Source: an uncultured virus (IMG/VR IMGVR_UViG_3300042893_000829) (lineage: Duplodnaviria; Heunggongvirae; Uroviricota; Caudoviricetes). Taken from it: a stretch of 64,000 nt of DNA. Shown here one piece after another: positions 1-64,000 of this stretch (position 1 is its first letter; every line of letters starts with the position of its first letter). The DNA lies in the IMG/VR virus record IMGVR_UViG_3300042893_000829. One strand, 5' to 3'. The position numbers were made by a program, and so were the translations under genes. The notes beneath the pieces are model-generated. The model did not search any database. It was not told the origin of the DNA and saw nothing but the letters and a program-made list of their open reading frames with translations.

Positions 1-363
1 TACGGGTGAAGTAAGTGTTGAATATGAGTTCCAATACCCATTTGTTGTTAATCCTGTTGATGCGTCAGGTGCGTTATTATAATTTGAGTTTAAAAGTATG
101 TTTGTAATATCAATAAATTCATTGTCATCAAAACCATTTGTTCTAAAAAATCCAACTGAACCTGTTACGCCAGGTACTGGTGTTGGTTGACTATCATCAG
201 GAACAGGTTGTGCGATCACATAACCCAAATCCTCATCGGGTCCGTTCCACCACTCCATCCCTGTGAATCCGGATGTAGGAAACCCTACCGCTAAATTACC
301 AACCTGAATTGTTCCTGATATTGTTGATCCTGTATTATACGAAAAAGGTCTTGTTGTTGCCAT
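1..363 (-). CDS. Hypothetical, probably virion-associated protein (5' part only; runs off the window)
   Basis: Not in the ORF track. ATG at 363 opens MATTRPFSYNTGSTISGTIQVGNLAVG...WWNGPDEDLGYVIAQPVP..., with no stop to the window edge. The GATATTTAT motif lies upstream at 378-387. Confidence 0.7.
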   Translation of the reverse strand, partial: MATTRPFSYNTGSTISGTIQVGNLAVGFPTSGFTGMEWWNGPDEDLGYVIAQPVPDDSQPTPVPGVTGSVGFFRTNGFDDNEFIDITNILLNSNYNNAPDASTGLTTNGYWNSYSTLTSPV

Positions 364-392
364 TATTGTTGTTTAACAATAAATATCAATAA

Positions 393-1331
393 CTATATAA
401 TTTCCATTATCTTATTATAAACCGCAAATATTGTTGGGTGACATTCAAATGTTTCTTTTTTTTCAAGACAATTTACTAAAGATGGAATACCTTGTATCGA
501 TTCCCATTCTCTAACACCATATCTTATATCGGAAGCACAATTTAAACCACATCCACCAACTACATAATGGTATTTATATTCTTGTGAACCTTTTCTATAT
601 GGTGATCTAAACTCAGGATTTATTGAGCTACCTAATTGAATGATATCAACATCTGTTGTTCCTGCCAAATGTAATAAACCTGAATCCATTGTGATGAAAC
701 ACATAGATTTATTAATAAGATGCCAAGTTTGAGATAAACTTGTTTGATTCATTAGGTTCATACCCAATTCTATTGGAAAATTAAATACGGGTTTATCAAC
801 ATTGGATCCACCAAGTTCTGATGAATCTTTACCAACTGATACAACGGCAATACCTCTTTCATTTAAAAGTTTTACAAGTAGTTGCCATTTTTTTGCGTCC
901 CACGTTCTTGAGTTCCAGTTCTGAACGGGATGGATTAAAACATATTTTTCAGGTAAACCTTCAATTGGTTCATATTGATCTGAAATGTAATCCAATTCCA
1001 TTTCATCTTTGCTTAACATAAACCCAAGATTAATCGCATGGAATTGTCTAATGTCCATTGCGTTATGTTTATAACAAACCCCATTTGGATGATATCCAAT
1101 ATTAAATGAATTAAAGATTTCGTATTCTTCTCTTTGTTCATCATTTATTGGGTTGAGTGATTCGTTATAAACTACATCCACATATGGGTTATTTGAAAAT
1201 AGATATGGGTGGTGTGTCATCACCGAAATTTTTTTACCGTAAGAATTATAAAGTTTTCTTAACGTTGGTGTTACCGATAAAGTGTCACCTAACGCCCTAC
1301 ACCCTAACACATCAATACAAACATCTTTCAT
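393..1331 (-). CDS. GT9-family (ADP-heptose:LPS heptosyltransferase-like) glycosyltransferase
   Basis: ALGDTL at the N-terminus, YVLIHP...RTW, FITMDSGLLHLAG and a C-terminal Cys cluster (GCGLNC...C...FECHP). Confidence 0.8.
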   Translation of the reverse strand: MKDVCIDVLGCRALGDTLSVTPTLRKLYNSYGKKISVMTHHPYLFSNNPYVDVVYNESLNPINDEQREEYEIFNSFNIGYHPNGVCYKHNAMDIRQFHAINLGFMLSKDEMELDYISDQYEPIEGLPEKYVLIHPVQNWNSRTWDAKKWQLLVKLLNERGIAVVSVGKDSSELGGSNVDKPVFNFPIELGMNLMNQTSLSQTWHLINKSMCFITMDSGLLHLAGTTDVDIIQLGSSINPEFRSPYRKGSQEYKYHYVVGGCGLNCASDIRYGVREWESIQGIPSLVNCLEKKETFECHPTIFAVYNKIMEII

Positions 1332-1382
1332 TCTATAATAATATGAACTTCACAATTAAAATGTATGTTTTATTTTTATAGT

Positions 1383-4300
1383 ATGAAAAAAACTAAAATA
1401 GTTTTAATAAGTTCTTATTGTGATACCAAAGAAAAAATTGATGTTTTAATAAATACCATCAAATCCGTTAAGAGTTACAATTTAGATGTAATGGTAAATA
1501 GTCCTTTACCCTTACCTTCCGATGTGATAAATATGTGTGATTTTTATGTGCAAACAAAAGAAAACCCATTACTTAATTGGCCCGAAAAATCTGTTATGTC
1601 TTGGGTAAGACATACGGACAAAGATAAAGAAATTGTGATTAAAAGATCTGTAATTGATTATGGGTGGGCGGGACTTTACCAAACTAAAAAATTATCTGAA
1701 TATGCTTTAACTTATGACTATGACAGATATTATCATATTATATATGATACGGAAATTGATGATACGGTGGTTTCTACTTTTTTATCTGATAAAATATGTA
1801 ACTTTTTTCCATTTCATGAACACAAAGTTAGTTTACATTTAATTGCGTTAGACAGAGAAAACCTATTGAAATTTTCAAATCTGATTACTTTTGATAGTTA
1901 CCTTAAATTTAATTGTATAGTTGAGAACTGGCTTTATGATACTCTAATTAATAGTAATCTGGATTATAAAATTGAATTAGAAAAAATTGATGATTTAATA
2001 TTATTTCATAAAGACGAAAATTTATTTGATTACTCTGATATTAATGGTTTAGTTTTTTTTATAGTTAAAGATGTTGTAAATAATGATGAGGTTTGTTTAT
2101 ATTTTTACAATAATAAAGAAAAAATAAATGTTTTAATTACCGTAGATGGTGTCGAGTCCTCTTATGATATATCCAATAGGGATATCATTAATTTAGGGTT
2201 TAAACCATGCAATATAAAAAATGTTTTAATATCTTATGATGGAATATCATCGGATATAACAGAAAAAATAAAAAATATTATCCACAATGTTATTGAAATT
2301 ATTATGAATAAATCAAAAATTAAACTATTATATCTTACACCACACCTATCAACAGGTGGAATGCCTCAATTTGTATTAAAAAGAATTCAAGAACTCCAAA
2401 AATACAAAGACCAAATTGAAATATTTTTGGTTGAGTATTCTCAGTTTAGTAACACATACGTTGTCCAACGAGATAAAATAATTAATCTATTAGGTGAAGG
2501 TCATTTTTTTAGTTTAGGTGATACAACCAACACAAAAAGAAAATATGAGTTAATTGATATTATTAAAAACAATGATATTGATATTGTCCATTCTGAAGAA
2601 ATGTTAGAAGGATTTGAAAGTTTTAATAAAATTCCACTACCATTGTTAAATCAACTTTATTCAAATGATAGGTCTTGGAAAATGGTTGAGACTTGTCATA
2701 ATGTTTGGTTTAATCCGCAAACACATAAAAAGTTCAATCCTGAAGCGTATTGTTTTGTTACCCCTTATCATTTAAAGGAAACGTTTTTAAATGAAACACC
2801 AATTAAGTTTTTATCGTTATACCCAATTGAGAATAAGGTAACTAAAATTTTAGAGGAGAATGAAATCTATGGTGATTTTAATCAAGTACCACTTATTGAA
2901 AAAATTAAAGTAAGAAATGAACTTGGTTTGGATATGTTTAAAACTCACGTACTTAATGTTGGGTTATGGACAAGTGGTAAAAATCAAGGTGAAGGTGTTG
3001 AGGTTGCAAGAGAATTAATTGAATCAAATCCAGATATTGAATTCCATTTTATTGGGAACCAAGCTCCAAACTTTGAAGACTATTGGGGTCCAATAATGAA
3101 TAATTTACCATCAAACGTAAAAGTATGGGGTGAGCGTAATGACGTTGAAAAATTCATGACGGCTTGTGATGTTTTAATGTTTAACTCAACTTGGGAATGT
3201 AATCCGTTGGTTGTTAGAGAATCAATCAACTATGGAATGAAAATCCTTGCAAGAGATTTACCACAATACATGGGTATGTTTGATGGATATATAACACCAA
3301 TAGAAGGTGATGTTAAAAACATATCAAAACAATTGGTTGGACTTATCGAAAATAAGGACGTTTATAAAATATTACCTGATAATACATTTGGTGAAGATTT
3401 ATTAAATTTTTATAACGCAGTTACAAATATAAAAATTACCCAAAACAAACCATTAACCAAAGATTATACTTTTGTTAGACATTATGTTAATCAACCTTAT
3501 TTTGAGGTACAAGGAACCACAGAAAACAAATTGAACATTAAATATTATGATGATAACAATAATGTTAATTATCAGAACGAATTATCAATTAATAGTTGGG
3601 TTAAATTAAATAAAGAATACTTTATTAAATGGAGAACAACGGTTGAAGAAAATGGTGAAATCATTTACGATGAGACTTTAAATTTAAAAGATAAACGAGT
3701 ATATATTTCTTTTGGATCAAAATCATTAGGAGATACAATGGCTTGGATTCCTTATTGTGAGGTATTTAGAAAAAAACATGGTTGTCAACTTATAGTATCA
3801 ACATTCCTTAATAGTTTGTTTAAAGACCAATATCCTGATATTGAATTTGTTGAACCTGGTGATTTGGTAACTAATATACATGCACAATATAGATTAGGTT
3901 GGTTTTACAATGAAGATGGTAAATTTGATGCAAACAAACACCCATTTGATTTTAAGAAAATGCCATTACAAAAAACTGCAACCGATATATTAGGTTTAGA
4001 TTATGAAGAAGTTAGACCACTATTAAAATTACCTGATACACCTAAAAAGAAAAAAGTTGGTATTGGGTTTCACTCAACTGCACAATCAAAATATTGGAAC
4101 AACCCTGACGGATGGCAAACAGTTATAGACCATCTTAATAATTTGGGATATGAATGTATGGTCTATTCTAAAGAAGGTGATGGATATATGAATAACCATT
4201 ATCCTGAAGGTGTAACAATATTTAAAGGAGGTAACCTACAAGAAGTAATTGATGACCTATCAAGTTGTGAGTTCTTTATTGGTTTAGGGTCTGGTTTATC

Positions 4301-5858
4301 TTGGTTGGCTTGGGCTTGTAAATTACCTGTCGTTTTGATTTCAGGATTTAGTGAGAAATGGGCGGAAACAACTTTAGATACATACAGAGTTATTAACGAA
4401 AGTGTTTGTCATGGATGTTTTAACTCAGATAGATTAGATGCTGGTGATTGGAATTGGTGTCCACTACATAAGAATACGGATCGGATGTTTGAATGTACAA
4501 AAGAAATAAGTTCCGATATGGTTATTAAAGAAATAAATAAAATAATTAACAAAGAATTTAATAGTGATTTAGTTACTATTATATTGTCCCATGCAAACAC
4601 AAAAGAAAAAAGAAAAATTTTAATAGAACATTTAAAAACAATTAACACAAAAATACTACTATCAACAAATTACCCAATTGATGATGAAATTAAAGTTTTA
4701 TGTGATTACGTCATATATGATGAGGATAACCCAATATTATTGAAGGAGGATTTTAATAAGTATAACGTGTCTTTTTATTTTTATAGTGTCAGAAAAGGGG
4801 TTGAGGTAAGGGAGTCTTTTGATTATGAACATGGGTATGCCGTTTATAAATTAATACAAAATGGATTAACTGAATCAAAAAAATTAGGATTTAAATATTC
4901 TCATATTATAAATTACGATTATTTAATAAACAAAAATACATTACAAGATAATTATAAATTATTAGAAAATTACGATTCCGTATTTTATAGATATAAAAAT
5001 AAATCATATACGCAAGACTCATACTGTACTGGATTTTTTACAGGAAAAATAGATAAGTTAATTAAACCATTTACCCACTATAACACAAAAGACGAATATT
5101 ATAATTATGACGGGTATAATAAAATATTAGAAATAATAACAAAAGATGCGGTAAAAAAACAAAACTTAAATGTTAAAGAACTTTTTTATGAAGATTTAAT
5201 GGAAACATCAATTGTTAATAGAGTAGACGATAACCACAAAAATAACAAAGAAGTAATGGAAGAAAACGAATTCAAAAAAATAAGTGATTATTATAATTGC
5301 GATAAAACATCCACACACACATACCATAACGTCTATTCAAAAATATTTGAAGGGATAAGAGATGAGGTATTTTCGTTATTAGAAATCGGAATTCATGAGG
5401 GAGCATCTTTAAATGTTTGGAGAGACTATTTGAAGAATGCTAATATATATGGTTTAGATATCAATAGGGAATTTTCACATGATAGGGGTCATATTTTTAA
5501 AGGAGACCAAAATAACTTATTTGATTTAGAAAAAATCACATCAGAAATAAAAAGTTGTAAAGTCATAATTGATGATGCTTCCCATAATCCACAACATCAA
5601 ATTAAAACCTTTAATTATCTTTTTGAGAATTTATTAGAAGATGGTGGGTACTATATTATTGAAGACGTTGAAACGTCGTATTGGGATCCATTATCTGAAT
5701 TATATGGGTATGAAATTGGTTATTTAAATGTTGTTGATTATTTTAGTAAATTAACACATAATGTTAATTACAAATACAATGGATTTAATAATACTTTAAA
5801 AATTGAAAGCATTTTATTTACATCAAATTGTATTGTGATAAAAAAATTAATGAAATAA
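1383..5858 (+). CDS. Multidomain glyco-modification enzyme: unknown domain / GT4 / Aah-TibC-type O-heptosyltransferase / paralogous unknown domain / SAM-dependent methyltransferase
   Basis: Likely start is the ATG at 1383 (MKKTKI); the ORF track starts at 1365. GT4 motifs: HLSTGG, VGLWTSGKNQ, ECNPLVVRES. Heptosyltransferase motifs: SLGDTMAWIPY, FFIGLGSGLSWLAWA, VCHGCFN..WNWCP..FECTKEI. Methyltransferase motifs: LLEIGIHEGASL, GLDI, IIDDASH, GGYYIIED. Confidence 0.85.
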   Translation: MKKTKIVLISSYCDTKEKIDVLINTIKSVKSYNLDVMVNSPLPLPSDVINMCDFYVQTKENPLLNWPEKSVMSWVRHTDKDKEIVIKRSVIDYGWAGLYQTKKLSEYALTYDYDRYYHIIYDTEIDDTVVSTFLSDKICNFFPFHEHKVSLHLIALDRENLLKFSNLITFDSYLKFNCIVENWLYDTLINSNLDYKIELEKIDDLILFHKDENLFDYSDINGLVFFIVKDVVNNDEVCLYFYNNKEKINVLITVDGVESSYDISNRDIINLGFKPCNIKNVLISYDGISSDITEKIKNIIHNVIEIIMNKSKIKLLYLTPHLSTGGMPQFVLKRIQELQKYKDQIEIFLVEYSQFSNTYVVQRDKIINLLGEGHFFSLGDTTNTKRKYELIDIIKNNDIDIVHSEEMLEGFESFNKIPLPLLNQLYSNDRSWKMVETCHNVWFNPQTHKKFNPEAYCFVTPYHLKETFLNETPIKFLSLYPIENKVTKILEENEIYGDFNQVPLIEKIKVRNELGLDMFKTHVLNVGLWTSGKNQGEGVEVARELIESNPDIEFHFIGNQAPNFEDYWGPIMNNLPSNVKVWGERNDVEKFMTACDVLMFNSTWECNPLVVRESINYGMKILARDLPQYMGMFDGYITPIEGDVKNISKQLVGLIENKDVYKILPDNTFGEDLLNFYNAVTNIKITQNKPLTKDYTFVRHYVNQPYFEVQGTTENKLNIKYYDDNNNVNYQNELSINSWVKLNKEYFIKWRTTVEENGEIIYDETLNLKDKRVYISFGSKSLGDTMAWIPYCEVFRKKHGCQLIVSTFLNSLFKDQYPDIEFVEPGDLVTNIHAQYRLGWFYNEDGKFDANKHPFDFKKMPLQKTATDILGLDYEEVRPLLKLPDTPKKKKVGIGFHSTAQSKYWNNPDGWQTVIDHLNNLGYECMVYSKEGDGYMNNHYPEGVTIFKGGNLQEVIDDLSSCEFFIGLGSGLSWLAWACKLPVVLISGFSEKWAETTLDTYRVINESVCHGCFNSDRLDAGDWNWCPLHKNTDRMFECTKEISSDMVIKEINKIINKEFNSDLVTIILSHANTKEKRKILIEHLKTINTKILLSTNYPIDDEIKVLCDYVIYDEDNPILLKEDFNKYNVSFYFYSVRKGVEVRESFDYEHGYAVYKLIQNGLTESKKLGFKYSHIINYDYLINKNTLQDNYKLLENYDSVFYRYKNKSYTQDSYCTGFFTGKIDKLIKPFTHYNTKDEYYNYDGYNKILEIITKDAVKKQNLNVKELFYEDLMETSIVNRVDDNHKNNKEVMEENEFKKISDYYNCDKTSTHTYHNVYSKIFEGIRDEVFSLLEIGIHEGASLNVWRDYLKNANIYGLDINREFSHDRGHIFKGDQNNLFDLEKITSEIKSCKVIIDDASHNPQHQIKTFNYLFENLLEDGGYYIIEDVETSYWDPLSELYGYEIGYLNVVDYFSKLTHNVNYKYNGFNNTLKIESILFTSNCIVIKKLMK

Positions 5859-5895
5859 TAAATGGGATCTATATAGATAACAGAAAATAAGTTTT

Positions 5896-5923
5896 AACCC
5901 TCACCTTTAAAGTGGGGGGGTTT
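5896..5923. terminator. Probable bidirectional intrinsic terminator between convergent genes
   Basis: Imperfect GC hairpin aaccctcac-ctttaaa-gtgggggggttt between stop codons at 5858 and 5938. Confidence 0.6.
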
Positions 5924-5937
5924 ATATTATAGTTTTA

Positions 5938-8900
5938 TTAAGCGGTTACCGCTCTTATAACTGCGAACGATAAAACAATTGCCTGACCCAAATTACCCGT
6001 TGTAACATTTCTCACTGAAATAACCGCAGAACCTCCTGATGGAAATGCATTTAAATTGTAAGAAGCGCTTGTACCAACAGAGGTGTGTTGGAGAACTACA
6101 ATGTCTGTTGCACCAATCGTAGTATTAGTTAAAGTGAAGGATACCGTTGTGTCGGCGTTCAATGTTGCGCTGTGCATCACTATTTGTCCTGTTGGTCTAC
6201 TAAGAGTGACCCCTGTTGATTTACTTGTTAACTGAGTTACAGTTCCACCAGCACCTGTATCGTAACCTAATTTTGTCGATGAGCCAATCGAATAAAGATT
6301 ACCAACTGTTGTTGTTGTGTTTCCAGTATTGATAAATCTAAAACCAGCATTTGAACCGTTAGCACCAATAACTAAGTTTTCACCCGTAGTTGAAACCATA
6401 GCGGTATCTCCAAGAACACTGTTATTATTGTATCCTCCCGCACTTACATATGGTGAGAAAAGCACACCTTCACTCGATGCATTAATAATACGAGCACTAA
6501 TTCCATCAGTAACTCTAGTGCCTGAAGTAACATCTAATGGATATGTGGGCGCACCTGAGCTACCAATTTGTAAGAAATTATTTATTCCAATATTTCCAGT
6601 AGTAAAAATAGACATTCTATTATTACTTCCAAGAACTGCGGTTGCACCATAAGATATGGTAAATGCTTGGTTGGTGTTATCAATACCAACCGCAACTGAG
6701 TTTGTTCCGGTTGACGGTATAAACCTTACAAATGGGTCATTTGTAGCACGGTCTGTCATTGATATGTTTGGAGATGCACTATCTTTTTCTAACGTTAAAG
6801 TTGTACCATCAAATATTGCTCCTGACTCTCCTTGTAGTGTGTTTGCAGTACCTGTGGCAGTAACTAAATAATTGTTTGCGTTGGAATTTATTACTACGCT
6901 AGCGCCTGAAGTACCGTTGGTACCCGAAGTTCCATTTGTACCTGAAGACCCATTCGTACCACTAGACCCATTCGTACCACTAGTTCCATTCGTACCACTA
7001 GTTCCATTAGTTCCATTAGTTCCATTAGTCCCATTAGTACCATTTGTTCCTGAAGTACCATTTGTTCCATTAGTACCATTAGTACCATTCGTACCTGACG
7101 TGCCATCTAGTCCATTAAAGACCCATGAAACAGTATATTCGGCAGTGTCAGTTAACGACCCTGAACCAGTGACAAAAGTAAGTGATATCTCCCAATATGT
7201 GATATTATCTGTTATAACACCAATCTCATAGATTCCAATTACACTATTATTAGATAATTCTGTTATTTGTAGATAACCTTTATTACCCGCCGATATTAAA
7301 GTGTTTAATGAGTCAAACCAATCGTAATAATTTGTTGTATTAATATCCTCAATATTAATAGCAATTGCTGAAATTGTTGATATTATTTGTGTATCCGCAA
7401 GAAAAGTCGTTGAAGAAGGACTTGCAGGTATTGGAAAAGTTCCGTCATAAAACCATCTTCCACTATTTGATCCATCATTACCCACTTTTCCAGGATTTCC
7501 ATTATTTCCTGAAGTTCCATCTGTTCCTGAAGTTCCATCTGTACCTGAAGTTCCTGCCTGTGCCATTAATGCCCAATTACCACTAAATGGAGGAGTTGGT
7601 ATCCCCGTATTACCATTTATTAATGAAATATAAGAACTACCGGCAAATTGAACGACATCATTTATATTGTAAGTGGACATTAAGTTCCATGAACCTTGCC
7701 AATTAAATGAAATGCCACTAGTTCCGTTAGTACCTGATGTTCCATTTGTTCCGTTTGTACCATTTGTTCCCGAAGTTCCATTAGTTCCTGAAGTTCCATT
7801 AGTGCCATTAGTTCCGCTCGTACCATTAGTTCCGTTAGTTCCTGAAGTTCCGTTTGTACCATTAGTCCCTGAAGTACCATTCGTTCCCGACGTACCATTA
7901 GTTCCATTCGTACCTGATGTTCCGTTCGTTCCTGAGGTTCCATTCGTACCATTAGTACCGCTTGAACCATTTGTTCCATTAGTACCCGATGTTCCATTTG
8001 TTCCTGATGTTCCATTAGTACCATTAGTTCCGTTAGTACCGTTTGTTCCTGATGTACCATTTGTTCCGTTTGTACCTGAAGATCCGTTAGTACCATTTGT
8101 ACCACTAGTTCCGTTCGTACCGTTAGTACCTGAAGTTCCATTAGTACCGTTAGTTCCATTCGTACCGTTAGTACCTGAAGTTCCGTTGGTACCTGATGTG
8201 CCGTTAGTTCCCGAAGTTCCATTCGTACCGTTAGTCCCATTGGTTCCACTAGTTCCATTTGTTCCGTTAGTACCAGATGTTCCATTAGTACCGCTTGTAC
8301 CATTCGTTCCGTTAGTTCCATTAGTTCCTGAAGTCCCATTAGTACCATTTGTTCCCGAAGTTCCGTTGGTTCCATTAGTACCTGATGTTCCATTAGTTCC
8401 GTTTGTACCATTGGTTCCATTTGTACCATTAGTACCCGATGTTCCGTTAGTCCCATTTGTTCCGCTAGTACCATTTGTTCCATTAGTGCCCGATGTACCG
8501 TTCGTACCTGAAGACCCATTAGTTCCATTCGTACCGTTTGTTCCCGAAGTTCCGTTGGTGCCTGAAGATCCTGAGTCACCATTTACTCCGCTAGTACCAT
8601 TTGTGCCCGATGTTCCATTAGTACCTGAAGTCCCATTAGTACCATTAGTACCATTAGTACCATTAGTACCATTAGTTCCCGATGTTCCATTAGTCCCTGA
8701 AGTTCCGCTAGTCCCATTTGTTCCTGAAGTTCCATTAGTTCCCGAAGTACCATTTGTTCCGTTAGTCCCTGAAGTTCCGTTAGTTCCATTGGTCCCGCTC
8801 GTACCATTTGTACCGCTAGTTCCATTAGTACCCGATGTACCGTTAGTTCCATTCGTTCCGTTTGTACCTGAAGTCCCATTAGTCCCATTCGTTCCATTAG

Positions 8901-11900
8901 TACCTGACGTACCATTAGTACCATTAGTTCCCGATGTTCCGTTAGTTCCATTGGTCCCTGAAGTTCCATTTGTTCCGCTTGTACCTGAAGTTCCATTTGT
9001 ACCTGAAGTCCCATTGGTTCCATTTGTTCCCGAAGTTCCATTAGTACCGTTGGTTCCATTCGTCCCATTTGTTCCTGATGTTCCATTTGTTCCGTTTGTA
9101 CCTGAAGTACCATTTGTACCTGAAGTTCCATTTGTACCTGAAGTTCCGGCAGATGTTAATAAATTTGTGCCGACACCCGCAGCACATGCGGTTATGTCAA
9201 GAAACGCACCTCTTGCAGTACCACCTTGTTCAAAAAACCTAATTCTATTTTGCCATACGTCAAAAGTAACGCCTGCGCCTGCAATGGTAGTGTTAGTTAC
9301 AGGTTTACTTAATAGGATTTCTCCACCTTCATCACCAGCCTGATACAATACACTTAATTTTGTACCGTCAAAAGTTAAAAGAGATTCGGCAACTATTCCA
9401 CCCGATCCGTTTGAAGTTAGTATTTGGTCGTTTGACCCTGGAACTGTTGGTGATGATCCACTAGTTCCATTGGTTCCGCTCGTACCATTAGTACCTGAAG
9501 TTCCATTTGTTCCTGATGTTCCATTTGTGCCGTTAGTACCTGATGTACCATTTGTACCTGAGGTACCATTCGTCCCATTAGTACCCGAAGTTCCATTAGT
9601 TCCGCTAGTCCCATTTGTACCATTTGTACCCGAAGTCCCGTTTGTTCCGTTAGTACCATTTGTTCCTGACGTTCCGTTCGTACCATTAGTACCTGAAGTT
9701 CCATTTGTACCCGAAGTTCCGTTTGTACCTGATGTCCCATCAGTTCCATCAACCCCAGAAAGGCCACTAGAACCACTAGACCCACTAGTACCATTTGTTC
9801 CATTCGTTCCCGATGTTCCGTTTGTACCATTAGTCCCTGATGTACCATTTGTTCCATTTGTACCACTAGTTCCGTTGGTACCACTTGTACCATTCGTACC
9901 GTTTGTCCCTGAAGTACCGTTTGTACCACTTGTTCCATTAGTTCCATTTGTGCCTGAAGTACCGTTAGTTCCTGATGTACCATTCGTTCCGCTAGTACCA
10001 TTTGTACCATTTGTACCTGACGTACCGTTGGTTCCATTCGTCCCTGAAGTCCCGTTAGTTCCGTTCGTACCATTAGTGCCAGATGTTCCATTGGTCCCTG
10101 ACGTTCCGTTGGTACCTGAAGTTCCGTTAGTACCTGAGGTTCCATTCGTACCATTAGTACCTGACGTACCGTTAGTTCCACTCGTACCATTTGTTCCTGA
10201 AGTTCCGTTAGTACCGTTAGTTCCTGATGTCCCATTTGTCCCTGAAGTTCCGTTGGTACCATTTGTTCCTGACGTTCCATTGGTTCCTGAAGTACCGTTA
10301 GTCCCATTTGTTCCGCTAGTACCATTTGTTCCTGAAGTGCCGTTAGTACCTGAGGTTCCCGATTCTCCATTTACACCACTTGTACCGTTAGTACCACTTG
10401 AACCATTAGTACCATTAGTCCCTGAAGTACCGTTAGTACCAGATGTTCCGTTTGTGCCTGAAGATCCTGAGTCTCCATTTACTCCGCTAGTACCATTAGT
10501 TCCTGAAGTTCCGTTTGTTCCATTAGTTCCATTAGTTCCATTAGTTCCGCTAGTACCATTTGTACCACTAGTCCCATTTGTCCCTGATGATCCGTTTGTT
10601 CCTGAAGTACCGTTCGTACCATTTGTTCCACTAGTGCCGTCGGTACCTGAAGTTCCATTCGTTCCGTTAGTACCTGATGTACCATTTGTTCCTGAAGTTC
10701 CATTTGTACCGTTGGTACCACTAGTTCCAGAAGTTCCGTTTGTACCTGAAGTTCCATTCGTTCCGTTAGTACCTGACGTTCCATTTGTTCCGTTTGTACC
10801 CGAAGTACCGCTAGTACCATTTGTTCCACTAGTACCGTCGGTACCTGAAGTTCCATTCGTTCCGTTAGTGCCACTAGTACCGTTCGTACCGCTAGTACCA
10901 TTTGTTCCCGATGTTCCGTTAGTACCATTAGTGCCTGAAGTACCATTAGTACCAGATGTTCCGTTTGTACCTGAAGATCCTGAATCACCATTTACTCCGC
11001 TAGTACCATTTGTGCCCGATGTTCCATTCGTACCGCTAGTACCATTTGTGCCGTTAGTCCCTGACGTTCCATTTGTTCCATTTGTACCTGAAGTCCCATT
11101 CGTTCCGCTAGTCCCGTTTGTTCCATTCGTTCCGCTAGTTCCGTTTGTTCCACTAGTTCCTGACGTTCCATTTGTTCCTGAAGACCCTGAGTCACCATTT
11201 ACTCCGCTTGTGCCGTTAGTACCTGATGTTCCATTTACTCCACTTGTACCATTCGTTCCTGACGTACCGTTAGTTCCTGATGTTCCGTTTGTACCGCTAG
11301 TACCATTTGTACCATTTGTACCCGAAGTTCCATTGGTACCATTTGTTCCGTTGGTGCCTGATGTCCCATTAGTTCCACTAGTTCCATTTGTGCCTGAAGA
11401 TCCTGAGTCTCCACTTACCCCGCTCGTACCATTAGTACCTGAAGTTCCATTAGTACCATTTGTTCCGTTGGTGCCTGATGTCCCAGAAGTCCCTGATTCC
11501 CCATTAACTCCGCTTGTACCATTAGTCCCTGATGTTCCGTTTGTACCGTTAGTTCCTGAAGACCCATTTGTTCCATTAGTGCCGCTAGTTCCATTTGTTC
11601 CATTAGTGCCGCTAGTTCCATTTGTTCCGTTTGTTCCTGATGTTCCATTAGTGCCGCTAGTTCCATTTGTTCCGTTTGTCCCTGATGTTCCGTTAGTACC
11701 ATTAGTACCTGATGTTCCATTAGTTCCTGAAGTACCATTTGTACCTGACGTTCCGTTTGTTCCATTAGTTCCCGAAGTTCCGTTTGTCCCATTTGTTCCG
11801 CTAGTACCTGAAGATCCGTTAGTACCATCAGTACCTGATGTTCCATCTGTTCCATTAGTTCCACTTGTACCTGAAGTTCCGTTTACTCCAGATATACCAC

Positions 11901-14367
11901 TTGTGCCGTCAGTACCTGAAGTCCCGTCTGTTCCGTTTGTTCCATCAGTACCGCTTGATCCATCAGTACCGTTAGTTCCTGAAGACCCATCGGTTCCATT
12001 TGTACCTGAAGTTCCATCTGTACCATTTGTGCCTGAACTACCATCTGTTCCATTTGTTCCACTTGTACCATCTGTTCCCGAACTACCATTTGTACCATCA
12101 GTACCGCTAGTCCCATCTGTACCTGAACTACCACTAGTTCCATCGGTTCCGCTAGATCCATTTGTTCCATCAGTACCTGAAGTACCATCTGTTCCATTTG
12201 TTCCGCTTGACCCATTAGTTCCGTCTGTACCACTAGTACCGTCTGTTCCGCTTGTACCATCGGTACCACTTGAACCATCCGTACCGTTAGTTCCTGAAGA
12301 TCCATCTGTTCCATTTGTACCTGAAGTTCCATCTGTACCACTTGTACCATCCGTACCACTAGTTCCATCTGTTCCATTAGTCCCTGAAGACCCATTAGTC
12401 CCGTCTGTTCCTGAAGATCCATTAGTACCATCCGTTCCGCTAGTTCCATCCGTACCACTTGTTCCATCTGTTCCTGAACTACCATTTGTTCCCGAAGTAC
12501 CATTTGTTCCGTTAGTTCCACTTGTACCATTTGTTCCGTTAGTACCTGACGTTCCATTTACTCCCGATATTCCACTTGTTCCGCTAGTTCCATTTGTTCC
12601 GCTCGTACCATTTGTACCGCTAGTACCATTTGTCCCGCTCGTACCATTAGTTCCGTTAGTACCATTTGTACCATTTGTACCGTTGGTCCCACTTGAACCA
12701 TTTGTTCCATTAGTCCCTGAAGACCCTGATGAACCATTTGTTCCATTAGTACCCGAAGTTCCATTAGTACCCGAAGTTCCATTAGTACCCGAAGTTCCAT
12801 TAGTTCCTGATGTCCCGTTGGTACCGCTTGAACCATTTGTTCCGTTAGTACCAGATGTTCCATTTGTCCCGTTAGTACCAGATGTTCCACTTGTTCCATT
12901 AGTCCCATTGGTTCCACTTGTACCATTTGTACCATTTGTACCATTAGTTCCTGAAGTCCCATTTGTACCTGACGTACCGTTCGCGCCTGAAGTTCCGTTT
13001 GTACCATTAGTACCCGAAGTTCCATTAGTACCCGAAGTTCCATTAGTACCCGAAGTTCCATTTGTCCCCGAAGTACCGTTTAATCCTGAAGTACCATTAG
13101 TTCCAGATGTGCCACTAATACCATTTGTTCCTGATGTTCCTGAGGTACCATTTGTTCCGTTGGTCCCAGAAGTTCCATCTGTACCATTAGTTCCTGAGGT
13201 TCCATTCGTTCCTGAAGTTCCATTTGTACCTGAAGTTCCATTTGTACCTGAAGACCCATCCGTACCATTTGTACCTGAAGACCCATCCGTACCATCCGTA
13301 CCATTTGTACCATTAGTACCTGAAGTTCCATTTACTCCAGATATCCCACTTGTTCCATTAGTTCCTGAAGTTCCATTAGTCCCACTTGTTCCATTCGTTC
13401 CTGACGTACCGTTGGTTCCACTTGATCCATTATCCCCCGATGTTCCAGATATACCACTTGTTCCAGATATACCACTTGTTCCGGATATACCACTTGTTCC
13501 GTCAGTTCCATTACTCCCAGATGTACCATTAGTTCCTGAAGTTCCATTTGCACCACTTGTCCCATCACTACCCGAACTACCATTAGTTCCTGAAGACCCT
13601 GCCGTTCCTGAACCACCACTTGTGCCCGAAGAACCATTCGTTCCGCTAGTACCGTTAGTACCTGAAGTACCATTAGTACCATTAGTCCCTGAAGTTCCGC
13701 TAGTTCCTGAACCACCACCCCCAGAGGTTATTCCAGTTATTATAATTGTTGATCCATCATTGTTATATAATTCTAAAGTACTACTACCTGAAAAATATGT
13801 TCCCCCAGTTAAACAACAACCAGGTTCCGGGAATACTTTCCAAACCGAATCATTTCTTGTAACACCATTTACACCTTCAATTGAATTGTCTAACCAAGCA
13901 TTAATAAATGCAACACCTTCAGGTGTGTTATTTCTAACTGTTGTACCATAGTCTGAAAATATTACGGTTCTACCTCCGGGACCTGTTGCTCCAGAGGCAT
14001 TTAAAAATAATGTATTGTAATTTTCTATATTGAATTGATAAACCGTATCTCCACTGTAAGCATATGCCAACATACCTAATCTTCTTCTACCTGAAGATAT
14101 ATTATCAGAATTAAGAACTATTGAGTCAAATGAAAATACCGAACCAGTTCCTTTATAATAATGTATAGGTATTGTATTTCCAATAAATTCAATATACCCT
14201 GTTTGACCTGAAGGTATTGTATATAATAAATCATTTGTGGTATATACTTCCATATAACCACCAATATTTAATACACTAAACGTTGTCCCAAACGGTTTAG
14301 TTCTCAATACGGATTGTGGTCCTAAAGAGACAATTGGGGTTATTGGGTTTCTATATACTTTTGACAT
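5938..14367 (-). CDS. Giant collagen-like (Gly-X-Y, mainly G-T-N/G-T-S/G-T-D) fibre protein, putative virion appendage
   Basis: 2809-aa ORF with Gly at every third residue over about 2000 aa in three main blocks. It has globular N- and C-terminal domains, and an internal WQGSWNLMSTYNINDVVQFAGSSYISL module resembles small carbohydrate-binding repeats of tail fibres. Confidence 0.85.
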   Translation of the reverse strand: MSKVYRNPITPIVSLGPQSVLRTKPFGTTFSVLNIGGYMEVYTTNDLLYTIPSGQTGYIEFIGNTIPIHYYKGTGSVFSFDSIVLNSDNISSGRRRLGMLAYAYSGDTVYQFNIENYNTLFLNASGATGPGGRTVIFSDYGTTVRNNTPEGVAFINAWLDNSIEGVNGVTRNDSVWKVFPEPGCCLTGGTYFSGSSTLELYNNDGSTIIITGITSGGGGSGTSGTSGTNGTNGTSGTNGTSGTNGSSGTSGGSGTAGSSGTNGSSGSDGTSGANGTSGTNGTSGSNGTDGTSGISGTSGISGTSGISGTSGDNGSSGTNGTSGTNGTSGTNGTSGTNGTSGISGVNGTSGTNGTNGTDGTDGSSGTNGTDGSSGTNGTSGTNGTSGTNGTSGTNGTDGTSGTNGTNGTSGTSGTNGISGTSGTNGTSGLNGTSGTNGTSGTNGTSGTNGTSGTNGTNGTSGANGTSGTNGTSGTNGTNGTNGTSGTNGTNGTSGTSGTNGTNGTSGTNGTNGSSGTNGTSGTNGTSGTNGTSGTNGTSGTNGTNGSSGSSGTNGTNGSSGTNGTNGTNGTNGTNGTSGTNGTSGTNGTSGTNGTSGTSGISGVNGTSGTNGTNGTSGTNGTNGTSGTNGSSGTDGTSGTDGTSGTDGTNGSSGTDGTNGSSGTNGTDGTSGTDGTSGTDGTSGTNGTDGSSGTNGTDGSSGTDGTSGTDGTSGTDGTNGSSGTNGTDGTSGTDGTNGSSGTDGTSGSSGTDGTSGTDGTNGSSGTDGTSGTNGTDGSSGTNGTDGTSGTNGTDGSSGTNGTDGSSGTDGTNGTDGTSGTDGTSGISGVNGTSGTSGTNGTDGTSGTDGTNGSSGTSGTNGTNGTSGTNGTNGTSGTNGTSGTNGTSGTNGTNGTSGTNGTNGTSGTNGTSGTNGTNGTSGTNGTNGTSGTNGTNGSSGTNGTNGTSGTNGTSGVNGESGTSGTSGTNGTNGTNGTSGTNGTSGVSGDSGSSGTNGTSGTNGTSGTNGTNGTNGTSGTNGTNGTSGTNGTSGTNGTSGTNGTSGVNGTSGTNGTSGVNGDSGSSGTNGTSGTSGTNGTSGTNGTNGTSGTNGTSGTNGTNGTSGTNGTNGTSGTNGTSGTNGTSGVNGDSGSSGTNGTSGTNGTSGTNGTNGTSGTNGTSGTNGTSGTNGTNGTSGTDGTSGTNGTSGTSGTNGTNGTSGTNGTNGTSGTNGTSGTSGTNGTNGTSGTNGTSGTNGTNGTSGTDGTSGTNGTNGTSGTNGSSGTNGTSGTNGTSGTNGTNGTNGTNGTSGTNGTSGVNGDSGSSGTNGTSGTNGTSGTNGTNGSSGTNGTSGVNGESGTSGTNGTSGTNGTSGTNGTNGTSGTNGTSGTNGTNGTSGTNGTSGTNGTNGTSGTNGTSGTNGTSGTNGTNGTSGTNGTSGTNGTSGTNGTSGTNGTNGTNGTSGTNGTNGTSGTNGTNGTSGTNGTSGTNGTSGTNGTNGTSGTNGTSGTNGTNGTSGTNGTSGTNGTNGTSGTNGTNGTSGTNGTNGTSGSSGSSGLSGVDGTDGTSGTNGTSGTNGTSGTNGTNGTSGTNGTNGTNGTSGTNGTNGTSGTNGTSGTNGTNGTSGTNGTSGTNGTNGTSGTNGTSGTNGTSGTNGTSGSSPTVPGSNDQILTSNGSGGIVAESLLTFDGTKLSVLYQAGDEGGEILLSKPVTNTTIAGAGVTFDVWQNRIRFFEQGGTARGAFLDITACAAGVGTNLLTSAGTSGTNGTSGTNGTSGTNGTNGTSGTNGTNGTNGTNGTSGTNGTNGTSGTNGTSGTSGTNGTSGTNGTNGTSGTNGTNGTSGTNGTNGTNGTSGTNGTNGTNGTSGTNGTSGTNGTSGTNGTNGTSGTNGTNGTSGTNGTSGTNGTSGTSGTNGTSGTNGTNGTNGTNGTNGTSGTNGTSGTNGTSGVNGDSGSSGTNGTSGTNGTNGTNGSSGTNGTSGTNGTNGTSGTNGTNGTSGTNGTNGTNGTNGTNGTSGTNGTNGTSGTNGTNGTSGTNGTNGTNGTSGTNGTSGTNGTNGTSGTNGTNGTNGTSGTNGTSGTNGTSGTNGTNGTNGTNGTSGTNGTNGTSGTNGTNGSSGTNGTNGTSGTNGTNGTNGTNGTSGTNGTSGTNGTNGSSGTNGTNGTSGTNGTSGTNGTNGTSGTNGTSGTNGTNGTSGTNGTNGTSGTNGTNGTSGTNGTSGTNGTNGTNGTSGTNGTSGISFNWQGSWNLMSTYNINDVVQFAGSSYISLINGNTGIPTPPFSGNWALMAQAGTSGTDGTSGTDGTSGNNGNPGKVGNDGSNSGRWFYDGTFPIPASPSSTTFLADTQIISTISAIAINIEDINTTNYYDWFDSLNTLISAGNKGYLQITELSNNSVIGIYEIGVITDNITYWEISLTFVTGSGSLTDTAEYTVSWVFNGLDGTSGTNGTNGTNGTNGTSGTNGTNGTNGTNGTNGTSGTNGTSGTNGSSGTNGSSGTNGTSGTNGTSGASVVINSNANNYLVTATGTANTLQGESGAIFDGTTLTLEKDSASPNISMTDRATNDPFVRFIPSTGTNSVAVGIDNTNQAFTISYGATAVLGSNNRMSIFTTGNIGINNFLQIGSSGAPTYPLDVTSGTRVTDGISARIINASSEGVLFSPYVSAGGYNNNSVLGDTAMVSTTGENLVIGANGSNAGFRFINTGNTTTTVGNLYSIGSSTKLGYDTGAGGTVTQLTSKSTGVTLSRPTGQIVMHSATLNADTTVSFTLTNTTIGATDIVVLQHTSVGTSASYNLNAFPSGGSAVISVRNVTTGNLGQAIVLSFAVIRAVTA
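6900..13715 (-). repeat. 9-bp-period coding tandem repeat (GGN-ACN-AAY/TCN/AGY/GAY) in blocks at about 9460-13715, 7715-9145 and 6900-7110
   Basis: Directly visible 9-nt periodicity (e.g. gtaccatta / gttccattt / gtacctgaa on the + strand) with heavy synonymous variation. Confidence 0.95.
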
Positions 14368-14379
14368 ATCTTTTTTTAA

Positions 14380-15303
14380 TTATGATGAAACTGTGTTTCC
14401 TTTAAAATAAATATTTTCATTATTCGTTAATTTAAATTCAGAACTTGGGTATGATGTATAAACTCTATATGTTGTTTGGAAAATTGTTGATCCAGTATAC
14501 GTAAATGTGTTTGAATTAATAGTTGATTCCATATATATTGGTGTAAATATATTTGGGCTACCATTAGAACTTAAATCAATTATTATTTGTTTTTGGTTAT
14601 TTGTTAAACTAATTGGGATTACCCAGGTGTACCAAGAATCTCCAGGTATTGTGAATTCAGGAATTTCAGTTGTTGTAAAATTGTATGCAACAATATTATT
14701 ACCAAATGAATCTAAACCTCCACTTACTTGAGGTACAGATTTATTTATTATATGTGGGAACTCTCCAGATGTCCAACCACTAAATCCAACATATCTGTTA
14801 AGTTCTGTATTAAATATTGTTTGATTTTGTGTTGGTTGACTATTATTACTAAAACCATAGAAATCAAAACCACCATCATACATCCATTGACCCATTAACG
14901 TTCCTCCACTTATTGGTTCAATAAACAAGTAAGCCAAGTAAACAGGGGTTGGTGTAGGTGTAGGAGTAACTCCAGGTGTTGGAGTAGGTGTATTTGTTGG
15001 AGTAGGTGTTGGAGTAGGTGTTGGTGTTCTGGTAGGCGTATTTGTTGGTGTTATTGTTGGTGTTGGAGTATTAGTTGGTATTGGTCTTAATACGTTTAGA
15101 ATATTTGGACAATCAGAACCTAAAATTAAAATAGTATATGTTCCGTAAACTTCTCTTTCCGGTATTAATAAATTTGGTTGAAAAATAAACGGTAGAGTTA
15201 CATCACCCAAATTAATGGTAATGTTATCATTATCCGGTTTAAATAAAATATTCGCTATTTCACCGTCAAAATTTATACTTTGTATTGTTATTATTTGACT
15301 CAT
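14380..15303 (-). CDS. Hypothetical structural protein with Pro-Thr (PT) repeat linker
   Basis: About 45-aa PTNTPTPT... tract followed by a beta-rich domain. The gene ends 12 nt before the start of the giant fibre gene and is preceded by GTATTTATA. Confidence 0.7.
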   Translation of the reverse strand: MSQIITIQSINFDGEIANILFKPDNDNITINLGDVTLPFIFQPNLLIPEREVYGTYTILILGSDCPNILNVLRPIPTNTPTPTITPTNTPTRTPTPTPTPTPTNTPTPTPGVTPTPTPTPVYLAYLFIEPISGGTLMGQWMYDGGFDFYGFSNNSQPTQNQTIFNTELNRYVGFSGWTSGEFPHIINKSVPQVSGGLDSFGNNIVAYNFTTTEIPEFTIPGDSWYTWVIPISLTNNQKQIIIDLSSNGSPNIFTPIYMESTINSNTFTYTGSTIFQTTYRVYTSYPSSEFKLTNNENIYFKGNTVSS

Positions 15304-15334
15304 CGTATTTATTTCTATAAATACAATGAACAGG

Positions 15335-15775
15335 TCATTTTTTCACCTTAATAAAATTATACCACAATCTTTCGTGAGCAAAATATATAAATGGTTTTAA
15401 CACTAACTCACTAACCCCAAGTAATGTTGAGACCCCTATTGATGCCCCTAATGAATACGCAACCCCGACGGTAGTTAAAGTACCTAAAAACCTATAGGTA
15501 ATTGTTTTAAGTATATGTCTAACTAAAACAGATTCTTCTTTAATTGTTTTAATATATGCAATATTATTTTTAATTTTACAGTGACCAACACAACTAATAT
15601 GCCATTTATATTCATTTATTTCTGGCAACCAATCTTTTGTGGTATAAGTATTACCATCAATAATAATATCTGAAACTAATATTTCATTTCCATTTTCAAT
15701 CAATCTCCACCTATTATCTTTGGTTTCGGAAACTGTATTAAATCTAATTTGGTAAGTTTTACTTTGTGTTTTCAT
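15335..15775 (-). CDS. DUF2061-domain membrane protein with an extra N-terminal domain
   Basis: C-terminal RHILKTITYRFLGTLTT...FIYFAHERLW pattern recognised as DUF2061. Confidence 0.7.
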   Translation of the reverse strand: MKTQSKTYQIRFNTVSETKDNRWRLIENGNEILVSDIIIDGNTYTTKDWLPEINEYKWHISCVGHCKIKNNIAYIKTIKEESVLVRHILKTITYRFLGTLTTVGVAYSLGASIGVSTLLGVSELVLKPFIYFAHERLWYNFIKVKK

Positions 15776-16223
15776 CCGTCAAATAATTAATTATATCTTC
15801 TTGTATTGATTCGTCAACCATAAATTTCCATTTATCATCTTCTTTTGATATTGAGTTTCTAATACCTGTTGCGGAAATAAAACCAATATTATCTGGAGGA
15901 GTAAATTCATTTATTTCATACCCAACACCTCTACCGTAATTAACAGATTCAATATCTGGAATAACAATAACCTTAACATTATCACCTTTTGATTTGTGAT
16001 ATTTCTCAATCATTGTAACGGTTTGTTCTGTTGTAAATGGATTTTTATCATCAGGTTCAATATCTCTAACCATAATAAGGGCCGGAATACCTTGATTTAA
16101 TTTTTGTTGTATTAACTCTATATGACCATAATGATATGGTTGGAAACGGCCTATAAAGATTGCATATTTCTTACTTTCATTCGTTGTAGGATTTCCTCCA
16201 TGATTTTTAACTTCCCAGGTCAT
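15759..16223 (-). CDS. HxGH (cytidylyltransferase-like) nucleotidyltransferase; candidate minimal ATP sulfurylase
   Basis: GRFQPYHYGH and C-terminal ISATGIR motifs. Its start overlaps the cysC stop (ATGA). Confidence 0.75.
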   Translation of the reverse strand: MTWEVKNHGGNPTTNESKKYAIFIGRFQPYHYGHIELIQQKLNQGIPALIMVRDIEPDDKNPFTTEQTVTMIEKYHKSKGDNVKVIVIPDIESVNYGRGVGYEINEFTPPDNIGFISATGIRNSISKEDDKWKFMVDESIQEDIINYLTDENTK

Positions 16224-16669
16224 AAATTTTCAATTATTTTGTTTAAAGATATTTGAGGGTCAACATTTGTGGTATCAATGTCAATAAAGTTTTCTGTTGG
16301 TTGTTCATATTCGTCAGTATGAAAATGTTCTCTACCTCTAATGTCTGTAGTATGAACATAAAACTCTACAAGTAAATCACCTAAATCGTACTTAAAACTT
16401 TCTCTAAGTTCTTTATATGGAGCAACTAAACTAACGATAACAGTATGTCCTTGGGCTAAGATAAATTTTGCAATGTCTTGAGCTCTTTTAATATTTTCCT
16501 CACGACCTTCTCTACCATATTTTTGGTTGTTAAATAACGATCTAAGTTCATCCCCATCAATATGAAAAACTTTATTTTTATCTTCTAAAACCGTTTTTAA
16601 CATTAAAGACAAAACTGTCTTTCCTGCCCCAGGTTGACCAGTAAACCAATATATTTTATTATCTCTCAT
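16220..16669 (-). CDS. cysC: Adenylyl-sulfate (APS) kinase
   Basis: IYWFTGQPGAGKT P-loop, IDGDELR, REENIKR, VSLVAPY and YEQP motifs. ATG at 16669. Confidence 0.9.
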   Translation of the reverse strand: MRDNKIYWFTGQPGAGKTVLSLMLKTVLEDKNKVFHIDGDELRSLFNNQKYGREGREENIKRAQDIAKFILAQGHTVIVSLVAPYKELRESFKYDLGDLLVEFYVHTTDIRGREHFHTDEYEQPTENFIDIDTTNVDPQISLNKIIENL

Positions 16670-16671
16670 AA

Positions 16672-17490
16672 TCAAAAATATCCAAATTGGTCATAAAACC
16701 ATTGGTAATTACTTTTAATCCAGTTTGAGGCATTAACACCCAAAACTTCTTTATAATCACTTTTAATAGGTTCTATTTTACTTTTTATTGTATGGTCACC
16801 GTATACCCCATAAACCTCATCATCTTCTTGAGTTATTTGTTCCACATTATTAAAGTCGTGTTCAAAATATGGAAGTTCTAAATAATTGTATATTCTTTGC
16901 ATCTCCTTTTTTGGGTTTGATGTAAAGTCCTCAAATTTTACAAACAAAACATTTTGGTTAATACCCTCTTTAAACATTTGATATAACCTTTCTAATGACA
17001 TACCAACAGGTTGTGACTGAGCCCAAATATCAATCCTTTTTTCTGTTGTGGTTCCTTTCATTTGTGAGTGGTCAACCAAACCAGAATCCTTATGTTGGTT
17101 TTTTCTAAAGTTTTTCTCCATTGAAGAGAATATTCCTCTTAAATCTCTAACCATACAAATAATTTTTGGATTTGGATAGAATGAATTTAAAAACCCATAA
17201 TGTACTCCCCACCCTCTACTTTTATCTAAAACGTAAGGTTTATCGGTTACACCATTAAAAAATCCTAACATACCCTGATTACAGAAATTTAAAAACCCAC
17301 TCTTCATTAATTCAGGGTCTTGAGCTTTAAATTCTGGAGATGTGGAATAGTTTGATCTTGATGCGTAAACTAATTCTAAAACACCAGATGTTGGTGTTAC
17401 ATAAAAATCGGGATTCTGACCCATTACGTTTTGTAGTAGTGTTGATCCAGCTCTTGGTAATGAGCTTTGAAAAAATATCTTTTGTACCAT
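16672..17490 (-). CDS. PAPS-dependent sulfotransferase
   Basis: 5'-PSB loop SLPRAGSTLL, DKSRGW, KIICMVRD..S (3'-PB), VKFEDF..NP...RIYNYL. Confidence 0.9.
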   Translation of the reverse strand: MVQKIFFQSSLPRAGSTLLQNVMGQNPDFYVTPTSGVLELVYASRSNYSTSPEFKAQDPELMKSGFLNFCNQGMLGFFNGVTDKPYVLDKSRGWGVHYGFLNSFYPNPKIICMVRDLRGIFSSMEKNFRKNQHKDSGLVDHSQMKGTTTEKRIDIWAQSQPVGMSLERLYQMFKEGINQNVLFVKFEDFTSNPKKEMQRIYNYLELPYFEHDFNNVEQITQEDDEVYGVYGDHTIKSKIEPIKSDYKEVLGVNASNWIKSNYQWFYDQFGYF

Positions 17491-17495
17491 AATTA

Positions 17496-18377
17496 TTATT
17501 TTAAACTTTCTATTATTTCATTTATGTCAAAAATGTTTGTATCAAACATAGGGCATTCGTGTACTGTACCATTAAAATTATAATCAAATAAATAACTATC
17601 TGGTAATTTAACGGTTGTGGGTAATGTTGCAATTATATTGTTATGTAAATTATAACCAAATACTATTGGTGATGTCCCTACCCATAAAACAGTTGATTGT
17701 AACCCCATTGCTGCCGATGCGTGTTGCAAACAAGAGTCAATTAATATTCTTTTTTGAGAATAGGCCAGTAAGGAAAATAATTCCATATTTGACATTGATT
17801 CAAAAAACGCCTCCACATTATTTAACACATTTGATTTATCTCTACATATTTGGATAATATGATAATATTTTGAGAAGTGGTCAACTAATTTCTGGGCAAC
17901 ATCATAAGGAATATCTCTAGTCCAAGAATATGGGAACGGTTGTTCTTGTAGTGGTCCTCCGTTTGTTTGAATAACCATTACTGGTTTATCTCTTGCCCAC
18001 TTATTCTGAGCTATTTGTTGTTGCCTTAAATTAAAAGAAAGGGATGGTTGTTCTCCATTATATTCTAATCCAAGTAACTTACACCAGTTAACAATTAGAG
18101 GTAATTTTTTATTAATATGGTCCGATGTAAAATATGGTTCGTGTTTAAAAATTAAACTTTCCTTATCTTTAATGTAATCATCATAAAAATAAGGTGTCAT
18201 ACCAACACGATAAACCCTATCAACATAATCCAAATTTAAAAACACTTCCGGATATGCACAAACTATTATTAGTTCTCTATCCGGATGATTATTTTTTATA
18301 CATTTTGCAACCGCGGTTGATAAAACATGTTTACCTAAACCACCCTCTACGTGAAATATACTATATTTTTTTTCCAT
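17496..18377 (-). CDS. GT9-like (GT-B) glycosyltransferase
   Basis: GGLGK N-terminal loop and ILIDSCLQHASAAMGLQSTVLWVGTSPIVFGY motif. Confidence 0.75.
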   Translation of the reverse strand: MEKKYSIFHVEGGLGKHVLSTAVAKCIKNNHPDRELIIVCAYPEVFLNLDYVDRVYRVGMTPYFYDDYIKDKESLIFKHEPYFTSDHINKKLPLIVNWCKLLGLEYNGEQPSLSFNLRQQQIAQNKWARDKPVMVIQTNGGPLQEQPFPYSWTRDIPYDVAQKLVDHFSKYYHIIQICRDKSNVLNNVEAFFESMSNMELFSLLAYSQKRILIDSCLQHASAAMGLQSTVLWVGTSPIVFGYNLHNNIIATLPTTVKLPDSYLFDYNFNGTVHECPMFDTNIFDINEIIESLK

Positions 18378-18397
18378 AATTTTATTATATAAATTAA

Positions 18398-19306
18398 TTA
18401 ACTATTAGTAAAGTTAATTACTTGGTTTATTTTATTAATAACCATTTCTGGTGTTATACTCCTATGACATTCATTTTCTCTTTCAGTGTTTAAAAATATT
18501 GGACAACTACTTTTAATGTTTGGAAACATATTAAAACATCCGTTACATACATAAGGATTTTCAACTCTAAAACATTCAAACTCGTTTTGTTTTTTAGTGA
18601 AGTTTGATATCATAACAACAGGAACTCCATACGCCCACGCCAACCAAGATAACCCAGAAGATAAACCAATAAAAAATCTTGATTCTAAAATATGATTTAA
18701 TGAAACATTTATATCGTTGTTTCCGTGAAATCCTTTTGCGTTTTGTAAATTTAATGTATTTTCATACGAAACATTATAAACATCAAAATTACTATTAACC
18801 AATTCATTTATGATTGTTTGCCAACCATCCTTATATTCCCATTTTGATATTTCCTTTATTGTTTCAGGACCCATCGTTATTTTATTTTTATTTATGATTC
18901 TTTGTTTGGGTATTACTGGACATTTACCTGGTTTTGTTTCTTGAGGTAAGAACATTGTATCTTTTGCAGCATAAAACATTCCACCAAGAGTATGGGACAT
19001 ATTATCTTTATGGTACCCAACATCAATTAACTTATCTATCTCAATAGATTTAGATTGATTTGCGTTTATAAACTCATACTTTGGATTTGTTGACTTTAGT
19101 AAGTGGGGGAAGAATGTTGATATATAAACTTTTTTTGGTTTATGATATTCCATAAACGGGTCTATAAGGGATGAAAAACATATCGTATCTCCCAAACAAA
19201 AAGAATCAAAATGTAATAAAAGTTCTTTATCTTTAAAATTAGATAAATTAGGATCTCTTTCAGTATATTTTAATAGTTCTGAATTATCGTAATGTCTTTT
19301 AACCAT
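18398..19306 (-). CDS. Aah/TibC-type autotransporter O-heptosyltransferase-like protein
   Basis: CLGDTICF, FFIGLSSGLSWLAWAYGVPVVMISNFT and RVENPYVCNGCFN...CP...NECHRSITPEMV. It is paralogous to the middle of the 1383-5858 protein. Confidence 0.8.
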   Translation of the reverse strand: MVKRHYDNSELLKYTERDPNLSNFKDKELLLHFDSFCLGDTICFSSLIDPFMEYHKPKKVYISTFFPHLLKSTNPKYEFINANQSKSIEIDKLIDVGYHKDNMSHTLGGMFYAAKDTMFLPQETKPGKCPVIPKQRIINKNKITMGPETIKEISKWEYKDGWQTIINELVNSNFDVYNVSYENTLNLQNAKGFHGNNDINVSLNHILESRFFIGLSSGLSWLAWAYGVPVVMISNFTKKQNEFECFRVENPYVCNGCFNMFPNIKSSCPIFLNTERENECHRSITPEMVINKINQVINFTNS

Positions 19307-20042
19307 TTTTTAATTTAAGAATTTTAGAATAATAATCAAACCAATATTTTTCTTGCCAAATTGTTCCTTCTTCTAAAAAGACCAATGGTTTGTTTTGCCA
19401 AGGTTTTTTTGCAATAAAATGTAATATTTTAATATATTTAGGTAAACCCGAATTTTTAAATATTTCTTTAGAATATGTTTTTAAATAATTGTATTCGATA
19501 GAAATTGGGGTGATAATATCACTAAAGTAGTGGTCAATAATATCTTGGTCTAAATGTTCTGTAATTCCATAAATTGTTGTTAAATGAATTAAATCATTTG
19601 TTATTTTTTCATTTAAAAATTCTTTACTAATTACCATTACCCCAGTGTTATATTGGTCAATATAAAGTTCTCTTACTGCACCAAAAGGTTTTTCATAATC
19701 AATCAAATAATCTATGTTACCTAATACAACAATGTCACAATCTAAAAATATAATCTTATCAAATTCCGTTAATGAAAAAATTTCATATTTTGTATAATCA
19801 CCAAACATTCTTTGTTGGTCTTTTAATTTTTCTATCTCAAAATATTTTTCAGTATCAAACTTTTTTATATGAATATTGTTGTATATTTTTCTTGAGGTAA
19901 TTAAATCTTCAGGGTTTAAATCGTTACTAATTATAACAAATGGAATATTTTCATTTACAACTCTTGGGTTGTTATCAATTAATGATTTTAACATTACTTC
20001 AAACCCGATTAGATAATCTTTATTACAAACACTTACAAACAT
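19299..20042 (-). CDS. GT8-family glycosyltransferase
   Basis: KIIFLDCDIVV (DxD), YNTGVMVI, DQDII and ILHFIAKKPW. Confidence 0.9.
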   Translation of the reverse strand: MFVSVCNKDYLIGFEVMLKSLIDNNPRVVNENIPFVIISNDLNPEDLITSRKIYNNIHIKKFDTEKYFEIEKLKDQQRMFGDYTKYEIFSLTEFDKIIFLDCDIVVLGNIDYLIDYEKPFGAVRELYIDQYNTGVMVISKEFLNEKITNDLIHLTTIYGITEHLDQDIIDHYFSDIITPISIEYNYLKTYSKEIFKNSGLPKYIKILHFIAKKPWQNKPLVFLEEGTIWQEKYWFDYYSKILKLKNG

Positions 20043-20082
20043 ATCTTAAATATAAAAAATCAAATGTAAAAGTGTATTAAAT

Positions 20083-20110
20083 AAAAAAACCCCTCTTTGT
20101 GGGAGGGGCT
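20083..20110 (-). terminator. Intrinsic terminator after the adhesin-like genes
   Basis: A-run followed by cccctc-tttgtgg-gagggg on the + strand, i.e. a hairpin plus U-tract on the - strand. Confidence 0.7.
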
Positions 20111-20137
20111 AATAATATTTTTAATTATTATATTATC

Positions 20138-21790
20138 CTAAGATGACCACCTTGCACGACATCTCCAATTAATTATTGTGGATGTATCACCTTCATCGTT
20201 ATTTTGAACACTAACAATTATAGTGTCGTCGGCATAAGTCAAAACACTTGTAACACTTGAAGGAAATGTTGACTGGTTTAGATTTATAGTAGGTCCGTCT
20301 GCTGACAATTCATACAATGAACCTGTATCTCCAGATAATAAATATCCAGATGTAAATTCTTGTGTTAATCCTGATAAATAATTGTTATCATAAGCATTAC
20401 ACCAAATTTTTACATTTGTTGTTCTAAATTCTTGTGGTGTGATAAGTATTTCTATAATGTTTGCACTAGTACCTCCAGTTATTGTAACATCTGCAGTGTT
20501 ATATCTAAAGTTGTTTAAATCTACGTAAGATCCAGAATCATTATTATTGGTATAAATATAAATCTGACCGTTATCAACACTAATTTGGGACTCATTATTG
20601 TCGTCAGATGATGTGAGTGTAATTCCGCCTGATCTTAAATTAAACAATGAATTTGACGTAACTCCAGATTTTGTAACACCCATATTAATTTCTCCAGAAA
20701 TAGATGTAAAATCATTTACCGATAATGAAGCAAACTCTAAATTAGATTTTATCAAGGTTCCGTTTGTCATAACAATATCACTACCAGTTTCATTACCAAT
20801 TGAAATTACTTCAGATAATGATGGTGTATTACCAGTAAAATCATTACCAACAATAACCAAACCATTTGAGTCAATGCCTAAACTATTAACTGAAGTGCCT
20901 GTTGATATATTTCCAATATTTAAATAAGGAACATAAACTGTGTCATCTGTTGTTCCTGTAATACCAGAACCACCAATAACCACAATTCTATCTCCCATAA
21001 TAACCGAATTATTTGATATCGCAAAAGAACAATCCCCAATTACGGTATTTGTATATCCCCCAGATACGGTTGACCCATATCCTGAAACGGTATTTCCATA
21101 TCCCCCAGCAATAACTGAATTATATTTTATTGCGGTGTTAAATGAACCACCCCCGATTGTTACACCATCTAAATAAGCTTTATTACAAATACCTCCAGAT
21201 ATTGTGGCGTAAGTCCCATAGTTTTGATTTCTTGTACCACCGGCAACCACAGAAAAGTTTGATACCGATGTGTTTGAGTTACCCCCACCAACAACAGAAG
21301 AACTTCCTAAGTTTGCATTATTACAACCACCACCAACAATTGAGAAGTCAGCAATAGATGTGTTGTTTAAACCACCTCCGATTATCCCATAAAGGGAATT
21401 AACCGTATTATTTTCCCCACCACCAACTACGGTACATTCACAAGTGGAAACGTTAAATGTTCCACCAGCAACAACCGATAAAGAATCAGATGCGGTATTA
21501 TTTTTACCACCACCAATAAATGAAAACTCACCATTGGCAACGTTTAATGAACCACCAAGAATCCCAGAACAAAATCCTGAAGATGTGTTTAAAAACCCTC
21601 CACCAACAACCGAGTTATAACAAGACGATGTGTTATTTTGTCCACCACCAACAAATGAATATTTTCCTGATGAGGTATTTTGATAACCACCTGTTACTGT
21701 CGCATATTGTCTAATTGCGGTGTTTTGATTATCACATCTTACTGTTGATGTTAGTCCACCAATAGGGTCGTTTATAATAACATATGCCAT
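20138..21790 (-). CDS. Adhesin/tail-fibre-like protein with 15-residue SxVxGGxxN beta-roll repeats
   Basis: About 16 repeats such as YSFVGGGQNNTSS. Its N-terminus (MAYVIINDPIGGLTSTVRC) is paralogous to that of 21855-25943. Confidence 0.75.
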   Translation of the reverse strand: MAYVIINDPIGGLTSTVRCDNQNTAIRQYATVTGGYQNTSSGKYSFVGGGQNNTSSCYNSVVGGGFLNTSSGFCSGILGGSLNVANGEFSFIGGGKNNTASDSLSVVAGGTFNVSTCECTVVGGGENNTVNSLYGIIGGGLNNTSIADFSIVGGGCNNANLGSSSVVGGGNSNTSVSNFSVVAGGTRNQNYGTYATISGGICNKAYLDGVTIGGGSFNTAIKYNSVIAGGYGNTVSGYGSTVSGGYTNTVIGDCSFAISNNSVIMGDRIVVIGGSGITGTTDDTVYVPYLNIGNISTGTSVNSLGIDSNGLVIVGNDFTGNTPSLSEVISIGNETGSDIVMTNGTLIKSNLEFASLSVNDFTSISGEINMGVTKSGVTSNSLFNLRSGGITLTSSDDNNESQISVDNGQIYIYTNNNDSGSYVDLNNFRYNTADVTITGGTSANIIEILITPQEFRTTNVKIWCNAYDNNYLSGLTQEFTSGYLLSGDTGSLYELSADGPTINLNQSTFPSSVTSVLTYADDTIIVSVQNNDEGDTSTIINWRCRARWSS

Positions 21791-21821
21791 TTTTATTTTT
21801 TTTTATTAATTTTTTATTTTT

Positions 21822-21853
21822 AAAAACCCCCAAGTTTCCCTGGGGGTTATTTT
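21822..21853. terminator. Intrinsic terminator
   Basis: aaaaacccccaa-gtttccc-tgggggttatttt hairpin between the two adhesin-like genes. Confidence 0.7.
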
Positions 21854-21854
21854 G

Positions 21855-24800
21855 TTAAAGAGATATTTTTAATGTACCACTATCATTCCATACGTATCCG
21901 GTTATCCCAGGATCAGTAGTTGGTAAACCATCCATTCTTACTTCAGTAGTCGGTTGTCCACCTCCACTTACAGTAAAGTTATTAACATATGTGTGATATG
22001 GTCTATCAGAAGTTATATTACAACCAACAATATGTGAGTGAATACAAGTCGCTTTGTTTGAACACCCTCCGATAATTGATGTGAAATCTCCTGCCGATGT
22101 GTTAAGAGTTCCTCCACCAACAGTTGCGTTTAAACCTACCGATGTGTTAGATAAACCTCCAGATACAGTACCGTTGGTTGACGATGATCTAACAACGTTA
22201 GATCTACCACCACCAATGTAACCATACTGACCACAAACTTTATTTCCACAACCACCAAATATACTACCAAAAGATGATGGAGATAATACCATATTATTAT
22301 AACCACCCCCAATTGACCCATAAAGACATGAGTTTGTGTTTAATCTACCTCCACTAATCACAGAACCACAAGCGGTTAATGTATTAATATTACAAGCACC
22401 ACCCCCAATTGTTGAATTCCATATTAAAGATTGGTTACTAAATCCACCAGCAACTACGGTTGAAACCCCTGATGAAATATTTAACATACCCCCACCAACT
22501 ACGGTTTGATAACATGATGATGTATTACTACAACCACCACCAATAAATGAGTAATATCCAGAACTTGTATTAGATCTACCTCCCGCAATTGTTGAATAAG
22601 GGGAAGCGGCATAGTTATTAAAACCACCTAAAATTGAAGATCCGTTAGAATATGAAGAGTTAGTACAACCTAACGCAATTGACGAATTTGCTGAAGCTAT
22701 GTTTGAGTTTCCAGCCCTTATTGAAGAACCTACTCCAGTACCCGCAACTATAACACCAGTTAATCCAGTAAATGTAATTCCACCAATAGAAACTGTTCCG
22801 TTTTGTCTTTCTAAGTTTAAGATACCAGTACTATTATCAAATGTACCTCCAGTTACATAATAATCATTATTTAAGAAACCAGTTGCGGTAACAACGTTTC
22901 CATTATTTAATGATAAATCTAAAGTTCCGTTAGAGTATGTTGCTCCAGTTACAAAATTATTTAATGTTTGGAATCCTAATACACTGATTGGGGCTTGTCC
23001 ATTATTTTGGAGTAATGTTAATTCTCCAGTTGACGCACTATAAGTAGCTCCGGTTAAGAATGTATCCGTACCACCTGTATAAAGTCCATTTATTGTAACA
23101 GAACCATTTTGTCTATCTAATGTTATTGAACCATTAGAATAAGTTCCACCAGTTACATAGTAATCTGTGAATCCTGTAATTGTTACTGTTGATCCGTCAG
23201 TATTTGTTAAAGTTAAATCTCCAGCAGCAAAAGTACCACCAGTTAAGAACACATCAGTGTATCCAGTTGTAAACCCTGACACATCAACTGTTTGTCCAGA
23301 TGTGTTTGTAAATGTTACAACACCTGTACTAGAATTATATGTACCTCCGGTTAAACCTAAGTCAGTTGCTAAAATCCCTAAACTTACCGTATAATCGTTA
23401 CCATCGTTAACGGATGCCGTTAATGTAAATCCACTAGTGTCAAATGTTAAACCAGTTAAGAAATAATCTGTTGTTGACGAACCAACAACAACATTACCTG
23501 AACCATCAACCGCTAAGTTTGAAACTGGAGTTGTTGCTCCTACTGTTTGAATATTTAAATATGGTACGTAAACAGTGTCGTTATTAGTTGATATAATATT
23601 TTGACCACCAACAACTGCACTTCTAGTTCCAACTGCGGTATTATTACAACCACCAAGTATCATTGAATATAAACCGGATGTTGTATTTAATCTACCCCCA
23701 CTAATCACTGACCCACAAGCGGTTGGTAATGTTGTGTTACACGCACCACCACCAATTGTTGAATTCCATATTGATGCTGCGTTACGGTAACCTCCACTTA
23801 CTGTTGTTGATACTCCAGAAGATGTATTACTGTAACCACCACCAATTGATGCGCTTACGCAAGTTGATTTATTATATCCACCACCACCAATTGATGAATA
23901 GCACCCTAGTGATATGTTATAAAGTCCACCACCAATTGATGACTGAGTCCCTAATGATGTATTATTCCATCCACCTCCAATTGAAGATTGAACCCCTAAT
24001 GATGTGTTAAAACACCCACCACCAACAGTAGCTTGATTATTACAAGTTTTATTACCCCAACCACCAACAATACTTGACATATAACCTTGTGTTTGGTTTG
24101 AATAACCTCCACCAACAAATGAATACGCACCAGTCGCAGAGTTAAAATAACCACCCGCAACTGTATCGGTAACGCTGTTTGCAAGGTTGGATACACCTCC
24201 ACCAACAGTAGCACCATACTGTGTTGCTACGTTATTATAACCACCAATTACTGTTGAATATTGTCCCGAAGCACTGTTATTATTATTTTTTCTAACTGTT
24301 GAGGATCCTCCTGTCCCCGCTATAATAACTGCGTCATCAATTCCAGAAATATTAACAGTACCGTTTTGTTGTTGTATTGTTATTGTTCCTGTTGATGGTG
24401 TGTAATATCCTCCAGTTACGTAAACATCTGTGTATCCAGTTAAGAAACCGGTAACATTAAATGTTCCTCCACTACTATTTGTAAATGTTGCGGTACCACT
24501 GTTAAGGTCATAAGTACCTCCAGTAATTGTCATATCTGAAGAAAGTATACCTAAATTAACCGTATCGGTAAATCCGTCATTTCTTTCTATTGTTAAATCA
24601 TAATTAAGAGTATCAAAAGTCATTCCGGTAACATAAATGTCCGTAAACCCTGTTGTAAACCCGGTTATTAAAACAGATTGTATTTGACTATCTAACGTTA
24701 AAGTTCCCGTATTGTTATCATATGTTCCTCCTGTAACATATGAATCTAATGCCGTAAATCCTGTGATTGTTACTGTTGAACCATCAGTATTTATTAAAGT

Positions 24801-25943
24801 TAAATCTCCAGCGGCAAAAGTTCCACCAGTTAAAAAAACATCTGTATATCCGGTTGTAAAACCTGATACGTCAACAGTTTGTCCAGAAGTATTAGTAAAT
24901 GTAACAACACCAGTATTAGGGTTGTAAGTACCTCCGGTTAAACCTAAGTCGGTTGCTAAAATACCTAAACTTACACTATAAGAATTACCATCGTTAACGG
25001 ATGCCGTTAATGTGAATCCACTATTATCAAAAGTTAAACCAGTTAAGAAATAATCTTGTAGTCCATTAATAATAACATTACTACCATCATTATTATCTAA
25101 TGTTAATGTTTGTGTATTATAATCTAACGTACCTCCGGTAACAAAAATATCTTGTGTTAAAAATCCTCCAGTTGTTAAACTAACTCCATTGTTGTTATCT
25201 AAAGTTAATAAACCAGTGTTAGTGTCAAAAGTAAAACCTGTTGCAAATACATCTTGAGTAATAAATCCTCCAGTTGTTAGATTAACACCATTGTTATTAT
25301 TCAAAGTTAATAAACCTGTGTTATTGTTAAAAGTAAGACCTGTTGCAAATACATCATTACCAACAACAACGTTTCCATTTAAATCTATTCCTAAATTATT
25401 TAGAGATGTTGTTGACCCGACAGTATCAACATTTAATTGTGGCACATATACTGTGTTTGATTGAGTACCAATAATATTACTACCACCAAGTACAACACTT
25501 CTAGTTCCAACTGCGGTATTATAAGAACCACCAACAACTGATGAATAATTACCAAGAGTTGTATTAAATTCACCATTACCTATAAATGAATCACACCCAA
25601 GACCGGTATTGTTATCTCCTCCTGTTACCGTAGAACCAGATCTAGAAACGTTATTATCACCACCAAGTACAATTGATTTTGTATCATTTGCGGTATTACA
25701 ATAACCACCAGCGATTACAGAATATCTACCTATTGCACTATTATAAGAACCACCACCAACGGTTGACCCATATCCGGTTGATTTATTATAAGCTCCTCCG
25801 GCGATTATAGAGTAAGTATTATTGGAAGTATTTCCTCTACCTCCACTTACCGTTGAATACACCGCAGCAGCTGAATTTCCTTGTGAACATCTAACGGTAG
25901 ATGTAGTTCCACCAGTTAAATCGTTAATTATTACAAAAGCCAT
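21855..25943 (-). CDS. Long adhesin/tail-fibre-like protein with alternating SxVxGGxxN beta-roll blocks and DxxVTGGTY...GxLTL shaft repeats
   Basis: 1362 aa with three GGxxN blocks and two blocks of roughly 33-aa TGGT repeats. Ends in GLPTTDPGITGYVWNDSGTLKISL. Confidence 0.8.
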   Translation of the reverse strand: MAFVIINDLTGGTTSTVRCSQGNSAAAVYSTVSGGRGNTSNNTYSIIAGGAYNKSTGYGSTVGGGSYNSAIGRYSVIAGGYCNTANDTKSIVLGGDNNVSRSGSTVTGGDNNTGLGCDSFIGNGEFNTTLGNYSSVVGGSYNTAVGTRSVVLGGSNIIGTQSNTVYVPQLNVDTVGSTTSLNNLGIDLNGNVVVGNDVFATGLTFNNNTGLLTLNNNNGVNLTTGGFITQDVFATGFTFDTNTGLLTLDNNNGVSLTTGGFLTQDIFVTGGTLDYNTQTLTLDNNDGSNVIINGLQDYFLTGLTFDNSGFTLTASVNDGNSYSVSLGILATDLGLTGGTYNPNTGVVTFTNTSGQTVDVSGFTTGYTDVFLTGGTFAAGDLTLINTDGSTVTITGFTALDSYVTGGTYDNNTGTLTLDSQIQSVLITGFTTGFTDIYVTGMTFDTLNYDLTIERNDGFTDTVNLGILSSDMTITGGTYDLNSGTATFTNSSGGTFNVTGFLTGYTDVYVTGGYYTPSTGTITIQQQNGTVNISGIDDAVIIAGTGGSSTVRKNNNNSASGQYSTVIGGYNNVATQYGATVGGGVSNLANSVTDTVAGGYFNSATGAYSFVGGGYSNQTQGYMSSIVGGWGNKTCNNQATVGGGCFNTSLGVQSSIGGGWNNTSLGTQSSIGGGLYNISLGCYSSIGGGGYNKSTCVSASIGGGYSNTSSGVSTTVSGGYRNAASIWNSTIGGGACNTTLPTACGSVISGGRLNTTSGLYSMILGGCNNTAVGTRSAVVGGQNIISTNNDTVYVPYLNIQTVGATTPVSNLAVDGSGNVVVGSSTTDYFLTGLTFDTSGFTLTASVNDGNDYTVSLGILATDLGLTGGTYNSSTGVVTFTNTSGQTVDVSGFTTGYTDVFLTGGTFAAGDLTLTNTDGSTVTITGFTDYYVTGGTYSNGSITLDRQNGSVTINGLYTGGTDTFLTGATYSASTGELTLLQNNGQAPISVLGFQTLNNFVTGATYSNGTLDLSLNNGNVVTATGFLNNDYYVTGGTFDNSTGILNLERQNGTVSIGGITFTGLTGVIVAGTGVGSSIRAGNSNIASANSSIALGCTNSSYSNGSSILGGFNNYAASPYSTIAGGRSNTSSGYYSFIGGGCSNTSSCYQTVVGGGMLNISSGVSTVVAGGFSNQSLIWNSTIGGGACNINTLTACGSVISGGRLNTNSCLYGSIGGGYNNMVLSPSSFGSIFGGCGNKVCGQYGYIGGGRSNVVRSSSTNGTVSGGLSNTSVGLNATVGGGTLNTSAGDFTSIIGGCSNKATCIHSHIVGCNITSDRPYHTYVNNFTVSGGGQPTTEVRMDGLPTTDPGITGYVWNDSGTLKISL
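23167..25056 (-). repeat. Intragenic duplication of about 300 bp (about 23167-23469 and 24754-25056)
   Basis: Both copies encode near-identical DYFLTGLTFD.SGFTLTASVNDG...LATDLGLTGGTY...GGTFAAGDLTL.NTDGSTVTITGFT. DNA differences are mostly synonymous. Confidence 0.9.
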
Positions 25944-26051
25944 TTTGTTTGTTTGTTTTTAATGTTTATTTAATTTCTTTTATTTGATAAATATCTCAAT
26001 AAAAGATAAATAAAGAATTAATCTAAAAAAAAACGAAAATTTTATATGTAA

Positions 26052-28238
26052 CTAAATTAAAAAACTTGTTGTGGTGGTTGTGGTATGTCCCCCAATAGTG
26101 TAAGTAAAATCATTTGGTTCACAAACTACTATATCACAATCAGGACAAAATGGGTTAAACATCCTAAATTTTTCCTTTAATAAATTAAAGTTGTGTCTTA
26201 TTTCTGAAGCATTTATTGGTTCAACATACATTCTAAATTGTGAAATACCACCTTCAAAAGTACCCCCAAATTCTTTTTCTAATAAAATATTTGTTGTTAA
26301 TCCGGATAATGATGTTCCGGACAAAATTGATGTTGGAAAACACTCTGGGTCTTGAATATAATTACTATAAGGAAGGGTACAAGAAGAAAATGTTAAATTT
26401 TCGTGAAGACCCTGAGTTCCCCCTCCCCAAGATATATTAAAAGGAACCCCTAATTGTTTTTCTTTATCGGTATTTAAAGCTCTTGGTATCACTTCCTCAA
26501 AGTCCTCAATTGTATAATGTAGTTTACCGTTAACATATATTTTTAATCTACCATCCCTAAATTTTTTATCTTCAATCCAACTATAATTAAGGTTAACAAT
26601 ATCAACACTTAATTCTATTTTTAACCCATTAGTATAAGGAGGTTTAATTAGTTCAACGGAATTGTTTGCCAAACTTTCTAAAGGTTCTGTTTTTGTAATA
26701 TTACCTAACCCACCTCTGTACCATAAGTCACAATTGTCCAAATATGAATATCTTTCCCATACAACATCAAGTAAAAACCAATGTTCTAAATTTAAAAATT
26801 CTGGATTAATATTTTCACAATAAGAGTATATTGGAGGAGTACACCATTCTTGTATTGTATAACCTGTAACAAATGTTTGACCTGTTATTGTGGTTCCTGT
26901 TGTAATACAATCTCCGGTAAACTTAAGAACTTTAATTCCAATACCAGGATTTTTAGGGTCTCCACATAATTTAAATGAAATATTATTTGACATAGAATCA
27001 TATAAAGGGTCTTTCTCACAAGTATCCTCAATTGAAGTGTAACCTGTTGGGGTGCAATCCAAACAATCCAAACAAGTATCGCAAACAGCACAACTTGGAG
27101 TACAAACCGGAACAATGTGATCACAAGTTGGTATTGGACTTGGTGTAGGTGTTGGTGTAGGTGTTGGGGGTATTATTGTTACACAAGGGTGATTAAAACA
27201 TTCCCACCCACAAGTTAAACAAGCGGAGTCTCCACATCCACACCCACAAGTTAATTTTTTTTCAGTTAACCCACCACATTTGTCACAACCATAATTTAAA
27301 TGAGGGTCATATTGACCATTTATAGATCTTGGGGGATACACAAAAATACATCTACTATTTGTTATAGTTTCATTACAACAAGCGCAAGTTTGTAAACAAT
27401 TGGATAAAGGGGTGGTAACTCTAGTATAACCGGTAAAACAATTTGGTGTTCCATCGGCGTAATGATAAAACTTATTTTCCGCCCTAGTCCCCAAATAAAA
27501 AAAAGTATTTTTGTTTTCAGGATAAATTAAATTTAAAGTTGTTTCTCCAGTTGAGGGACCAAACTCATCGCAGAATCTTGGTTTTAAAACCATTTCAACA
27601 GACCAACCTTTATTTATTCTTTCCGGTAAAATTTCATAATCATAACCAAAAAGTTTATAAAATCCCTGATAGAACCCACCATACAATTCGTGGTATTTAC
27701 CTGCGGTTGGGTCTATCTTACTAACAACCTCATATAAGGTATAATTAGATATACCAGAAAATTTATTATATTCACCAGTATAACCAGTTACTTGTATTAA
27801 CTTTAACCTTCTATCAACGTGTAACCTATCAAATTTAACGGTGTCGTCAAATAAACCATTTGTAAAAAATAATTCTTCTCCAGACATTTTATTAACCAAA
27901 CCATTATCAATACCTGTTAACCCAATATCACAAACGGTTGATGCCGAATAATTACAAAAATTTTCTTTTTTTGGGTTATAATAATTTTGGGAAACAAATA
28001 TATTGTTTGGGTTAAAATTTTTATATGTTAATGTTAAATCCTGTGCGGTTAATGGGTTATCAATATCAAAGTATACCGGTAACTTATTACCATATGTTTC
28101 TGCAATTAAATATGGTGAAAATATAACCTCCTCATAATAATCCCTTTCATCTGAAGTTAGGGACATGTCCATACTATCAGAAATCATATTAAGATTATAT
28201 TTTTTATAAACGTATTGGTTAATATTTTGTTGTGCCAT
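26052..28238 (-). CDS. Virion-associated protein with Cys-rich segments, PT linker and LamG/concanavalin-like C-terminal elements
   Basis: CGCGC/CxxC-rich tract around IPPTPTPTPTPSP, then GRLKIYVNGK...FEGGISQFRMYVEPINASEI (LamG-like). Confidence 0.6.
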   Translation of the reverse strand: MAQQNINQYVYKKYNLNMISDSMDMSLTSDERDYYEEVIFSPYLIAETYGNKLPVYFDIDNPLTAQDLTLTYKNFNPNNIFVSQNYYNPKKENFCNYSASTVCDIGLTGIDNGLVNKMSGEELFFTNGLFDDTVKFDRLHVDRRLKLIQVTGYTGEYNKFSGISNYTLYEVVSKIDPTAGKYHELYGGFYQGFYKLFGYDYEILPERINKGWSVEMVLKPRFCDEFGPSTGETTLNLIYPENKNTFFYLGTRAENKFYHYADGTPNCFTGYTRVTTPLSNCLQTCACCNETITNSRCIFVYPPRSINGQYDPHLNYGCDKCGGLTEKKLTCGCGCGDSACLTCGWECFNHPCVTIIPPTPTPTPTPSPIPTCDHIVPVCTPSCAVCDTCLDCLDCTPTGYTSIEDTCEKDPLYDSMSNNISFKLCGDPKNPGIGIKVLKFTGDCITTGTTITGQTFVTGYTIQEWCTPPIYSYCENINPEFLNLEHWFLLDVVWERYSYLDNCDLWYRGGLGNITKTEPLESLANNSVELIKPPYTNGLKIELSVDIVNLNYSWIEDKKFRDGRLKIYVNGKLHYTIEDFEEVIPRALNTDKEKQLGVPFNISWGGGTQGLHENLTFSSCTLPYSNYIQDPECFPTSILSGTSLSGLTTNILLEKEFGGTFEGGISQFRMYVEPINASEIRHNFNLLKEKFRMFNPFCPDCDIVVCEPNDFTYTIGGHTTTTTTSFLI

Positions 28239-28248
28239 ACTTTTTATT

Positions 28249-28277
28249 TATAAATACAACAAATCAAAGTATTTATA
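28249..28277. promoter_or_regulatory. Back-to-back pair of GTATTTATA motifs (putative late promoters) between divergent genes
   Basis: tataaatac at 28249-28257 faces the start at 28238; gtatttata at 28269-28277 faces the start at 28291. Confidence 0.6.
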
Positions 28278-28290
28278 TGAAAAACTGTTT

Positions 28291-29445
28291 ATGATTGAGT
28301 TTGAAAAAGAATATTTTAATAAACCATATTATTTCTTTTTAAAGGATAGGGGGAATAAAATATCTTTGCATTATTCTGTATCTGAAAATTTAAATGAGGC
28401 AAAGAAAGAAGATAACAAAATGGACTTCCCTAAAAAAGAAGAAAAAAATGTTAAAAATTTTATTTCAAAAACCCTTAAAGATAGTAGAAAAATAAGTTTA
28501 GATTCTATAACTAAAAATTTAAAAAAATTAGTTTCCTCAACTAAAGATGAGGTGGTTGAAACAAAATTATTAGGGAAGATACTTTCAAAATCAATAACCT
28601 CATTTGTTAAAGGGGGTGATTTTAAATTAGATAAAGAGGACGTTGATTTTATTAAATCACAATCAAAAGATATTTTAAAATTAATACCAATTATTGTTTT
28701 TCAATTGGTTCCAGGATCAACAATTGCAACTCCATTTATAATTTCATTAGCGGATAAAGCGGGTATTAGATTAAATAGTAAAATACCTGAAAAATATAAA
28801 AAGAAAGAAAAAGAAGGTGGTGAATTAGATGAATTTGTTGATGCGGATGGAAGTTTTTCTTCTTCAAACATACCAATTTTAGATATGGGACAACACACTC
28901 AATGGACACAAGACCAGAGAGCCGCATTAATTAGAAACGCTACCGGTATGTTCCCTCAAAGAGCTAGAATATTTTATGGGGAATCAAAAGAAAATAAAAC
29001 ACCATTAGAGGAAGAAAATTACTCCGACACTTATGGGTATGCGGAAATGGAAAATGTAAACTCATTTAATGAATGTTTAGAGGTTTTTGAAGAGTTGGGG
29101 GTAAAAGATCCGTTTGAAAGATATGAAAGATGTATGAGTTTTGGTTACGACCCTGAACTTGATGTAGAACTTAAACAAGAAAAAAAACATGGTGAGTGTG
29201 AGGATTGTGATGTTAAAATGAGAATCAACGAACTTAGAAAAGATAAGATGAAAAAAATGATTGATGAAATCTTATTGGATAAAAAGAAAAAATCTGAGGA
29301 TGTTGTAAAAAAAGATTCTGATGAAGACGATGAATCCCCAATAAGTAAAATACTTTTAAGAAATATAGAATCAATTAAGAAAATTGCAGAAAAAGAAGGT
29401 ATTGATTTAAATAAATTAATAAAACATTTAAAAGAAGGTGAATAA
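28291..29445 (+). CDS. Hypothetical protein (possible internal head protein)
   Basis: 384-aa charged ORF with LNE/LEE motifs and an upstream GTATTTATA motif. Confidence 0.6.
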   Translation: MIEFEKEYFNKPYYFFLKDRGNKISLHYSVSENLNEAKKEDNKMDFPKKEEKNVKNFISKTLKDSRKISLDSITKNLKKLVSSTKDEVVETKLLGKILSKSITSFVKGGDFKLDKEDVDFIKSQSKDILKLIPIIVFQLVPGSTIATPFIISLADKAGIRLNSKIPEKYKKKEKEGGELDEFVDADGSFSSSNIPILDMGQHTQWTQDQRAALIRNATGMFPQRARIFYGESKENKTPLEEENYSDTYGYAEMENVNSFNECLEVFEELGVKDPFERYERCMSFGYDPELDVELKQEKKHGECEDCDVKMRINELRKDKMKKMIDEILLDKKKKSEDVVKKDSDEDDESPISKILLRNIESIKKIAEKEGIDLNKLIKHLKEGE

Positions 29446-29908
29446 AGATTTATATGGACAAGTTATTTATCTACCAAAGGAGATAGTTGAATACTTAGGG
29501 ATTTGTTTTAACCACTTACCTAATTCTGACACCTCGATTGAAGGACATAAAAGAAACCAAGAATTAAGAGATACTGGGTATGTTACTTACCAACAATTAG
29601 GGAGGATTAAAAATTGGTTTGATAATTATTCTGGGGACGGAAAAGACGCTCCATATATTTTAAATGGTGCGGATTATATGAAAAGTTGGACCGATAGGAC
29701 CTTAGAGAGTATGAGAAATGGGGATTCGTTCACAAAAAGGATTGAAACTGAACATATGCCAGAACCAATTGATGGTAAAGTATATGACGATATGGGTTGG
29801 TTAGCAGATATGAATAGACCATCTAAAGAACATAGTAAGTTTACGGATGATATAAAAATCACTGAAAACCTTAAAAAAATAAACAAAATAATGCAAAAAC
29901 TACTTTAA
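29438..29908 (+). CDS. Hypothetical protein
   Basis: 156-aa ORF with a GTG start overlapping the previous stop. Confidence 0.6.
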   Translation: MNKDLYGQVIYLPKEIVEYLGICFNHLPNSDTSIEGHKRNQELRDTGYVTYQQLGRIKNWFDNYSGDGKDAPYILNGADYMKSWTDRTLESMRNGDSFTKRIETEHMPEPIDGKVYDDMGWLADMNRPSKEHSKFTDDIKITENLKKINKIMQKLL

Positions 29909-29909
29909 A

Positions 29910-30197
29910 ATGGCAACTAGTGAAAGATTAGATTTTAGTCAACCAATGAATGATTTAGGTCAAATTGGTGAAGAGCAAAGAAAAAAATTATTTCCAAAGA
30001 ATGATTATAAAGAACAAAATAAATATTCAGCAACAAATCCTGACGCTCTTGGTGATGGTGATGAGTTTGGTAAAGGTACCGGTATTTTCTTAGATACCGC
30101 GAATGGAGGTTCTTCTGTTGATACATTAGAAAGAATTAATGAAATTAAAATTAACGAATATCAAATAGACAAACCTTATACCACTCCATCGGCATAA
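29910..30197 (+). CDS. Hypothetical protein
   Basis: 95-aa ORF in operon spacing. Confidence 0.6.
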   Translation: MATSERLDFSQPMNDLGQIGEEQRKKLFPKNDYKEQNKYSATNPDALGDGDEFGKGTGIFLDTANGGSSVDTLERINEIKINEYQIDKPYTTPSA

Positions 30198-30577
30198 TGA
30201 AACTTTACAATAACTATAATAAACTTATTCTTGAAATAGCTTCAATAAATAATATTGTAGACGCTATTAAGAAAAGGCAGCGTGTTATTGTTTATTATGA
30301 AGGAGATGAACCAGGGGGAAAAGGATTAAGAATTGTTGAGCCGGTTTGTTTTGGTTATAGTAAAGCAGGTAATCCAGTTTTACGGGCGTGGGATTTAGAA
30401 GGGGCTTCTCACAGGGCTTATCTTGGTAAAAAACCTCTACCTAGTTGGAGATTATTTAGAGTAGACAAGGTAATTACTTTTAAACCAACAACCGAGACAT
30501 TTAATGAGGCAAGACCAAATTATAATCCGTCTGGTGATAAAAGTATGACTAAAGTCATTATAAACGCAGTATTTTAA
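30197..30577 (+). CDS. Stand-alone WYL-domain protein
   Basis: VIVYY...RIVEPVCFG...LRAW...WRLFRVDKV pattern typical of WYL domains. No HTH is present. Confidence 0.75.
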   Translation: MKLYNNYNKLILEIASINNIVDAIKKRQRVIVYYEGDEPGGKGLRIVEPVCFGYSKAGNPVLRAWDLEGASHRAYLGKKPLPSWRLFRVDKVITFKPTTETFNEARPNYNPSGDKSMTKVIINAVF

Positions 30578-30581
30578 TTAT

Positions 30582-31217
30582 ATGAATAACGAAGACCAAT
30601 TATTACAAAAATTAATGATATCCAAAAAAATTATGGAAAAACATAACGAAATGGGTAGAGGAAATGGAGGTTCTATGAATATGGACCGTCCTGTGGTTGA
30701 GGAGTATCGACCAGTTAACGCAAAATATAACGTTCCCCAAGAATATTTACAAGAATCGGAACAAACACAACAACCTTATTTATCTGAATTACCAAGAGAA
30801 AATACTAAACCTGTTGGATCTCCTACTACGGACGCAATTAAAAACTCTAGATTGCCGGATGAAATAAAAAGATTAATGATGGAACACCCAATACAACAAC
30901 CAACTATGGGAGTTAATACAAGTGCAACATTGTCTAATGATTTGATAGAAAGAGCGTCTAGATTAATGAATACAAAACCAAATGGTAGTTTAATAGAAAA
31001 TACTACGGTTAAAAAACAACAACCACAAAATTTATCACTTAATTCTATTAATGCTGATGATATTAAAAGTATTGTAAGAGAAACTGTTCAGGATGTGTTA
31101 AGAGAGAATGGTCTTTTAATTGAGTCAACATCAAACAGTAACGAACTTTTTAAATTTAAAGTAGGGCAACATTTGTTTGAGGGTAAATTAACAAGTGTTA
31201 AGAAAGTTGCTAAATAA
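30582..31217 (+). CDS. Hypothetical protein
   Basis: 211-aa ORF followed by a terminator. Confidence 0.65.
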   Translation: MNNEDQLLQKLMISKKIMEKHNEMGRGNGGSMNMDRPVVEEYRPVNAKYNVPQEYLQESEQTQQPYLSELPRENTKPVGSPTTDAIKNSRLPDEIKRLMMEHPIQQPTMGVNTSATLSNDLIERASRLMNTKPNGSLIENTTVKKQQPQNLSLNSINADDIKSIVRETVQDVLRENGLLIESTSNSNELFKFKVGQHLFEGKLTSVKKVAK

Positions 31218-31236
31218 ATTTACTTAAAATTAATTT

Positions 31237-31270
31237 ATCCCATTCTCTTTGAGTTTGGGATTTTTTTATT
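31237..31270 (+). terminator. Intrinsic terminator
   Basis: atccca-ttctctttgagtt-tgggat followed by a T-run. Confidence 0.7.
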
Positions 31271-31276
31271 TTATGG

Positions 31277-31308
31277 GTTGATATTTTTACAATATTTAAG
31301 TATCTTTT
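31277..31308 (+). promoter_or_regulatory. Possible Bacteroidota-type sigma70 promoter (imperfect)
   Basis: gTTG-N20-TATCTTTT just upstream of the ATG at 31315; the consensus is TTTG-N19-21-TAnnTTTG. Confidence 0.4.
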
Positions 31309-31314
31309 CCTTAT

Positions 31315-32529
31315 ATGGAAAAAATCAATGTACTAGTACTCCCTTCAGACCAATCAGGTGTTGGTAAATTTAGGTCAACTGACCCCCACATTAAATTACA
31401 GAATATGTATCCAGATGATTTCCATGTGGATATTGAGTATCAACCAAATGTAAACGACATTAATTTTTGGAAAAAATATCAAATTGTACATTTCCATAGA
31501 ACAATTGGGTCTGATTACGATAACACACCTATACTTATTAAGCAATTACAAGCTATGGGAATTGTTGTTGTTGGTGATATAGATGATTATTGGTTACCAA
31601 CAAAAGAACACCCGATTCACCAATTAATTATTCAAAATAAATTATACGAAAAAATTGTTGCAAATTTAAAAGTTGCCGATTATGTTATTACAACAACAGA
31701 AATTTTTGCCAATGAAATAAGAAAATTTAATAAAAATGTAATTGTTTTGCCAAATGCAATCGACCCGAATGATCCACAGTTTAATGAACCAACATTACCT
31801 TCAGAAAAAATTAGAGTTGGTTGGTTAGGTGGTTCATCACATTTACACGATTTAAAATTACTTGATGGAACAGTTTCAAAACTATCACAACAACAAGATA
31901 AGTTACAATTTTATCTTTGTGGGTTTGATATAAGAGGTACCGTTACCGAAATAAATCAACAAACAGGAGAAAAAACTCAAAGACCTATTAAACCTGAAGA
32001 AACCGTTTGGGTTAAATATGAACAAATATTTACTAATGATTACAAAATAATAACACCAACATATAAAGATTATCTTAATACTTTTGTTGAGAATGATTAC
32101 TCTGGTGTTGAAAATGAAAATTATGTTCGTGTTTGGACTCGTCCTGTAAGCTCATACGCAAAAAACTATTCCAAGTTTGATATATCACTAGCTCCTATTA
32201 AAAATCACATCTTTAATAGAATGAAATCACAATTAAAAGTTATTGAGGCTGGGTTCTATAAAAAAGCATTAATCGCTTCAAATGTTGGTCCATATACCAT
32301 TGATTTAAAACACGCACTAGATAAAGGTCAATTTACCGACGGTAACGCTTTATTAGTTAATGAAAATAACAACCATAGTGATTGGGCAAAAAATATTAAG
32401 AAATTGGTTGACAATCCAAATATGATTGTTGATCTTGGTGAGAGGTTGTATGAAACAGTAAGTGTTAAATATAATCTTAATTTTGTGACGGCCGAACGTG
32501 CATCTTTTTACAAATCTTTAATAAAATAA
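31315..32529 (+). CDS. GT-B (GT4-like) glycosyltransferase
   Basis: DIDDYW, VLPNAID, RVGWLGGSSHLHDL and DISLAPI...FNRMKSQLKVIEAG...IASNVGPY. Confidence 0.85.
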   Translation: MEKINVLVLPSDQSGVGKFRSTDPHIKLQNMYPDDFHVDIEYQPNVNDINFWKKYQIVHFHRTIGSDYDNTPILIKQLQAMGIVVVGDIDDYWLPTKEHPIHQLIIQNKLYEKIVANLKVADYVITTTEIFANEIRKFNKNVIVLPNAIDPNDPQFNEPTLPSEKIRVGWLGGSSHLHDLKLLDGTVSKLSQQQDKLQFYLCGFDIRGTVTEINQQTGEKTQRPIKPEETVWVKYEQIFTNDYKIITPTYKDYLNTFVENDYSGVENENYVRVWTRPVSSYAKNYSKFDISLAPIKNHIFNRMKSQLKVIEAGFYKKALIASNVGPYTIDLKHALDKGQFTDGNALLVNENNNHSDWAKNIKKLVDNPNMIVDLGERLYETVSVKYNLNFVTAERASFYKSLIK

Positions 32530-32532
32530 TTT

Positions 32533-33252
32533 ATGATTAATATACCTATAACAAAAATTTTGTTTCTTGATATAGAAACAGTTGGTGGATGTAAGGACTG
32601 GGAAAATTGTCAAGAAAATAATCCAGGAGTTGCAAGTCAATTTGAAAAATATTTTGATTGGTTCCTAAAAAGATTTCCTGAAGATAATTTAAACAACCAA
32701 GATGAAAATCAATTAAAAAATACGGTGTTTGTAAAAAGAGCCGCTTTAGTTCCAGAGTTTGCAAAAATTGTATGTGTTTCTATGGCGTTTGTTATGGATA
32801 ATGGTGACATTAAAAAACAAACTTTTTCTGGTGATGATGAAAAAAAACTTTTAAGTGATGTAAGAAATCTTTTAGATAGATGTCACAAGTTGGATTTTTA
32901 TCTTTGTGGTCACAACCTTAAAAACTTTGACATACCTATGTTGGCAAAACGAATGATTATAAATGGAATTATGCCTTCAAAGATTCTACCTTCTTACGAT
33001 ACAAAACCTTGGGAAGTAAAGGCGATTGATACTAAAGAAATATGGCAATACGGATCATATACCTCAATTGGTTCTTTAGATCTTATGTGTACTTGTCTTG
33101 ACATACCAACACCAAAAGACGGTGAAGTAACCGGAGATAAAGTACATCATGCATACTGGAATGAAAATAAATTAGAGGCAATCTCAGAATATTGTGAGAA
33201 AGATGTTAATGTTTTGATTGACACTATAAAAAAATTAAAAGAATTAAAATAA
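32533..33252 (+). CDS. DnaQ/PolB-like 3'-5' exonuclease
   Basis: ExoI FLDIETV, ExoII GHNLKNFDIP and ExoIII YCEKDV. Confidence 0.9.
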   Translation: MINIPITKILFLDIETVGGCKDWENCQENNPGVASQFEKYFDWFLKRFPEDNLNNQDENQLKNTVFVKRAALVPEFAKIVCVSMAFVMDNGDIKKQTFSGDDEKKLLSDVRNLLDRCHKLDFYLCGHNLKNFDIPMLAKRMIINGIMPSKILPSYDTKPWEVKAIDTKEIWQYGSYTSIGSLDLMCTCLDIPTPKDGEVTGDKVHHAYWNENKLEAISEYCEKDVNVLIDTIKKLKELK

Positions 33253-33809
33253 TGGGAATAGAAGATTTGTTTGAAGATTCAATAGAGGACACTGACTACA
33301 ATCAAATAATTGAGGAGTATGGTCTTGATGTTAAACAACTTGAGAAGGATATGGGAATTTATCAACCTACAATGGATTTAAGGTTCTCCTTCTCAAATGA
33401 AGGATCAATTACACCTAAATACGCATACCCTACAGATTCAGGTATGGATTTATATTCAACTGAAGATATTGATGTAGACCCTTTTGGTAGAGTTTTAGTT
33501 CCAACTGGAGTTCATTTTGATATTCCAGAAAATTACGAAATACAAGTAAGAACTAAAAGTGGTTTAGCTCTTAACCAGGGATTAATGGTTTTAAATAGTC
33601 CTGGCACTGTAGATCAAGGTTATACGGGAGAAATTAAAGTTATTTTGATGAATATGAATAACGAAGTAATCACCGTAAATAAAGGACAAAAAATTGCACA
33701 AGCGGTTCTATGTCCAGTGGTTTCAGGTAAATGGGTTAAATTAATTGAGGTTAAAAAATTAGAAAATAAAGAAAGAAGCGATAACGGCTTCGGATCAACA
33801 GGAATTTAA
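33252..33809 (+). CDS. dut: dUTP diphosphatase (trimeric)
   Basis: SGMDL, KSGLA, GTVDQGYTGEI, KIAQ and RSDNGFGSTG motifs. Confidence 0.95.
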   Translation: MGIEDLFEDSIEDTDYNQIIEEYGLDVKQLEKDMGIYQPTMDLRFSFSNEGSITPKYAYPTDSGMDLYSTEDIDVDPFGRVLVPTGVHFDIPENYEIQVRTKSGLALNQGLMVLNSPGTVDQGYTGEIKVILMNMNNEVITVNKGQKIAQAVLCPVVSGKWVKLIEVKKLENKERSDNGFGSTGI

Positions 33810-33812
33810 ATC

Positions 33813-34526
33813 ATGAGAGTTGCGTTAGTTTGCATTGCAAAAAATGAAGAATTATATATCCAAGAGTGGATTGATTATAATAAAAAATTAGGGTTTGATG
33901 ATATAATCATTTACCAAAATGACTGGAGATGGTCAGGTGAGAACGATAACGTTCATAAAATAGATTTTGATGGGTTAAATAAACAAAGAGACGCATATAA
34001 TCACTTTATTAAACATAATGTTAATAATTTTGATTGGGTTGCATTTTTTGATGTTGATGAGTTTTTAGTTTTAAAAAAACATGATAATATCAAATCTTTT
34101 CTTTCCGACTATGAGGAATTTCCGGCCGTAGGAATAAATTGGGTGTTATTTGGTGATAATGGACATAAAACCGTTAACGGTGATTATAACGTAGTAAAAA
34201 GATTTACTAAAAGACAGAAAGATGTGAATTTACACGTTAAATGTATTGTAAAATTAACACCAACAACACATATGAGTGTTCATAACCCGAGTTCTGTTTG
34301 GGTTGACACCCATAAACGACAAAATACAGGTCCATTTACTCAAATACACACTGACGATATTGCGCAGATAAACCACTATTTTTGTAAAACACAAGAGGAA
34401 TTCCAATTAAAATGTGACAGAGGTAGGGCAGATATGTTTAATACTAAACGAAACATAGGTGAGTTTGAACCTCACAACACTAACGACACGGAAGACTTAA
34501 CCGCATATAATTTCTTTTACAAATGA
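33813..34526 (+). CDS. GT-A glycosyltransferase (GT92/GT2-like)
   Basis: CIAKNEELYIQEWIDY, WVAFFDVDEFL, INWVLFG and INHYFCKT. Confidence 0.85.
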   Translation: MRVALVCIAKNEELYIQEWIDYNKKLGFDDIIIYQNDWRWSGENDNVHKIDFDGLNKQRDAYNHFIKHNVNNFDWVAFFDVDEFLVLKKHDNIKSFLSDYEEFPAVGINWVLFGDNGHKTVNGDYNVVKRFTKRQKDVNLHVKCIVKLTPTTHMSVHNPSSVWVDTHKRQNTGPFTQIHTDDIAQINHYFCKTQEEFQLKCDRGRADMFNTKRNIGEFEPHNTNDTEDLTAYNFFYK

Positions 34527-36034
34527 TAACAATAGTTTACTCAACACATAAGGATTCAAACCACAATAGTAAATTTCAAAAACATCTAAGGGATACTGTT
34601 GGGTTAAAGGACGTTCAAATTTTAGAATTTGAGAATCATAATCAATTCTCATTATCTCAAGTTTATAACAGTGGTATTACAGAATCAATATATGATATTG
34701 TAGTTTGTTGTCATAACGACATTAAACTTGAGAAAGGTTGGGGTAAAAAATTACTAAGGGATTTTGAAGATAACTCCGACTACGGTATTATTGGTAAGGC
34801 CGGTTCTTGTTATTTTCCTGAGTCAGGAGTTTACTGGGAAAGATTAAAACAAACTATGGTTGGTCAAGTTTATCATCACCCTAAAGGTCATAACAAATGG
34901 TTAAGTAAATATTCCTCTAAATTGCCATTTTTAATTCCAGTTGTAACAATTGATGGTCTTTTTATTTCGTTTAATAAAACAAAAATAAAACACACCTTTG
35001 ACGAGTCAATTGGTAAATTTCACTTTTATGACCATTTATTTTGTATTCCAAATTATATAGATGGAGTAAAAATTGGAGTGACTTCGTCTTTTGAAATCAC
35101 TCACGAATCTGTTGGCCAACCAAATCAAGAGTTCTGGGAAAGTAAGGAAAAATTTGTTGAGAAGTGGGGTAATAATTTACCTTTAGATTTAAAACCTGAG
35201 ATTCCATACGTACCAACAATTAAAATAAAACAATTAAAAAATGTTGGTAAGATTGCGATAATAATACCAACAAAAGGTAACACACAAATGTTATTTGATT
35301 GTGTTAATTCATTTTACCAACAATGTGATTCAAAATTATTTGATGTTTTTATTGCGGATACCGGGTCAACAAACGAAGAAAAAGAATGGGTAAAAGAAAA
35401 AATACTCCCAATGGGGAATATAAAATTAATTGAATATGATTATTATAATTTTGCAAAAATAAATAATGATGTTGTTAAAAACCATATTGGTAAAGAATAT
35501 GAATTTTTACTTTTTTGTAATAATGATATTAAAATATTAAATAATGTTATTTATGGAATGTTAAAGGTTTTTAAAACATACCCTAAAACTGGAACTGTGG
35601 GGGCTAGGCTTCATTTTGAGGATGGCACAATCCAACATAATGGAATAATAGCCTTTTTTGACTCAAACAAAATTGTACAATTATCTCACATTGGCCTAAG
35701 AAATTATTACAATTATTCCACAGGAGTTAATCCGGTTATTGGTAATACTGCGGCATTAATGATGATAAGAAAAAGTTTATTTGAATCTTGTGGATTTTTT
35801 AATGAGGGTTACCAAACGTGTTTTGAAGACGTGGAATTAAATGCAAAATGTATCATAAAGGGTTATATTAATTATTGTGATAGTTCTTCAGTTTCTTATC
35901 ATTTAGAAAGTGAAACAAGAAAAAAAGATACAGAAAAAAACGAAAAAGAAAGAAATGATTATGCGGAATTACTTTATCCATTTATGCTTAATCACGTTAA
36001 AGAATTAAAAAATTTCTTTTATCAAAATAAATAA
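34523..36034 (+). CDS. Two-domain GT2-like glycosyltransferase
   Basis: N-terminal CHNDI...IDGLF...FHFYD domain, then a GT2 domain IIIPTK...FCNNDI...VGARL...FEDVEL...HLES. Confidence 0.85.
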   Translation: MITIVYSTHKDSNHNSKFQKHLRDTVGLKDVQILEFENHNQFSLSQVYNSGITESIYDIVVCCHNDIKLEKGWGKKLLRDFEDNSDYGIIGKAGSCYFPESGVYWERLKQTMVGQVYHHPKGHNKWLSKYSSKLPFLIPVVTIDGLFISFNKTKIKHTFDESIGKFHFYDHLFCIPNYIDGVKIGVTSSFEITHESVGQPNQEFWESKEKFVEKWGNNLPLDLKPEIPYVPTIKIKQLKNVGKIAIIIPTKGNTQMLFDCVNSFYQQCDSKLFDVFIADTGSTNEEKEWVKEKILPMGNIKLIEYDYYNFAKINNDVVKNHIGKEYEFLLFCNNDIKILNNVIYGMLKVFKTYPKTGTVGARLHFEDGTIQHNGIIAFFDSNKIVQLSHIGLRNYYNYSTGVNPVIGNTAALMMIRKSLFESCGFFNEGYQTCFEDVELNAKCIIKGYINYCDSSSVSYHLESETRKKDTEKNEKERNDYAELLYPFMLNHVKELKNFFYQNK

Positions 36035-36053
36035 ATAATATAAAAATAAAAGT

Positions 36054-36821
36054 ATGAAGTTAGGAATTAGTTATAATGTTTTTGATGGAGAAGAACTATT
36101 AGAAGATTCAATAAAACAAATAAGAAGTGAGGTTGATTACATAAGTGTGGTATATCAAACAACCTCAAATTTGGGTAATGGATGTGATGAAAATTTAGAA
36201 CCTCTTTTAAATAGATTAGTTTCAGAAAAACTTATAGACCATTTAGATAAATATTCACCTTTTGGTATGAACCCTCACCATTGTGAAATAACAAAAAGAA
36301 ATATAGGACTTGAGTTGTCAAAAAAGAATGGATGCACACATCATATGTCAATGGACACTGACGAATATTACGATATAAATGAATTTATAAAAATTAAAAA
36401 CATAATACAAAAGAATGATTACGATTCTTCGTATTGTCAAATGAAGACTTATTATAAAACTTGGGAATACCAATTAGATCCACCTGAAGAATATTATGTA
36501 TCTTTAATTTTTAAGATAAAAGAAAAATCTAATTACGTTTTTGGATATAGCTCACCTGTGTTAGTAGATCCTACAAGGAGAATGTCTGATATTACCAACC
36601 CAGTTGTTTTTAGTAGGGACCAAATTGAAATGCATCACGGATCCTACATTAGGAACGACATAAAAAGAAAATTATTAAACAGTTCCGCTTTCGTTAATTT
36701 CAAAGACGAGGTAAGTAAAATTGTTAATCATTATAACATTTGGAAGTTCCCAAATAAAGTTTTGTGGGGAGGTAAACCAAGTAAGTTATTAAATGTCATA
36801 AAAGTAAAAAATAAATTTTAG
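36054..36821 (+). CDS. Putative GT-A-fold glycosyltransferase
   Basis: KRNIGL...HMSMDTDEYY (DxD) within the glycosylation cluster. Confidence 0.55.
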   Translation: MKLGISYNVFDGEELLEDSIKQIRSEVDYISVVYQTTSNLGNGCDENLEPLLNRLVSEKLIDHLDKYSPFGMNPHHCEITKRNIGLELSKKNGCTHHMSMDTDEYYDINEFIKIKNIIQKNDYDSSYCQMKTYYKTWEYQLDPPEEYYVSLIFKIKEKSNYVFGYSSPVLVDPTRRMSDITNPVVFSRDQIEMHHGSYIRNDIKRKLLNSSAFVNFKDEVSKIVNHYNIWKFPNKVLWGGKPSKLLNVIKVKNKF

Positions 36822-36822
36822 T

Positions 36823-37437
36823 ATGGAAAATTATTGGGAAGAAAGTTTAAGTTTTAAAATACAACAAAAAAAGAATGAATGGATTTCTTTTATTAAAGAA
36901 ATATCCAAAAATGGTAAACTAAAAAATTGTTTAGAGATAGGTTGTTATGATGGGGGTACAACTGTATTTTTATCTAATTTTTTTGAAAACCTTATAACCA
37001 TAGATCAACAAATACAACCTAGATTTGATGAATTTAAATACACACATAATAACTCTAATTTATTTGGTTCCGAATATATAAAAACAAAATGCAATTTTAA
37101 CTATATTTCAGGAAGTAGTCACGATAAAAATACCTATGATAAAGTAAAAAACACACTTAATGGTAATAAATTAGATTTACTTTTTATTGATGGAGACCAT
37201 TCATATAACGGAGTTAAGTTAGACTTCAATATGTATTATGATTTTGTCAAAGATGGTGGTATAATTGCTTTTCACGATATTCATAGGAGTAATTTTCACG
37301 AAAATCACGGATGTTACGTTCACGATTTTTGGGATGAATTGATTGAAGATGGTAAAAATAACATTGTTTTCTTTGACTCGGATGCAAGTGATTTGTGGGG
37401 TGGTATTGGTTTAATTTACAAAACAAAAAATATTTAA
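36823..37437 (+). CDS. Class I SAM-dependent methyltransferase (Methyltransf_24-like)
   Basis: LEIGCYDGGT, LLFIDGDHSY and GGIIAFHD. Confidence 0.9.
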   Translation: MENYWEESLSFKIQQKKNEWISFIKEISKNGKLKNCLEIGCYDGGTTVFLSNFFENLITIDQQIQPRFDEFKYTHNNSNLFGSEYIKTKCNFNYISGSSHDKNTYDKVKNTLNGNKLDLLFIDGDHSYNGVKLDFNMYYDFVKDGGIIAFHDIHRSNFHENHGCYVHDFWDELIEDGKNNIVFFDSDASDLWGGIGLIYKTKNI

Positions 37438-37439
37438 AT

Positions 37440-38234
37440 ATGATTTACGATGGTTTAGTTTTTTATTCTTCCTTTTTTCCTGATGAAAAAAATATTTTCA
37501 GAGGTGAAAAATTTTTAACCACTATGGTAGAAAAATTTAAAAACCATTTAATATTTGTTGGTATTCAAACCGATACGATAAATACTTGGTTAGAAATATT
37601 AGAAAAATATAAAAATAGTGGTTTGAATATTATATACGAAAGGTGTAATCCTGAACTATACGTAAATTCAGATGTTGCGGGATATCAAAAGGCGTTAGAA
37701 TTATTTTACTTAAATAAAGAAAATATAAAAGTAAAAGACAATAGTCTTGCGTGGTTTGGACACAGTAAAGGTGTTACAACTAATGAAATGTCTTGTCATA
37801 ACTGGATGTTTGAGAATTTTTGGGGTAAACCAGAATTAATTATGGAAAAACTTTTTAGTAATAATTCTTATGGTTGTTATGGAACACATTTAAGTTTTTT
37901 ACCAATATACGACACTAAAAAAATAAAAGACATTTGGACATCTTATTGTGATTTTACTTTTATAAAAAAACCTATAAAATTTATGTATGTTAATACATTT
38001 TTTGTTATTAAAAGTGAAATTTTTTTAAAAATGATTAATAATTTAAGTAAAAAATTTTTATACAAAAAAATTAATGGTGTTCACGGTGGTGAGGGTGATA
38101 GATATTTTTTTGAAAGAGATTTTATACATTTTGTTGATATGATGGGTTATGAACCAATATTTGAGACTTACGGACCAAATGTTACTTGGGGGGAAGTTAA
38201 TCCAGATGAATACTATAAACATTTAAATGAATGA
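37440..38234 (+). CDS. Hypothetical protein (glycosyltransferase-associated; HSKG motif)
   Basis: Probable ATG at 37440 (MIYDGLV); contains WFGHSKGVT and RYFFER. Confidence 0.55.
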   Translation: MIYDGLVFYSSFFPDEKNIFRGEKFLTTMVEKFKNHLIFVGIQTDTINTWLEILEKYKNSGLNIIYERCNPELYVNSDVAGYQKALELFYLNKENIKVKDNSLAWFGHSKGVTTNEMSCHNWMFENFWGKPELIMEKLFSNNSYGCYGTHLSFLPIYDTKKIKDIWTSYCDFTFIKKPIKFMYVNTFFVIKSEIFLKMINNLSKKFLYKKINGVHGGEGDRYFFERDFIHFVDMMGYEPIFETYGPNVTWGEVNPDEYYKHLNE

Positions 38235-38913
38235 AAAAAAAATGAAATTACTAATTAAATTCCCAACAAGGGGTAGAAAAGAACTTTTTTTTAAAGTACT
38301 TGATAAATATTACGAATTATTAGACGATATTGATAATACAATATTTGTAATTACTTGTGATTTAGACGATAAAGAAATGAATGATGAATCTGTGATAAAA
38401 AAATTAGAAACTTATAAAAATTTATTTTTTTATTTTGGTAATTCTAAAACAAAAATAGAGGCGGTAAATTCAGATTTAGATAAACATAATGATTATGATA
38501 TTATTTTATTAGCTTCGGATGATATGATACCACAAGTTAAAGGTTACGATAGTATCATTAGAAATAATATGAATGAATTTTACCCGGATACTGATGGTGT
38601 TTTATGGTATTATGATGGATACAGAAGTGATTTAAATACTCTTAGTATTTTAGGTAAAACATATTATAAACGTTTTAATTATATTTACCATCCTAGTTAT
38701 GTTTCTTTTTATGCCGACAACGAATTTATGTTAGTCGCTAAAAGTTTAAACAAACAAACATATTTTAATAATTGTATAATTAAACATTTTCATCCAGATA
38801 TTACAAAAGATGTTCACAATGAATATGATGAAACTTACATAAAAAACAATGTAAGTGGTGATGAAAAAATTTACCAAAAAAGATTAATAAACAATTTTAA
38901 TAAACAATTTTAA
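38227..38913 (+). CDS. Putative GT-A glycosyltransferase
   Basis: KFPTRGR...SKTKIEAVN...ILLASDDMIP...YHPSY...ADNEF...IKHFH. Confidence 0.7.
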   Translation: MNEKKMKLLIKFPTRGRKELFFKVLDKYYELLDDIDNTIFVITCDLDDKEMNDESVIKKLETYKNLFFYFGNSKTKIEAVNSDLDKHNDYDIILLASDDMIPQVKGYDSIIRNNMNEFYPDTDGVLWYYDGYRSDLNTLSILGKTYYKRFNYIYHPSYVSFYADNEFMLVAKSLNKQTYFNNCIIKHFHPDITKDVHNEYDETYIKNNVSGDEKIYQKRLINNFNKQF

Positions 38914-38925
38914 TATTAAATAAAG

Positions 38926-39555
38926 ATGTATTACGGACAAAATAATGAAGACAAAATAATTAATGATTATATTTTGGAAAAACACGGACCAGATTATATT
39001 GGTACTGTTTTAGAAATTGGGGCAAATGATGGCATAACCCTTAGTAACTCAAAATTTTTTAGGGATCTTGGTTGGCAAGGTTTTTTAGTTGAGGCAGGGA
39101 AAAAACCTTTTGATAAATTAGTTGAAAACGTTTTAGGAAATAGTAAATGTTATAATGTTGCATTAGGTTCTGAAAATTGTAAATTAAAATTTTATGAAAG
39201 TGGTAAACAACTTGGGGAAAAGGACACGGGGTTAGTATCGTCTCTTATTATGGATGAAACTTTTAGGTGGAGACGTAGTGGTGTAACCTATGAAGAAAAC
39301 GAAGTAGAATGTTTAACCTGGAATTCTTTTTTAGAAAAATACAATCTTACAGAACAAAGTTTTAACATAATTAGTATTGATATTGAAGGAATGGATTATA
39401 TAGTTCTTAATCAAATTGATTTAAACAAAGTAAATTGTGAGGTTGTTTGTGTTGAGTTTAATGGTAAACAAAAAGACCTTTTTGTTAATTATTGTCAAAA
39501 ATTCAATATGAATTTAATACACCAAAACGGTGAAAACTTAATTTTTGTAAAATAA
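38926..39555 (+). CDS. FkbM-family methyltransferase
   Basis: YGQNNED, LEIGANDGITLSNS and SIDIEGMD. Confidence 0.9.
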   Translation: MYYGQNNEDKIINDYILEKHGPDYIGTVLEIGANDGITLSNSKFFRDLGWQGFLVEAGKKPFDKLVENVLGNSKCYNVALGSENCKLKFYESGKQLGEKDTGLVSSLIMDETFRWRRSGVTYEENEVECLTWNSFLEKYNLTEQSFNIISIDIEGMDYIVLNQIDLNKVNCEVVCVEFNGKQKDLFVNYCQKFNMNLIHQNGENLIFVK

Positions 39556-39590
39556 TAATAAAACCATATAAACATTTGAATAATAATAAA

Positions 39591-40532
39591 ATGAATCCAC
39601 ACAAATCTTTAATAGAAAAACTAAATTCTAAAAACTATAACACATCTGAAAAAACGTATGACGAGGACTTCTATACGGACAATATTTTTGACTTATTAGA
39701 AGATGAATCAATAAATAACTTAAAAGGGGGATTTAATAGTCCATCAGATAATTTTAATAGATTTAAAGATATTATATCTGACCCAAACAATTTGTATATT
39801 AATAGAGTAGAAAATGCAGGTACTGTTGAAAACGGAATTATTACTTTACATAATGGTATAAAACTTAGTACTGAATATTACGGTAACTTTATTGAGATAT
39901 TAAAATATAATTTAGGTGTTCACGAACCATCCGAAGAAAGAGCGTTTCAAAAAGTTTTAACTAAACTAGACAAAGGTTCTATTATGATTGAATTAGGTAG
40001 TTACTGGTCAATGTACTCAATATGGTTTATGAAAGCAATTGAAGATTCAATCTCTTACTGTATTGAACCTGACGCTAATAATATGAGGGTTGGAATTAAA
40101 AATTTTGAAATTAACGAATTAAAACCAAATTTTATACAAGGCAAAATTTCTAAATCCGATTTTAACCCACTAACGTTCTTTTTAAAAAATAATTTAGAAA
40201 AAATAGATATATTACATAGTGACATTCAAGGATATGAGGTAGAGATGTTGGATATGATACAACCTTATCTTTCTGAAAAAAAAATAAAATATTTATTTAT
40301 TAGTACACACAGTAATCCACTTCATTATGAGTGTATTTCTTTTTTAAAAAAAAATGGGTATAAAATTTTATCTTCGTGTGATTTTGATAACGAATCTTTT
40401 CAATATGATGGTTTTATACTATCTTGTCCAGATAACTTATATGAGATTGATGAATTTAAAATCGGTAACAGAAGTAAAACTGAGTTAATTAGTGATCAAG
40501 AATTAAATAAAATTATTAATAATAAATTATGA
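39591..40532 (+). CDS. FkbM-like SAM-dependent methyltransferase
   Basis: GVHEPSEE, MIELGSYW, ILHSDIQGYE and FISTHS. Probable ATG at 39591; the ORF track starts at the TTG at 39576. Confidence 0.75.
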   Translation: MNPHKSLIEKLNSKNYNTSEKTYDEDFYTDNIFDLLEDESINNLKGGFNSPSDNFNRFKDIISDPNNLYINRVENAGTVENGIITLHNGIKLSTEYYGNFIEILKYNLGVHEPSEERAFQKVLTKLDKGSIMIELGSYWSMYSIWFMKAIEDSISYCIEPDANNMRVGIKNFEINELKPNFIQGKISKSDFNPLTFFLKNNLEKIDILHSDIQGYEVEMLDMIQPYLSEKKIKYLFISTHSNPLHYECISFLKKNGYKILSSCDFDNESFQYDGFILSCPDNLYEIDEFKIGNRSKTELISDQELNKIINNKL

Positions 40533-41566
40533 AAAAAATTTTAATACTAGGTGGTGGTGGTTTTATAGGTGGCCATTTATCAAAAAAATTATATGAACAA
40601 GGAAATTTTGTAAGGGTTGTTGATATAAAAAACCACGAATATTTTAAAAGTTCAGATTTTTGTTCTGAATTTATTTTAGGTGATTTGAGAGACCCAAATT
40701 TTGTTTCCACAATAATGTTCTCACCAAAACAAATTTCTATTGAGGATGGTATTAATTCTTTTGATGAGGTATACCAACTAGCCGCAGATATGGGTGGAGC
40801 TGGTTATATTTTTACGGGAGAAAATGATGCAAACGTTATGCATAATTCGGCACTAATTAACTTAAATGTTAGTTATTATGCATCAAAGTTTGGTGTTAAA
40901 AAATTATTCTATTCGTCATCGGCTTGTATGTACCCAGAACATAATCAACTAGACCCTGAAAATCCAAACTGTGAAGAATCTTCCGCATATCCAGCAAATC
41001 CCGATTCTGAATATGGTTGGGAAAAATTATTTAGTGAAAGGTTGTATTTTGCGTTTATGAGGAATTATAAACTAGATATTAGAGTTGGGAGATTCCATAA
41101 TATATTTGGTCCGTATGGGACTTGGGATGGTGGTAAAGAAAAGGCACCTGCGGCTATGTGTCGAAAAGTATGTGAAACAAATAATGGTAAATCTATTGAA
41201 GTATGGGGAGATGGTCAACAAACCAGATCATTTCTATATATTGATGAGTGTGTTGAGGCGGTTTTAAAATTAATGGAAAGTGAATTTATTGGGCCTGTTA
41301 ATATAGGATCTGAAGAAATGGTAACCATTAATGAGTTAGCTCAAATGGCTATTGATATTTCTAATAAAGAAATTACAATTAATAATATAAATGGTGAAGA
41401 ATTCCAAAAAAAATATGGATTTAAATGTCCGGTTGGTGTAAGAGGAAGAAATTCCGACAACACACTCTTCAAAGAAAAAATTGGGTGGTCAGTGTCCCAA
41501 CCTCTATTTGAAGGGATGAAAAAAACATATGAATGGATAAATAAACAAGTAGTTTTAAATAAATGA
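40529..41566 (+). CDS. NAD-dependent epimerase, GDP-mannose 3,5-epimerase-like
   Basis: GGGGFIGGH, LAADMGGAGYI, YSSSACMYP, YGWEKLFSE, GGKEKAPAAMCRK, WGDGQQTRSF and GVRGRNSDN. Confidence 0.9.
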   Translation: MKKILILGGGGFIGGHLSKKLYEQGNFVRVVDIKNHEYFKSSDFCSEFILGDLRDPNFVSTIMFSPKQISIEDGINSFDEVYQLAADMGGAGYIFTGENDANVMHNSALINLNVSYYASKFGVKKLFYSSSACMYPEHNQLDPENPNCEESSAYPANPDSEYGWEKLFSERLYFAFMRNYKLDIRVGRFHNIFGPYGTWDGGKEKAPAAMCRKVCETNNGKSIEVWGDGQQTRSFLYIDECVEAVLKLMESEFIGPVNIGSEEMVTINELAQMAIDISNKEITINNINGEEFQKKYGFKCPVGVRGRNSDNTLFKEKIGWSVSQPLFEGMKKTYEWINKQVVLNK

Positions 41567-42303
41567 CGGCTAGAAAAAAACCAATACAAAAAGACGATGA
41601 AACGTCTCCACAACCACAATTTTCAAAAAAAGATTTGATAAATTCAGTTATAAAGAAAAAACAAAAAAATAAATTTTTATCCGAACACCAAGAAGAGTAT
41701 TATAATATTCTTAGAAACAATCAAATTACGGTTGCGTCAGGACCAGCAGGTGTTGGTAAATCATATATCGCAATGAAAGCGGCGGTTGATTTATTAATTG
41801 ACTCAAACAATTCTTACGAAAAAATTATTATTGTAAGACCGGCAGTTGAGGCAGAGGAAAAATTAGGTTCTTTACCTGGTAACCTTGAGGAAAAATTAGA
41901 TCCTTATATTTTTCCATCTTATTATCTATTAAATAAAATTATTGGTAAAGAGGCTAGAGAAAAATTAAAGGACTTAGAGGTTATTGAGGTTTTTGCTTTG
42001 GCTTTTATGAGAGGTATGAATATTGACAATTCAATATTAGTTTTTGAGGAAGCTCAAAACTCCACTCCAAATCAAATGAAATTATTATTAACAAGAATTG
42101 GTTATAATAGTAAGTTCTTTATTTCTGGAGATTTAGAACAAACCGATAGATATAAAGATAAAAAACAATCGGGACTATATGATGCAATCCAAAGATTTAA
42201 AGATGTTCCAGATATTGGTGTTTATGATTTTAGGGACGCTAAGAATGTTAGAAATCCATTAATAAGTAAAATACTAAGTAAATATGATGAAAATAGGGAT
42301 TGA
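41563..42303 (+). CDS. phoH: PhoH-family ATPase
   Basis: GPAGVGKS, RPAVEA..KLGSLPG, FMRG, EEAQN, LLTRIG and GDLEQTD. Confidence 0.95.
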   Translation: MTARKKPIQKDDETSPQPQFSKKDLINSVIKKKQKNKFLSEHQEEYYNILRNNQITVASGPAGVGKSYIAMKAAVDLLIDSNNSYEKIIIVRPAVEAEEKLGSLPGNLEEKLDPYIFPSYYLLNKIIGKEAREKLKDLEVIEVFALAFMRGMNIDNSILVFEEAQNSTPNQMKLLLTRIGYNSKFFISGDLEQTDRYKDKKQSGLYDAIQRFKDVPDIGVYDFRDAKNVRNPLISKILSKYDENRD

Positions 42304-42970
42304 GATTAATGGAGTTCTTAGGGATACTATTGGTAAATTCATAGAAATATATGAAAAACATTTACTTGATAGTCATGAATGTAAATCAACGGATAAAACA
42401 TATGAGTTAGAATTTTCTGGAGATACTGATGAAGTGGTTTCCATTAATGAGAATGTTAATTCTAATTTGTTTGAATATAAAATTTTAAGTGATGTTACGT
42501 CTTTGGATTTATTAAATCATTTTTCTTTTCCATCAAAAGAGGATCTATATTCTTTTATGTATGAAGAATACACAATGGAACTATTTGGTCACGCTCCATC
42601 AACAGAAATGTCAACATTTAATATATTAAATGATTTGTATTATGAATTAAGAGATGAATATGATTTATTAATTGTGTCAGATGAGATTGGTAAATCAAAA
42701 CCATCTTCATTATTTTTCTTATCAAAGTTTGGATGTTTGATTGAAAAAGTACTTTTTTATAGTGAAATAACTAAAAATAATATGTGGAATGACGTTGACG
42801 TTTTACTTACGGCTAATCCTACCTTATTATTAGAAAAACCAAAGGATAAAATTGTTGTAAAATTTACAACAAATTATAATAAACACATTGAATCAGAATA
42901 TGAGGTATCGTCCCTTTCTGAATTCAAAGAAACTTTAGAAAAAATTAAAAAGTATGTTTCAAGTATTTAA
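42284..42970 (+). CDS. HAD-fold 5'(3')-nucleotidase-like protein with degenerate motif I
   Basis: KIGIEINGVLRD resembles the (I)DxDGVL motif. C-terminal NYNKH resembles the NT5C-family tail. Confidence 0.5.
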   Translation: MMKIGIEINGVLRDTIGKFIEIYEKHLLDSHECKSTDKTYELEFSGDTDEVVSINENVNSNLFEYKILSDVTSLDLLNHFSFPSKEDLYSFMYEEYTMELFGHAPSTEMSTFNILNDLYYELRDEYDLLIVSDEIGKSKPSSLFFLSKFGCLIEKVLFYSEITKNNMWNDVDVLLTANPTLLLEKPKDKIVVKFTTNYNKHIESEYEVSSLSEFKETLEKIKKYVSSI

Positions 42971-43208
42971 CGAAAATTACTATGTGGACTTAGAAGTTAT
43001 TGACCAATATGTCCAATTTGACGGGGAGTCCGGAGAAACCCAAATACATTTAGTAAAATATGAGATTGTAAAATCGATGTTGGAAACTGTATTAACCGAA
43101 AGTAATGAAGTGGATGAAAATTTAGGGATGAAAAGTAATGAACTATCTATCCCTTTTAAAATTGCATTCAACACATTATTGATGAATAAAATAATAAACA
43201 AAATATAA
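42954..43208 (+). CDS. Hypothetical protein
   Basis: 84-aa ORF in operon. Confidence 0.6.
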   Translation: MFQVFNENYYVDLEVIDQYVQFDGESGETQIHLVKYEIVKSMLETVLTESNEVDENLGMKSNELSIPFKIAFNTLLMNKIINKI

Positions 43209-43212
43209 AATT

Positions 43213-44274
43213 ATGAACTCAGAACAAGTAAAAAAACTAGAGAAATCAATCCAAAGTATGAAGGATAAAAAATCTCGTTTGTATTTTATAGTACAAGATA
43301 CTAAAGGAAATGCTAGGGCTTCTGTTAGATATACTTATCAGATGGCAATGACACTTAAAAAAAACGGTTATAACCCAATTATATTACACGAAAATAAAGA
43401 ATATTTTGGTGTTGGTAGTTGGTTAGGTGAAGAATATATGTCCGAACTCCCACATAAATCAATTGATGATGGAAACTTAGAAATTTCTCCGGATGACCTT
43501 TTAATTATTCCAGAAATATTTGGTTACATTATGGAACAAGTTAAAAATTTACCTTGTGGTAAAGTTGTTTTAACTCAAGCATATGACCATATTTTTGAAA
43601 CTTTACAACCTGGTCAAAGTTGGACTCAGATGAGTTTTTATAAATGTATTACTACATCAGAAAAACAAAAAGAACGTATTGACACTCTAATGAGAAAAAT
43701 TTCATTTGACATTATTGAACCGGTTATTTCTGAAGTTTTTGAAAAATCAGAGTTTCCACCTAAAACAATTATCTCAATTCACACTAGAGACCAAAGAGAT
43801 ACTGCCAACATTATAAAACAATTCTACGTTAGATTCCCACAATATAGATGGATAACATTTAGAGATTTAAGAGGTCTAACTGAAACTGAATTTGCAAATG
43901 CACTTAAAGATAGTTTCTTATCTGTCTGGGTAGATGAAACTAGTGGGTTTGGTACCTTTCCTCTTGAATCAATGAAGATGGGAGTTCCGGTAATTGGTCT
44001 AGTACCTAATTTGCAACCGGAATGGTTAAATGAAGATAACGGACTATGGTTAGTTAATAAAAACTCAATGGTGGATGTTATTTCAGATTTTGTCCAAAAT
44101 TGGTTAGAGGATAATGTTAACCCTGAATTATATACTTTTATGAAAAAAACCTCGTCTGAATATTCAGATATGTCAAAGTTTGAATCTCGCGTTTTGGAAG
44201 TGTTCTCAAACATGATAGAAACAAGAATGAAAACATTTGAAGAACAATTAACTAAATTTGAAACAATAGAATAA
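43213..44274 (+). CDS. GT-B (GT4-like) glycosyltransferase
   Basis: LIIPEIFG and DETSGFGTFPLESMKMGVPVIG. Confidence 0.75.
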   Translation: MNSEQVKKLEKSIQSMKDKKSRLYFIVQDTKGNARASVRYTYQMAMTLKKNGYNPIILHENKEYFGVGSWLGEEYMSELPHKSIDDGNLEISPDDLLIIPEIFGYIMEQVKNLPCGKVVLTQAYDHIFETLQPGQSWTQMSFYKCITTSEKQKERIDTLMRKISFDIIEPVISEVFEKSEFPPKTIISIHTRDQRDTANIIKQFYVRFPQYRWITFRDLRGLTETEFANALKDSFLSVWVDETSGFGTFPLESMKMGVPVIGLVPNLQPEWLNEDNGLWLVNKNSMVDVISDFVQNWLEDNVNPELYTFMKKTSSEYSDMSKFESRVLEVFSNMIETRMKTFEEQLTKFETIE

Positions 44275-44275
44275 T

Positions 44276-45082
44276 ATGGAAACAAAAAACACTATTTCGG
44301 TTATCTTACCAATTAAAACAGGTAATGTATTTGGCTTTGATGATTATTTCACTAAAGCAATCACCTCACTTAAAAACCAAACTGGATTGGTTGACGAACT
44401 AATCATTGTCCATACTGGAGAATCTACATTCTTAAATTTTGTAAAGGATTTTGATTTTGAAGGTCTAAACGTTATTATTGAACAATACGATGAAGACCCT
44501 AATTTTGCGTCTCAAGTTAATTACGGTATTGAGAAAGCAACTTCTGAATGGGTATCTATTTTAGAATTTGATGATGAGTACTCCAACATTTGGTTTAAAA
44601 ATGCAAAAAACTATATGGGAATTTATGGAGATGTGGACGCATTTTTACCAATAGTTGTTGACGTTAACGATAAAGGGGTGTTTGTAGGATTTACAAACGA
44701 AGCCACATTTGCGGCAAACTTCACATCGGAAATGGGAATTTTAACTAATGAAACATTACTTACATATCAAAACTTCCAAATCTCAGGAATGTTAATTAAA
44801 AAAGAAAAATATGTTAAATTTGGTATGATTAAACCATCTTTTAGATTAACCTTTGGTTATGAGTTCTTATTAAGAATGACACATAATTCACTTAAATTTA
44901 TGGCAATCCCTAAAATTGGTTATAAACATATGAATTTAAGAGAGGGGTCAATTTTTTGGAACTATAAAAATGGTGATGATAGACTTTCTGAAGATGAGGT
45001 TAAGTTCTGGGTTGAGTCGGCAAAAAAAGAATATCTATATATTAAAGATAGAGACATAAAATATGAACCACAAGAAGTTTAA
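44276..45082 (+). CDS. GT2-family glycosyltransferase
   Basis: ISVILPI...NYGIEKATSEWVSILEFDD. Confidence 0.8.
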   Translation: METKNTISVILPIKTGNVFGFDDYFTKAITSLKNQTGLVDELIIVHTGESTFLNFVKDFDFEGLNVIIEQYDEDPNFASQVNYGIEKATSEWVSILEFDDEYSNIWFKNAKNYMGIYGDVDAFLPIVVDVNDKGVFVGFTNEATFAANFTSEMGILTNETLLTYQNFQISGMLIKKEKYVKFGMIKPSFRLTFGYEFLLRMTHNSLKFMAIPKIGYKHMNLREGSIFWNYKNGDDRLSEDEVKFWVESAKKEYLYIKDRDIKYEPQEV

Positions 45083-45831
45083 TGTTAGAAAATGAACAAA
45101 TTTGTGAAAATTGTGATGAAAAGAAAAAGAAAGGAAGAAAACCAAAAACAACAAATTATTTTGCAGAACGAGAAGAAAATGCGGTTAGAGAATATCTAAC
45201 CGCAACTACTTTTGAAGAGAAGAATAAAATATATAATGAGTTTTTAAAGTTTCCTTTGGATAAGATGATATCGTCAATAATAAGACGATATAAATTATAT
45301 AGAAAAGATATGAGTTACGATGAAATTCATGTTGATACACATTCATTTTTGATGACAAAAATTGATAAATTTAAACCGTCAAAAGAAAAAAAAGCGTATT
45401 CATATTTTGGTACTATCTGTAAGAATTATCTTATGGGTCAAATTATGAAAGACCAGAAGGAAACTAATCGTAAAATTTCATACGAGGACATTTCATCTGA
45501 TTTACAACATAGTCCTGATATGATTTATTACATTGATAATGAAGAGTTAACTACAGAAGAAATTATTAAAAAATTTTTAAATAAGTTAAAAGATAGTATG
45601 GATGATAATAAAATAACCGAACAAGAGGTAAAATTAGGCCAAGCAATCTCTGACCTTTTTGAAAATTATGGATCAATATTTCCTGACACAAATAATAATA
45701 AGTTTAATAAAAATGTAATTTTATTTGAGTTAAGGGAAATGACCAACCTATCAACAAAAGAAATTAGAAGTTCTATGAAAAGATATAAAAAATTATATTT
45801 AGAACTTATCCAAGAGATTTTAAAAAATTGA
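45082..45831 (+). CDS. Phage RNA polymerase sigma factor (T4 gp55-like, sigma70 region 2)
   Basis: NYF...LMTKIDKFKPSKEKKAYSYFGTICKNYL resembles the region 2.3-2.4 FDPxK..FxYFxxI pattern. Confidence 0.65.
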   Translation: MLENEQICENCDEKKKKGRKPKTTNYFAEREENAVREYLTATTFEEKNKIYNEFLKFPLDKMISSIIRRYKLYRKDMSYDEIHVDTHSFLMTKIDKFKPSKEKKAYSYFGTICKNYLMGQIMKDQKETNRKISYEDISSDLQHSPDMIYYIDNEELTTEEIIKKFLNKLKDSMDDNKITEQEVKLGQAISDLFENYGSIFPDTNNNKFNKNVILFELREMTNLSTKEIRSSMKRYKKLYLELIQEILKN

Positions 45832-45842
45832 TATTTATAAAT

Positions 45843-46214
45843 ATGGGAAGACCACCAAAAAAAGAAATTAATTTAACCAAAGATTCTATGTTATCTTTGA
45901 TGCAAGAAATCTACAACGAATTAGTGGAACAAAGAAATACCGCAATTAGAATCCAAAATAAAATGTTAACAATGATGAAGGAACCAGAAGATATGACTCT
46001 TATTGGTCCTGTTATTGAAAAACAACAAAAAATAATTAATGATTGTGTGGAGAAAAAATTATCCCTCTCAAAGTTACAAGCACAAATTTGGCAAAAATCT
46101 CAAGAAAGACAAGATGATAATTTTACACTTTCTGATTTGGATTTAGATGATGATGTGATGAAAAACTTAATTGACAAAGATACGTCAGATAAAAATTACA
46201 AATTAAATAAGTGA
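45843..46214 (+). CDS. Hypothetical coiled-coil protein
   Basis: Probable ATG at 45843 (MGRPPKK), directly after GATATTTATA at 45830-45839. Confidence 0.65.
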   Translation: MGRPPKKEINLTKDSMLSLMQEIYNELVEQRNTAIRIQNKMLTMMKEPEDMTLIGPVIEKQQKIINDCVEKKLSLSKLQAQIWQKSQERQDDNFTLSDLDLDDDVMKNLIDKDTSDKNYKLNK

Positions 46215-46215
46215 T

Positions 46216-48216
46216 ATGGCTATTGATATTGAGGAAGGTTATGAATCTATTGGTAGTTCTATAACCAAGAATAAAACGTATAAACAAATATCTTTAGATT
46301 ATAAAAAACTAAAAAAGAAAGCGGGTAGTTCTTATGAAAAAAATAAGAAGAAGATAACCCAAACTCTTGATAGTGCAAAAAAGAAAAAACAAAAATATCA
46401 AAAAAGCGCAAACAGTCAGATAGATAATTTAATGAAACTTAAATTAGATTCTGGAGATAATTTACCATCAAAAGATGATTTAATGGGGGGTAGCTTTAAA
46501 AAGTTAAAAGATTCAAAATATAATAAAATACCCGGACTTAAAATAAAAGGTAAAAATAGCACACAAAAATATATAATTAATAAATTTGTAACTGCGCTTA
46601 ATGAGTTAAAACCTAAAATTCTTGAGTTAATAGAACAAGAAATTTTAAATGCTGCGGGTTGTTCCCAAGACCAAACATACACACCAAACCAAGATTTATA
46701 TTTAAAAGTTAAATCTATTGATTTATTAGGTCAGTTAATGGTTGACCCTAATAATAATGTTGGTCAAATAATTTATGAAGATAAAACTCTTTCTTATCCT
46801 GGAAGTCCGTTTGCAATGAATAAAGAATTGTATAATAGGATTCAAAATATTAACCAACCATTTTCCGTTCAATATTCTTCAAACTACCAAGGAAAATCAG
46901 GACAAAATTTATTTGATATAACTTATGTTGAGAATTACATTGACCCATTTGGTAATAACGTTACTGGTAACTTTTATAAAGTTAATTTATCTAACAGATT
47001 AACAGGAAACAAAATAAAAGAATTTTTAAAAGATTATTACTCAACGATTGAGGTTATTGATTTTAAAAATATTTTTGCTAATTTAATGAATCAACTAACT
47101 GGAGCCGTATCCATTGAAAAAGGTGATGGTAAGTCCGATCTTGAGTCACTACAAAAAGTGTTTATACTCCTACAAAGAATAATGGGGTTATGTTATGATA
47201 ACACTAAAGAGATTGATGTTTCTGGTACCGCAAAAGTTTCTGAAAACGATAATATTGACGATTCTTTTTTTGAATTTACCGAAATTGATTTAAATTTTAT
47301 TGACCAAAATGTTTCGGATATTATTAATGGTGTTGCAACGTTTGAAGAATGTGATAATGTACAATTACCAATTAATAGTACCGCAATTGTAAACTCAATT
47401 AATAATTTGGTTTTTGTTCCTGGAACAAATAATAATAACACCCTTGAGGATGCAACAAATATAACTGACACAATAACTAAAAATCCAGATTGGGTACCAT
47501 TACAAATAAATTTAGATGCATCTTTTATTAAAGAATTTCCCAAATCAGTCGTTTTGTCTTTATTATCACCAAAAACATTATTACCTCTTGGTATTGTATT
47601 AAAGGCGTTAAATCAAAATGTAATGGATGAAGTATTTTCATACGTTGATTTTATAAAAAAATTAAAAACATTTTTCACTAGTGTTGTTTCTAAAATAGGT
47701 GCAATTTTTATTAAAATTATTTTTGATTCTATTAAAGAAGACATAAAAGAATTATTACAAACAATCACTACCGATATTGGAAATGAAAAAGTTAATAAAA
47801 AATTATCAATAATATTGGCATTAACTCAAATAATATTGGCAATTGCTAAATTGGTTAAAGATTTTAGAGAATGTAAAAGTGTAATAGATGATTTACAAAA
47901 TTTATTAAAATTAGCATCTAAAGGTTTTGGGAATCAAGTTCCTCTACCTTTGTTATTAGCATCAAGATTTTTAAGTGGATTTTCATCAACCAGAGCATTT
48001 TTAAATGTTATTGAGGAATTTGAAAAGTTAGGTATTCCTACAGGACCTATGTCGGATGGGTCACCAAATAAATTTATGGCATCAATTAAGGCGGTTATTG
48101 ATGGGATTGATAAAGAAGAATCACAAAATGGTCAAGTACAGGTGGCGGTTGATTTATTGTCAATCACACCTATTGGTCAAACAATCCCTAAAGTAGTGTT
48201 CGGTAAAAAATTATAA
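46216..48216 (+). CDS. Hypothetical protein, probably tail/baseplate-associated
   Basis: 666-aa ORF co-oriented upstream of the spike gene. Confidence 0.6.
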   Translation: MAIDIEEGYESIGSSITKNKTYKQISLDYKKLKKKAGSSYEKNKKKITQTLDSAKKKKQKYQKSANSQIDNLMKLKLDSGDNLPSKDDLMGGSFKKLKDSKYNKIPGLKIKGKNSTQKYIINKFVTALNELKPKILELIEQEILNAAGCSQDQTYTPNQDLYLKVKSIDLLGQLMVDPNNNVGQIIYEDKTLSYPGSPFAMNKELYNRIQNINQPFSVQYSSNYQGKSGQNLFDITYVENYIDPFGNNVTGNFYKVNLSNRLTGNKIKEFLKDYYSTIEVIDFKNIFANLMNQLTGAVSIEKGDGKSDLESLQKVFILLQRIMGLCYDNTKEIDVSGTAKVSENDNIDDSFFEFTEIDLNFIDQNVSDIINGVATFEECDNVQLPINSTAIVNSINNLVFVPGTNNNNTLEDATNITDTITKNPDWVPLQINLDASFIKEFPKSVVLSLLSPKTLLPLGIVLKALNQNVMDEVFSYVDFIKKLKTFFTSVVSKIGAIFIKIIFDSIKEDIKELLQTITTDIGNEKVNKKLSIILALTQIILAIAKLVKDFRECKSVIDDLQNLLKLASKGFGNQVPLPLLLASRFLSGFSSTRAFLNVIEEFEKLGIPTGPMSDGSPNKFMASIKAVIDGIDKEESQNGQVQVAVDLLSITPIGQTIPKVVFGKKL

Positions 48217-48217
48217 C

Positions 48218-48430
48218 ATGGAAAATAATATAGAAACAAATAAAATAGTAGAAATCATAACTGAATATAAAGTAAGACCAAAAAAAGATCTTGAATTTGC
48301 TATGGATTTTATTAATGAAGATTTTGAAAAAACAAAAAATGTTGTTTTAAAAATGACAAAACATTTAGATAAGTTAGAGACAACTTATAATAGTTTATTA
48401 AAGGAGTACAACTCAAGAAATGGAAGATAA
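48218..48430 (+). CDS. Hypothetical small coiled-coil protein
   Basis: 70-aa ORF in operon spacing. Confidence 0.55.
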   Translation: MENNIETNKIVEIITEYKVRPKKDLEFAMDFINEDFEKTKNVVLKMTKHLDKLETTYNSLLKEYNSRNGR

Positions 48431-49922
48431 AAGAATTATAATATCCGGTAAAGTTTTAGATAATGTCGACCCACTAATGTTGGGTAGACTTAGGGTATTA
48501 CCAAAAATTGATAATCAATTACAAGCACTCCCAGTAGATTGGAATGCATCTAAAGATATATGGACTTATAAAGACCCTTTTGTTTTTTTACCATTAATAC
48601 CATACTACATTAGTCAGGTTCCAAGAGTGGGTGAATATGTTCACGTTATGTATGCAACTCGTGATGAAATAAGGGGGGCAAACAAATTCTACATACAAGG
48701 TCCTGTAAGTCGTCCTTGGAACAATTATTTTGAATCTTATGATAACTCCCAATCTATGTTAGACAATGGAGTTTACATAAAACAAGCAAAGGACGTTAGA
48801 AACAAACTTACCGGAGAAATTGATGTGGACATACGTGGGGTATATCCGGAACCTGGAGATAACGCAATTTTAGGTAGAGGAACATCGGACCTATTAATTA
48901 AACAAGAAGATATTATTTTAAGGTCTGGAAAATATATTAAATCACCAAATAAAGAAATACCAACATCAAACGATCTTAGGTCATTTGTTCAATTATCAAA
49001 TTATACTTTAGAAAGGGTTGATGATGGAGCAATGAGTTTAAATGTTGATTTTTATGTTGACCAAGAAGTTAAAAACTTTGTTGAGTGGTCAATAACCGGA
49101 GTAGATACCACTTTAAATATTATGAGTGGGTATGTTCAAACTAATAGTGTTAAACCAACGGATTCAACAAAAGTTTTAAATTTTGCAATTAATACCGGAA
49201 CAACATCTAATTGTATTCCTGTTCCAGGTTCAAAAATGGAGTTTACCGGTTTTACCGCATTACAAGTAAGTTCTTTAGTTAATCAATATATTAGAGGATT
49301 CAATAGAGGTAAAGTTACAATACCTGGATATAAAGATTATCCAAATAATGGAATATTGAATCAACAATTCCCATTTGTTTTTGGTCCAAACGTAAGTACA
49401 AATGAAAAATTATTAAGTAATGATGTAATAGTATCTAATTTAATAACAACAGTTTTTAATGAAATAAAATTAAATGAAGTTAATAGTGAGTCAGGGTTTG
49501 CAGTTGTTTGGGATAAAGATACCGTAGGACCTCAAAAAGTTTCTAAGGAAACTATTGTAGAAAAAATAAAGTATCTTGAGAGACCTGTAACATATGGATT
49601 AATGGGTGGTGATTATCTTTATTTATTGTCTCACAGAGCAGAAAATCCAAATAGAAATATTTTTAATTTAAAAGATACCTTATATGGAATATCTCAGGAA
49701 AAAATCCTTGACGATATAAAACCAAACACAAGTTCTATGGTTAGAGGTGAGGAACTTATAGATTTTCTAAAACTAATTGTTGACTTTATTCAGGCTCATA
49801 CTCACAACATTAATGAGGCTCCAATACAAGAACCATTACAAGGAGTTAAAATTTCAGACATAACAACCGCATTAGCAAATGCAGAAAAAACAATTTTAAA
49901 TCAAAATATTCGAATTAATTGA
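48420..49922 (+). CDS. Baseplate central spike (T4 gp5 / P2 gpV-like)
   Basis: N-terminal OB-fold signature DNVDPLMLGRLRV...VPRVGEYVHVMY and C-terminal VRGEEL...AHTH (HxH tip motif). Confidence 0.7.
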   Translation: MEDKRIIISGKVLDNVDPLMLGRLRVLPKIDNQLQALPVDWNASKDIWTYKDPFVFLPLIPYYISQVPRVGEYVHVMYATRDEIRGANKFYIQGPVSRPWNNYFESYDNSQSMLDNGVYIKQAKDVRNKLTGEIDVDIRGVYPEPGDNAILGRGTSDLLIKQEDIILRSGKYIKSPNKEIPTSNDLRSFVQLSNYTLERVDDGAMSLNVDFYVDQEVKNFVEWSITGVDTTLNIMSGYVQTNSVKPTDSTKVLNFAINTGTTSNCIPVPGSKMEFTGFTALQVSSLVNQYIRGFNRGKVTIPGYKDYPNNGILNQQFPFVFGPNVSTNEKLLSNDVIVSNLITTVFNEIKLNEVNSESGFAVVWDKDTVGPQKVSKETIVEKIKYLERPVTYGLMGGDYLYLLSHRAENPNRNIFNLKDTLYGISQEKILDDIKPNTSSMVRGEELIDFLKLIVDFIQAHTHNINEAPIQEPLQGVKISDITTALANAEKTILNQNIRIN

Positions 49923-49942
49923 TATTTATATTAAAAAAGTAA

Positions 49943-51406
49943 ATGTCAATTCACAACTCTTATTTTAGTAGGAATAACACTATCGTCTACAGTGGTTTAA
50001 CAAATACGGGAAGAAATCCTATTGTTGAGTTGTACTATGGTGACGGTGATGTTAAAATCCCAATTGGATTCTCAAGATTTATATTTAATATAGACCTTAC
50101 AGAATTACAGGAAAAGTATCAACAAGGAATTATTACAACAGGCGTAACCTGTTTTGATAATGTTAAACACACTTTAAGGATGGTTAATACCTCTTTTTTT
50201 GATAGGGATTTTTTAAATACAAAGACCGCATCAGAAATGGAAAGAGCAACTTCATTTGATTTAATTTTGTGGAGAATACCTTATGAGGATTTTAACGAAA
50301 CAAAACCACAAACTTGGGATGAAGGTGTTGGTTATGATTTCACAGATGTACAGTCATTACCTGGAGATAGAAATTATTCTGTAAGACCATCTAACTGGGT
50401 TCAAAGAGAAACTTTATATGATTGGGAACAACAAGGAATTTATGATAATACAAATTCTGGTGTTTTTAATTTTTCGGCATTAACCATTGTTGATATACAA
50501 CATTTTGAATTTGGGGATGAGAACATTGAGTTTGATATGACAAATGATATAAATTCAATTATACAAGGTAATTTTGTTAACCCTGTTGGTTGGGGAATTT
50601 CATATTTACCCCAATTAGAAAATTTAACTGGGACAACCGCACCTTATTATGTTGGGTTCTTTTCAAGACATACTCAGACATTTTATGAACCAAGATTAGA
50701 AACTGTATATGACGATTTAATTGAGGATGATAGGAATACTTTTTCTTTAGGTAAAACAAACAAACTTTACCTTTACTCTTTTGAAGATGGTAGTTTTCAA
50801 AATCTTGATGAAAATCCTTTTGTCACTATTAAGGATCAAACTGGGACTGCAATTCCAGGATTAATTAATCTACCCACATGTCAAAGAACACAAGGGGTTT
50901 ATGAGGTTACAATACCTCCACTTATTGGATACCACACACCTTGTATATTCACAGATACTTGGTCTAATATAAAGTTAAATGGATTTTCATTACCTAATGT
51001 GGTTAATGAGTTTGTAATTTACCCAATTAAAAAATCCATACAACTTACAACAACAACTAATGAACCAGCAACATATGGTTTTGATTTTTATGGTGTTAAA
51101 CAAGATGAAAAAATATTAAACACCGATATTAGAAAAGTTAGCGTAATTATTAAACAAGCTTTTACAACTAATAAACAACTACCAAAAGTAGAAGGTTTTT
51201 ATCGTGTTTATGTTAGAGAAGGTCAAACAGAAGTTCAAGTTCAAGATTGGACAAAATTAAATAGAACATCAAATGAATATTATTTTATTTTTGATATGAG
51301 AGATAAAATACCAAATGAGTATTATGTTGATTTAAAAGTTATTTCAAGTGGTGAGATAAATACATTTAAAAGAACAATAAAATTCCAGATTGTGAATAAA
51401 AAATAA
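49943..51406 (+). CDS. Hypothetical structural protein
   Basis: 487-aa beta-rich ORF preceded by GATATTTATA at 49921-49930. Confidence 0.6.
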   Translation: MSIHNSYFSRNNTIVYSGLTNTGRNPIVELYYGDGDVKIPIGFSRFIFNIDLTELQEKYQQGIITTGVTCFDNVKHTLRMVNTSFFDRDFLNTKTASEMERATSFDLILWRIPYEDFNETKPQTWDEGVGYDFTDVQSLPGDRNYSVRPSNWVQRETLYDWEQQGIYDNTNSGVFNFSALTIVDIQHFEFGDENIEFDMTNDINSIIQGNFVNPVGWGISYLPQLENLTGTTAPYYVGFFSRHTQTFYEPRLETVYDDLIEDDRNTFSLGKTNKLYLYSFEDGSFQNLDENPFVTIKDQTGTAIPGLINLPTCQRTQGVYEVTIPPLIGYHTPCIFTDTWSNIKLNGFSLPNVVNEFVIYPIKKSIQLTTTTNEPATYGFDFYGVKQDEKILNTDIRKVSVIIKQAFTTNKQLPKVEGFYRVYVREGQTEVQVQDWTKLNRTSNEYYFIFDMRDKIPNEYYVDLKVISSGEINTFKRTIKFQIVNKK

Positions 51407-51495
51407 TGTCAAGTAACACAATTAAATATGGTAACATTAGGTGGTTCTGATGGATTAAACAATTAAACAATATATTTATATAAAAACAAATAAAA

Positions 51496-51663
51496 ATGGG
51501 AGAATCAAGCGCAAATACTGAAGTTACAATATGTATTGAATTATGTGACCAATCTGTGGTGTCAGTAACACCACCTCACCCCGTATGGTCCGATTTAACG
51601 GGTGGTACGGTAACTCAATTGAATATGGTAGTTCTTGGAGGTCCGGATGGATTAAATTCGTAA
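51496..51663 (+). CDS. Small hypothetical protein (55 aa, below ORF-track cutoff)
   Basis: MGESSANTEVTICIELCDQSVVSVTPPHPVWSDLTGGTVTQLNMVVLGGPDGLNS*. It fills the gap and is preceded by ATATTTATA at 51472-51480. Confidence 0.7.
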   Translation: MGESSANTEVTICIELCDQSVVSVTPPHPVWSDLTGGTVTQLNMVVLGGPDGLNS

Positions 51664-51673
51664 TATTTTAAAA

Positions 51674-52138
51674 ATGAGAAATTTAGATAGATTAATTAAA
51701 AAAGTTATTAGAGAAACACACGAAGAAAAATCTCAAAGATATATGTTCTTTTCAAATTTAGAACAAATGAGAAGACAATGTGATATGTTATTAGATTTAG
51801 ACCAAGACATGATTGAATCTATTTTAGATAATGGTCATGATTGGGCTCAAGACCATATTTCAGAAGCAAAAAATAACATGGACCAAGTATTTGATTTTTT
51901 AATGAATGAATCTAAAAAAGACGGTATGGAAATGTCTATGAATATGGATGATGATACGGTTATGATGGAAGGTAGAAAAAAAACTGGCACACCTCTTTGT
52001 GCAAGGGGTAAGGCATCAGCAAAGGCAAAATATGACGTGTACCCCTCCGCATATTCAAATGGCCATGCCGTACAAGTATGTAAAGGAAAAATTAAAGGTT
52101 TAGATGGTAAAAGACATTGTTCTGGAGCTTATTGTTAA
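51674..52138 (+). CDS. Hypothetical protein (possible internal head protein) with basic Cys-containing YPSAY C-terminus
   Basis: N-terminal LDRLIKKVIRE and C-terminal LCARGK...YPSAYSNGHAVQVCKG. Confidence 0.6.
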   Translation: MRNLDRLIKKVIRETHEEKSQRYMFFSNLEQMRRQCDMLLDLDQDMIESILDNGHDWAQDHISEAKNNMDQVFDFLMNESKKDGMEMSMNMDDDTVMMEGRKKTGTPLCARGKASAKAKYDVYPSAYSNGHAVQVCKGKIKGLDGKRHCSGAYC

Positions 52139-52155
52139 ATTATTTAAAGATTTTA

Positions 52156-52186
52156 TTTGTGGATTAAATTAATTTGATTATATTTG
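52156..52186 (+). promoter_or_regulatory. Bacteroidota housekeeping sigma promoter (-33 TTTG / -7 TAnnTTTG)
   Basis: TTTG at 52156-52159, a 19-nt spacer and TATATTTG at 52179-52186, upstream of the ATG at 52212. Confidence 0.75.
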
Positions 52187-52211
52187 TTTATACTAAAAAT
52201 AACACACATAT

Positions 52212-52643
52212 ATGAAAAAAAAAATAATCAGATTTTTTAAAAGATTTAAGATGAGATTTTATCTTTGGTCAAAACGTTCGTCATTGATGAAAACTTACCA
52301 AGAGGAAGTTACGTCATACGAAAAAACTTGTTTTAAGATATGTCTTAAATTAATCTCAAACCCTCATTCCGATTTTATGATAGCCCCAATGTCTAATAAA
52401 CGATATATTAGAAATACTGCGTTTGATATGTTTGTTACTATGGATCATGGTAGAATTGAGATCACAAATCACGTTTTTAATTATAACGTTAAATTATCAG
52501 ATAGAGATTGGGAAAGAATAACATTTATCTTTGATACTGAAACAGAAAAAAGACGTTCAGAGACAGAACAAGATGTTAGTTCCCAAATTAAAAATTCTCT
52601 ACAACACGTATTAGAAAAATTAGAGAATCACGTTGTTAAATAA
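52212..52643 (+). CDS. Hypothetical protein
   Basis: 143-aa ORF with its own host-type promoter. Confidence 0.65.
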   Translation: MKKKIIRFFKRFKMRFYLWSKRSSLMKTYQEEVTSYEKTCFKICLKLISNPHSDFMIAPMSNKRYIRNTAFDMFVTMDHGRIEITNHVFNYNVKLSDRDWERITFIFDTETEKRRSETEQDVSSQIKNSLQHVLEKLENHVVK

Positions 52644-52658
52644 AAAACCACAAAAAAT

Positions 52659-52689
52659 TTTGGTGGTTAGAATAGAATACTTATATTTG
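52659..52689 (+). promoter_or_regulatory. Bacteroidota housekeeping sigma promoter
   Basis: TTTG at 52659-52662, a 19-nt spacer and TATATTTG at 52682-52689, upstream of the ATG at 52716. Confidence 0.75.
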
Positions 52690-52715
52690 TATAAATAATT
52701 AAAAAAATAAACCTT

Positions 52716-52979
52716 ATGAAAACATCCTTATTAACCCTGTCTTTTTTTATTAGTTTTAACTTGTTTTCCCAAACAGTTATTACTAACACGCAAACATCAA
52801 ATGCCATTGTTTATTCTGACACCACAGAATATGATTTAAATAAATTCACTTCAGAGTATGCGACTGAGATGTCAACTTGGTCTAAAGAAAAAAAAGAATG
52901 GTTTAAAACTTTCGCTTACACTAGAGGTAATATTACAATCCCTAACGAACCGATTGTTGTTCCTAAGTTTAACGATTAA
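52716..52979 (+). CDS. Small secreted protein with Sec signal peptide
   Basis: MKTSLLTLSFFISFNLFS|Q: basic N-region, hydrophobic core and Gln at the predicted +1 position. Confidence 0.65.
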   Translation: MKTSLLTLSFFISFNLFSQTVITNTQTSNAIVYSDTTEYDLNKFTSEYATEMSTWSKEKKEWFKTFAYTRGNITIPNEPIVVPKFND

Positions 52980-54280
52980 AGACTATTCAGATAAGTTTTC
53001 CATTCCGGATCAGTACCGGAATCTATACGACAAAAGTATGTTAAGTCATTTTTAATACCAAGAAAATAAACTTTGGCGTTAGGATCATCAAATTCGGTTT
53101 GGTCTAAAAAATCTTGACTTAGAATGTCGGCTGGCACTATATCCAACGTAAACATATCAGTATCATATGTTTCTCTAGGAATTGTTGATGATGGTGACGG
53201 GGATAAGTATAATCTTTTATATCCACCACCATTTATTCCTCCATTCTTATCTTCTTCACTATTGAAGATTAAGTTATTTTCTCTAAATGAATCATCTTTT
53301 ATATCATTTTGACAAAAGAGATTAATTACTCCAGTAGGTGTTTTTTGTTCTGTTATAACTCGTTTAACAATTCTCATTAAATCGTTTTCGGTTAATGTAA
53401 TAATTTTTCTTTTCATATTTTCATTTGTTCTTGGTTTATATTTTGTCATAATTGGTTTTTGACCTTTACCAATTTGGGTGTCTTTTTTCTCAGCACTTCT
53501 TTTTTGTTGACACGCTGATTTTTTTTGTTCATCTGTCATTTTTGCAGCAACCCCAGCGGCTCTACATTTTGGGTAACCTTTTGAATCCGCATCTGGTCTA
53601 CCGCAAGGTGGATGACCTCCACCCTTTTTATTACTACATATATTTACCCACGGACCTTGTGGTTCTGATGAACCCTTTGATTTTTTTTTATTACCAAACC
53701 AAACACTAAGGTCTTCTTTAATTGTATCTACCGGATATGTATCAACCTCATATGAATCAGTATGTGGGTCCTTTTCCCAAACACCAACAATTCTTTTAAC
53801 ATTACCTTTTAATGTTTTTTCCTTGTATTTCTTAGTTATGTAATGGTCAACCTCATCGGTGTACGGTCCTAATATATGTTTTTTCCATTTACGTAAACCA
53901 AGTTCTTGTGGTCCATTATATGCTCCCGCTGAAATAGATGTACTGGATTCAGTTATTTTTCCTGGGTATTGATTAATTACATTACCATCTTCATCACTAG
54001 ATGTTGAATTTGGGTGATTCTTTATATAATTAGAAATTTTTTTGGATTTATTTTCTAATTTATTAATTTGTTTTTTTGGTAAACTCATTGACCCATCATA
54101 ACTATCATACTGTAACATTGCGTTATTGTATTTTGAAACGGGCATTGTGAACGGTTGTAAATCAATTTTTTTAAATTCTCTAACCCCAGGTTGTAGTGGA
54201 CCGATATACGATCCTCTACTTCCGGAACTATCAGAAGTAGCCTCATTTAAAATTTTTCTTAATATTTGATTTATGTTCAT
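52976..54280 (-). CDS. Hypothetical multi-segment protein (possible internal head protein)
   Basis: QILRKILNE and LTENDLMRIVKRVITE helices, plus a WFG...WVNIC...PPCGR...YPKCR module. GATATTTATA lies upstream at 54295-54304. Confidence 0.6.
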   Translation of the reverse strand: MNINQILRKILNEATSDSSGSRGSYIGPLQPGVREFKKIDLQPFTMPVSKYNNAMLQYDSYDGSMSLPKKQINKLENKSKKISNYIKNHPNSTSSDEDGNVINQYPGKITESSTSISAGAYNGPQELGLRKWKKHILGPYTDEVDHYITKKYKEKTLKGNVKRIVGVWEKDPHTDSYEVDTYPVDTIKEDLSVWFGNKKKSKGSSEPQGPWVNICSNKKGGGHPPCGRPDADSKGYPKCRAAGVAAKMTDEQKKSACQQKRSAEKKDTQIGKGQKPIMTKYKPRTNENMKRKIITLTENDLMRIVKRVITEQKTPTGVINLFCQNDIKDDSFRENNLIFNSEEDKNGGINGGGYKRLYLSPSPSSTIPRETYDTDMFTLDIVPADILSQDFLDQTEFDDPNAKVYFLGIKNDLTYFCRIDSGTDPEWKTYLNSL

Positions 54281-54318
54281 TATTTAATTATAATTATAAA
54301 TATCTTATATTAAATAAA

Positions 54319-54558
54319 ATGAAAAATAAAGAAGAGTTATTTGGTAATTTATTCGGAACAATTGATTTGTTTAACGAAGAACACCTGGAAGTTATACTAT
54401 CCACTATGGATAAAGAACACGCAATATACTATTTAGTGGAGGCGGTTAAGTGTGCATATAATAGAGGAATCTATACAATAGGCGAATCTGAAGTTATTTC
54501 TAAATCTATTAGAGTGTTTTCAAAATTGGGGGATTCTACCCAAACTAATGAGAAATAA
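54319..54558 (+). CDS. Hypothetical protein
   Basis: 79-aa ORF converging on the major capsid protein terminator. Confidence 0.6.
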   Translation: MKNKEELFGNLFGTIDLFNEEHLEVILSTMDKEHAIYYLVEAVKCAYNRGIYTIGESEVISKSIRVFSKLGDSTQTNEK

Positions 54559-54585
54559 AAAAAGGGACAATAAATTGTCCCTTTT
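54557..54585. terminator. Bidirectional intrinsic terminator downstream of the major capsid gene
   Basis: Perfect inverted repeat aaaagggacaat-aa-attgtccctttt. Confidence 0.85.
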
Positions 54586-54609
54586 GAGTGTAATACTTTA
54601 AGATTTTGA

Positions 54610-56454
54610 TTATCTCAATTCTCTTAAATCAAATGTACGAACACCATCTACGGTAATTCTTCCGTAAAATCTGTTGTTTACCATTTTTTTCGCGTATCTC
54701 GTCATTATTCCTTTAATCGGAGTAAAGTTGAACGGATTGTACATTGTAGGTGTTAATTGTAGAGGTACGTACGGTGCGTAGATGTAACCTGTGTCTAACA
54801 ATGATGTTCCTTTATGTCCTAACAAAACTGTGTTTGGTGGGAAGTAAGGGTCACGGTAAACTTGGTAACGTCCTGCAAGAGTACCAACTCTTTCAATACC
54901 CATATTGTATTGGTCTTGTTCAGGAGATGCGTTAGATACGTGGAAGTATTCTAAATCATCAAAGATTGCAGAAACCTCAGAAGAAACAACGATCCAGTTA
55001 GCTCCACCTCTTAAAGTAGATTTGTGGATTTGTGCTGACAACTGATTGATTGCCGTAATCAAAGTTTGATTCCAATCTTTTTGAGTATAAGATGTAGTTT
55101 GAGCAATTCTTCTCCATCCGTTGTAATCCCAACGTAGGTTCCAAGCCGCTCCTTTTCTCAAGTCACGTAAAATTTCACGGTCAATTTCAGCGGCCACTTG
55201 TTCTGACAATAAAGCCGTCAATTCAGCTTCAGCGTCAATGTTGTGGAATGCCGCAACGTCTTGTGCCATTTCTGGAGACCATTGTGCTCTTAATTTTCTT
55301 TCAGATACAGAAACAGTTACTGATTCTAAATCAAAAGAAACCTCACCAATTTGGTCTTCAAACTCCATATTTTTGTAAGTTCTATAGATAGAAGTAAATG
55401 AATTACCTGAATGTCCTGAATAAATTGTAGTACCTGTGTAACCATCTAAAGATGTTGAGTCACAGTCAGCACATACAGGACAAGAAAGGTCAACTTCAAC
55501 GTAGATGTAACCATTAGCGTCACAAATATCGTAGTAAGAACCACCATTACCTGTTGTTGGCCAAGTTGTTGACGCTTGATTACCGTATTGAACGATTCCT
55601 TTACCGTATTGTTGAGTAACAACTCTAAATAACAATGGAAGTGGGGTACCGTTTGCGTCTGCAAGTACATTACAAGGTGTTGTAGATGCGGATAAAGTTG
55701 GTTGATTTGCAATAATCTTAAGGTCAGATAAGAATGTTTCTGAATCCATTTCATTACCATCAGGACCTACTAATTTACCAGCTCCTGAACTTCTGAATCC
55801 TGAAATTTTCAAAATCATTTTTCTGATGTTACCTGTCGGTGCGTTTGAAAGAACTAGATTACCACTAGACCATACTTGGATTTGTGTTGTAGCAGTAACT
55901 GCAGTCCACGCTCCTTTAGAGTAATCAAACAATCCTGGAGGATCCAAACCTGCTTCACCACCTTCGTAGAACAAATCATAAAGATTTTTTGCGTAAGGGA
56001 AGTTTGTTGCCGATGCCGTACCATAACCTTGGTTAGGATCGTTATCACCACTGTCAACTGCGTTTGGAGAACCGATTGGTGCGTAATGCTCACCACCATC
56101 AACGGCTGCCGATTTGTAACCTTGGATTTTAGGTACAAAGAAGAACAATTTACCGATAGGTAAGTTCATTGCTTGTACAGAAACGATGTCGTTAGCTAAC
56201 AATTTAGAGAAAACTCTTCTTACGATAGGGAAAACAACTGTTTCAAATGCTCCGTTAGAACCTTCTGAAGTTGCTTCGTTAATCAAGAAAGAAGCTTGGT
56301 TTTCATATAACTGTGCTACGTTTTCTTTTAGGTGGCCTCTAAGACCTTCAAGGAACCCTAATCTGTCCCATTTGTTTATAGTGTCTTCTTTGATAACTTT
56401 AAGGTGTTTTAACCCGATGTTACCTACAAGACCTGATTCTAATAATGCTCCCAT
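54610..56454 (-). CDS. Major capsid protein (T4 gp23-like)
   Basis: PIVRRVF...VSVQAM, RKLRAQWSPEMAQD, DAEAELTALLSEQVAAEIDREI, YAPYVPL and GIMTRY. Confidence 0.95.
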   Translation of the reverse strand: MGALLESGLVGNIGLKHLKVIKEDTINKWDRLGFLEGLRGHLKENVAQLYENQASFLINEATSEGSNGAFETVVFPIVRRVFSKLLANDIVSVQAMNLPIGKLFFFVPKIQGYKSAAVDGGEHYAPIGSPNAVDSGDNDPNQGYGTASATNFPYAKNLYDLFYEGGEAGLDPPGLFDYSKGAWTAVTATTQIQVWSSGNLVLSNAPTGNIRKMILKISGFRSSGAGKLVGPDGNEMDSETFLSDLKIIANQPTLSASTTPCNVLADANGTPLPLLFRVVTQQYGKGIVQYGNQASTTWPTTGNGGSYYDICDANGYIYVEVDLSCPVCADCDSTSLDGYTGTTIYSGHSGNSFTSIYRTYKNMEFEDQIGEVSFDLESVTVSVSERKLRAQWSPEMAQDVAAFHNIDAEAELTALLSEQVAAEIDREILRDLRKGAAWNLRWDYNGWRRIAQTTSYTQKDWNQTLITAINQLSAQIHKSTLRGGANWIVVSSEVSAIFDDLEYFHVSNASPEQDQYNMGIERVGTLAGRYQVYRDPYFPPNTVLLGHKGTSLLDTGYIYAPYVPLQLTPTMYNPFNFTPIKGIMTRYAKKMVNNRFYGRITVDGVRTFDLRELR

Positions 56455-56491
56455 TTTTTTTGGTTTTTTATTTTTTAGTTTATTTATTTAT

Positions 56492-58270
56492 TTATTTTAA
56501 TTTTCCCATTAAATCTTTCATTCTTAAGAACTGAGGATTTTCATACGTTTTAGATTCAATTAAATTTACTGCCGATCCTGTTGTAGGAACTTTAGAAATT
56601 GTTCTTTGTACTGATTCTGTGATTGTACCATCTCCTTTTGAAGTTACTTCAGAAAGTTCTCCTTTAATGTATTTGTAAAGATTTTTAGATTCTTTTAAAG
56701 TTTCGGCGTTGTCAAATCTTCTTAGAATATTAATCTTTTCTTGTTTAGTTGTTGAGTGTTCAGTAAATAAACGAGTTGCGTAAGCCAAGTTTGAATTGAA
56801 AACTGCAACCTCATTTAATTTAGTTCTGAAAAGGTCAAGAGCCTTTCTGTATTCTCCGTTTTTCGCTCTTAATAAATCTAATTCTTCAGTACTTTCTTTT
56901 CTTAAATGTCTAGGTGCTGCTTTTGGTTTATCCAAACCTTCTCTACCCCATCTTTTACCGTTACCCAAAGTTCTAGAAGCCTCTTTAAATTCTCCTCTAG
57001 CTTTTGGTTTCATTCCAAAACCTTCGTAGTTAACTTCTTCTTTATATTCAAATTTCGCTTTACCCATTCCAACACCTCTGGTTCCTTGTTTCATAGTTGT
57101 TTTGAAACCACCAGATTGGTTTGGTTTTTTATCGTATCTGAATTTAGATGCGTTACCCATACCCATTCCTTTGGCTTTTGCTTTCATTTTGGCTTCATTC
57201 ATCCATCCTTCTTCTAATTCATCAGTGATGGACCTACCAACTGGCATCTCATTAGAGTATAGTTCATCTTCCATATATGGGTCTTCTTCCGCATATGGGT
57301 CTTCTTCAAAATATCTATCTACATTATCTGACGTATCATAATCATCCATTTCCATAAATTCGATTGGGTGTCTGTCACCTGAAAGTCCTTCATCATCTAA
57401 TTCTAACTCATAGATTGTTTCTTCACCCATCTCTTTTTTATCGTTTTCAAGAGATTGTTGAGTTAAGTCCTCAATTTCTTTAAATTCTCCAAATGAAAAA
57501 TCATCATCGTTTTCTTCACCAAATTCATCAAATGAAAATTTATTTGACGAATAATCGTCTTCATCACCAAATTCATCAAATGAAAATTTATTTGACGAAT
57601 AATCGTCTTCATCACCAAATTCATCGTAATCACCAAATTTATCGTAATCACCAAATTCATCACCCATCATAGAACCTTTCATAGAACCTTTCATAGAACC
57701 TCTCATAGGTATATCGTCCATCCTAGAACCTCTCATAGAACCTCTCATAGGCATATCGTCCATCATAGAATCTCTCATAGGCATATCAGATTCTCCAAGT
57801 TGGATTAGGTATTCTGTATCATTTTCGTTGTCTGATAAATGTAACATATTGTTTTCTTTTTTTACGATTACACCATCTTCATCTCCCATTGCTTTAAATA
57901 CTCTTAAAACTTCAGCATCTGATGCTTTGGTTAAATCAATTGTGTCCTCATCTGAATCCATAGTTGGTAGGTCCATCATATCATCTTCCGTGTCATCCAC
58001 GTCTAATGAAAAATCATCCTCATCATCTACATCATCTAAATTATCAGTATCGGCATCAATATCTTCCAAATCATCCATGGTAGATACATCAACGTCAACA
58101 TCGTCCTCATCTTCAACCTCATCTTGTTCTAAGAGAGATTCTTTTACTAATGAACCAATTTCTCTCCTCATAGTTGAAGAAAGTATTCCTTGTGCATTTT
58201 TGTTAAGGGATTCCTCCAAATTTTGTATTTGGAAAAGTGCGTCCTCAATAACTGAATTGTTTTTTATCAT
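56492..58270 (-). CDS. Prohead core/scaffolding protein
   Basis: Lies directly upstream of the major capsid gene. Very acidic low-complexity middle, coiled-coil C-terminus and many (L/I)xE sites. Confidence 0.7.
   Translation of the reverse strand: MIKNNSVIEDALFQIQNLEESLNKNAQGILSSTMRREIGSLVKESLLEQDEVEDEDDVDVDVSTMDDLEDIDADTDNLDDVDDEDDFSLDVDDTEDDMMDLPTMDSDEDTIDLTKASDAEVLRVFKAMGDEDGVIVKKENNMLHLSDNENDTEYLIQLGESDMPMRDSMMDDMPMRGSMRGSRMDDIPMRGSMKGSMKGSMMGDEFGDYDKFGDYDEFGDEDDYSSNKFSFDEFGDEDDYSSNKFSFDEFGEENDDDFSFGEFKEIEDLTQQSLENDKKEMGEETIYELELDDEGLSGDRHPIEFMEMDDYDTSDNVDRYFEEDPYAEEDPYMEDELYSNEMPVGRSITDELEEGWMNEAKMKAKAKGMGMGNASKFRYDKKPNQSGGFKTTMKQGTRGVGMGKAKFEYKEEVNYEGFGMKPKARGEFKEASRTLGNGKRWGREGLDKPKAAPRHLRKESTEELDLLRAKNGEYRKALDLFRTKLNEVAVFNSNLAYATRLFTEHSTTKQEKINILRRFDNAETLKESKNLYKYIKGELSEVTSKGDGTITESVQRTISKVPTTGSAVNLIESKTYENPQFLRMKDLMGKLK
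57516..57790 (-). repeat. Coding tandem repeats in the scaffold gene (2 x 48 bp; 18-bp FGDYD(E/K) and 12-bp M(K/R)GS units)
   Basis: tcaccaaattcatcaaatgaaaatttatttgacgaataatcgtcttca occurs at 57516-57563 and 57564-57611. MPMRGS/MKGS repeats follow. Confidence 0.85.
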
Positions 58271-58343
58271 CTTTTATTTTGTGATGTTTATTCAAATAAA
58301 TACTTGATAAAATAAAAAAGTTCAGTTATTTTGATATAGATGC

Positions 58344-58386
58344 AAAAAAAAATGGAAATGAACCTAATCATCTCCATTTATTTTTT
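58344..58386. terminator. Probable intrinsic terminator
   Basis: aaaaaaaaatgga...tccatttatttttt imperfect hairpin with A/T tails. Confidence 0.5.
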
Positions 58387-58401
58387 AAATAAAATTTGTT
58401 T

Positions 58402-58617
58402 TTATTCAATTACTTCGTCAATTTTACTTTCTGTAATTGAAGTTATTCTCCAATCCATTGTGTAATTTTCATAAACTTTAGTAACTTTGGCTTCAACATC
58501 TGTAGGTGAATACCCTTTAACTAATTTTTCTTCTCTTGTTTTTTTTACTTTACCTGATTCACTATCTAATAAATCAGATGCGATTTTAGCCACAAAATAC
58601 TTTTCTCCTTGTTCCAT
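58402..58617 (-). CDS. DUF4494-like small protein
   Basis: YFVAKI...GKVKKTREEKLVKGYSPTDVEAKV...ITSITESKIDEV resembles, from memory, the N-terminal half of the Bacteroidota DUF4494 family. Confidence 0.5.
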   Translation of the reverse strand: MEQGEKYFVAKIASDLLDSESGKVKKTREEKLVKGYSPTDVEAKVTKVYENYTMDWRITSITESKIDEVIE

Positions 58618-58655
58618 AATTATAATTTTTTTTTATAAAAATAAGACTAATAATA

Positions 58656-59393
58656 TTATTTGTCAAGAAATGAAGATAACTTATCCATTAAACTTTTTGT
58701 TTTATCAATAGATGTGGATTCCATTCCAGTCGCTCTTTCTATATTCATTTTTGTCTCCTCCTCAAGATTCTCATCATACTTACCTCTATCGTTCTTATCT
58801 AAGAATAAATAAGCTCCAGGAGTAGATGGTGATGATACCAAGTCAAAACAAATTAATTCAAAATCATCTTGTACCTCATTTCTTTCCCCAACTTTTTTAA
58901 GTGATCCAACACCACGAGAAGAAATACCTAATGTAACCCCTTGACGTAAGTAGTTTGCCGCAATATCTCCCTTAGTTGAACATATCCCTCTTTCATGAAA
59001 TCCAGGACTTGTAAGTAACCTTAATTTACCTAATAAAACAGGACCTTCCCACCAAACTTCAGTTATCATATGTGATACTCTATCTAAATCTATTAAAGAA
59101 GATTCCGGGTGATTTAATTCAGAAAGAGAAGTTCCCTTCTCAATCATTTTTTTATAATTCTCAGATTCTCTCTTTAATATTTTTTCTGGATAAACCCTAC
59201 CATTTCTATTTGGCGTATCATATTTTTGTAGGACCGCATAGAATTCAAATGGTTTAGAATAATCCATAAAATTTTTGGACTCTTTTAATAAATCGTAATT
59301 TCTACCTTCTCTTGGATTAATGTATCCCGCATCATACTCAATAAGAATACCCTTACCCGTATCTCTAGGGCCTAAAATTTTATAACCGTTCAT
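58656..59393 (-). CDS. Prohead maturation protease (T4 gp21-like)
   Basis: NRNGRVYP, ELNHP, LGISSRGVGS and FDLVSSPS. Confidence 0.93.
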   Translation of the reverse strand: MNGYKILGPRDTGKGILIEYDAGYINPREGRNYDLLKESKNFMDYSKPFEFYAVLQKYDTPNRNGRVYPEKILKRESENYKKMIEKGTSLSELNHPESSLIDLDRVSHMITEVWWEGPVLLGKLRLLTSPGFHERGICSTKGDIAANYLRQGVTLGISSRGVGSLKKVGERNEVQDDFELICFDLVSSPSTPGAYLFLDKNDRGKYDENLEEETKMNIERATGMESTSIDKTKSLMDKLSSFLDK

Positions 59394-59414
59394 AATTAGT
59401 TTTAATAATAAATA

Positions 59415-59882
59415 TTAAACTTTTTCTAATATTACCTTTACAGGTTTATAATTTCCATTTTTTGTGAGAAAGAACTTAAAATAGTCATTTCCGGTTAGGA
59501 CATCGTTATAAATTTCTTTAGTTAAATTTTTTAAGGATTTTTTTAATTTTGGTGATTTAAAATCTATTTCTTGGTTTAAAAATAAATTTATTTCTAAATT
59601 CATAAATGATTTTTTCTTTAGTTGTAGTCCGCTGGTTCTTAAGTCCATATCTACAATAAATTTGTCGTCAAATAATGTTTTGTCTATATTTTGATAAACC
59701 GAATGTTTTATTGCCCTGTTCATGTTTAATACCACACGGGTCCAATTTTCAGATTCAATTTTTGGTTCCGACCAAGTTTGAATATTTAAATAAAGTGATT
59801 TAAATTCTTTTGAGTCGACGGTCCCGTAATGTACTTTAGATGTTCTGAATCCATTTATTTTTGTGGTTTTTCCTTTTTTCAT
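59415..59882 (-). CDS. Hypothetical protein in head module
   Basis: 155-aa ORF. Confidence 0.65.
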   Translation of the reverse strand: MKKGKTTKINGFRTSKVHYGTVDSKEFKSLYLNIQTWSEPKIESENWTRVVLNMNRAIKHSVYQNIDKTLFDDKFIVDMDLRTSGLQLKKKSFMNLEINLFLNQEIDFKSPKLKKSLKNLTKEIYNDVLTGNDYFKFFLTKNGNYKPVKVILEKV

Positions 59883-59971
59883 ATTTTTTTTTCATACCAA
59901 TATCGTTTATTTTCAATAAGTTTACGTATTTTTACGATATATATCAATATACAAGAAAATAAAACAAAAAT

Positions 59972-60157
59972 ATGCTAATAGTAAAAGTTAAAAGAGGGGA
60001 TATTGAAAAAGCCCTGAAAGAATTAAAAAGTAAGGTGATAAAAACAAGACAAAATAGTCACCTAAATTATAAAAAAGAATTTACTAAAAAGTCAGTTGAA
60101 AAAAGACAAGAGTTGCAAAAAGCAATTTACAAACAGAAAATCCAAATAAAAGATTAA
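59972..60157 (+). CDS. rpsU: Ribosomal protein bS21 (phage-encoded)
   Basis: 61-aa basic protein MLIVKV..GDIEKALK.LK.K...L....EFTKKSV.KR....KAIYKQ with the bS21 pattern. Confidence 0.85.
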   Translation: MLIVKVKRGDIEKALKELKSKVIKTRQNSHLNYKKEFTKKSVEKRQELQKAIYKQKIQIKD

Positions 60158-60870
60158 AGATTCTTATTCAACTGCAATAGTTTGAAATAACTTAACTTAT
60201 CAAAGGATTCTTTTTGAACTTTAACAATAGTTTCATTTATTCTTCCTAAAACTTCGTTGTTAGATTCCTCAGATTTAAGATCTTCTAATTTTTCAATTAC
60301 CGTTTCTTTTAAAACATCGTACTTAATAACTAACTTATCATTACTTTCATTTAAAATTGATGTTAATTTTTTCTTATCAGATTCCTCTAAGGTTGAGATA
60401 TAATCATTAACTGTCTTATTAGCAACTTTTACCATTTTATCCATTGGGACCTTTGATGTTTCTTCTTCGGTTACTGGTTGTTTTTTTAAGTTTTCTAATA
60501 TAGTTTTTTTACTTTTAATTTTTTCCTCTAAATTTACAACACTTGAGGAGAATAAATTATCAATATCATTATAGTTATTACCTGATTTTACATGACCTAA
60601 CCATAACGATAATTCTTTAAGATTTAACTTATCAATTTTATTAATAATGTTTTCATATATAATCGTACTTTGATTAATATATTCAGAACCTAAAGATTCG
60701 TTTAGTCCTTTATTCTTTGATAATTCATCGTAAAGGTAATAAAGTTTGCTTACGTTTTTATTGTTTAGAACAAGTTCCTTAAAAAGAAACACATCTTTTT
60801 TAAATGTGCCGTTTTCATAAGATTCGGTAAGGCACTTTTCTATTTTTGTTTTTAATATTCCAAATTTCAT
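60154..60870 (-). CDS. Hypothetical protein in head module
   Basis: 238-aa helical ORF between the portal and protease genes. Confidence 0.65.
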   Translation of the reverse strand: MKFGILKTKIEKCLTESYENGTFKKDVFLFKELVLNNKNVSKLYYLYDELSKNKGLNESLGSEYINQSTIIYENIINKIDKLNLKELSLWLGHVKSGNNYNDIDNLFSSSVVNLEEKIKSKKTILENLKKQPVTEEETSKVPMDKMVKVANKTVNDYISTLEESDKKKLTSILNESNDKLVIKYDVLKETVIEKLEDLKSEESNNEVLGRINETIVKVQKESFDKLSYFKLLQLNKNL

Positions 60871-60893
60871 AATCAGTTTTTATTATAAATATA

Positions 60894-62693
60894 TCAATCC
60901 TTTAATATTTTAAGTAATTCTTTTTCCATATCACCTAACGATGAGTTTGTGATATACATATCGTTATCAGTTTCTAATAGTAAATTTTCTAACTTGTTTC
61001 TTGATTCTGGTAAACCTTCAGGTCCTCCTGGTGGTGGTCCTCCCATTTCTGGTGGTCCTCCTGCTGGTGGGGATGGTGGTCCTCCCATTTCTGGACCTTC
61101 TCCTCCTTCTGGAGGCGCTCCCCCTGATTGGGTTGTTCCGGTAACGGTTTTATATAATCTATCAATCGTATCAAACATTCCTGTATGGGTTATGATTGTT
61201 GCGGTATTTGCAAGTTCAGCGGCAACCGCTCTTTCCATTCTTTGTCTCTGGGTATCCAACTTAATGTCTTCATCTGAGAATCCAAATATATGTTTCTTAG
61301 CCCAAGTAGCTGAGGTCGGCGCCAATGAGTTTGGTATTTCACTTACCAAATCTTTATAAAGTAAAACTTTTTCTTTCCACACATCAACCATTAATAGGTC
61401 AGCTTGTTTAGATGGATTGTTTAACCCTAATGTAAAGTTTTGTAATTCATCCTCAAATCCTAATAAAAATAAATGGACAATCGCAATCTTATTTAATTCG
61501 GATAAAATATTTTTTTGTATTCTATTAATTGTTCTAGCAAAACGTATATCAAGTAATGATAAATTTTTACCATCACCAACCGGTTCTTCAAATCCAAGAT
61601 ATGCTTTTGGTATTCTTAATGCACAAACAAGTTTCTTTTGAATATACTCAATATCGGCAATCTCAGAAAGATTTGTACCACCTGGTAAAGTTTCAATTGG
61701 CATTGTTTGTGTTGCATCTCTAACTGGAATAAAGTAATCCTGGTCAACCGCCATTTGATTAAAACGTAAATCGACGTTACCCGTTTTATTGTCAACAATT
61801 TGGTCACGTTTAAATTTGTTTGCAACACGTTGTACATATGCTTCAACATCTTTATCGTCCATATTACCAACGAATACTTTAAAAACCCTTCTTTCGGGGG
61901 CTCTTGATGTACGATAAATTAACATAGCATCTTCAGACAAAACCAATTGTTTCCAGATACGACGAGCTTTTTCTAACATTGAGGTTCCGTAAGGTAACTT
62001 TCTATCATCTCCAAGTAATCTAAAGTGGGCAACTTCAAATGTATTGAATTCCATTTGTTTTTCTTTCCACTTAAATCTTAAACCTTTTTCGTCCGGTTTA
62101 ACTTCTGAATTGGGAGTTCTAGGTGACATTCCCTTTTCAAGCCTTTCAACCTCAATATTTGGTAATTGAACACAACCAATTATTCCTTTTTCGGAATCTA
62201 ATTTAAGATAAACAAAATTATCACCATATTTACAAGTGTTTCTAATCCACATCTGTAGGTTAGTGTTAATATCTAAAGTGTTGTTAAATAAATCGGCTAA
62301 TATTCCTTTTATTCTTTTTGATTCGGAGTAAATTTGTAAAATATGACCATCTTCATTTGGTGTTGTTGATTCTTCCGCATATATATCTAAAGCAGTAGAA
62401 ATCTCTGGAGTAAATTCCATAGATTCATAATCATAAAATGCTGCAATTCTTGTTGGTTCATAATAAATGGCTTGTGTATAAAGATTACTCTCTATTTTAG
62501 TCCATTGATTGGCCATATATAATGACTGTTGAGCTTGTAATTTTTCTTTTTCAAACTCGTTTCTATCTCTAGTTTTTAATAGTTCTTTTTTGTCAAATTT
62601 GTACGTCGGAACATCTTGACCCAATAATGAATTTGGTCCGAATGCCTTTGATAATCTTTGCCAAACTGTTAGTTGATTAAAGTTTTGTTCCAT
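60894..62693 (-). CDS. Portal protein (T4 gp20-like)
   Basis: YESMEFTPEISTALDI, EDAMLIYRTSRAPERRVFKVFVGNM, IETLPGG, DIEYIQKKL..ALRIP and DIRFARTINRIQ. Confidence 0.95.
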   Translation of the reverse strand: MEQNFNQLTVWQRLSKAFGPNSLLGQDVPTYKFDKKELLKTRDRNEFEKEKLQAQQSLYMANQWTKIESNLYTQAIYYEPTRIAAFYDYESMEFTPEISTALDIYAEESTTPNEDGHILQIYSESKRIKGILADLFNNTLDINTNLQMWIRNTCKYGDNFVYLKLDSEKGIIGCVQLPNIEVERLEKGMSPRTPNSEVKPDEKGLRFKWKEKQMEFNTFEVAHFRLLGDDRKLPYGTSMLEKARRIWKQLVLSEDAMLIYRTSRAPERRVFKVFVGNMDDKDVEAYVQRVANKFKRDQIVDNKTGNVDLRFNQMAVDQDYFIPVRDATQTMPIETLPGGTNLSEIADIEYIQKKLVCALRIPKAYLGFEEPVGDGKNLSLLDIRFARTINRIQKNILSELNKIAIVHLFLLGFEDELQNFTLGLNNPSKQADLLMVDVWKEKVLLYKDLVSEIPNSLAPTSATWAKKHIFGFSDEDIKLDTQRQRMERAVAAELANTATIITHTGMFDTIDRLYKTVTGTTQSGGAPPEGGEGPEMGGPPSPPAGGPPEMGGPPPGGPEGLPESRNKLENLLLETDNDMYITNSSLGDMEKELLKILKD

Positions 62694-62790
62694 ATTGAAA
62701 ATTTAGTTTATAATTCTTAAATATAAATATTTACTATTCTTACATTTTAAAGTTAATCAACAAACATTAAGTAAAAATTAGAATCTGCAC

Positions 62791-62988
62791 TCATATATTC
62801 GTATTTGTTGGTGTTGGTGTTGGGGGTATTTGTTTTAGGTCTACTGGATGCCCTTCATAAGTTTCCGGTTTTTTCTTATACCCAAAAGAGTTCTCAAATT
62901 TTTTATACCCTAAAATGGGTTGTCCGGGAACCACTAAAGTGGATCCATTAATTTGTTTTCCCGATGTTCTTCTAAGTTCTAACCCCAT
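62791..62988 (-). CDS. Small hypothetical protein with PT-rich C-terminus
   Basis: 65 aa ending IPPTPTPTNTNI, preceded by ATATTTATA at 62992-63000. Confidence 0.55.
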   Translation of the reverse strand: MGLELRRTSGKQINGSTLVVPGQPILGYKKFENSFGYKKKPETYEGHPVDLKQIPPTPTPTNTNI

Positions 62989-62999
62989 TTTTATAAATA

Positions 63000-64000
63000 T
63001 TATCTACCACCAAATAACCAACCATGTTTAATATAATCTTCTTTTGAGGGTCCTGAATTCATGTTGTATCTGTGTGAGGCCGCATTCAAATTTGGAAGTA
63101 CCGGATTAAAGTAAATATCTTTACCCACACTATCGTTATTACTTATAGTCCACGATTCAAGCATAACCTTTGTTTGTTCCGTTACCTTTTCAAGTTTTGC
63201 GAAGGATGTTTCACCAACATATATTGCCATTGATATTCCCATTATAAGGTCGTCGTGTTGCCCCCTTTGGTGGTCTGGTCTACCATTAAGATATATAAAA
63301 GTATTCATTTCATTATATAAACGAATGCTTTTAATTTTAAATTTGTGTCTTACATATTCCTCAAAAGAGGCGATAATTTGAACTCTTTTATTATTAAAAC
63401 TTATACCAGGTATTTTTTCCTGCGCCTTTGCGTTATAACTCCATATATTTGTTGTGTCAAAACCATCAACATATAAATTCTTATAACCAAGTTCTTGCAT
63501 TTTTCTAATCGTAGTGACACCCATACCTCCAGTAATATCCACCACTACAAACGCACTATACATTAACCCCCATTTATATGCAATTTCCGCCAAAGCGTCA
63601 GGTGGTATTTTACCCACATATTCTAGAACCTGTTCTCTAGTGTCAAAATCAATTATCTGTATTGATGAAAAATCCTCACTATCCCCACGAGAAACGTCAA
63701 CCCCCATTATATACTTATGACCCTCTTTAGGTTCTTCCCACATCCATAAAGAATTACCCATTAACTTTGTTTTAGGTTCTTCTATAGAATTATTTTTAAT
63801 ATATTCTAATTGTTTGTTGTCAAATACGTTATCTCCGGAACCTAAAAATTCACAATTTAACTCCTGATTAATTTTTCTTTTATCATATTTAAGTTTTTTA
63901 ACCATTTTTTCATACCAAGAAGAACAGGGTTTATAACCCTTTTTAAAATATGATGTTAGTTCGTCATAATCTCTATGATACGGATCAATATGTTCAAACG
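63000..64000 (-). CDS. Terminase large subunit, C-terminal nuclease domain (5' part outside window)
   Basis: QELNCEFLGSG, YIMGVDVSRG.SEDFS and HDDLIM. The frame stays open to 64000. Confidence 0.92.
   Translation of the reverse strand, partial: FEHIDPYHRDYDELTSYFKKGYKPCSSWYEKMVKKLKYDKRKINQELNCEFLGSGDNVFDNKQLEYIKNNSIEEPKTKLMGNSLWMWEEPKEGHKYIMGVDVSRGDSEDFSSIQIIDFDTREQVLEYVGKIPPDALAEIAYKWGLMYSAFVVVDITGGMGVTTIRKMQELGYKNLYVDGFDTTNIWSYNAKAQEKIPGISFNNKRVQIIASFEEYVRHKFKIKSIRLYNEMNTFIYLNGRPDHQRGQHDDLIMGISMAIYVGETSFAKLEKVTEQTKVMLESWTISNNDSVGKDIYFNPVLPNLNAASHRYNMNSGPSKEDYIKHGWLFGGR

Follow-up and report, generated by a model that had tools for sequence, protein, structure and literature searches.

The window analysed here, a stretch of 64,000 nucleotides from an uncultured virus, is best explained as the hypervariable fibre island of a T4-like freshwater phage, which probably encodes two fibre-modification modules, module A acting on the collagen-like protein COL and module B on the fibres f550 and f1362. 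Gene content, family memberships, folds, catalytic-residue conservation and comparative pairings were directly observed; the acceptors, the donors and the activity of the NTase as an ATP sulfurylase are all inferred. ORF calls, Pfam and NCBIfam recovered all genes listed in the original prediction, each at its coordinates, but the single system it proposed is, as far as sequence comparisons indicate, best explained as two separable modules that happen to lie side by side here.

The viral record comprises 83.9 kb, with an estimated completeness of 29%, and contains T4-type capsid, portal and protease genes. Relatives of the phage have genomes of 270-436 kb, and the best explanation for the source is a large uncultured, T4-like lake phage of roughly 290 kb, with Bacteroidota as a plausible host. 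The sugar-gene island runs past both ends of region 393..28238. Three DNA runs from lakes or fresh water, none flagged as source, contain pieces of this island at 0 differences, and contigs in two of them (X6 and X8) span the collagen gene and p307; the gene arrangement is thus not an assembly artefact. The features are as follows.

1..363, minus strand: N-terminus of LEC, a PT-linker protein continuing past the left window edge (ORF call)
393..1331, minus strand: GT9a, GT9-family glycosyltransferase of cassette A (Pfam Glyco_transf_9, 55.4 bits)
1365..5858, plus strand: BIG, 1497-aa five-domain enzyme (TIGR04414, 293.5 bits)
5898..5918, no strand: terminator-like hairpin separating BIG from the convergent collagen gene (hairpin search)
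5938..14367, minus strand: COL, 2809-aa proline-free G-T-(N/S/D) collagen-like tail fibre (Pfam Collagen, 859 bits)
14380..15303, minus strand: p307, N-terminal domain, (Pro-Thr)n linker and variable C-terminal domain (sequence)
15335..15775, minus strand: DUF2061 predicted membrane protein (Pfam, 50.5 bits)
15759..16223, minus strand: NTase, 154-aa HxGH nucleotidyltransferase (CTP_transf_like, 33.4 bits)
16220..16675, minus strand: short (151-aa) APS kinase (Pfam APS_kinase, 68.5 bits, cut-off 21.1)
16672..17490, minus strand: PAPS-dependent sulfotransferase (Sulfotransfer_3, 77.7 bits)
17496..18377, minus strand: p293, GT9-fold glycosyltransferase (model pLDDT 89.3, Foldseek)
18398..19306, minus strand: TibC2, divergent TibC-like protein (TIGR04414, 125.8 bits, under the cut-off)
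19299..20042, minus strand: GT8 glycosyltransferase (Pfam, 79.5 bits)
20088..20110, minus strand: intrinsic-terminator-like hairpin between f550 and GT8 (8-bp stem, 5 GC pairs, T-run)
20138..21790, minus strand: f550, fibre with ~14-residue Gly/Asn/Ser repeats (sequence)
21855..25943, minus strand: f1362, fibre with three Gly/Asn/Ser repeat blocks (PDB 3pr7, E 3.3e-22)
26052..28238, minus strand: f728, Cys-rich protein carrying a PT linker; it opens the minus-strand block (sequence)

The central enzyme of module A, a GT4-TibC(-methyltransferase) protein represented here by BIG, is an assemblage of domain X1 (1365-2309), a GT4/GT1 domain (about 2310-3434), a TibC-like domain (3528-4544), X2 (4560-5234) and a MycE/TylF-type sugar O-methyltransferase domain (5274-5687; MycE 3ssm, E 7e-13). 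X1 and X2 are paralogous (E 1e-8), with a WavE/GT25-like lead for these extra domains. Two Aah/TibC domains had been predicted: the one in BIG scores well above the TIGR04414 cut-off of 200 and matches PDB 4rap at E 4e-70, whereas TibC2 falls below this cut-off. With residue roles taken from the portions of PMC4358343 available to us, Asp110, Thr226, Lys230, Trp305, Phe368 and the four iron-binding Cys equivalents are invariant in the BIG domain across 45 of 45 lineages; the equivalent of Arg286, one of the four sugar-binding residues, is Val, Leu or Ile in all 45, and the stereoselectivity site Pro300 is replaced by Gly in 40. TibC2 keeps Asp110, Trp305 and the four Cys equivalents, without those of Thr226, Lys230 and Arg286. 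A search of the 84-kb record for ADP-heptose genes found none: its epimerase reached 67 bits against an HldD cut-off of 274.6. Fused as it is within BIG, the TibC domain may not form a dodecamer.

The 2809-aa fibre gene had rightly been described as rich in Thr, Ser and Asn (with Gly, 81% of COL residues), but its collagen-like Gly-X-Y nature had been missed. COL contains 666 Gly-X-Y triplets, with Pro at 0.1% of X/Y positions, and is composed of a unique 215-aa N-terminal domain, seen elsewhere only in a sibling contig, tail-fibre-type interruptions that match phrog_5073 tail fiber (E 2.7e-14) and phrog_1806, and a C-terminal domain. In 37 G-X-Y ORFs located near TibC in relatives, position X is 69% Thr and 22% Ser, position Y is 59% Ser and 31% Asn, and Pro accounts for 3% or less. 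What stays constant in these fibres is the hydroxyl residues, since the frequency of N-x-S/T sequons drops in distant lineages to 0.2-2 per 100 aa. We propose that, in the cytoplasm of the infected cell, the TibC-like domain would place a first sugar on Ser/Thr hydroxyls in the (Gly-Thr-Asn/Ser)n repeats of COL, that the glycan would be lengthened by the GT4 domain, both WavE-like domains and the GT9 enzyme encoded next to BIG, and that the C-terminal MycE/TylF-type domain would O-methylate it. The predicted product is a glycan-coated, proline-free collagen-like fibre of about 0.57 micrometres, assuming a triple helix with a rise of 0.286 nm per residue.

This pairing of enzyme and fibre was examined in a comparison set of 160 related viral loci, with 27 dereplicated TibC-anchored lineages (at least 5 kb on both flanks) and 44 sulfotransferase-anchored ones from the same clade. 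A G-X-Y ORF lay no further than 10 kb from the TibC gene in 25 of 27 lineages, versus 5 of 44 sulfotransferase-anchored loci (Fisher p = 4e-12), as anticipated for the G-T-(N/S)-repeat genes, and was missing in the other two; f550/f1362-type fibres displayed the opposite distribution, occurring near the sulfotransferase in 41 of 44 lineages and near TibC in 2 of 27 (p = 1e-13). These lineage counts are not fully independent, because adjacency in the fibre island is partly inherited synteny. The cultured Microcystis phage Mel-JY01 likewise shows the TibC-collagen pairing. None of 10 relatives having both flanking markers carries COL, BIG or GT9a in the corresponding slot. GT9a, which also matches TIGR04414 weakly (36.9 bits), is present in 15 of the 27 TibC-anchored lineages and LEC in 14; the full LEC ORF (L084:29-1006, 325 aa) ends in a ConA-like lectin domain (Laminin_G_3, 60.9 bits). 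A module A cassette composed of COL, BIG, GT9a and LEC, with enzyme and fibre moving together, is the best explanation for these observations.

Taken literally, the original prediction has all enzymes converge on COL and the PT-linker proteins, giving a single glycosylated, methylated and sulfated proteoglycan-like fibre. GT8, TibC2, p293, the sulfotransferase, APS kinase, NTase, DUF2061, p307 and COL do form a tightly packed co-directional unit, set off by the hairpin at 20088-20110, with gaps of 31 nt or less from 20088 through the end of COL and no comparable terminator hairpin between these genes; weaker minus-strand hairpins (9186-9166 and 13926-13913) fall inside COL. Sulfation of COL is thus possible in this window, as the sulfation genes share its transcription unit, and modules A and B adjoin each other in 2 of the 27 TibC-anchored lineages. 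However, a homologue of this sulfotransferase was found in only one of eight near-complete (at least 93%) module A genomes, positive controls having matched; one of the seven genomes without a homologue belongs to a relative whose BIG homologue is 97% identical. With, in addition, the sulfation block tracking UspA1-head-like rather than G-X-Y fibres and being followed by other fibre cassettes in close relatives, the single-fibre reading is unsupported, as is the expected co-occurrence of repeat genes with the sulfotransferase, and we regard that reading as quite improbable. The PT linkers it invoked are indeed present in p307, f728 and the ORF starting at 363. p307 has a conserved 70-aa N-terminal domain: roughly the N-terminal 70-95 residues alone are conserved in 16 of 19 matching loci, and the C-terminal domain alone in the other 3. 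No family match was obtained for f728.

Module B, the second of the two modules that we favour, comprises the sulfotransferase and a GT9-fold protein, with or without the APS kinase, the nucleotidyltransferase and DUF2061. The nearest solved sequences to the sulfotransferase are TPST1/2 (E 6e-6, N-terminal half only), and its loop residues are invariant in 73 of 73 homologues. Its constant partner, p293, present in 40 of the 44 sulfotransferase-anchored lineages, has no sequence match in Pfam or PDB, but its structural model has GT9 3tov, WaaF, WaaC and TibC as top Foldseek matches; with GT9a, this agrees with the two GT9-like enzymes predicted earlier. The DUF2061 protein occurs in 23 of these 44 lineages, and a Chitinophagaceae genome encodes it as a fusion with APS kinase. 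The two adhesin-like fibres also stood up to analysis: f1362 matches the UspA1 head over residues 589-830 (3pr7) and 52-181 (3ntn, E 1e-7), with no Pfam family and no membrane-anchor domain detected, and f550 is related to it by overlapping homologue sets. Sulfotransferase-fibre adjacency is kept in at least three different gene arrangements. In module B, p293, together with TibC2 and GT8 in close relatives, would glycosylate f550 and f1362, and the sulfotransferase would then sulfate the sugar, or possibly a tyrosine, using PAPS supplied by the phage's short APS kinase and by the NTase as a minimal ATP sulfurylase.

The enzymes may instead remodel the host envelope, altering the LPS core, O-chain or capsule and so blocking superinfection or keeping progeny from sticking to debris; their position among fibre genes would then reflect the hypervariable 'host recognition cluster' of the phage. 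GT9, GT8, HtrL/YibB and the WavE/GT25-like lead are all LPS-core families, and no fibre genes adjoin another sugar-gene cluster, at 31-45 kb, which encodes GT2 enzymes, FkbM methyltransferases and an epimerase. The sections of PMC7029224 available to us describe pelagimyophage tail fibres interspersed with numerous glycosyltransferases, most commonly GT8, and propose O-chain modification. Yet BIG passes the curated equivalog cut-off of the protein-directed TibC/Aah enzymes, a given enzyme type goes with a particular class of fibre, enzyme and fibre travel as one cassette, and Ser/Thr saturate the fibre repeats of all lineages. A further enzyme, left of the window, belongs to PF11397 (245.8 bits), a polypeptide-directed family, and the 84-kb record yielded no flippase, polymerase, ligase or Gtr-type membrane component. 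We therefore consider envelope remodelling unlikely.

T4-like phages classically glucosylate their DNA, and the enzymes could in principle modify phage DNA or be auxiliary metabolic genes without a common target. DNA glycosylation is given as the usual role of phage glycosyltransferases in the text of PMC12619734 accessible to us, but none of TibC, GT9, GT8, PF11397 and the sulfotransferase is a known DNA-modifying family, and fibre-class-specific pairings would be left unexplained, making this extremely improbable. The enzymes look directed at fibre proteins, not DNA, as originally proposed: enzyme-fibre adjacency is kept across diverged lineages although the fibre genes themselves are swapped, and the TibC family acts on polypeptides.

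The PAPS-pathway genes were only partly as predicted. The APS kinase passes the Pfam cut-off, although not the NCBIfam equivalog cut-offs, but a canonical ATP sulfurylase at 15759-16223 was rejected: the NTase is an NMNAT/PPAT-type minimal nucleotidyltransferase from a family of 112-165 aa, outside PF01747 and without a Sat match. By both sequence and fold its nearest matches are NMN adenylyltransferases (archaeal NMNAT, PPAT), with no Sat among the Foldseek matches listed, up to rank 50. This protein might adenylylate NMN or some other substrate, or make a different adenylylated donor for 3'-phosphorylation by the APS-kinase-like protein; the phage would then rely on host APS. One Nitrospiraceae MAG encodes a canonical Sat as well, and no sulfur context surrounds the NTase in Thermodesulfobacteriota and Dadabacteria. 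Against this, an APS kinase lies directly upstream of the NTase, paired or fused, in 58 of 80 cellular loci; fusions occur in phage locus L056, PHROG 10255 and CPR bacteria, and an archaeon has a fusion with the order reversed. The association with true APS kinases is conserved across phyla and in archaea. The NTase comes after sulfite reductase and PAPS reductase in Nitrospiraceae, its cellular neighbours include sulfotransferase and inositol-monophosphatase-family genes, the latter presumably CysQ-like, and Sat and CysD are absent from 4 of 5 NTase-carrying genomes that do encode APS kinase. A role other than sulfate activation thus seems rather unlikely, and the NTase may represent a candidate new, non-canonical class of ATP sulfurylase, a functional proposal drawn from sequence context and not a family assignment.

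Among known systems, the closest are TibC-TibA and Aah-AIDA-I of E. coli, in which a cytoplasmic GT-B enzyme (BAHT, TIGR04414, PDB 4rap/4rb4) hyperglycosylates serine, as described in the available part of PMC4358343. As in these systems, the enzyme gene adjoins a repeat-rich surface fibre, here the putative acceptor, and the phage domain retains the catalytic Asp and the four-Cys iron finger, as well as three of the four sugar-binding residues. It differs from TibC in its fusion with GT4, an O-methyltransferase and two further domains, and in its hydrophobic Arg286 and Gly Pro300 equivalents. Known acceptors are beta-helical autotransporters, whereas the candidate here is a viral collagen-like G-X-Y fibre. 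Mycobacteriophages glycosylate the C-termini of their own capsid and tail-tube subunits (Freeman et al. 2023, via the accessible text of PMC12619734); phage-encoded glycosyltransferases would likewise act on the phage's own structural proteins here, but, compared with what that text gives for these Actinobacteria phages, the island has giant fibres as candidate acceptors, enzymes of TibC/GT9 types and a sulfation pathway. The island also resembles the host recognition cluster described for pelagimyophages and cyanomyophages. In this hypervariable part of T4-like aquatic phage genomes, tail fibres, collagen and YadA-domain proteins lie among many glycosyltransferases; PMC7029224, in its available text, reads these enzymes as host O-chain modifiers, with zero occurrences of sulfotransferase and heptosyl. 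Among trimeric autotransporter adhesins of the UspA1/YadA type, it is the UspA1 head with which f1362 aligns (E 3e-22), yet f1362 is a phage fibre in which no membrane anchor was detected.

Thr-rich G-X-Y repeats with O-glycans are found in BclA of the Bacillus anthracis exosporium, Mimivirus fibrils and Riftia cuticle collagen, and in Riftia galactosylated Thr was reported to stabilise a hydroxyproline-poor triple helix. These repeats contain proline, with Thr at Y, whereas COL-type fibres are nearly Pro-free, with Thr/Ser at X, and the enzymes are unrelated. Rhizobial NodPQ-NodH and the bifunctional PAPS synthases are the nearest known counterparts for a sulfotransferase with its own supply of PAPS. 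The phage similarly associates a sulfotransferase with its own sulfate-activation genes, an adenylyltransferase followed by a 3'-kinase, including fusions, but its candidate adenylyltransferase is a 112-165-aa NMNAT-like protein instead of Sat or CysDN.

The hypervariable fibre island of this T4-like freshwater phage is best explained by two separate fibre-modification modules, a reading that we consider moderately probable. Module A combines a collagen-like fibre with a multi-domain enzyme, a glycosyltransferase and a lectin protein, and module B associates a sulfotransferase and its partner genes with adhesin-like fibres:

across the left window edge: lectin protein, a PT-linker ORF
393-1331 (minus strand): GT9a, a GT9-family glycosyltransferase
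1365-5858 (plus strand): BIG, a 1497-aa five-domain enzyme
5938-14367 (minus strand): COL, the 2809-aa collagen-like fibre
14380-15303 (minus strand): p307, a PT-linker protein
15335-15775: DUF2061 protein
15759-16223: NTase, a nucleotidyltransferase
16220-16675: APS kinase
16672-17490: sulfotransferase
17496-18377: p293, GT9-like by fold
18398-19306 (minus strand): TibC2, the second TibC-like gene
up to 28238: f550, f1362 and f728, fibre-region ORFs

ORF calls, Pfam and NCBIfam confirmed that all genes listed in the original prediction, which proposed a single glycosylated and sulfated fibre, are present at the locus. The sugar-gene island was placed there at 393-28238; it continues beyond both ends. 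Left of the window are the rest of the PT-linker lectin protein, a PF11397 'GlcNAc' transferase and an HtrL/YibB-like protein. A second sugar-gene cluster, devoid of fibre genes, occupies 31315-45082 (plus strand) and encodes GT4-like, GT2/GT92-like, double GT2, GT1-like and GT2 glycosyltransferases, a class-24 methyltransferase, two FkbM methyltransferases and an NAD-dependent epimerase/dehydratase, with PhoH and dUTPase interspersed.

The window covers bases 11391-75390, read on the minus strand, of an 83.9-kb IMG/VR record with an estimated completeness of 29%. Its GC content is about 30%, no tRNA genes were found in it, and its T4-type genes include the major capsid protein Gp23 (244 bits), the portal Gp20 (252 bits), the prohead protease and the terminase. 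Since the relatives are contigs of 270-436 kb, these genes point to a jumbo T4-like phage. The capsid protein shares at most 44% identity with any record in the phage collection, the best cultured matches being Microcystis phage Mel-JY01 (42%) and Flavobacterium phage immuto (40.5%). Megablast of the 14.3-28.3 kb region against cultured phages returned no match, and on these comparisons no cultured phage appears to be close. The capsid gene (54610-56454, minus strand) encodes 614 aa, and the best-scoring Gp23 profile stretch covers only residues 358-599, suggesting a large additional N-terminal or inserted region. Elsewhere in the phage record, outside the window, is a ClpB/Hsp104-type double AAA+ chaperone of 684 aa (L085:3022-5076, minus strand; AAA_2 219.7 bits, ClpB_D2-small 70 bits).

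The 5.8-kb segment 14300-20100 was found again in metagenomes of lake water and freshwater, with 15 runs containing at least half of the sampled words (three of them possibly the source) and pieces with 0 differences in three non-source runs, which indicates a freshwater habitat and a real gene arrangement. In a lake metatranscriptome (X20), short contigs with 2-3 differences, for which DNA carry-over is possible, covered the p307/DUF2061 junction, p293, f550 and f1362. In lake metagenomes, the PT-linker DNA of p307 (14674-15160) reached a summed contig depth of 316-470, against 4-10 elsewhere, and gave many joints; repeats coding for similar PT linkers are thus probably widespread in lake communities.

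The pairing of enzymes with fibre classes was analysed in viral contigs using two anchors, the sulfotransferase (195 relatives, 80 loci kept, 62-100% identity) and the TibC domain (318 relatives, 80 loci kept, 47-100% identity). Loci extending up to 10 kb per side were dereplicated at 97% anchor identity into 66 sulfotransferase and 47 TibC clusters, and those in which each flank reached 5 kb or more were counted (44 and 27, respectively). The original prediction had suggested testing whether repeat-fibre genes co-occur with TibC-like, sulfotransferase and cysC genes. Co-occurrence with TibC held, a G-X-Y ORF of 16 triplets or more being present in 25/27 TibC loci; with the sulfotransferase it did not, such an ORF being found in only 5/44 sulfotransferase loci (Fisher p = 4e-12). 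Without the flank filter, the counts were 37/47 and 5/66. Homologues of f550 or f1362 displayed the opposite distribution, occurring in 2/27 TibC loci and 41/44 sulfotransferase loci (Fisher p = 1e-13). The sulfotransferase was further accompanied by p293 (40/44), APS kinase (24/44), NTase (24/44), DUF2061 (23/44) and a TibC-like gene (13/44), and TibC by GT9a (15/27), the lectin protein (14/27), the PF11397 enzyme (10/27), HtrL (8/27) and the sulfotransferase (2/27). At least three arrangements of the sulfotransferase and its neighbouring fibre gene were found, in which the fibre gene lies upstream in the same orientation or downstream in either orientation.

Near-complete genomes also argue against one glycosylated and sulfated fibre as a general rule: among the eight TibC-bearing records at least 93% complete, a single one has a sulfotransferase homologue, with positive controls giving matches of 50% and 100% identity. 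One of the sulfotransferase-negative records is a 292-kb genome having a big enzyme 97% identical to BIG and a 2266-aa G-X-Y ORF. Conversely, two of five large sulfotransferase-bearing contigs gave a TibC-family match, the three others being only 64-76% complete. The slot between p307-like and PF11397-like genes (0.5-9.4 kb) holds other fibre genes in relatives, with COL, BIG or GT9a in 0/10 dereplicated cases, and in the window it contains the lectin protein together with COL, BIG and GT9a. The TibC enzyme and its collagen-like fibre thus seem to be gained or lost as one cassette, with a probable boundary between p307 and the PF11397 gene, and the phage under study is a minority case in which this cassette directly adjoins the sulfation block. 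That in this particular phage both modules decorate a single 'proteoglycan' fibre is accordingly quite improbable as an account: the sulfation genes, p307 and COL are indeed closely packed in a single unit, preceded by a terminator at 20110-20088, yet such an arrangement is no general rule across relatives. No comparable inter-gene hairpin was found from 20088 to the COL end, and two weaker minus-strand hairpins are located inside COL. Promoter scans were uninformative or flat, the T4 late-promoter motif TATAAATA giving 15 matches against 15.6 expected (no enrichment; two copies lie just upstream of f728) and the sigma-70 scan 89 against 79. A 126-aa protein at 30197-30577 (plus strand), just past a divergent promoter region at about 28240-28290, is a borderline WYL match (21.5 against 21.8 bits).

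COL was first described as an extremely Thr/Ser/Asn-rich 2809-aa ORF; the ORF is indeed there, and this description can be completed, since it is a Gly-X-Y protein (Pfam Collagen, PF01391, 859 bits) with 666 triplets in uninterrupted runs of at least eight, almost all of them G-T-N, G-T-S or G-T-D. Its non-repeat interruptions match tail-fibre PHROGs (phrog_5073, E 2.7e-14; phrog_1806, 'collagen like minor tail'). Pro accounts for 0.1% of X/Y positions, as counted on the 100%-identical copy of a sibling contig. COL therefore seems to lack the Pro/Hyp or charged residues by which collagen helices are stabilised, and its triple helix is putative. The composition was extended to 37 G-X-Y ORFs with 40 triplets or more, which came from 31 of the 37 positive cluster representatives; five of the six left out had only an ORF below 40 triplets, and the sixth was L125 (46 triplets). 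On average, the X position is Thr (69%) or Ser (22%) and the Y position Ser (59%), Asn (31%) or Asp (5%), with Pro at X and Y together not exceeding 3% in any ORF. In lineages furthest from the window, repeats turn into G-S-S or G-T-S and N-x-S/T sequons fall to 0.2-2 per 100 residues, so that the constant property is a hydroxyl side chain in each triplet. Such a pattern is consistent with O-linked modification by an enzyme of the TibC type and speaks against N-glycosylation. In viral contigs, the COL N-terminal domain was found in the sibling contig only, and orthologous fibres are thus not traceable through this domain; a relaxed Pfam scan of f550, f728, p307 and this domain gave no match. 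These data suggest that fibre genes are freely exchanged and that the replacement beside TibC is again a Ser/Thr-rich G-X-Y protein, for which inherited synteny alone is a harder account.

A similar pairing occurs in a cultured phage. In the region 1-8430 of the Mel-JY01 record (PP395634.1), the 1226-aa 'methyltransferase FkbM' CDS has a C-terminal TibC-like domain that shares 51% identity with that of BIG. About 1.7 kb upstream of this CDS, and on its strand, a collagen-like G-[ST]-[ST] ORF (plus strand, 2-3052) is missing from the annotation; it encodes at least 1016 aa and is truncated by the start of the linear record. The minus-strand 'hypothetical proteins' annotated at 1-651 and 739-2298, with Pro at every third residue, look like shadow frames of this ORF.

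Five domains make up BIG. The N-terminal one spans residues 1-315 and is followed by GT4 and TibC-like domains, the latter at residues 722-1060; next comes a paralogue of the N-terminal domain (E 1e-8), and the C-terminal domain is a methyltransferase resembling the sugar O-methyltransferases MycE and TylF. For residues 1-315, an Atlas search returned WavE/GT25-like proteins at 0.88-0.90, which is a lead only. Two Aah/TibC-type domains had been announced; that of BIG is well above the TIGR04414 equivalog cut-off of 200 (residues 725-1060, 293.5 bits; 297.5 on the record) and aligns to residues 40-386 of PDB 4rap (E 4e-70), whereas TibC2 (125.8 bits) falls short of it, as does GT9a (36.9 bits). 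Likewise, of the two GT9-like enzymes proposed, GT9a is supported by Pfam (PF01075, 55.4 bits against a cut-off of 22) and p293 by fold only, with no sequence match even for a 30-sequence profile against PDB. The p293 model (pLDDT 89.3) has GT9 3tov, WaaF, WaaC and TibC as top structural matches (E 3e-11 to 3e-7).

In TibC, as described in PMC4358343, Asp110 acts as the base, Arg286, Trp305, Thr226 and Lys230 bind the sugar, Cys339, Cys342, Cys358 and Cys370 form an iron finger, and Pro300 decides heptose stereoselectivity. These residues were mapped by HMMER alignment in 45 of 47 dereplicated phage lineages, leaving out the identical sibling L087 and L154, which is cut by the contig end. The Asp110 equivalent (D790 in BIG) is invariant in 45/45 BIG-type lineages, 15/15 TibC2 orthologues and 6/6 distant forms, and the four iron-finger Cys are kept in the same 45 lineages and 15 orthologues. 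Equivalents of Thr226, Lys230, Trp305 and Phe368 are also invariant in the BIG-type lineages. At the Arg286 position are Val (40), Leu (4) or Ile (1), leaving the four-residue sugar-binding set incomplete, and the Pro300 position is Gly in 40/45 lineages. TibC2 retains the Asp, Trp and four Cys equivalents and lacks those of Thr, Lys and Arg. The N-terminal beta-barrel of TibC (residues 1-97) is needed for activity; the BIG alignment begins at TibC residue 40 (profile position 31), with the GT4 domain upstream. By score and catalytic apparatus, the BIG domain is a true family member. Its donor pocket is systematically different at the Arg286 and Pro300 positions, which makes 'heptose' an assumption. 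No ADP-heptose synthesis genes were found in the 84-kb record, whose epimerase scores 67 bits against an HldD cut-off of 274.6.

The main rival explanation, in which these enzymes remodel the host envelope, would suit the LPS-core ancestry of the GT9, GT8, HtrL and WavE-like domains, and glycosyltransferases in host-recognition clusters of aquatic T4-like phages have been read in this way (PMC7029224). We regard it as unlikely; it leaves unexplained the protein-directed families, the fibre-class-specific pairings and the cassette behaviour, and two fibre-modification modules remain the best explanation. The PF11397 enzyme (L084:1297-2544, on the same phage record; 245.8 bits, and 563 bits for phrog_24687) is found among (Pro-Thr)n-linker proteins (window 14380-15303 and L084:4254-5255). 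A GT60-like gene and PT-linker ORFs occur together in 22/27 against 14/86 loci, a comparison confounded by the synteny of p307 and x333 with GT60. The PF11397/GT60-like enzyme and PT-linker proteins may represent a third enzyme-acceptor pair, as a lead only.

In module B, the sulfotransferase (PF13469/PF00685) scores 77.7 bits against a cut-off of 27. All homologues (73/73) share residues R13, G15, S16, R115, D116 and S123, which we take to form the PAPS-binding loops. The nearest solved sequences are protein-tyrosine sulfotransferases, a weak match (E 6e-6) restricted to the N-terminal half. The ATP sulfurylase originally proposed to feed this enzyme is not present in canonical form: 15759-16223 encodes a 154-aa minimal HxGH nucleotidyltransferase that has no PF01747 (Sat) match in Pfam and is thus outside the Sat family. 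Its best sequence and fold relatives in NCBIfam, PDB and Foldseek are archaeal NMN adenylyltransferases and PPAT, and Sat is absent among the Foldseek matches listed for its model, which reach rank 50. The APS kinase (PF01583) is short (151 aa), with 68.5 bits against 21.1 in Pfam and 68.4 against 138.7 for TIGR00455. The two genes overlap by 4 bases in the phage clade and are fused as one 298-aa ORF in locus L056, and PHROG 10255 spans both halves. DUF2061, a predicted two-helix membrane protein for which no function was found in open-access papers and bioRxiv, travels with the pair in 23/44 phage lineages, and in a Chitinophagaceae genome it is fused N-terminally to APS kinase (L215:3303-4001).

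The same association extends to cellular genomes, where 134 NTase relatives were detected and 80 kept, with up to 77% identity in Flavobacteriales MAGs and further occurrences in Nitrospiraceae, Acidobacteriota, CPR bacteria, Marinimicrobia and archaea. In 58/80 loci, the gene immediately upstream of NTase, in the same orientation, encodes an APS-kinase homologue. A Pfam scan of neighbours (88 of 153 neighbouring ORFs, 17 of 22 chosen loci) revealed the following contexts:

Flavobacteriales: full-length APS kinase (240 bits) followed by NTase, once then by an inositol-monophosphatase-family gene
two Nitrospiraceae: sulfite reductase, PAPS reductase, NTase
two CPR bacteria: APS-kinase-NTase fusions
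a Methanosarcinales archaeon: reverse-order fusion, then an inositol-monophosphatase-family gene
the Chitinophagaceae genome: DUF2061-APS-kinase fusion, NTase and sulfotransferase

No sulfur context was found around NTase in Thermodesulfobacteriota and Dadabacteria. Whole-genome searches of five NTase carriers revealed neither Sat (PF01747) nor CysD (TIGR02039) in four, among them chromosomes of some 4.5 and 4.7 Mb; one Nitrospiraceae MAG has Sat alongside NTase. Based on this gene context, the parsimonious reading is that NTase is a candidate sulfate-adenylylating enzyme outside the Sat family. The phage APS kinase is 40-51% identical to archaeal and Marinimicrobia forms and 25-34% to full-length Flavobacteriales/Bacteroidota kinases, and the NTase 70-77% identical to those of Flavobacteriales, so that the pair looks mosaic in origin.

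Taken jointly, these elements would describe a phage-encoded 'glycocalyx', a scenario that we advance tentatively and consider possible but doubtful as a whole. The NTase would represent a third class of ATP sulfurylase, used by many bacteria and archaea devoid of Sat and CysDN, here within a phage PAPS pathway sulfating glycans or tyrosines of adhesin-like fibres; independently, the TibC-derived multi-enzyme would place methylated O-glycans on a proline-free collagen-like fibre that needs them to fold or stiffen. If true, the new ATP sulfurylase class would be categorically new; such a minimal enzyme would fill the apparent sulfate-activation hole in genomes with APS kinase and without Sat or CysDN and alter the annotation of sulfur assimilation, making the sulfation block relevant beyond phages. 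If a proline-free collagen relied on O-glycans, its triple helix would be stabilised in a new way. Modified fibres would imply that host-range determinants include a post-translational chemistry overlooked by sequence-based receptor-binding predictions, and would add abundant freshwater jumbo phages to the few actinobacteriophages with virion glycosylation. The TibC-collagen pairing in cultured Mel-JY01 makes the fibre-modification claim directly testable.

Phage virion glycosylation as such is reportedly known from mycobacteriophages. Searches of open-access papers and bioRxiv found no description of TibC-type enzymes in phages, of phage-encoded virion sulfation or of an NMNAT-like ATP sulfurylase, nor of the TibC-collagen system in the Mel-JY01 literature. 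The moraphage paper (PMC12619734) deals with another lineage. Compared with known systems, 'adhesin-like' proved an apt term for the fibres in a specific sense: f1362 aligns to the UspA1 head (3pr7, E 3.3e-22; 3ntn, E 1e-7), and its likeness to trimeric autotransporter adhesins is confined to the head, their C-terminal membrane anchor being absent from f1362 in Pfam searches. In BAHT systems, the donor is ADP-heptose, the acceptor a beta-helical autotransporter and the enzyme a dodecameric ring, whereas the candidate acceptor neighbouring BIG is collagen-like.

Follow-up and report, generated by a model that had tools for sequence, protein, structure and literature searches.

The window analyzed here, a 64,000-nt stretch of DNA from an uncultured freshwater (lake-water) phage that its Straboviridae-like myovirus markers indicate to be T4-like, carries on its minus strand an ORF of 2809 aa with an ATG start (positions 5938 to 14367) that encodes 666 in-register Gly-X-Y triplets. 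With moderate confidence, we believe that the product is a very long, modular virion fiber with a trimeric collagen-type shaft, probably decorated with sugars by the multi-enzyme encoded next to it. In the mechanism that we propose, the conserved N-terminal domain would tether the fiber to the virion, the Gly-Thr-(Asn/Ser/Asp) repeats would assemble as a trimer into a slender shaft of the collagen type, some 570 nm long in total and with three small knobs between its segments, and the C-terminal region would serve as the distal, host-binding tip; the shaft itself may act as a spacer of tunable length that enlarges the host-catching radius of the phage. The multi-enzyme, comprising GT4, TibC-type protein O-heptosyltransferase and methyltransferase domains, would most likely add and tailor sugars on exposed threonine and serine residues of the shaft, and these sugars may replace the proline and charge pairs that stabilize or stiffen other collagens. 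We take the protein to be a fiber because its tip is homologous to the C-termini of tail-fiber-module proteins of cultured phages, because its gene lies in a block with genes for fiber-like proteins and because the phage is of the T4 type.

The Gly-X-Y repeat and its length

Counted on the translation, the 666 triplets amount to 1998 residues, in agreement with the preliminary description of this gene, which had glycine at every third position for about 2000 aa. The runs counted lie at aa 221-250, 254-1639, 1741-2220, 2272-2301 and 2419-2490; as the 'GGS' at aa 251-253 is also in register, the first two merge into a single uninterrupted run of 473 triplets (run 1, aa 221-1639; positions 9451 to 13707, minus strand as for every part of this ORF), mostly GTN and GTS with a GTD-rich zone at aa ~650-850. 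Further along the chain are run 2 with 160 triplets (positions 7708 to 9147), run 3 with 10 (positions 7465 to 7554) and run 4 with 24 (positions 6898 to 7113), with three globular inserts (101, 51 and 117 aa) interrupting the shaft. Position X is occupied by T in 586 triplets (88% of the 666), followed by S 42, V 12, I 8, D 6, A 3, L 3, N 3, E 2 and K 1, and position Y by N 341, S 281, D 41 and one each of A, P and V, with Thr at Y in none; the commonest triplets are GTN (324), GTS (224), GSS (39) and GTD (37). A search of all 666 triplets for the usual collagen stabilizers (Pro/Hyp at X/Y, Lys/Arg-Asp/Glu pairs) returned 1 Pro, 1 Lys, no Arg and no charge pairs, and thus not the usual complement. 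The dominance of Thr at X and of Asn/Ser/Asp at Y, and the near absence of Pro, Lys and Arg, had been claimed beforehand and are upheld by these counts; the figure of roughly 650 Gly-Thr-X triplets was a little high for that motif (586), while it is reached by Gly-X-Y triplets at large. The collagen-like nature of the protein, also proposed at that stage, is borne out by Pfam Collagen PF01391, which scores 859.3 bits against a gathering cut-off of 27.2 (E 5e-266), together with a longest unbroken run of 473 triplets. Chance cannot account for this pattern. Two plus-strand ORFs overlying the repeat (9470-13951 and 7673-9343) were rejected as shadow frames and not genes, because homologous end domains occur only in the minus-strand frame.

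The preliminary description had also raised the possibility that the repeat length is an assembly artefact. Such an artefact, through expanded or collapsed repeats or a chimera, we now find scarcely credible. Repeats often break assemblies, 31 of the 44 related collagen-type fiber ORFs run off a contig end, and the contigs of four public runs on the gene are short k-mer pieces (243-1813 nt) that never span it and have no bearing on its length; apparent 'joints' in these contigs were dismissed as repeat cross-talk (sides <=29 nt). Against this, the longest exact DNA repeat in the gene measures 59 nt, no 61-mer occurs twice and 51-mers recur at only 18 of 8380 positions; in addition, a separate public virus record (L165) matches over 20.7 kb with 0 mismatches and one 18-nt gap, equal to two GTN triplets fewer at aa 1897-1902. 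Given that no 61-mer repeats and that a second record carries the same gene with two triplets fewer, we conclude that the length of the fiber is not an assembly artefact. Complete relatives with 642, 696 and 451 triplets, and coverage of all 30 bins of the gene in each of the four public runs (2016, 2024), also speak against one. Half or more of the words sampled from this phage occur in lake-sample runs X1-X6.

The synonymous sites of the repeat are scrambled, with codon choice similar to that of the other genes in the window, while the amino-acid pattern is kept, so that selection, and not recent amplification, maintains the pattern. That 473 triplets remain unbroken despite the scrambled synonymous sites speaks for a constraint, imposed by packing, at every third position. 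This run is without a regular super-period; punctuation of the 'GVNGDSGSS' type is irregularly spaced, and Asn at Y shows an autocorrelation of -0.37 at lag 1, with little beyond, because N and S alternate. At ~0.29 nm per residue, the arithmetic behind the earlier estimate of a helix of more than 500 nm holds (~570 nm), but the single rod does not, since the segments would measure about 406, 137, 9 and 21 nm.

End domains, knobs and a modular fiber family

The N-terminal domain (aa 1-220; positions 13708 to 14367), delimited by family search and presumed to be the virion-attachment 'anchor', matches 214 cluster representatives at E<=1e-3 and 139 at <=1e-30; it sits N-terminally in 150 of the 150 matches listed, and a relative is encoded in 394 of 442 viral stretches. 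Thirty large proteins share the domain at 43-60% identity. Gly-X-Y runs are absent from all 30 of these relatives, found in a search by N-terminal words, which had suggested that the collagen shaft is unique to this fiber; DNA-pattern and locus searches overturned that idea. Among the best 80 viral loci with the N-terminal domain, collagen-type shafts are present in 44 and other shafts in 33. Among public viral contigs, no fewer than 155 stretches share the Gly-Thr-Asn/Ser chemistry, with up to 1020 triplets or more, and a strict Gly register is kept in dozens of diverged phage fibers. Such a shaft is common among uncultured phages, contrary to the singularity implied by the preliminary description. 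With one N-terminal domain always heading long proteins whose shafts differ, the pattern is that of exchangeable phage-fiber modules. A model of this domain (pLDDT 74) had no Foldseek match in the PDB at E<=1e-3 and no clear PDB match in a wide VIA-align search (best Z 3.6), in which the collagen XV trimerization domain and tailspike N-termini scored at Z about 3, within noise; hhalign of the N-terminal alignment against T4 gp10, gp12 and fibritin indicated no similarity (probability <1%).

The inserts and the tip have relatives of their own. Insert 1 (aa 1640-1740; positions 9148 to 9450) begins with a motif of ~35 residues that recurs directly after collagen runs elsewhere; it is 91% identical over 101 aa to a counterpart in L048, and its residues 1-34 are 55-75% identical to nine more GTX ORF entries. 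Insert 2 (aa 2221-2271; positions 7555 to 7707) is a 51-aa Trp/Tyr-rich knob that matches phrog_5073, 'tail fiber protein' (E 5e-7); its score of 17.3 bits with CBM_5_12, under the cut-off of 26.2, is a lead only. Insert 3 (aa 2302-2418; positions 7114 to 7464) is a 117-aa knob common to other GTX fibers, with relatives at 36-41% identity among ORFs of L012/L031/L066, L045, L078/L087, L015 and L020. The C-terminal tip region (aa 2491-2809 plus stop codon; positions 5938 to 6897) was assigned by tail-fiber homology: its last ~110 aa are common to phage tail-fiber-module proteins in 13 phage records at 33-60% identity, matching the C-terminus of an Acinetobacter Friunavirus 'non-contractile tail fiber protein' and, in two cyanophages, proteins adjoining annotated tail-fiber genes. 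The tip also matches phrog_18251 (E 3e-32) and shares 72% identity across 320 aa with the tip of the giant GTX fiber of L015. A PDB sequence search with the tip returned Hia only, at E 0.36, and AlphaFold2 on the C-terminal 319 aa, run without an alignment, gave an unusable model (pLDDT 35).

The TibC/Aah-type enzyme and its gene block

The convergent neighbor of the fiber gene, on the plus strand (positions 1365 to 5858), encodes a multi-enzyme of 1497 aa recognized by Pfam, phrog_21658 and TIGR04414. Its domains are a GT1/GT4 at aa 516-664, a TibC/Aah-type protein O-heptosyltransferase at aa 725-1060 (nt 3537-4544) and a methyltransferase at aa 1304-1439. TIGR04414 scores 293.5 bits on aa 725-1060 against an NCBIfam cut-off of 200, TibC (4RAP) matches the multi-enzyme at E 3e-71, and the catalytic Asp110 and iron-finger Cys339/342/358/370 of TibC, residue roles taken from Yao et al. 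2014 (PMC4358343, cited in part), are all aligned in it. Judged by these signatures, the middle domain is a true member of the TibC/Aah-type family, with its activity predicted. TibC-TibA and Aah-AIDA-I of E. coli are bacterial autotransporter heptosyltransferase systems in which the acceptors known, as given in the cited part of the same paper, are serines on beta-helical autotransporters and not collagen (PMC4358343). As with TibC/Aah, the enzyme gene adjoins a gene for a repetitive Ser/Thr-rich surface fiber; unlike in those systems, the presumed acceptor is a collagen-like phage fiber and the transferase shares one chain with GT4 and methyltransferase domains. Pfam and NCBIfam scans of the 49 ORFs in the window found no autotransporter family, the adjacent repetitive protein being the collagen-like fiber. 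Enzymes of the autotransporter type take their heptose from ADP-heptose and assemble into a dodecameric ring; a search of the 83.9-kb record, which is 29% complete, for the ADP-heptose genes rfaE domain II and gmhA returned neither.

Of the 66 records whose shafts are Ser/Thr collagen, 31 have a TibC-type domain (24 of 49 with GTX repeats, over cut-off, and 7 of 17 further collagen-shaft records), vs. 0 of the 33 sister records whose shafts are not collagen; among records at least 90% complete, the domain is present in 5 of 6 with GTX repeats vs. 0 of 4 non-collagen sisters. The median gap between enzyme domain and fiber ORF is 2.5 kb, with 19 of 23 within 10 kb, and records whose fibers bear beta-type repeats are without the domain. 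The Fisher p of 1.5e-7 for this association, with records counted as independent, overstates the link, since independent lineages are few: a tree built from 57 N-terminal domains contains only 34 distinct rows, with about 4 switches of shaft type, and a phylogenetically independent test had only 2-4 usable pairs (sign test p = 1) and no power. On this tree, 15 of 24 collagen-shaft records, mostly short fragments, are without the enzyme. The earlier proposal that neighboring glycosyltransferases act on the fiber gains support from the TIGR04414 score over its cut-off and from the presence of the domain beside such fibers in many records. We found no paper in the literature describing such a pairing of fiber and TibC-type enzyme.

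The surroundings are those of a T4-like phage, with a Gp23-type capsid protein (PF07068, E 3e-72), a Gp20-type portal (PF07230, E 9e-75) and a prohead protease (PF03420, E 6e-22); the completeness of 29% given by CheckV suggests a genome of roughly 290 kb, and a tRNA scan of the window found none. On the minus strand, 12 nt upstream of the fiber gene, a 307-aa protein with a Pro-Thr-rich linker is encoded (positions 14380 to 15303); it lies directly upstream of the fiber gene in 59 of 79 related loci and is a conserved companion of fibers with this N-terminal domain. Then follow, on the same strand, genes that domain scans identify as cytidylyl/adenylyl-transferase-like, APS-kinase and sulfotransferase genes (positions 15759 to 17490), taken here as genomic context, of which the sulfotransferase is not specific to the collagen shaft, because it is also found near non-collagen fibers. 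A second, shorter TibC-like transferase of 302 aa in this gene block (positions 18398 to 19306, minus strand) is without the N-terminal beta-barrel part and scores 125.8 bits with TIGR04414, below the cut-off, but keeps the LGD motif and the four Cys positions; a GT9-family, heptosyltransferase-like protein is encoded at positions 393 to 1331, also on the minus strand (PF01075, E 7.5e-15; TIGR04414 weak at 36.9 bits). By Pfam, more than ten genes of the window are of the sugar-handling kind. Three large proteins of 550, 1362 and 728 aa, delineated from their sequences and by locus comparison, occupy positions 20138 to 28238 of the minus strand. The first two are fiber-like, being Gly/Ser/Asn-rich with TGGTY..TFTN repeats, and have modules in common with the shafts of other fibers of the family; both also show the beta-type repeats mentioned above. 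The 728-aa protein is kept near the fiber in 39 of 79 loci. Atlas look-ups with the 307-aa and 728-aa neighbors returned viral hypothetical clusters only, plus a weak LamG-like lead, and the Atlas models of neighboring proteins are of low confidence; like the low-confidence fold of the tip, they are uninformative on shaft order either way.

Folding of the shaft and its meaning

'Bacteriophage collagen' is a term reportedly used by Smith et al. in 1998. On the host-guest scale said to have been drawn up by Persikov et al. in 2000, Thr at X and Asn/Ser/Asp at Y rank with the weaker triple-helix formers. The BclA exosporium glycoproteins (Bacillus/Clostridioides) and the vent-worm Thr(Gal) cuticle collagen, whose Thr sugars are thought to aid stability or hydration, are Thr-rich and collagen-like as is the present fiber, but theirs is a GPT repeat with Pro at X and Thr at Y, whereas here Thr predominates at X and Asn/Ser/Asp at Y, without Pro; the GPT triplets with Thr at Y that mark the BclA type are not those of this fiber. 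Across bacterial collagens, Pro accounts for 19-31% of X positions and Thr for 32-48% of Y positions, according to the part of a review drawn on here. EPclA of E. coli O157:H7 is a prophage collagen-like tail-fiber protein that forms a trimer with a collagen triple helix, and the present fiber resembles EPclA/EPclB in its order of N-terminal domain, Gly-X-Y shaft and C-terminal domain; the collagen domain of EPclA is described in the cited part of that study as short, proline-rich, melting at 42 C and not glycosylated (Ghosh et al. 2012, PMC3368898), unlike the shaft here, with ~2000 residues, Thr at X, no Pro and no charge pairs. In the T4-like cyanophage P-SSM2, orf028 is 49% Gly-X-Y, with X/Y often Pro, Ser or Thr, and compared by its description it is likewise a candidate tail fiber of a T4-like aquatic phage with long Ser/Thr-rich Gly-X-Y runs; the cited passages describe no linkage to a protein glycosyltransferase, unlike that of the present fiber (Sullivan et al. 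2005, PMC1079782). Mycobacteriophages glycosylate their virions at the C-termini of capsid and tail-tube subunits with other enzyme families (Freeman et al. 2023, cited in PMC12619734, used in part); phage-encoded glycosyltransferases directed at the phage's own structural proteins would be a shared feature, but the presumed target here is a fiber offering up to 586 Thr sites in each chain. The PfN (PF08400) and PfC (PF06820) domains of the EPclA type are absent, Pfam on the whole fiber yielding Collagen only (E<=1e-3) and on the end domains no family at E<=1.

The residues at X and Y, reportedly poor triple-helix formers, the lack of Pro and charge pairs in the repeats and the linkage of a protein O-glycosyltransferase to the fiber gene would also suit a shaft that is not a triple helix at all but a 'mucin-like' virion tether or brush, extended, for the most part unstructured and densely O-glycosylated. 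We consider this rather unlikely: disorder demands no Gly at exactly every third residue, yet the 473 triplets are unbroken while synonymous sites drifted, the same register rule is kept in dozens of diverged phage fibers, and conserved short motifs and knobs follow the collagen runs, as expected of registration or trimerization points. Glycine at every third position is in turn compatible with the packing of another glycine-dependent ordered fold, such as the polyglycine-II helix bundles of some antifreeze proteins and phage receptor-binding proteins (adhesin tips); intramolecular bundles, however, require regular turns, whereas the 473-triplet run has no regular super-period, and Pfam scores the sequence as a collagen repeat, making such a fold very improbable here.

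A triple helix might also fold unmodified, stabilized by its length, by side-chain and water hydrogen bonds, by the knobs and by cold lake water, with the glycosyltransferases serving another target, such as other fibers, the protein with the Pro-Thr linker, the envelope of the host or DNA. Phage and bacterial collagens without glycosylation do fold (Ghosh et al. 2012, PMC3368898, cited in part), and recombinant bacterial collagens, as reported in the part of the review used here, plateau in stability beyond about 150 residues with little sequence dependence; in addition, the sugar-handling genes of the window are without an assigned target, the Pro-Thr linker of the upstream 307-aa protein could be an acceptor, and the tree-corrected linkage test had no power. 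We nevertheless doubt this account, as the TibC-type domain, among the records compared, occurs only in those with Ser/Thr collagen shafts, usually adjoining the fiber gene, and is missing where fibers bear beta-type repeats, and as the targets of TibC-family enzymes are, in the cited part of the TibC study, proteins and not lipopolysaccharide or DNA (PMC4358343). Our preferred reading therefore remains a trimeric collagen-type shaft that is probably sugar-decorated. In a bolder form, put forward tentatively, the Gly-Thr-Asn/Ser shaft would wind into a triple helix free of proline, with outward X-threonines that are heptosylated and tailored by the TibC-type multi-enzyme, giving a sugar-sheathed rod of ~half a micrometer, its length tuned by triplets, that serves as a fishing line in dilute lake water and represents a third kind of stable collagen.

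By the textbook rule, proline/hydroxyproline or charge pairs are required for a triple helix of the collagen type. A natural, selected run of 473 triplets with neither stabilizer would, if triple-helical, extend the rules of collagen, the more so as such shafts are common in lake phages, and it would offer a simple recombinant route to collagen that lacks proline and is possibly stabilized by sugars. The long tail fiber of T4 measures about 145 nm, and our findings point to phage fibers several times longer, built on one conserved anchor with a spacer that varies from 0 to over 1000 triplets. They also point to a new role for the TibC/Aah enzymes, a family so far known from bacterial adhesins, in the decoration of virions.

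Composition and length of the repeat

The fibre gene (5938-14367, minus strand) is a single ORF of 2809 codons, its ATG start 12 nt past the stop of the upstream gene; no Shine-Dalgarno motif was found in its A-rich leader. The product matched Pfam Collagen at E 5e-266, and a triplet count on the translation yielded 666 Gly-X-Y triplets in five counted runs. The first two of these are joined by a 'GGS' (aa 251-253) that keeps the register, making aa 221-1639 one stretch of 473 unbroken triplets; the remaining runs have 160, 10 and 24. At X, Thr predominates (586 triplets) over Ser (42) and Val, Ile or Leu (23 together), and at Y the residues are mainly Asn (341), Ser (281) and Asp (41). Pro and Lys each occur once within the repeats and Arg is absent, bearing out the near-absence of these residues noted in the preliminary description. 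Along Y, alternation of Asn with Ser is favoured (lag-1 autocorrelation -0.37), a zone at aa ~650-850 is rich in Asp, and the punctuation 'G-V-N-G-D/E-S-G-S/T-S' occurs eight times at irregular spacing; no regular super-period was found in the fibre repeats. Two plus-strand ORFs, 7673-9343 (556 codons) and 9470-13951 (1493 codons), were rejected as genes, being shadow frames of the repeat that gene callers could mis-annotate.

In DNA, the repeat is degenerate (62-97% matches by Tandem Repeats Finder), with a longest exact repeat of 59 nt and no recurring 61-mer, and therefore offers an assembler unique sequence to trace. Codon usage for Gly, Thr, Asn and Ser resembles that of the other window genes; the amino acid pattern is thus kept by selection, synonymous sites having drifted. 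L165, a separate public virus record of 91,986 bases, aligned to the window over 20.7 kb without a mismatch; a lone 18-nt gap corresponds to the loss of two GTN triplets at fibre aa 1897-1902 (nt ~8662-8679). Uniqueness at the 61-mer scale, together with this copy differing by two triplets, disposes of the earlier concern that the repeat length was an assembly artefact. Unless it is an assembly difference, the indel suggests that slippage in triplet number is the fastest-changing feature of this phage. Sampled words of the fibre gene were present in 24 runs from 24 studies (lake-water or freshwater metagenomes, 2016-2025), at least half of the words in six of them; contigs from four of these runs, too short to span the gene and hence uninformative as to its length, covered all of its 30 bins.

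Anchor and exchangeable modules

The N-terminal domain (aa 1-220), or anchor, defines a family of 214 cluster representatives (E<=1e-3), matching at the N-terminus in all 150 listed representatives (protein lengths 111-2196 aa), and a relative is encoded in 394 of 442 viral stretches. Its predicted model (pLDDT 74) had no convincing PDB match by structure comparison, and profile comparison with T4 gp10, gp12 and fibritin was negative. Gly-X-Y runs were absent from the 30 large anchor relatives recovered by word search, whose shafts are formed by other repeats; among the best 80 viral anchor loci, the shaft was of the collagen type in 44, non-collagen in 33 and left unassigned in 3. The same anchor carries 0, 51, 112, 310, 451, 642, 664/666, 696 and up to at least 1020 triplets per fibre, contig ends cutting 31 of the 44 collagen-type ORFs. 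The longest among these loci, L197, whose ORF (at least 3556 aa) runs off the contig, has at least 1020 Gly-Thr-Asn/Ser triplets on this anchor, and several sister contigs (L194-L199) likewise terminate within the repeat. In L174 and L169, the same anchor bears a collagen-type shaft with hydrophobic X; the L174 ORF (match at 10001; at least 3550 aa, unfinished where the contig stops) contains at least 936 triplets, most commonly GLS (275), GIS (203), GTS (156) and GDS (114). Judged by these triplets, the two shafts are of a different proline-free chemistry, and no TibC-type match was found in either record, both fragmentary.

Among the globular knobs between repeat runs, insert 1 (101 aa) shares 91% identity with a segment of the L048 fibre, insert 3 (117 aa) recurs in several other fibres at 36-41% identity, and insert 2 (51 aa) matches a tail-fibre PHROG, its similarity to CBM_5_12 being below cut-off. 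The 319-aa tip is 72% identical to that of the L015 fibre (at least 3263 aa, 883 triplets), and its final ~110 aa match 13 cultured-phage records, corresponding to the C-terminus of the Acinetobacter Friunavirus 'non-contractile tail fiber protein' and, in two cyanophages, adjoining annotated tail-fibre genes. Inserts and tip, like the anchor, are by these matches exchangeable modules, and the order of anchor, length-variable spacer and distal tip fits a virion fibre.

Sugar enzymes and the gene neighbourhood

Across a 79-nt gap (5859-5937) from the fibre gene, with a terminator-like hairpin (5898-5918) that may serve both convergent genes, lies a 1497-aa multi-enzyme (1365-5858, plus strand) with GT1/GT4, TIGR04414 and methyltransferase domains. 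Residues 725-1060 scored 293.5 bits (cut-off 200) on TIGR04414, described by NCBIfam as 'autotransporter strand-loop-strand O-heptosyltransferase' (Aah/TibC). Among solved structures this middle domain matched TibC (E 3e-71), with the catalytic Asp110 and iron-finger Cys 339, 342, 358 and 370 all kept, residues whose roles are described in passages of Yao et al. 2014 (PMC4358343). A 302-aa paralogue (18398-19306, minus strand; 125.8 bits, below the cut-off of 200) retains the same motifs without the N-terminal barrel, and a GT9-like gene (393-1331, minus strand) is a third, remote family candidate.

The TIGR04414 domain exceeded its cut-off in 24 of 49 searched records with the GTX pattern (Gly-Thr-Asn/Ser/Asp triplets), including 5 of the 6 that are >=90% complete, and in 7 of 17 further collagen-shaft records there was a match. 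It did so in 0 of 14 control genomes and in 0 of 33 records with a non-collagen shaft on the anchor (0 of 4 at >=90% complete), the single sub-cut-off match among these 33 reaching 126.7 bits. In the 23 records having both, enzyme domain and fibre ORF lie a median of 2.5 kb apart (<=10 kb in 19) and the convergent layout recurs. A naive Fisher test on these records, which are not independent, gave p = 1.5e-7; on a tree of 57 anchor domains with known status (34 distinct rows, ~4 shaft-type changes) there were only 2-4 independent pairs (sign test p = 1). Many enzyme absences are attributable to short contigs, since identical anchors occur with and without the enzyme (L179 vs. L175, L171 vs. 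L172/L173). Conserved adjacency across diverged phages thus lends good support to the link between shaft and enzyme, co-evolution being statistically unproven.

Directly upstream of the fibre gene, here at a distance of 12 nt, is a gene for a 307-aa protein (14380-15303, minus strand) that occupies this position in 59 of 79 related loci; the protein contains a Pro-Thr linker of ~45 residues (aa ~75-121) and may act as adaptor or chaperone or be a further target of glycosylation. The fibre block also encodes an APS kinase, a sulfotransferase and a small nucleotidyltransferase (15759-17490, minus strand), a set hinting at sulfated glycans; the sulfotransferase also adjoins non-collagen fibres (10 of 79 loci). 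Two proteins of this block that resemble fibres (1362 and 550 aa; 20138-25943, minus strand) share the start 'MA[FY]VIIND' and carry 'TGGTY..TFTN' repeats plus Gly-Gly-x-x-Asn...Ser repeats, which we take to be reminiscent of trimeric-adhesin heads; segments of both match shafts of other anchor-family fibres. Farther along, a plus-strand block (31315-45831) contains GT2, GT4 and GT92-like genes, two FkbM-type methyltransferases, an NAD-dependent epimerase/dehydratase and a rhamnosyltransferase-like gene, interspersed with dUTPase, exonuclease and PhoH, a glycan toolkit unusually large for a phage. The parent 83.9-kb IMG/VR record (29% complete by CheckV), in which no ADP-heptose genes were found, encodes a Gp23-type capsid, Gp20-type portal, prohead protease, PhoH and a terminase fragment; the capsid protein shares no more than 44% identity with any among 50,697 phage records, the top matches being from a Microcystis phage and an uncultured phage of 484 kb.

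A putative glycosylated triple helix

The shaft is probably trimeric and of the collagen type because 1) its Gly register is strict and selected; 2) conserved motifs and knobs follow its collagen runs; 3) phage collagen-like tail-fibre proteins form trimeric triple helices, according to passages of Ghosh 2012 (PMC3368898). At the 0.286-0.29 nm per residue quoted in a review excerpt, the predicted triple-helix segments would measure ~406, 137, 9 and 21 nm. The rod of >500 nm proposed in the preliminary description accordingly holds as a summed length but not as one piece, being divided into four. The side chains at X face outward in a triple helix; with such a fold, as many as 586 Thr hydroxyls in each chain would be accessible to the TibC-type enzyme encoded next door, and we lean, by a little, towards a glycosylated fibre.

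In Persikov et al. 2000, Thr at X and Asn, Ser or Asp at Y are reportedly poor helix formers, which counts against this model; a main rival is that the shaft is a glycosylated disordered brush, to be weighed against the selected Gly register. Also counting against the triple helix with a sugar coat, the excerpted review assigns X to Pro and Y to Thr in known bacterial collagens, and known TibC acceptors, in the relevant passages of Yao et al. 2014 (PMC4358343), are beta-helical autotransporters. The other main rival, an unmodified helix with the sugar enzymes acting on other targets, has to be set beside the conserved adjacency of shaft and enzyme.

Collagen-like phage fibre shafts are already known, as indicated by citations of Smith 1998 and by Ghosh 2012 (PMC3368898), and a T4-like cyanophage Gly-X-Y ORF containing Ser, Thr and Pro is mentioned in part of Sullivan 2005 (PMC1079782). 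The present shaft differs from these in lacking Pro and charge altogether, in carrying Thr at X, in scale, and in its partnership with a TibC-family enzyme. Passages of a paper about the jumbo 'moraphages' of fresh water list core glycosyltransferases and leave collagen unmentioned; in full-text literature, with subscription journals scarcely covered, no description of proline-free Gly-Thr-Asn/Ser phage collagens or of a heptosyltransferase-collagen pairing was found.

The back-translated pattern GTN-GT(S)-GTN-GT(S)-GTN-G, searched against public viral contigs, recovered at least 155 stretches. Of 80 fetched loci, 78 contained an ORF of 10 or more triplets, with X mostly Thr (or Ser), Y mostly Ser, Asn or Asp and Pro making up 0.1-3.4% of the ORF overall, and the largest complete ORFs had 933 and 901 triplets (3206 and 3395 aa). 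The window protein is therefore no singleton; as read from its sequence, this fibre, with its putative helix and sugar coat, is a real, complete and well-anchored example, and a large one, of a widespread class.

Follow-up and report, generated by a model that had tools for sequence, protein, structure and literature searches.

All biological sulfation, like assimilatory sulfate reduction, begins with sulfate activation, for which textbook accounts recognise two types of enzyme, Sat and CysDN. The ATP sulfurylase reaction that these enzymes catalyse is thermodynamically unfavourable. Here we describe a gene cassette of a large uncultured marine phage whose 154-aa HxGH nucleotidyltransferase, referred to below as NT, is most likely, judging from comparative genomics, a member of a third and very small kind of ATP sulfurylase; a literature search found no description of its family. 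Our main reading, to which we give a probability of about 0.78, is that the cassette would be a phage-borne route for making and using activated sulfate, with NT as a minimal ATP sulfurylase. This proposal is built on gene order, domain families, fold class, family-wide linkage, and the fusion and phyletic patterns, each of which was observed directly.

The window, a stretch of 64,000 nucleotides, belongs to a viral record of 83,869 bases with a CheckV completeness of 29%. Four minus-strand ORFs at 15335..17490 encode a sulfotransferase, a short APS-kinase-like CysC, NT, and a DUF2061 membrane protein, and they lie in a co-directional block with the following genes:

19299..20042, minus strand: family 8 glycosyltransferase (GT8), 247 aa, which opens the block (PF01501, 3.8e-22)
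18398..19306, minus strand: relative of TibC/Aah-like autotransporter heptosyltransferases, 302 aa (TIGR04414, 2e-36)
17496..18377, minus strand: g293, 293 aa, no known family (phrog_8954, unknown function, 1.5e-5)
16672..17490, minus strand: sulfotransferase, 272 aa, the putative PAPS consumer (Sulfotransfer_3, 1.9e-21)
16220..16675, minus strand: short APS-kinase-like protein of CysC type, 151 aa, TTG start (PF01583, APS_kinase, 8.4e-19)
15759..16223, minus strand: NT, 154-aa HxGH nucleotidyltransferase, candidate miniature ATP sulfurylase (sulfate adenylyltransferase) (Pfam CTP_transf_like, 6.1e-8)
15335..15775, minus strand: 146-aa protein with an N-terminal domain of ~85 aa without known family and a C-terminal DUF2061 membrane domain (PF09834, 2.8e-13)

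An earlier, sequence-only reading of this DNA had described the cassette genes as abutting or overlapping, and successive genes do overlap by 4, 4, and 17 nt. It had also stated that the window holds no Sat or CysDN gene, which extends to the entire record, at its 29% completeness, in that neither PF01747 (Sat) nor PF01507 (the CysD/CysH family) has a match there. A terminator-like hairpin lies at 20110-20088, just upstream of the GT8 gene, and promoter-like sites in the promoter and terminator scan occur at about the chance rate (46 versus 39.4 expected). Only four metatranscriptome runs matched in the RNA-run search, each with 0.05 of the words.

In the mechanism that we propose, NT, with its minimal HxGH nucleotidyltransferase fold, would adenylylate sulfate at the expense of ATP to yield APS and pyrophosphate, and the adjoining short CysC would phosphorylate APS to PAPS, thereby drawing the unfavourable first step forward. 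The sulfotransferase would then spend PAPS on a target that is probably a glycan or fibre made by the neighbouring glycosyltransferases. One point against this scheme is that an NT core of ~130 residues would face the unfavourable sulfurylase reaction without a GTPase partner.

The 151-aa CysC matches PF01583 with 68.5 bits (cutoff 21.1) over positions 4-110 of the 152 in the profile, leaving the lid region of the APS kinase profile unmatched, and it scores 68.4 bits with the NCBIfam equivalog TIGR00455, under the cutoff of 138.7. It is thus divergent, a point against the sulfurylase reading, and other phages have a full-length CysC in its slot. Among 19 phage-type CysC homologues, the P-loop G13-T20 and the residues D40, G41, D42, R45, R58, and N61 (DGD..R and R..N) are invariant, and we expect the short CysC to be active and to convert APS to PAPS. 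The 272-aa sulfotransferase clears the cutoffs of both Sulfotransfer_3 (PF13469; 77.7 bits versus 27) and Sulfotransfer_1 (PF00685; 7.1e-12, 45.7 bits versus 22), matches phrog_27463 at 1.7e-42, and is the sole PF00685 match in the viral record. Its gene is adjoined by g293 even in four rearranged loci (L059, L075, L076, and L078), and g293 has no Pfam or NCBIfam match. The TibC-like protein scores 125.8 bits with TIGR04414, under the cutoff of 200.

In the 146-aa protein downstream of NT, the DUF2061 domain occupies residues 88-138. A DUF2061 gene directly follows NT in 32 of 67 viral loci, two proteins (P0289 and P0354) are NT-DUF2061 fusions, and of the 73 Flavobacteriales genomes that carry DUF2061, 38 have it no more than 2 kb from cysC or cysD; a protein-atlas search with the DUF2061 protein returned viral DUF2061 clusters only. 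We propose the 146-aa protein as a putative membrane partner of sulfate activation, and any role that DUF2061 may have in the cassette would be of this kind.

The two motifs that drew attention to NT, GRFQPYHYGH and ISATGIR, are both present in its translation as first reported. The HxxH motif is H31-Y-G-H34, with a GRFQP flank versus QTRNP in Sat, and the second loop reads GRGVGY versus GRDHAG in Sat. Across 35 diverse members of the NT family, G25, R26, H31, H34, S117, I121, and R122 show no or almost no variation; R53, G97, R98, and G101 are specific to the family, and R53 and R98 may bind sulfate. By profile, the CTP_transf_like match spans only the N-terminal half of NT. The window NT has no match to PF01747 at E <= 0.01 and none to PF14306 (PUA_2), which the Sat of one compared locus (L039) matches at 1.3e-45, or to PF01507 in Pfam; a distant family member, P0341, reaches 26 bits with PF01747 (cutoff 24.3). 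When the NT-family profile was compared with five Sat catalytic domains by hhalign, the result was not significant (E 0.018, probability 2.5%), and the alignment covered 46 columns around HxxH only.

The AF2 model of NT has a pLDDT of 90.1. Its highest VIA Z score, 15.4, is with PPAT, a strong match that reflects only the common minimal fold, and archaeal NMNAT 1f9a follows with a fold Z of 14.8 and a profile match of 3.6e-14 that is limited to the ATP-binding half. Sat was absent from the displayed rows of the Foldseek and first VIA lists and was seen in the wide VIA search, where 3cr8, 2gks, and 1j70 gave Z scores of 9.2, 8.8, and 7.3; VIA-align with the Sat catalytic domain 1v47_B gave a Z of 10.9 and an rmsd of 2.9 over 131 residues. 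In fold and in sequence, the solved proteins nearest to NT are archaeal NMNAT and PPAT, not Sat. These nearest folds, the insignificant Sat profile comparison, and the lack of a PF01747 match in the window NT are points against the sulfurylase reading.

The sequence-only reading had named an NMN adenylyltransferase as one alternative, and the same comparisons bear on it. NT would then be a nicotinamide/nicotinate mononucleotide adenylyltransferase, an auxiliary NAD-synthesis gene that merely sits beside sulfation genes, and archaeal NMNATs are indeed its best matches, reaching 8.2e-13 with the NCBIfam model NF002243. The two groups have GRFQPxHxGH and SxTxIR in common (G25, R26, P29, H31, G33, H34, T119, I121, and R122), and some phages encode NadM-type NMNATs. 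However, NT scores far under the curated archaeal NMNAT cutoffs (48.3 bits versus 127 for NF002243 and 43.4 versus 181.2 for TIGR01527), and it is likewise under the cutoff of the CoaD model TIGR01510 (27.6 bits versus 103.3). Moreover, a segment of ~20 residues between strands with an invariant Trp, which we take to be the NMN site, is present in nine of nine archaeal NMNATs (drawn from loci L016-L033) and in none of the 35 NT-family members. With the fusion partners and genomic contexts given below, we regard an NMNAT function as very improbable.

A second alternative raised at the outset, a sugar-phosphate nucleotidyltransferase such as an HldC-like enzyme, fares no better. Such an enzyme could make ADP-heptose for the TibC-like heptosyltransferase encoded two genes upstream, the block contains other glycosyltransferases as well, and HldC is likewise a small HxGH enzyme of ~160 aa. 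Yet none of the 20 NCBIfam families that match NT at E <= 0.01 is an HldC or RfaE model, and HldC 5x9q, with a Z of 6.0 over 97 residues, is the lowest of the relatives listed, under NMNAT, PPAT, and Sat. A TibC-like gene was undetected beside NT in 58 of 67 viral loci, and the linkage of NT is to cysC, cysQ, cysH, and sir, including in cellular loci without a TibC-like match by tblastn. A sugar-phosphate nucleotidyltransferase is therefore an explanation that we think has little chance of being correct.

The genes around NT bring us back to the proposed sulfurylase. Conserved linkage or fusion with cysC had been suggested as a check, and it is found throughout the family. In all 67 viral loci, the gene immediately upstream of NT is of cysC type, is read from the same strand, and ends no more than ~380 nt away, and this slot is filled by two different CysC lineages. 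The full seven-gene block (GT8, TibC-like, g293, sulfotransferase, cysC, NT, and DUF2061) recurs in 9 of the 67 related viral loci, and because of this recurrence and the invariable cysC-NT adjacency, the arrangement of the cassette is not due to chance. PF01583 is present in 118 of the 120 longer NT homologues listed, with CysC-NT fusions in both domain orders and fusion proteins of ~300-350 aa. A domain scan of 69 long representatives showed an APS kinase fusion in 46 (32 kinase-NT and 14 NT-kinase), and none is fused to a Nudix domain, a ribosylnicotinamide kinase, or a sugar kinase, which speaks against NAD synthesis. In the AF2 model of a natural short CysC-NT fusion, the domains are confident (pLDDT 82.2) and no fixed domain interface is seen (pTM 0.51); the predicted complex of the window NT with the short CysC scored 0.00, which gives no verdict either way on binding.

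Distant kinase-NT fusions also occur in cultured Xanthomonadaceae phages (Xylella phage Sano gp35 and Stenotrophomonas phage DLP6 AAY80_227). Their neighbours are genes of DNA metabolism, and no sulfotransferase is annotated within 4 kb of them; this context is a point against the sulfurylase reading, and these fusions were not used as support.

Cellular genomes show where NT stands relative to the known sulfurylases. The genomes are MAGs whose completeness is not reported, so that the apparent absence of a gene may be a gap, and this incompleteness also counts against the sulfurylase reading. Of 301 Flavobacteriales genomes sampled, 12 have NT, 133 have CysC, and 196 have CysD. CysD accompanies CysC in 120 of the 133 CysC-bearing genomes; in 11 of the 13 that lack it, NT adjoins cysC, and the other two have truncated CysC matches only. 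Sat was over cutoff in none of the 14 Flavobacteriales genomes checked. The Fisher p value is 2e-14, but it overstates independence, as the NT-bearing genomes within each lineage may be close kin. One Flavobacteriales locus (L011) has the order cysC, NT, deoC-like, CysQ, flippase, and three sulfotransferases, and its CysQ scores 261.6 bits against a cutoff of 228.8.

A similar pattern is seen in a class of archaea that we assign to planktonic, marine group II archaea. Of 48 genomes tested, 26 carry a CysC-NT fusion, and 25 of these 26 are without both CysD and Sat. CysD occurs in this class only in three genomes, those with a CysC-containing ORF of 644-646 aa, and one of them, G572, holds the CysC-NT fusion, CysD, and the CysC-containing ORF together. 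CysQ is adjacent to the fusion or one gene away in two chromosomal loci, with TIGR01331 over cutoff in L131 and a Pfam Inositol_P match only in L132. The ORFs of unknown family that flank NT in L011 (the deoC-like one) and in L131 showed no relation by BLASTP.

In Nitrospirales-labelled MAGs, the gene order is Sir, CysH, NT in five of five loci, and the CysH proteins carry CC and CxxC motifs, presumably the mark of APS reductases. CysD is absent from all five of these MAGs, and their Sat-like domain lacks the arginine and histidine of GRDHA in three of the five. No cysC adjoins NT in these sir-cysH-NT operons, and therefore NT is not simply a CysC accessory. Together with the complementarity to CysD in Flavobacteriales and the archaeal class, this context favours the original suggestion that NT would be a stripped-down sulfate adenylyltransferase. 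It also bears on NAD synthesis, which leaves the cysC, cysH, and cysQ contexts of NT unexplained; NadD is over cutoff in five of five NT-bearing bacteria tested, and the archaeal genomes with the CysC-NT fusion have a separate NMNAT-type match.

The complementarity is not strict. All five NT-bearing genomes of one order, that of G001, also have a Sat-CysC ORF; in G311 its motifs look intact and in G319 almost so, and the coexistence of intact-looking Sat or CysDN with NT in a few genomes is a further point against the sulfurylase reading. This coexistence would fit a role in sulfur-nucleotide metabolism other than sulfate activation, in which NT adenylylates another anion, recycles APS or PAPS, or acts as a structural or regulatory partner of CysC, with APS coming from an unrecognised source. 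The genomic evidence binds NT to APS/PAPS metabolism without naming the reaction, and a non-catalytic CysC partner has a precedent in inactive sulfurylase-like domains that, according to a preprint, only stabilise APS kinase (bioRxiv 10.64898/2026.04.02.716029). Against such a role, the HxGH and SxTxxR catalytic residues are kept in the 35 diverse members, which argues that NT is catalytic. In addition, no other sulfurylase was found in the 11 Flavobacteriales and 25 archaeal genomes although CysC is present, and CysQ occurs in the three loci inspected. We consider this alternative improbable, though less so than the NMNAT and HldC readings, and continue to favour NT as a sulfurylase.

A broader and more tentative reading, one that we think is probably too sweeping, joins two claims. 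The NT family would be a third, independently recruited ATP sulfurylase class that has taken the place of both CysDN and Sat across entire marine lineages, namely streamlined Flavobacteriales, one planktonic archaeal class, Nitrospirales-labelled bacteria, and the large phages of these hosts. DUF2061 would quite generally partner sulfate activation at the membrane, as a small sulfate-delivering or tethering protein that is found with cysC/cysD operons in bacteria and, in phages, beside NT or fused to it. If both were true, the phage genes would cover the whole path by which external sulfate ends up on a virion glycan.

Should these NMNAT-like proteins of ~130-155 residues be a third sulfurylase type, re-annotation would be needed for genomes that are currently taken to lack sulfate activation, among them those of planktonic archaea, of Flavobacteriales that are abundant in the sea, and of some Nitrospirales-labelled bacteria, with consequences for models of marine sulfur use and sulfated polysaccharide production. 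Large phages would then bring a self-sufficient PAPS supply, probably for sulfating their own surface structures, and NT would be the smallest known sulfurylase and attractive for enzymatic PAPS regeneration.

Among known systems, Sat (EC 2.7.7.4; PF01747; Thermus thermophilus 1v47 and the Aquifex aeolicus Sat-CysC 2gks) catalyses the very reaction proposed for NT. As the sequence-only reading had recognised, both are members of the HxxH nucleotidyltransferase superfamily and carry I-S-x-T-x-x-R, as ISGTEIR in 2gks and as ISATGIR in NT; their catalytic cores superpose, as the 1v47_B alignment above indicates, and both are fused or adjacent to APS kinase. NT is also, as stated there, less than half the size of Sat, which has 350-570 residues versus ~130 in the NT core, and it has no PUA-like N-terminal domain, QxRN, or GRDHAG and is closer by sequence to NMNAT. 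Archaeal NMN adenylyltransferase (TIGR01527; M. jannaschii 1f9a and M. thermautotrophicus 1ej2) is the best sequence and fold match and has GRFQPxHxGH, NP, and SxTxIR in common with NT, but NT is missing the Trp segment, has R53, G97, R98, and G101 instead, and has partners and fusions in sulfur activation rather than in NAD metabolism as expected of an NMNAT.

CoaD and CoaE, fused in CoA synthase, follow a like logic, in which a small HxGH adenylyltransferase (~155 aa) passes its adenylylated product to a P-loop kinase for phosphorylation of the 3'-OH; the acceptor of CoaD is phosphopantetheine, whereas sulfate is proposed for NT, and the partner kinase of NT is of the APS-kinase family, not CoaE. 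CysDN (CysD, TIGR02039 and PF01507; CysN GTPase) holds the same pathway position and is replaced by NT beside cysC in Flavobacteriales and the archaeal class, but its fold is unrelated, a GTP-driven combination of PP-loop ATP pyrophosphatase and GTPase, neither of which is found in NT. Finally, bifunctional PAPS synthases (animal PAPSS1 1x6v and bacterial Sat-CysC) share with the CysC-NT and NT-CysC fusions the logic of two steps on one polypeptide, with a Sat domain as the sulfurylase half in the former and, in our proposal, the miniature NT in the latter.

The sulfation cassette lies in a seven-gene block of a viral record from IMG/VR (83,869 bases, 29% complete by CheckV). Positions are those of the window:

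54610-56454: phage major head protein
60894-62693: portal protein
20042..19299, minus strand: GT8 glycosyltransferase
19306..18398, minus strand: relative of TibC/Aah-like heptosyltransferases
18377..17496, minus strand: g293, a 293-aa protein without assigned family
17490..16672, minus strand: sulfotransferase, single-copy in the whole record
16675..16220, minus strand: short APS-kinase-like CysC
16223..15759, minus strand: NT, a 154-aa HxGH nucleotidyltransferase
15775..15335, minus strand: 146-aa protein with a C-terminal DUF2061 membrane domain

All seven block genes are co-directional and abut or overlap. The sequence-only reading had described the last four as one cassette and picked out GRFQPYHYGH and ISATGIR motifs in NT; both points hold, with overlaps of 4, 4 and 17 nt between the four minus-strand ORFs. 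It had also noted that no Sat or CysDN gene is in the window, and neither Sat nor a CysD/CysH-family gene was found in the 83,869 bases of this 29% complete record. From comparative genomics, we consider it most likely (probability about 0.78) that NT would make APS from ATP and sulfate, that CysC would convert APS to PAPS, and that the sulfotransferase would spend PAPS, its probable target being a glycan or fibre of the phage surface.

Large fibre-like proteins, none with a PHROG match, are encoded immediately upstream of the glycosyltransferase/sulfation block (20138-21790, 21855-25943 and 26052-28238, all minus strand), and the TibC-like heptosyltransferase and the sulfotransferase may act on them; GGxxNxxS repeats fill the one of 550 aa. 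Directly downstream of the cassette is a 307-aa protein (14380-15303, minus) with a long Thr/Pro-rich linker and only weak, repeat-driven matches. A 2809-aa ORF (5938-14367, minus) consists almost entirely of collagen-like Gly-Thr-(Ser/Asn) triplets with globular inserts, in a region of 39-46% GC as against about 30% elsewhere, and the long ORFs antisense to it (e.g., 9470-13951, plus) look like by-products of the repeats. A 1497-aa protein (1365-5858, plus) has a methyltransferase-like C-terminal region (phrog_21658, 4.2e-18).

The NT family is large, with 2957 near-length homologues; at 50% identity there are 1273 representatives, of which 397 match at E <= 1e-10. Conserved linkage or fusion with cysC, which the sequence-only reading had asked for, was found in both forms: a cysC-type gene is directly upstream of NT in all 67 related viral loci, and APS kinase (PF01583) is present in 118 of the 120 longer homologues listed. 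In the two exceptions (P0229 and P0231), the NT domain is preceded by 160-240 residues of Cys-rich N-terminal extension in CysC's place. Of the 150 representatives listed, we scanned with Pfam the 69 whose length is at least about 171 aa (P0310 left out), and APS kinase was fused in 46 (32 kinase-NT, 14 NT-kinase). Other fusions were to DUF2061 (NT-DUF2061, two) and DUF6717 (NT-DUF6717, one); Nudix, ribosylnicotinamide kinase and sugar kinase domains occurred in none of the 69. The upstream slot in the viral loci is filled by two CysC lineages, one short and of phage type, the other full-length and 50-60% identical to a Flavobacteriales CysC. In 32 of the 67, DUF2061 is the next gene after NT, and the complete seven-gene block recurs in nine, one of which (L045) is a second record with identical proteins.

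In four loci (L059, L075, L076 and L078) g293 keeps adjoining the sulfotransferase even though the pair has moved across cysC-NT-DUF2061 or to the opposite strand; the two probably act together. In two proteins from cultured phages, Xylella phage Sano gp35 (L120 3587-4324) and Stenotrophomonas phage DLP6 AAY80_227 (L121 3590-4321), each about 245 aa long, a distant NT domain (phrog_10255) is fused to a P-loop domain that weakly resembles APS kinase. Their genes are surrounded by DNA-metabolism genes, with a 'cysteine dioxygenase' a few genes off in Sano, and their function may differ.

Fourteen close cellular relatives of NT (70-77% identity) all come from marine MAGs. Nine are labelled Flavobacteriales/Weeksellaceae and have cysC directly upstream; on a 591-kb contig (L011) the order is cysC (239 bits), NT, deoC-like, CysQ (261.6 bits against a cutoff of 228.8), flippase and three sulfotransferases. 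In the other five, labelled Nitrospirales/Nitrospiraceae, NT comes after sulfite reductase and CysH, in that order, and all three loci that extend far enough have an Rrf2 regulator upstream. The CysH of one (L010) has CC and CxxC cysteine motifs, which we take to mark APS reductases, and a sulfurylase is the sole enzyme missing from the path sulfate to APS to sulfite to sulfide in this operon.

Among 301 genomes from the order of G002 (Flavobacteriales), 12 carry NT, 133 CysC and 196 CysD. None of the 12 has CysD, which is present in 120 of the 133 CysC genomes; of the 13 others, 11 have NT beside cysC and two have truncated CysC matches only. This complementarity gives a Fisher p = 2e-14, uncorrected for phylogeny, and Sat was above cutoff in none of 14 CysD-less genomes of this sample. 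PF09834 (DUF2061) occurs in 73 of the 301. From match coordinates, it lies less than 2 kb from cysC or cysD in 38 and 2.8 kb away in one, is not near them in 22, and was left unassigned in 12. It often occurs as a tandem pair immediately ahead of cysC-cysD (G007-G304), and in 11 of the 12 genomes with NT a tandem DUF2061 ORF lies elsewhere in the genome. This proximity and the NT-DUF2061 fusions link DUF2061 with sulfate activation; tethering or sulfate delivery are our guesses at its role.

In archaea, we searched 201 genomes of the class of G005 with a profile (A1) built from 35 diverse NT family members. A1 also matches true NMNATs at E 1e-11 to 1e-17, covering just the N-terminal half; 34 genomes have proper NT matches (E <= 1e-21). 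Of these 34 we compared 24, every one with a fusion (leaving out G005, G428, G448, G454, G466, G478, G506, G541, G490 and G591), with 24 genomes taken as NT-negative from the top of the table. CysC is present in 28 of the 48, and in the same ORF as NT in 24 of 24 NT genomes; two supposed negatives (G424 and G437) have CysC-NT fusions cut off at contig ends. Sat was found in none of the 48 and CysD in exactly three (G439, G479 and G572), where CysC lies inside a 644-646 aa ORF. Both known sulfurylases are thus absent from 25 of 26 fusion-bearing genomes, and G572 holds both CysD and a CysC-NT fusion. At two chromosomal loci, on contigs of 698 kb and 198 kb, the fusion is next to CysQ with housekeeping genes around; the L131 CysQ scores 243.3 bits against a cutoff of 228.8, and the L132 gene is Inositol_P by Pfam only.

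In the order of G001 (121 genomes), NT occurs in five genomes, none with CysD. Complementarity with Sat is not strict here, because all five also hold a Sat-CysC ORF. Judged against residues invariant in the active enzymes Aquifex 2gks and Penicillium 1i2d, the GRDHA loop has lost both Arg and His in three (GWDYA in G003, L038; EPNYA in G001, L039; GQDYA in G315, L118), and HxxH is also altered in G315, to YRVH. Sat looks intact in G311 and has a single N-to-S change in G319. The NT-negative relatives G357, G314 and G328 have intact motifs; NT-negative G389 has a degenerate Sat but a CysD-like gene. Circumstantially, this decay fits relaxed selection once another sulfurylase is present. Similar losses are seen in Thiobacillus denitrificans 3cr8, aligned with them, and a preprint describes its sulfurylase-like domain as without catalytic activity (bioRxiv 10.64898/2026.04.02.716029). 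By analogy with that APS kinase, the three altered domains may be inactive scaffolds.

Linkage, fusion and phyletic pattern make a sulfate adenylyltransferase, as first proposed, the best-supported explanation of NT, the enzyme activity itself being what we infer from them. A full-text literature search found no description of such a sulfurylase, and public names are 'cytidyltransferase-like protein' for family members and 'adenylylsulfate kinase' for fusions. The rest of the probability is split among another sulfur-nucleotide role, an NMNAT and a sugar-phosphate transferase. For the last, no HldC/RfaE model was among the curated-model matches of NT, and a Foldseek-independent search with a confident AF2 model (pLDDT 90.1, pTM 0.82) gave Z 6.0 for HldC and 6.6-7.7 for cytidylyltransferases. 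That ranking was led by NMNAT (14.8), PPAT (13.8), NadD types (about 11) and, at Z 10.9, the catalytic domain of Thermus Sat 1v47 (rmsd 2.9, 131 aligned); by Foldseek and VIA-align, minimal nucleotidyltransferases are nearest (PPAT Z 15.4, NMNAT Z 14.8). Pfam places CTP_transf_like (6.1e-8) on the N-terminal ATP-binding half only. The top curated models are archaeal NMNATs, far under their cutoffs (48.3 versus 127; 43.4 versus 181.2), with CoaD scoring lower; A1 matches archaeal NMNAT 1f9a at 3.6e-14, over positions 13-82 of 141 only, and Sat is absent from its best 60 matches. Because of these NMNAT matches and a nonsignificant profile-profile comparison with five Sat catalytic domains (E 0.018), NT falls outside the Sat family by sequence; the model puts the two in one catalytic fold class.

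An NMNAT role for NT is not required by its host genomes: NadD was above cutoff in five of five NT-bearing bacterial genomes tested, and many NT-bearing archaea have a second, NMNAT-type match. We aligned the 35 family members with nine archaeal NMNATs (loci L016-L033). The ATP-site residues common to both are G25, R26, P29, H31, G33 and H34, as well as P62, D90, T119, I121 and R122. In all nine NMNATs a stretch of about 20 residues, presumably the nicotinamide site, includes an invariant Trp; this stretch is missing from all 35 NT members. The NT family instead conserves R53 (Gly in NMNATs), P89, G97, R98, G101 and Y102, and a small anionic substrate would fit the two extra invariant arginines at its acceptor side.
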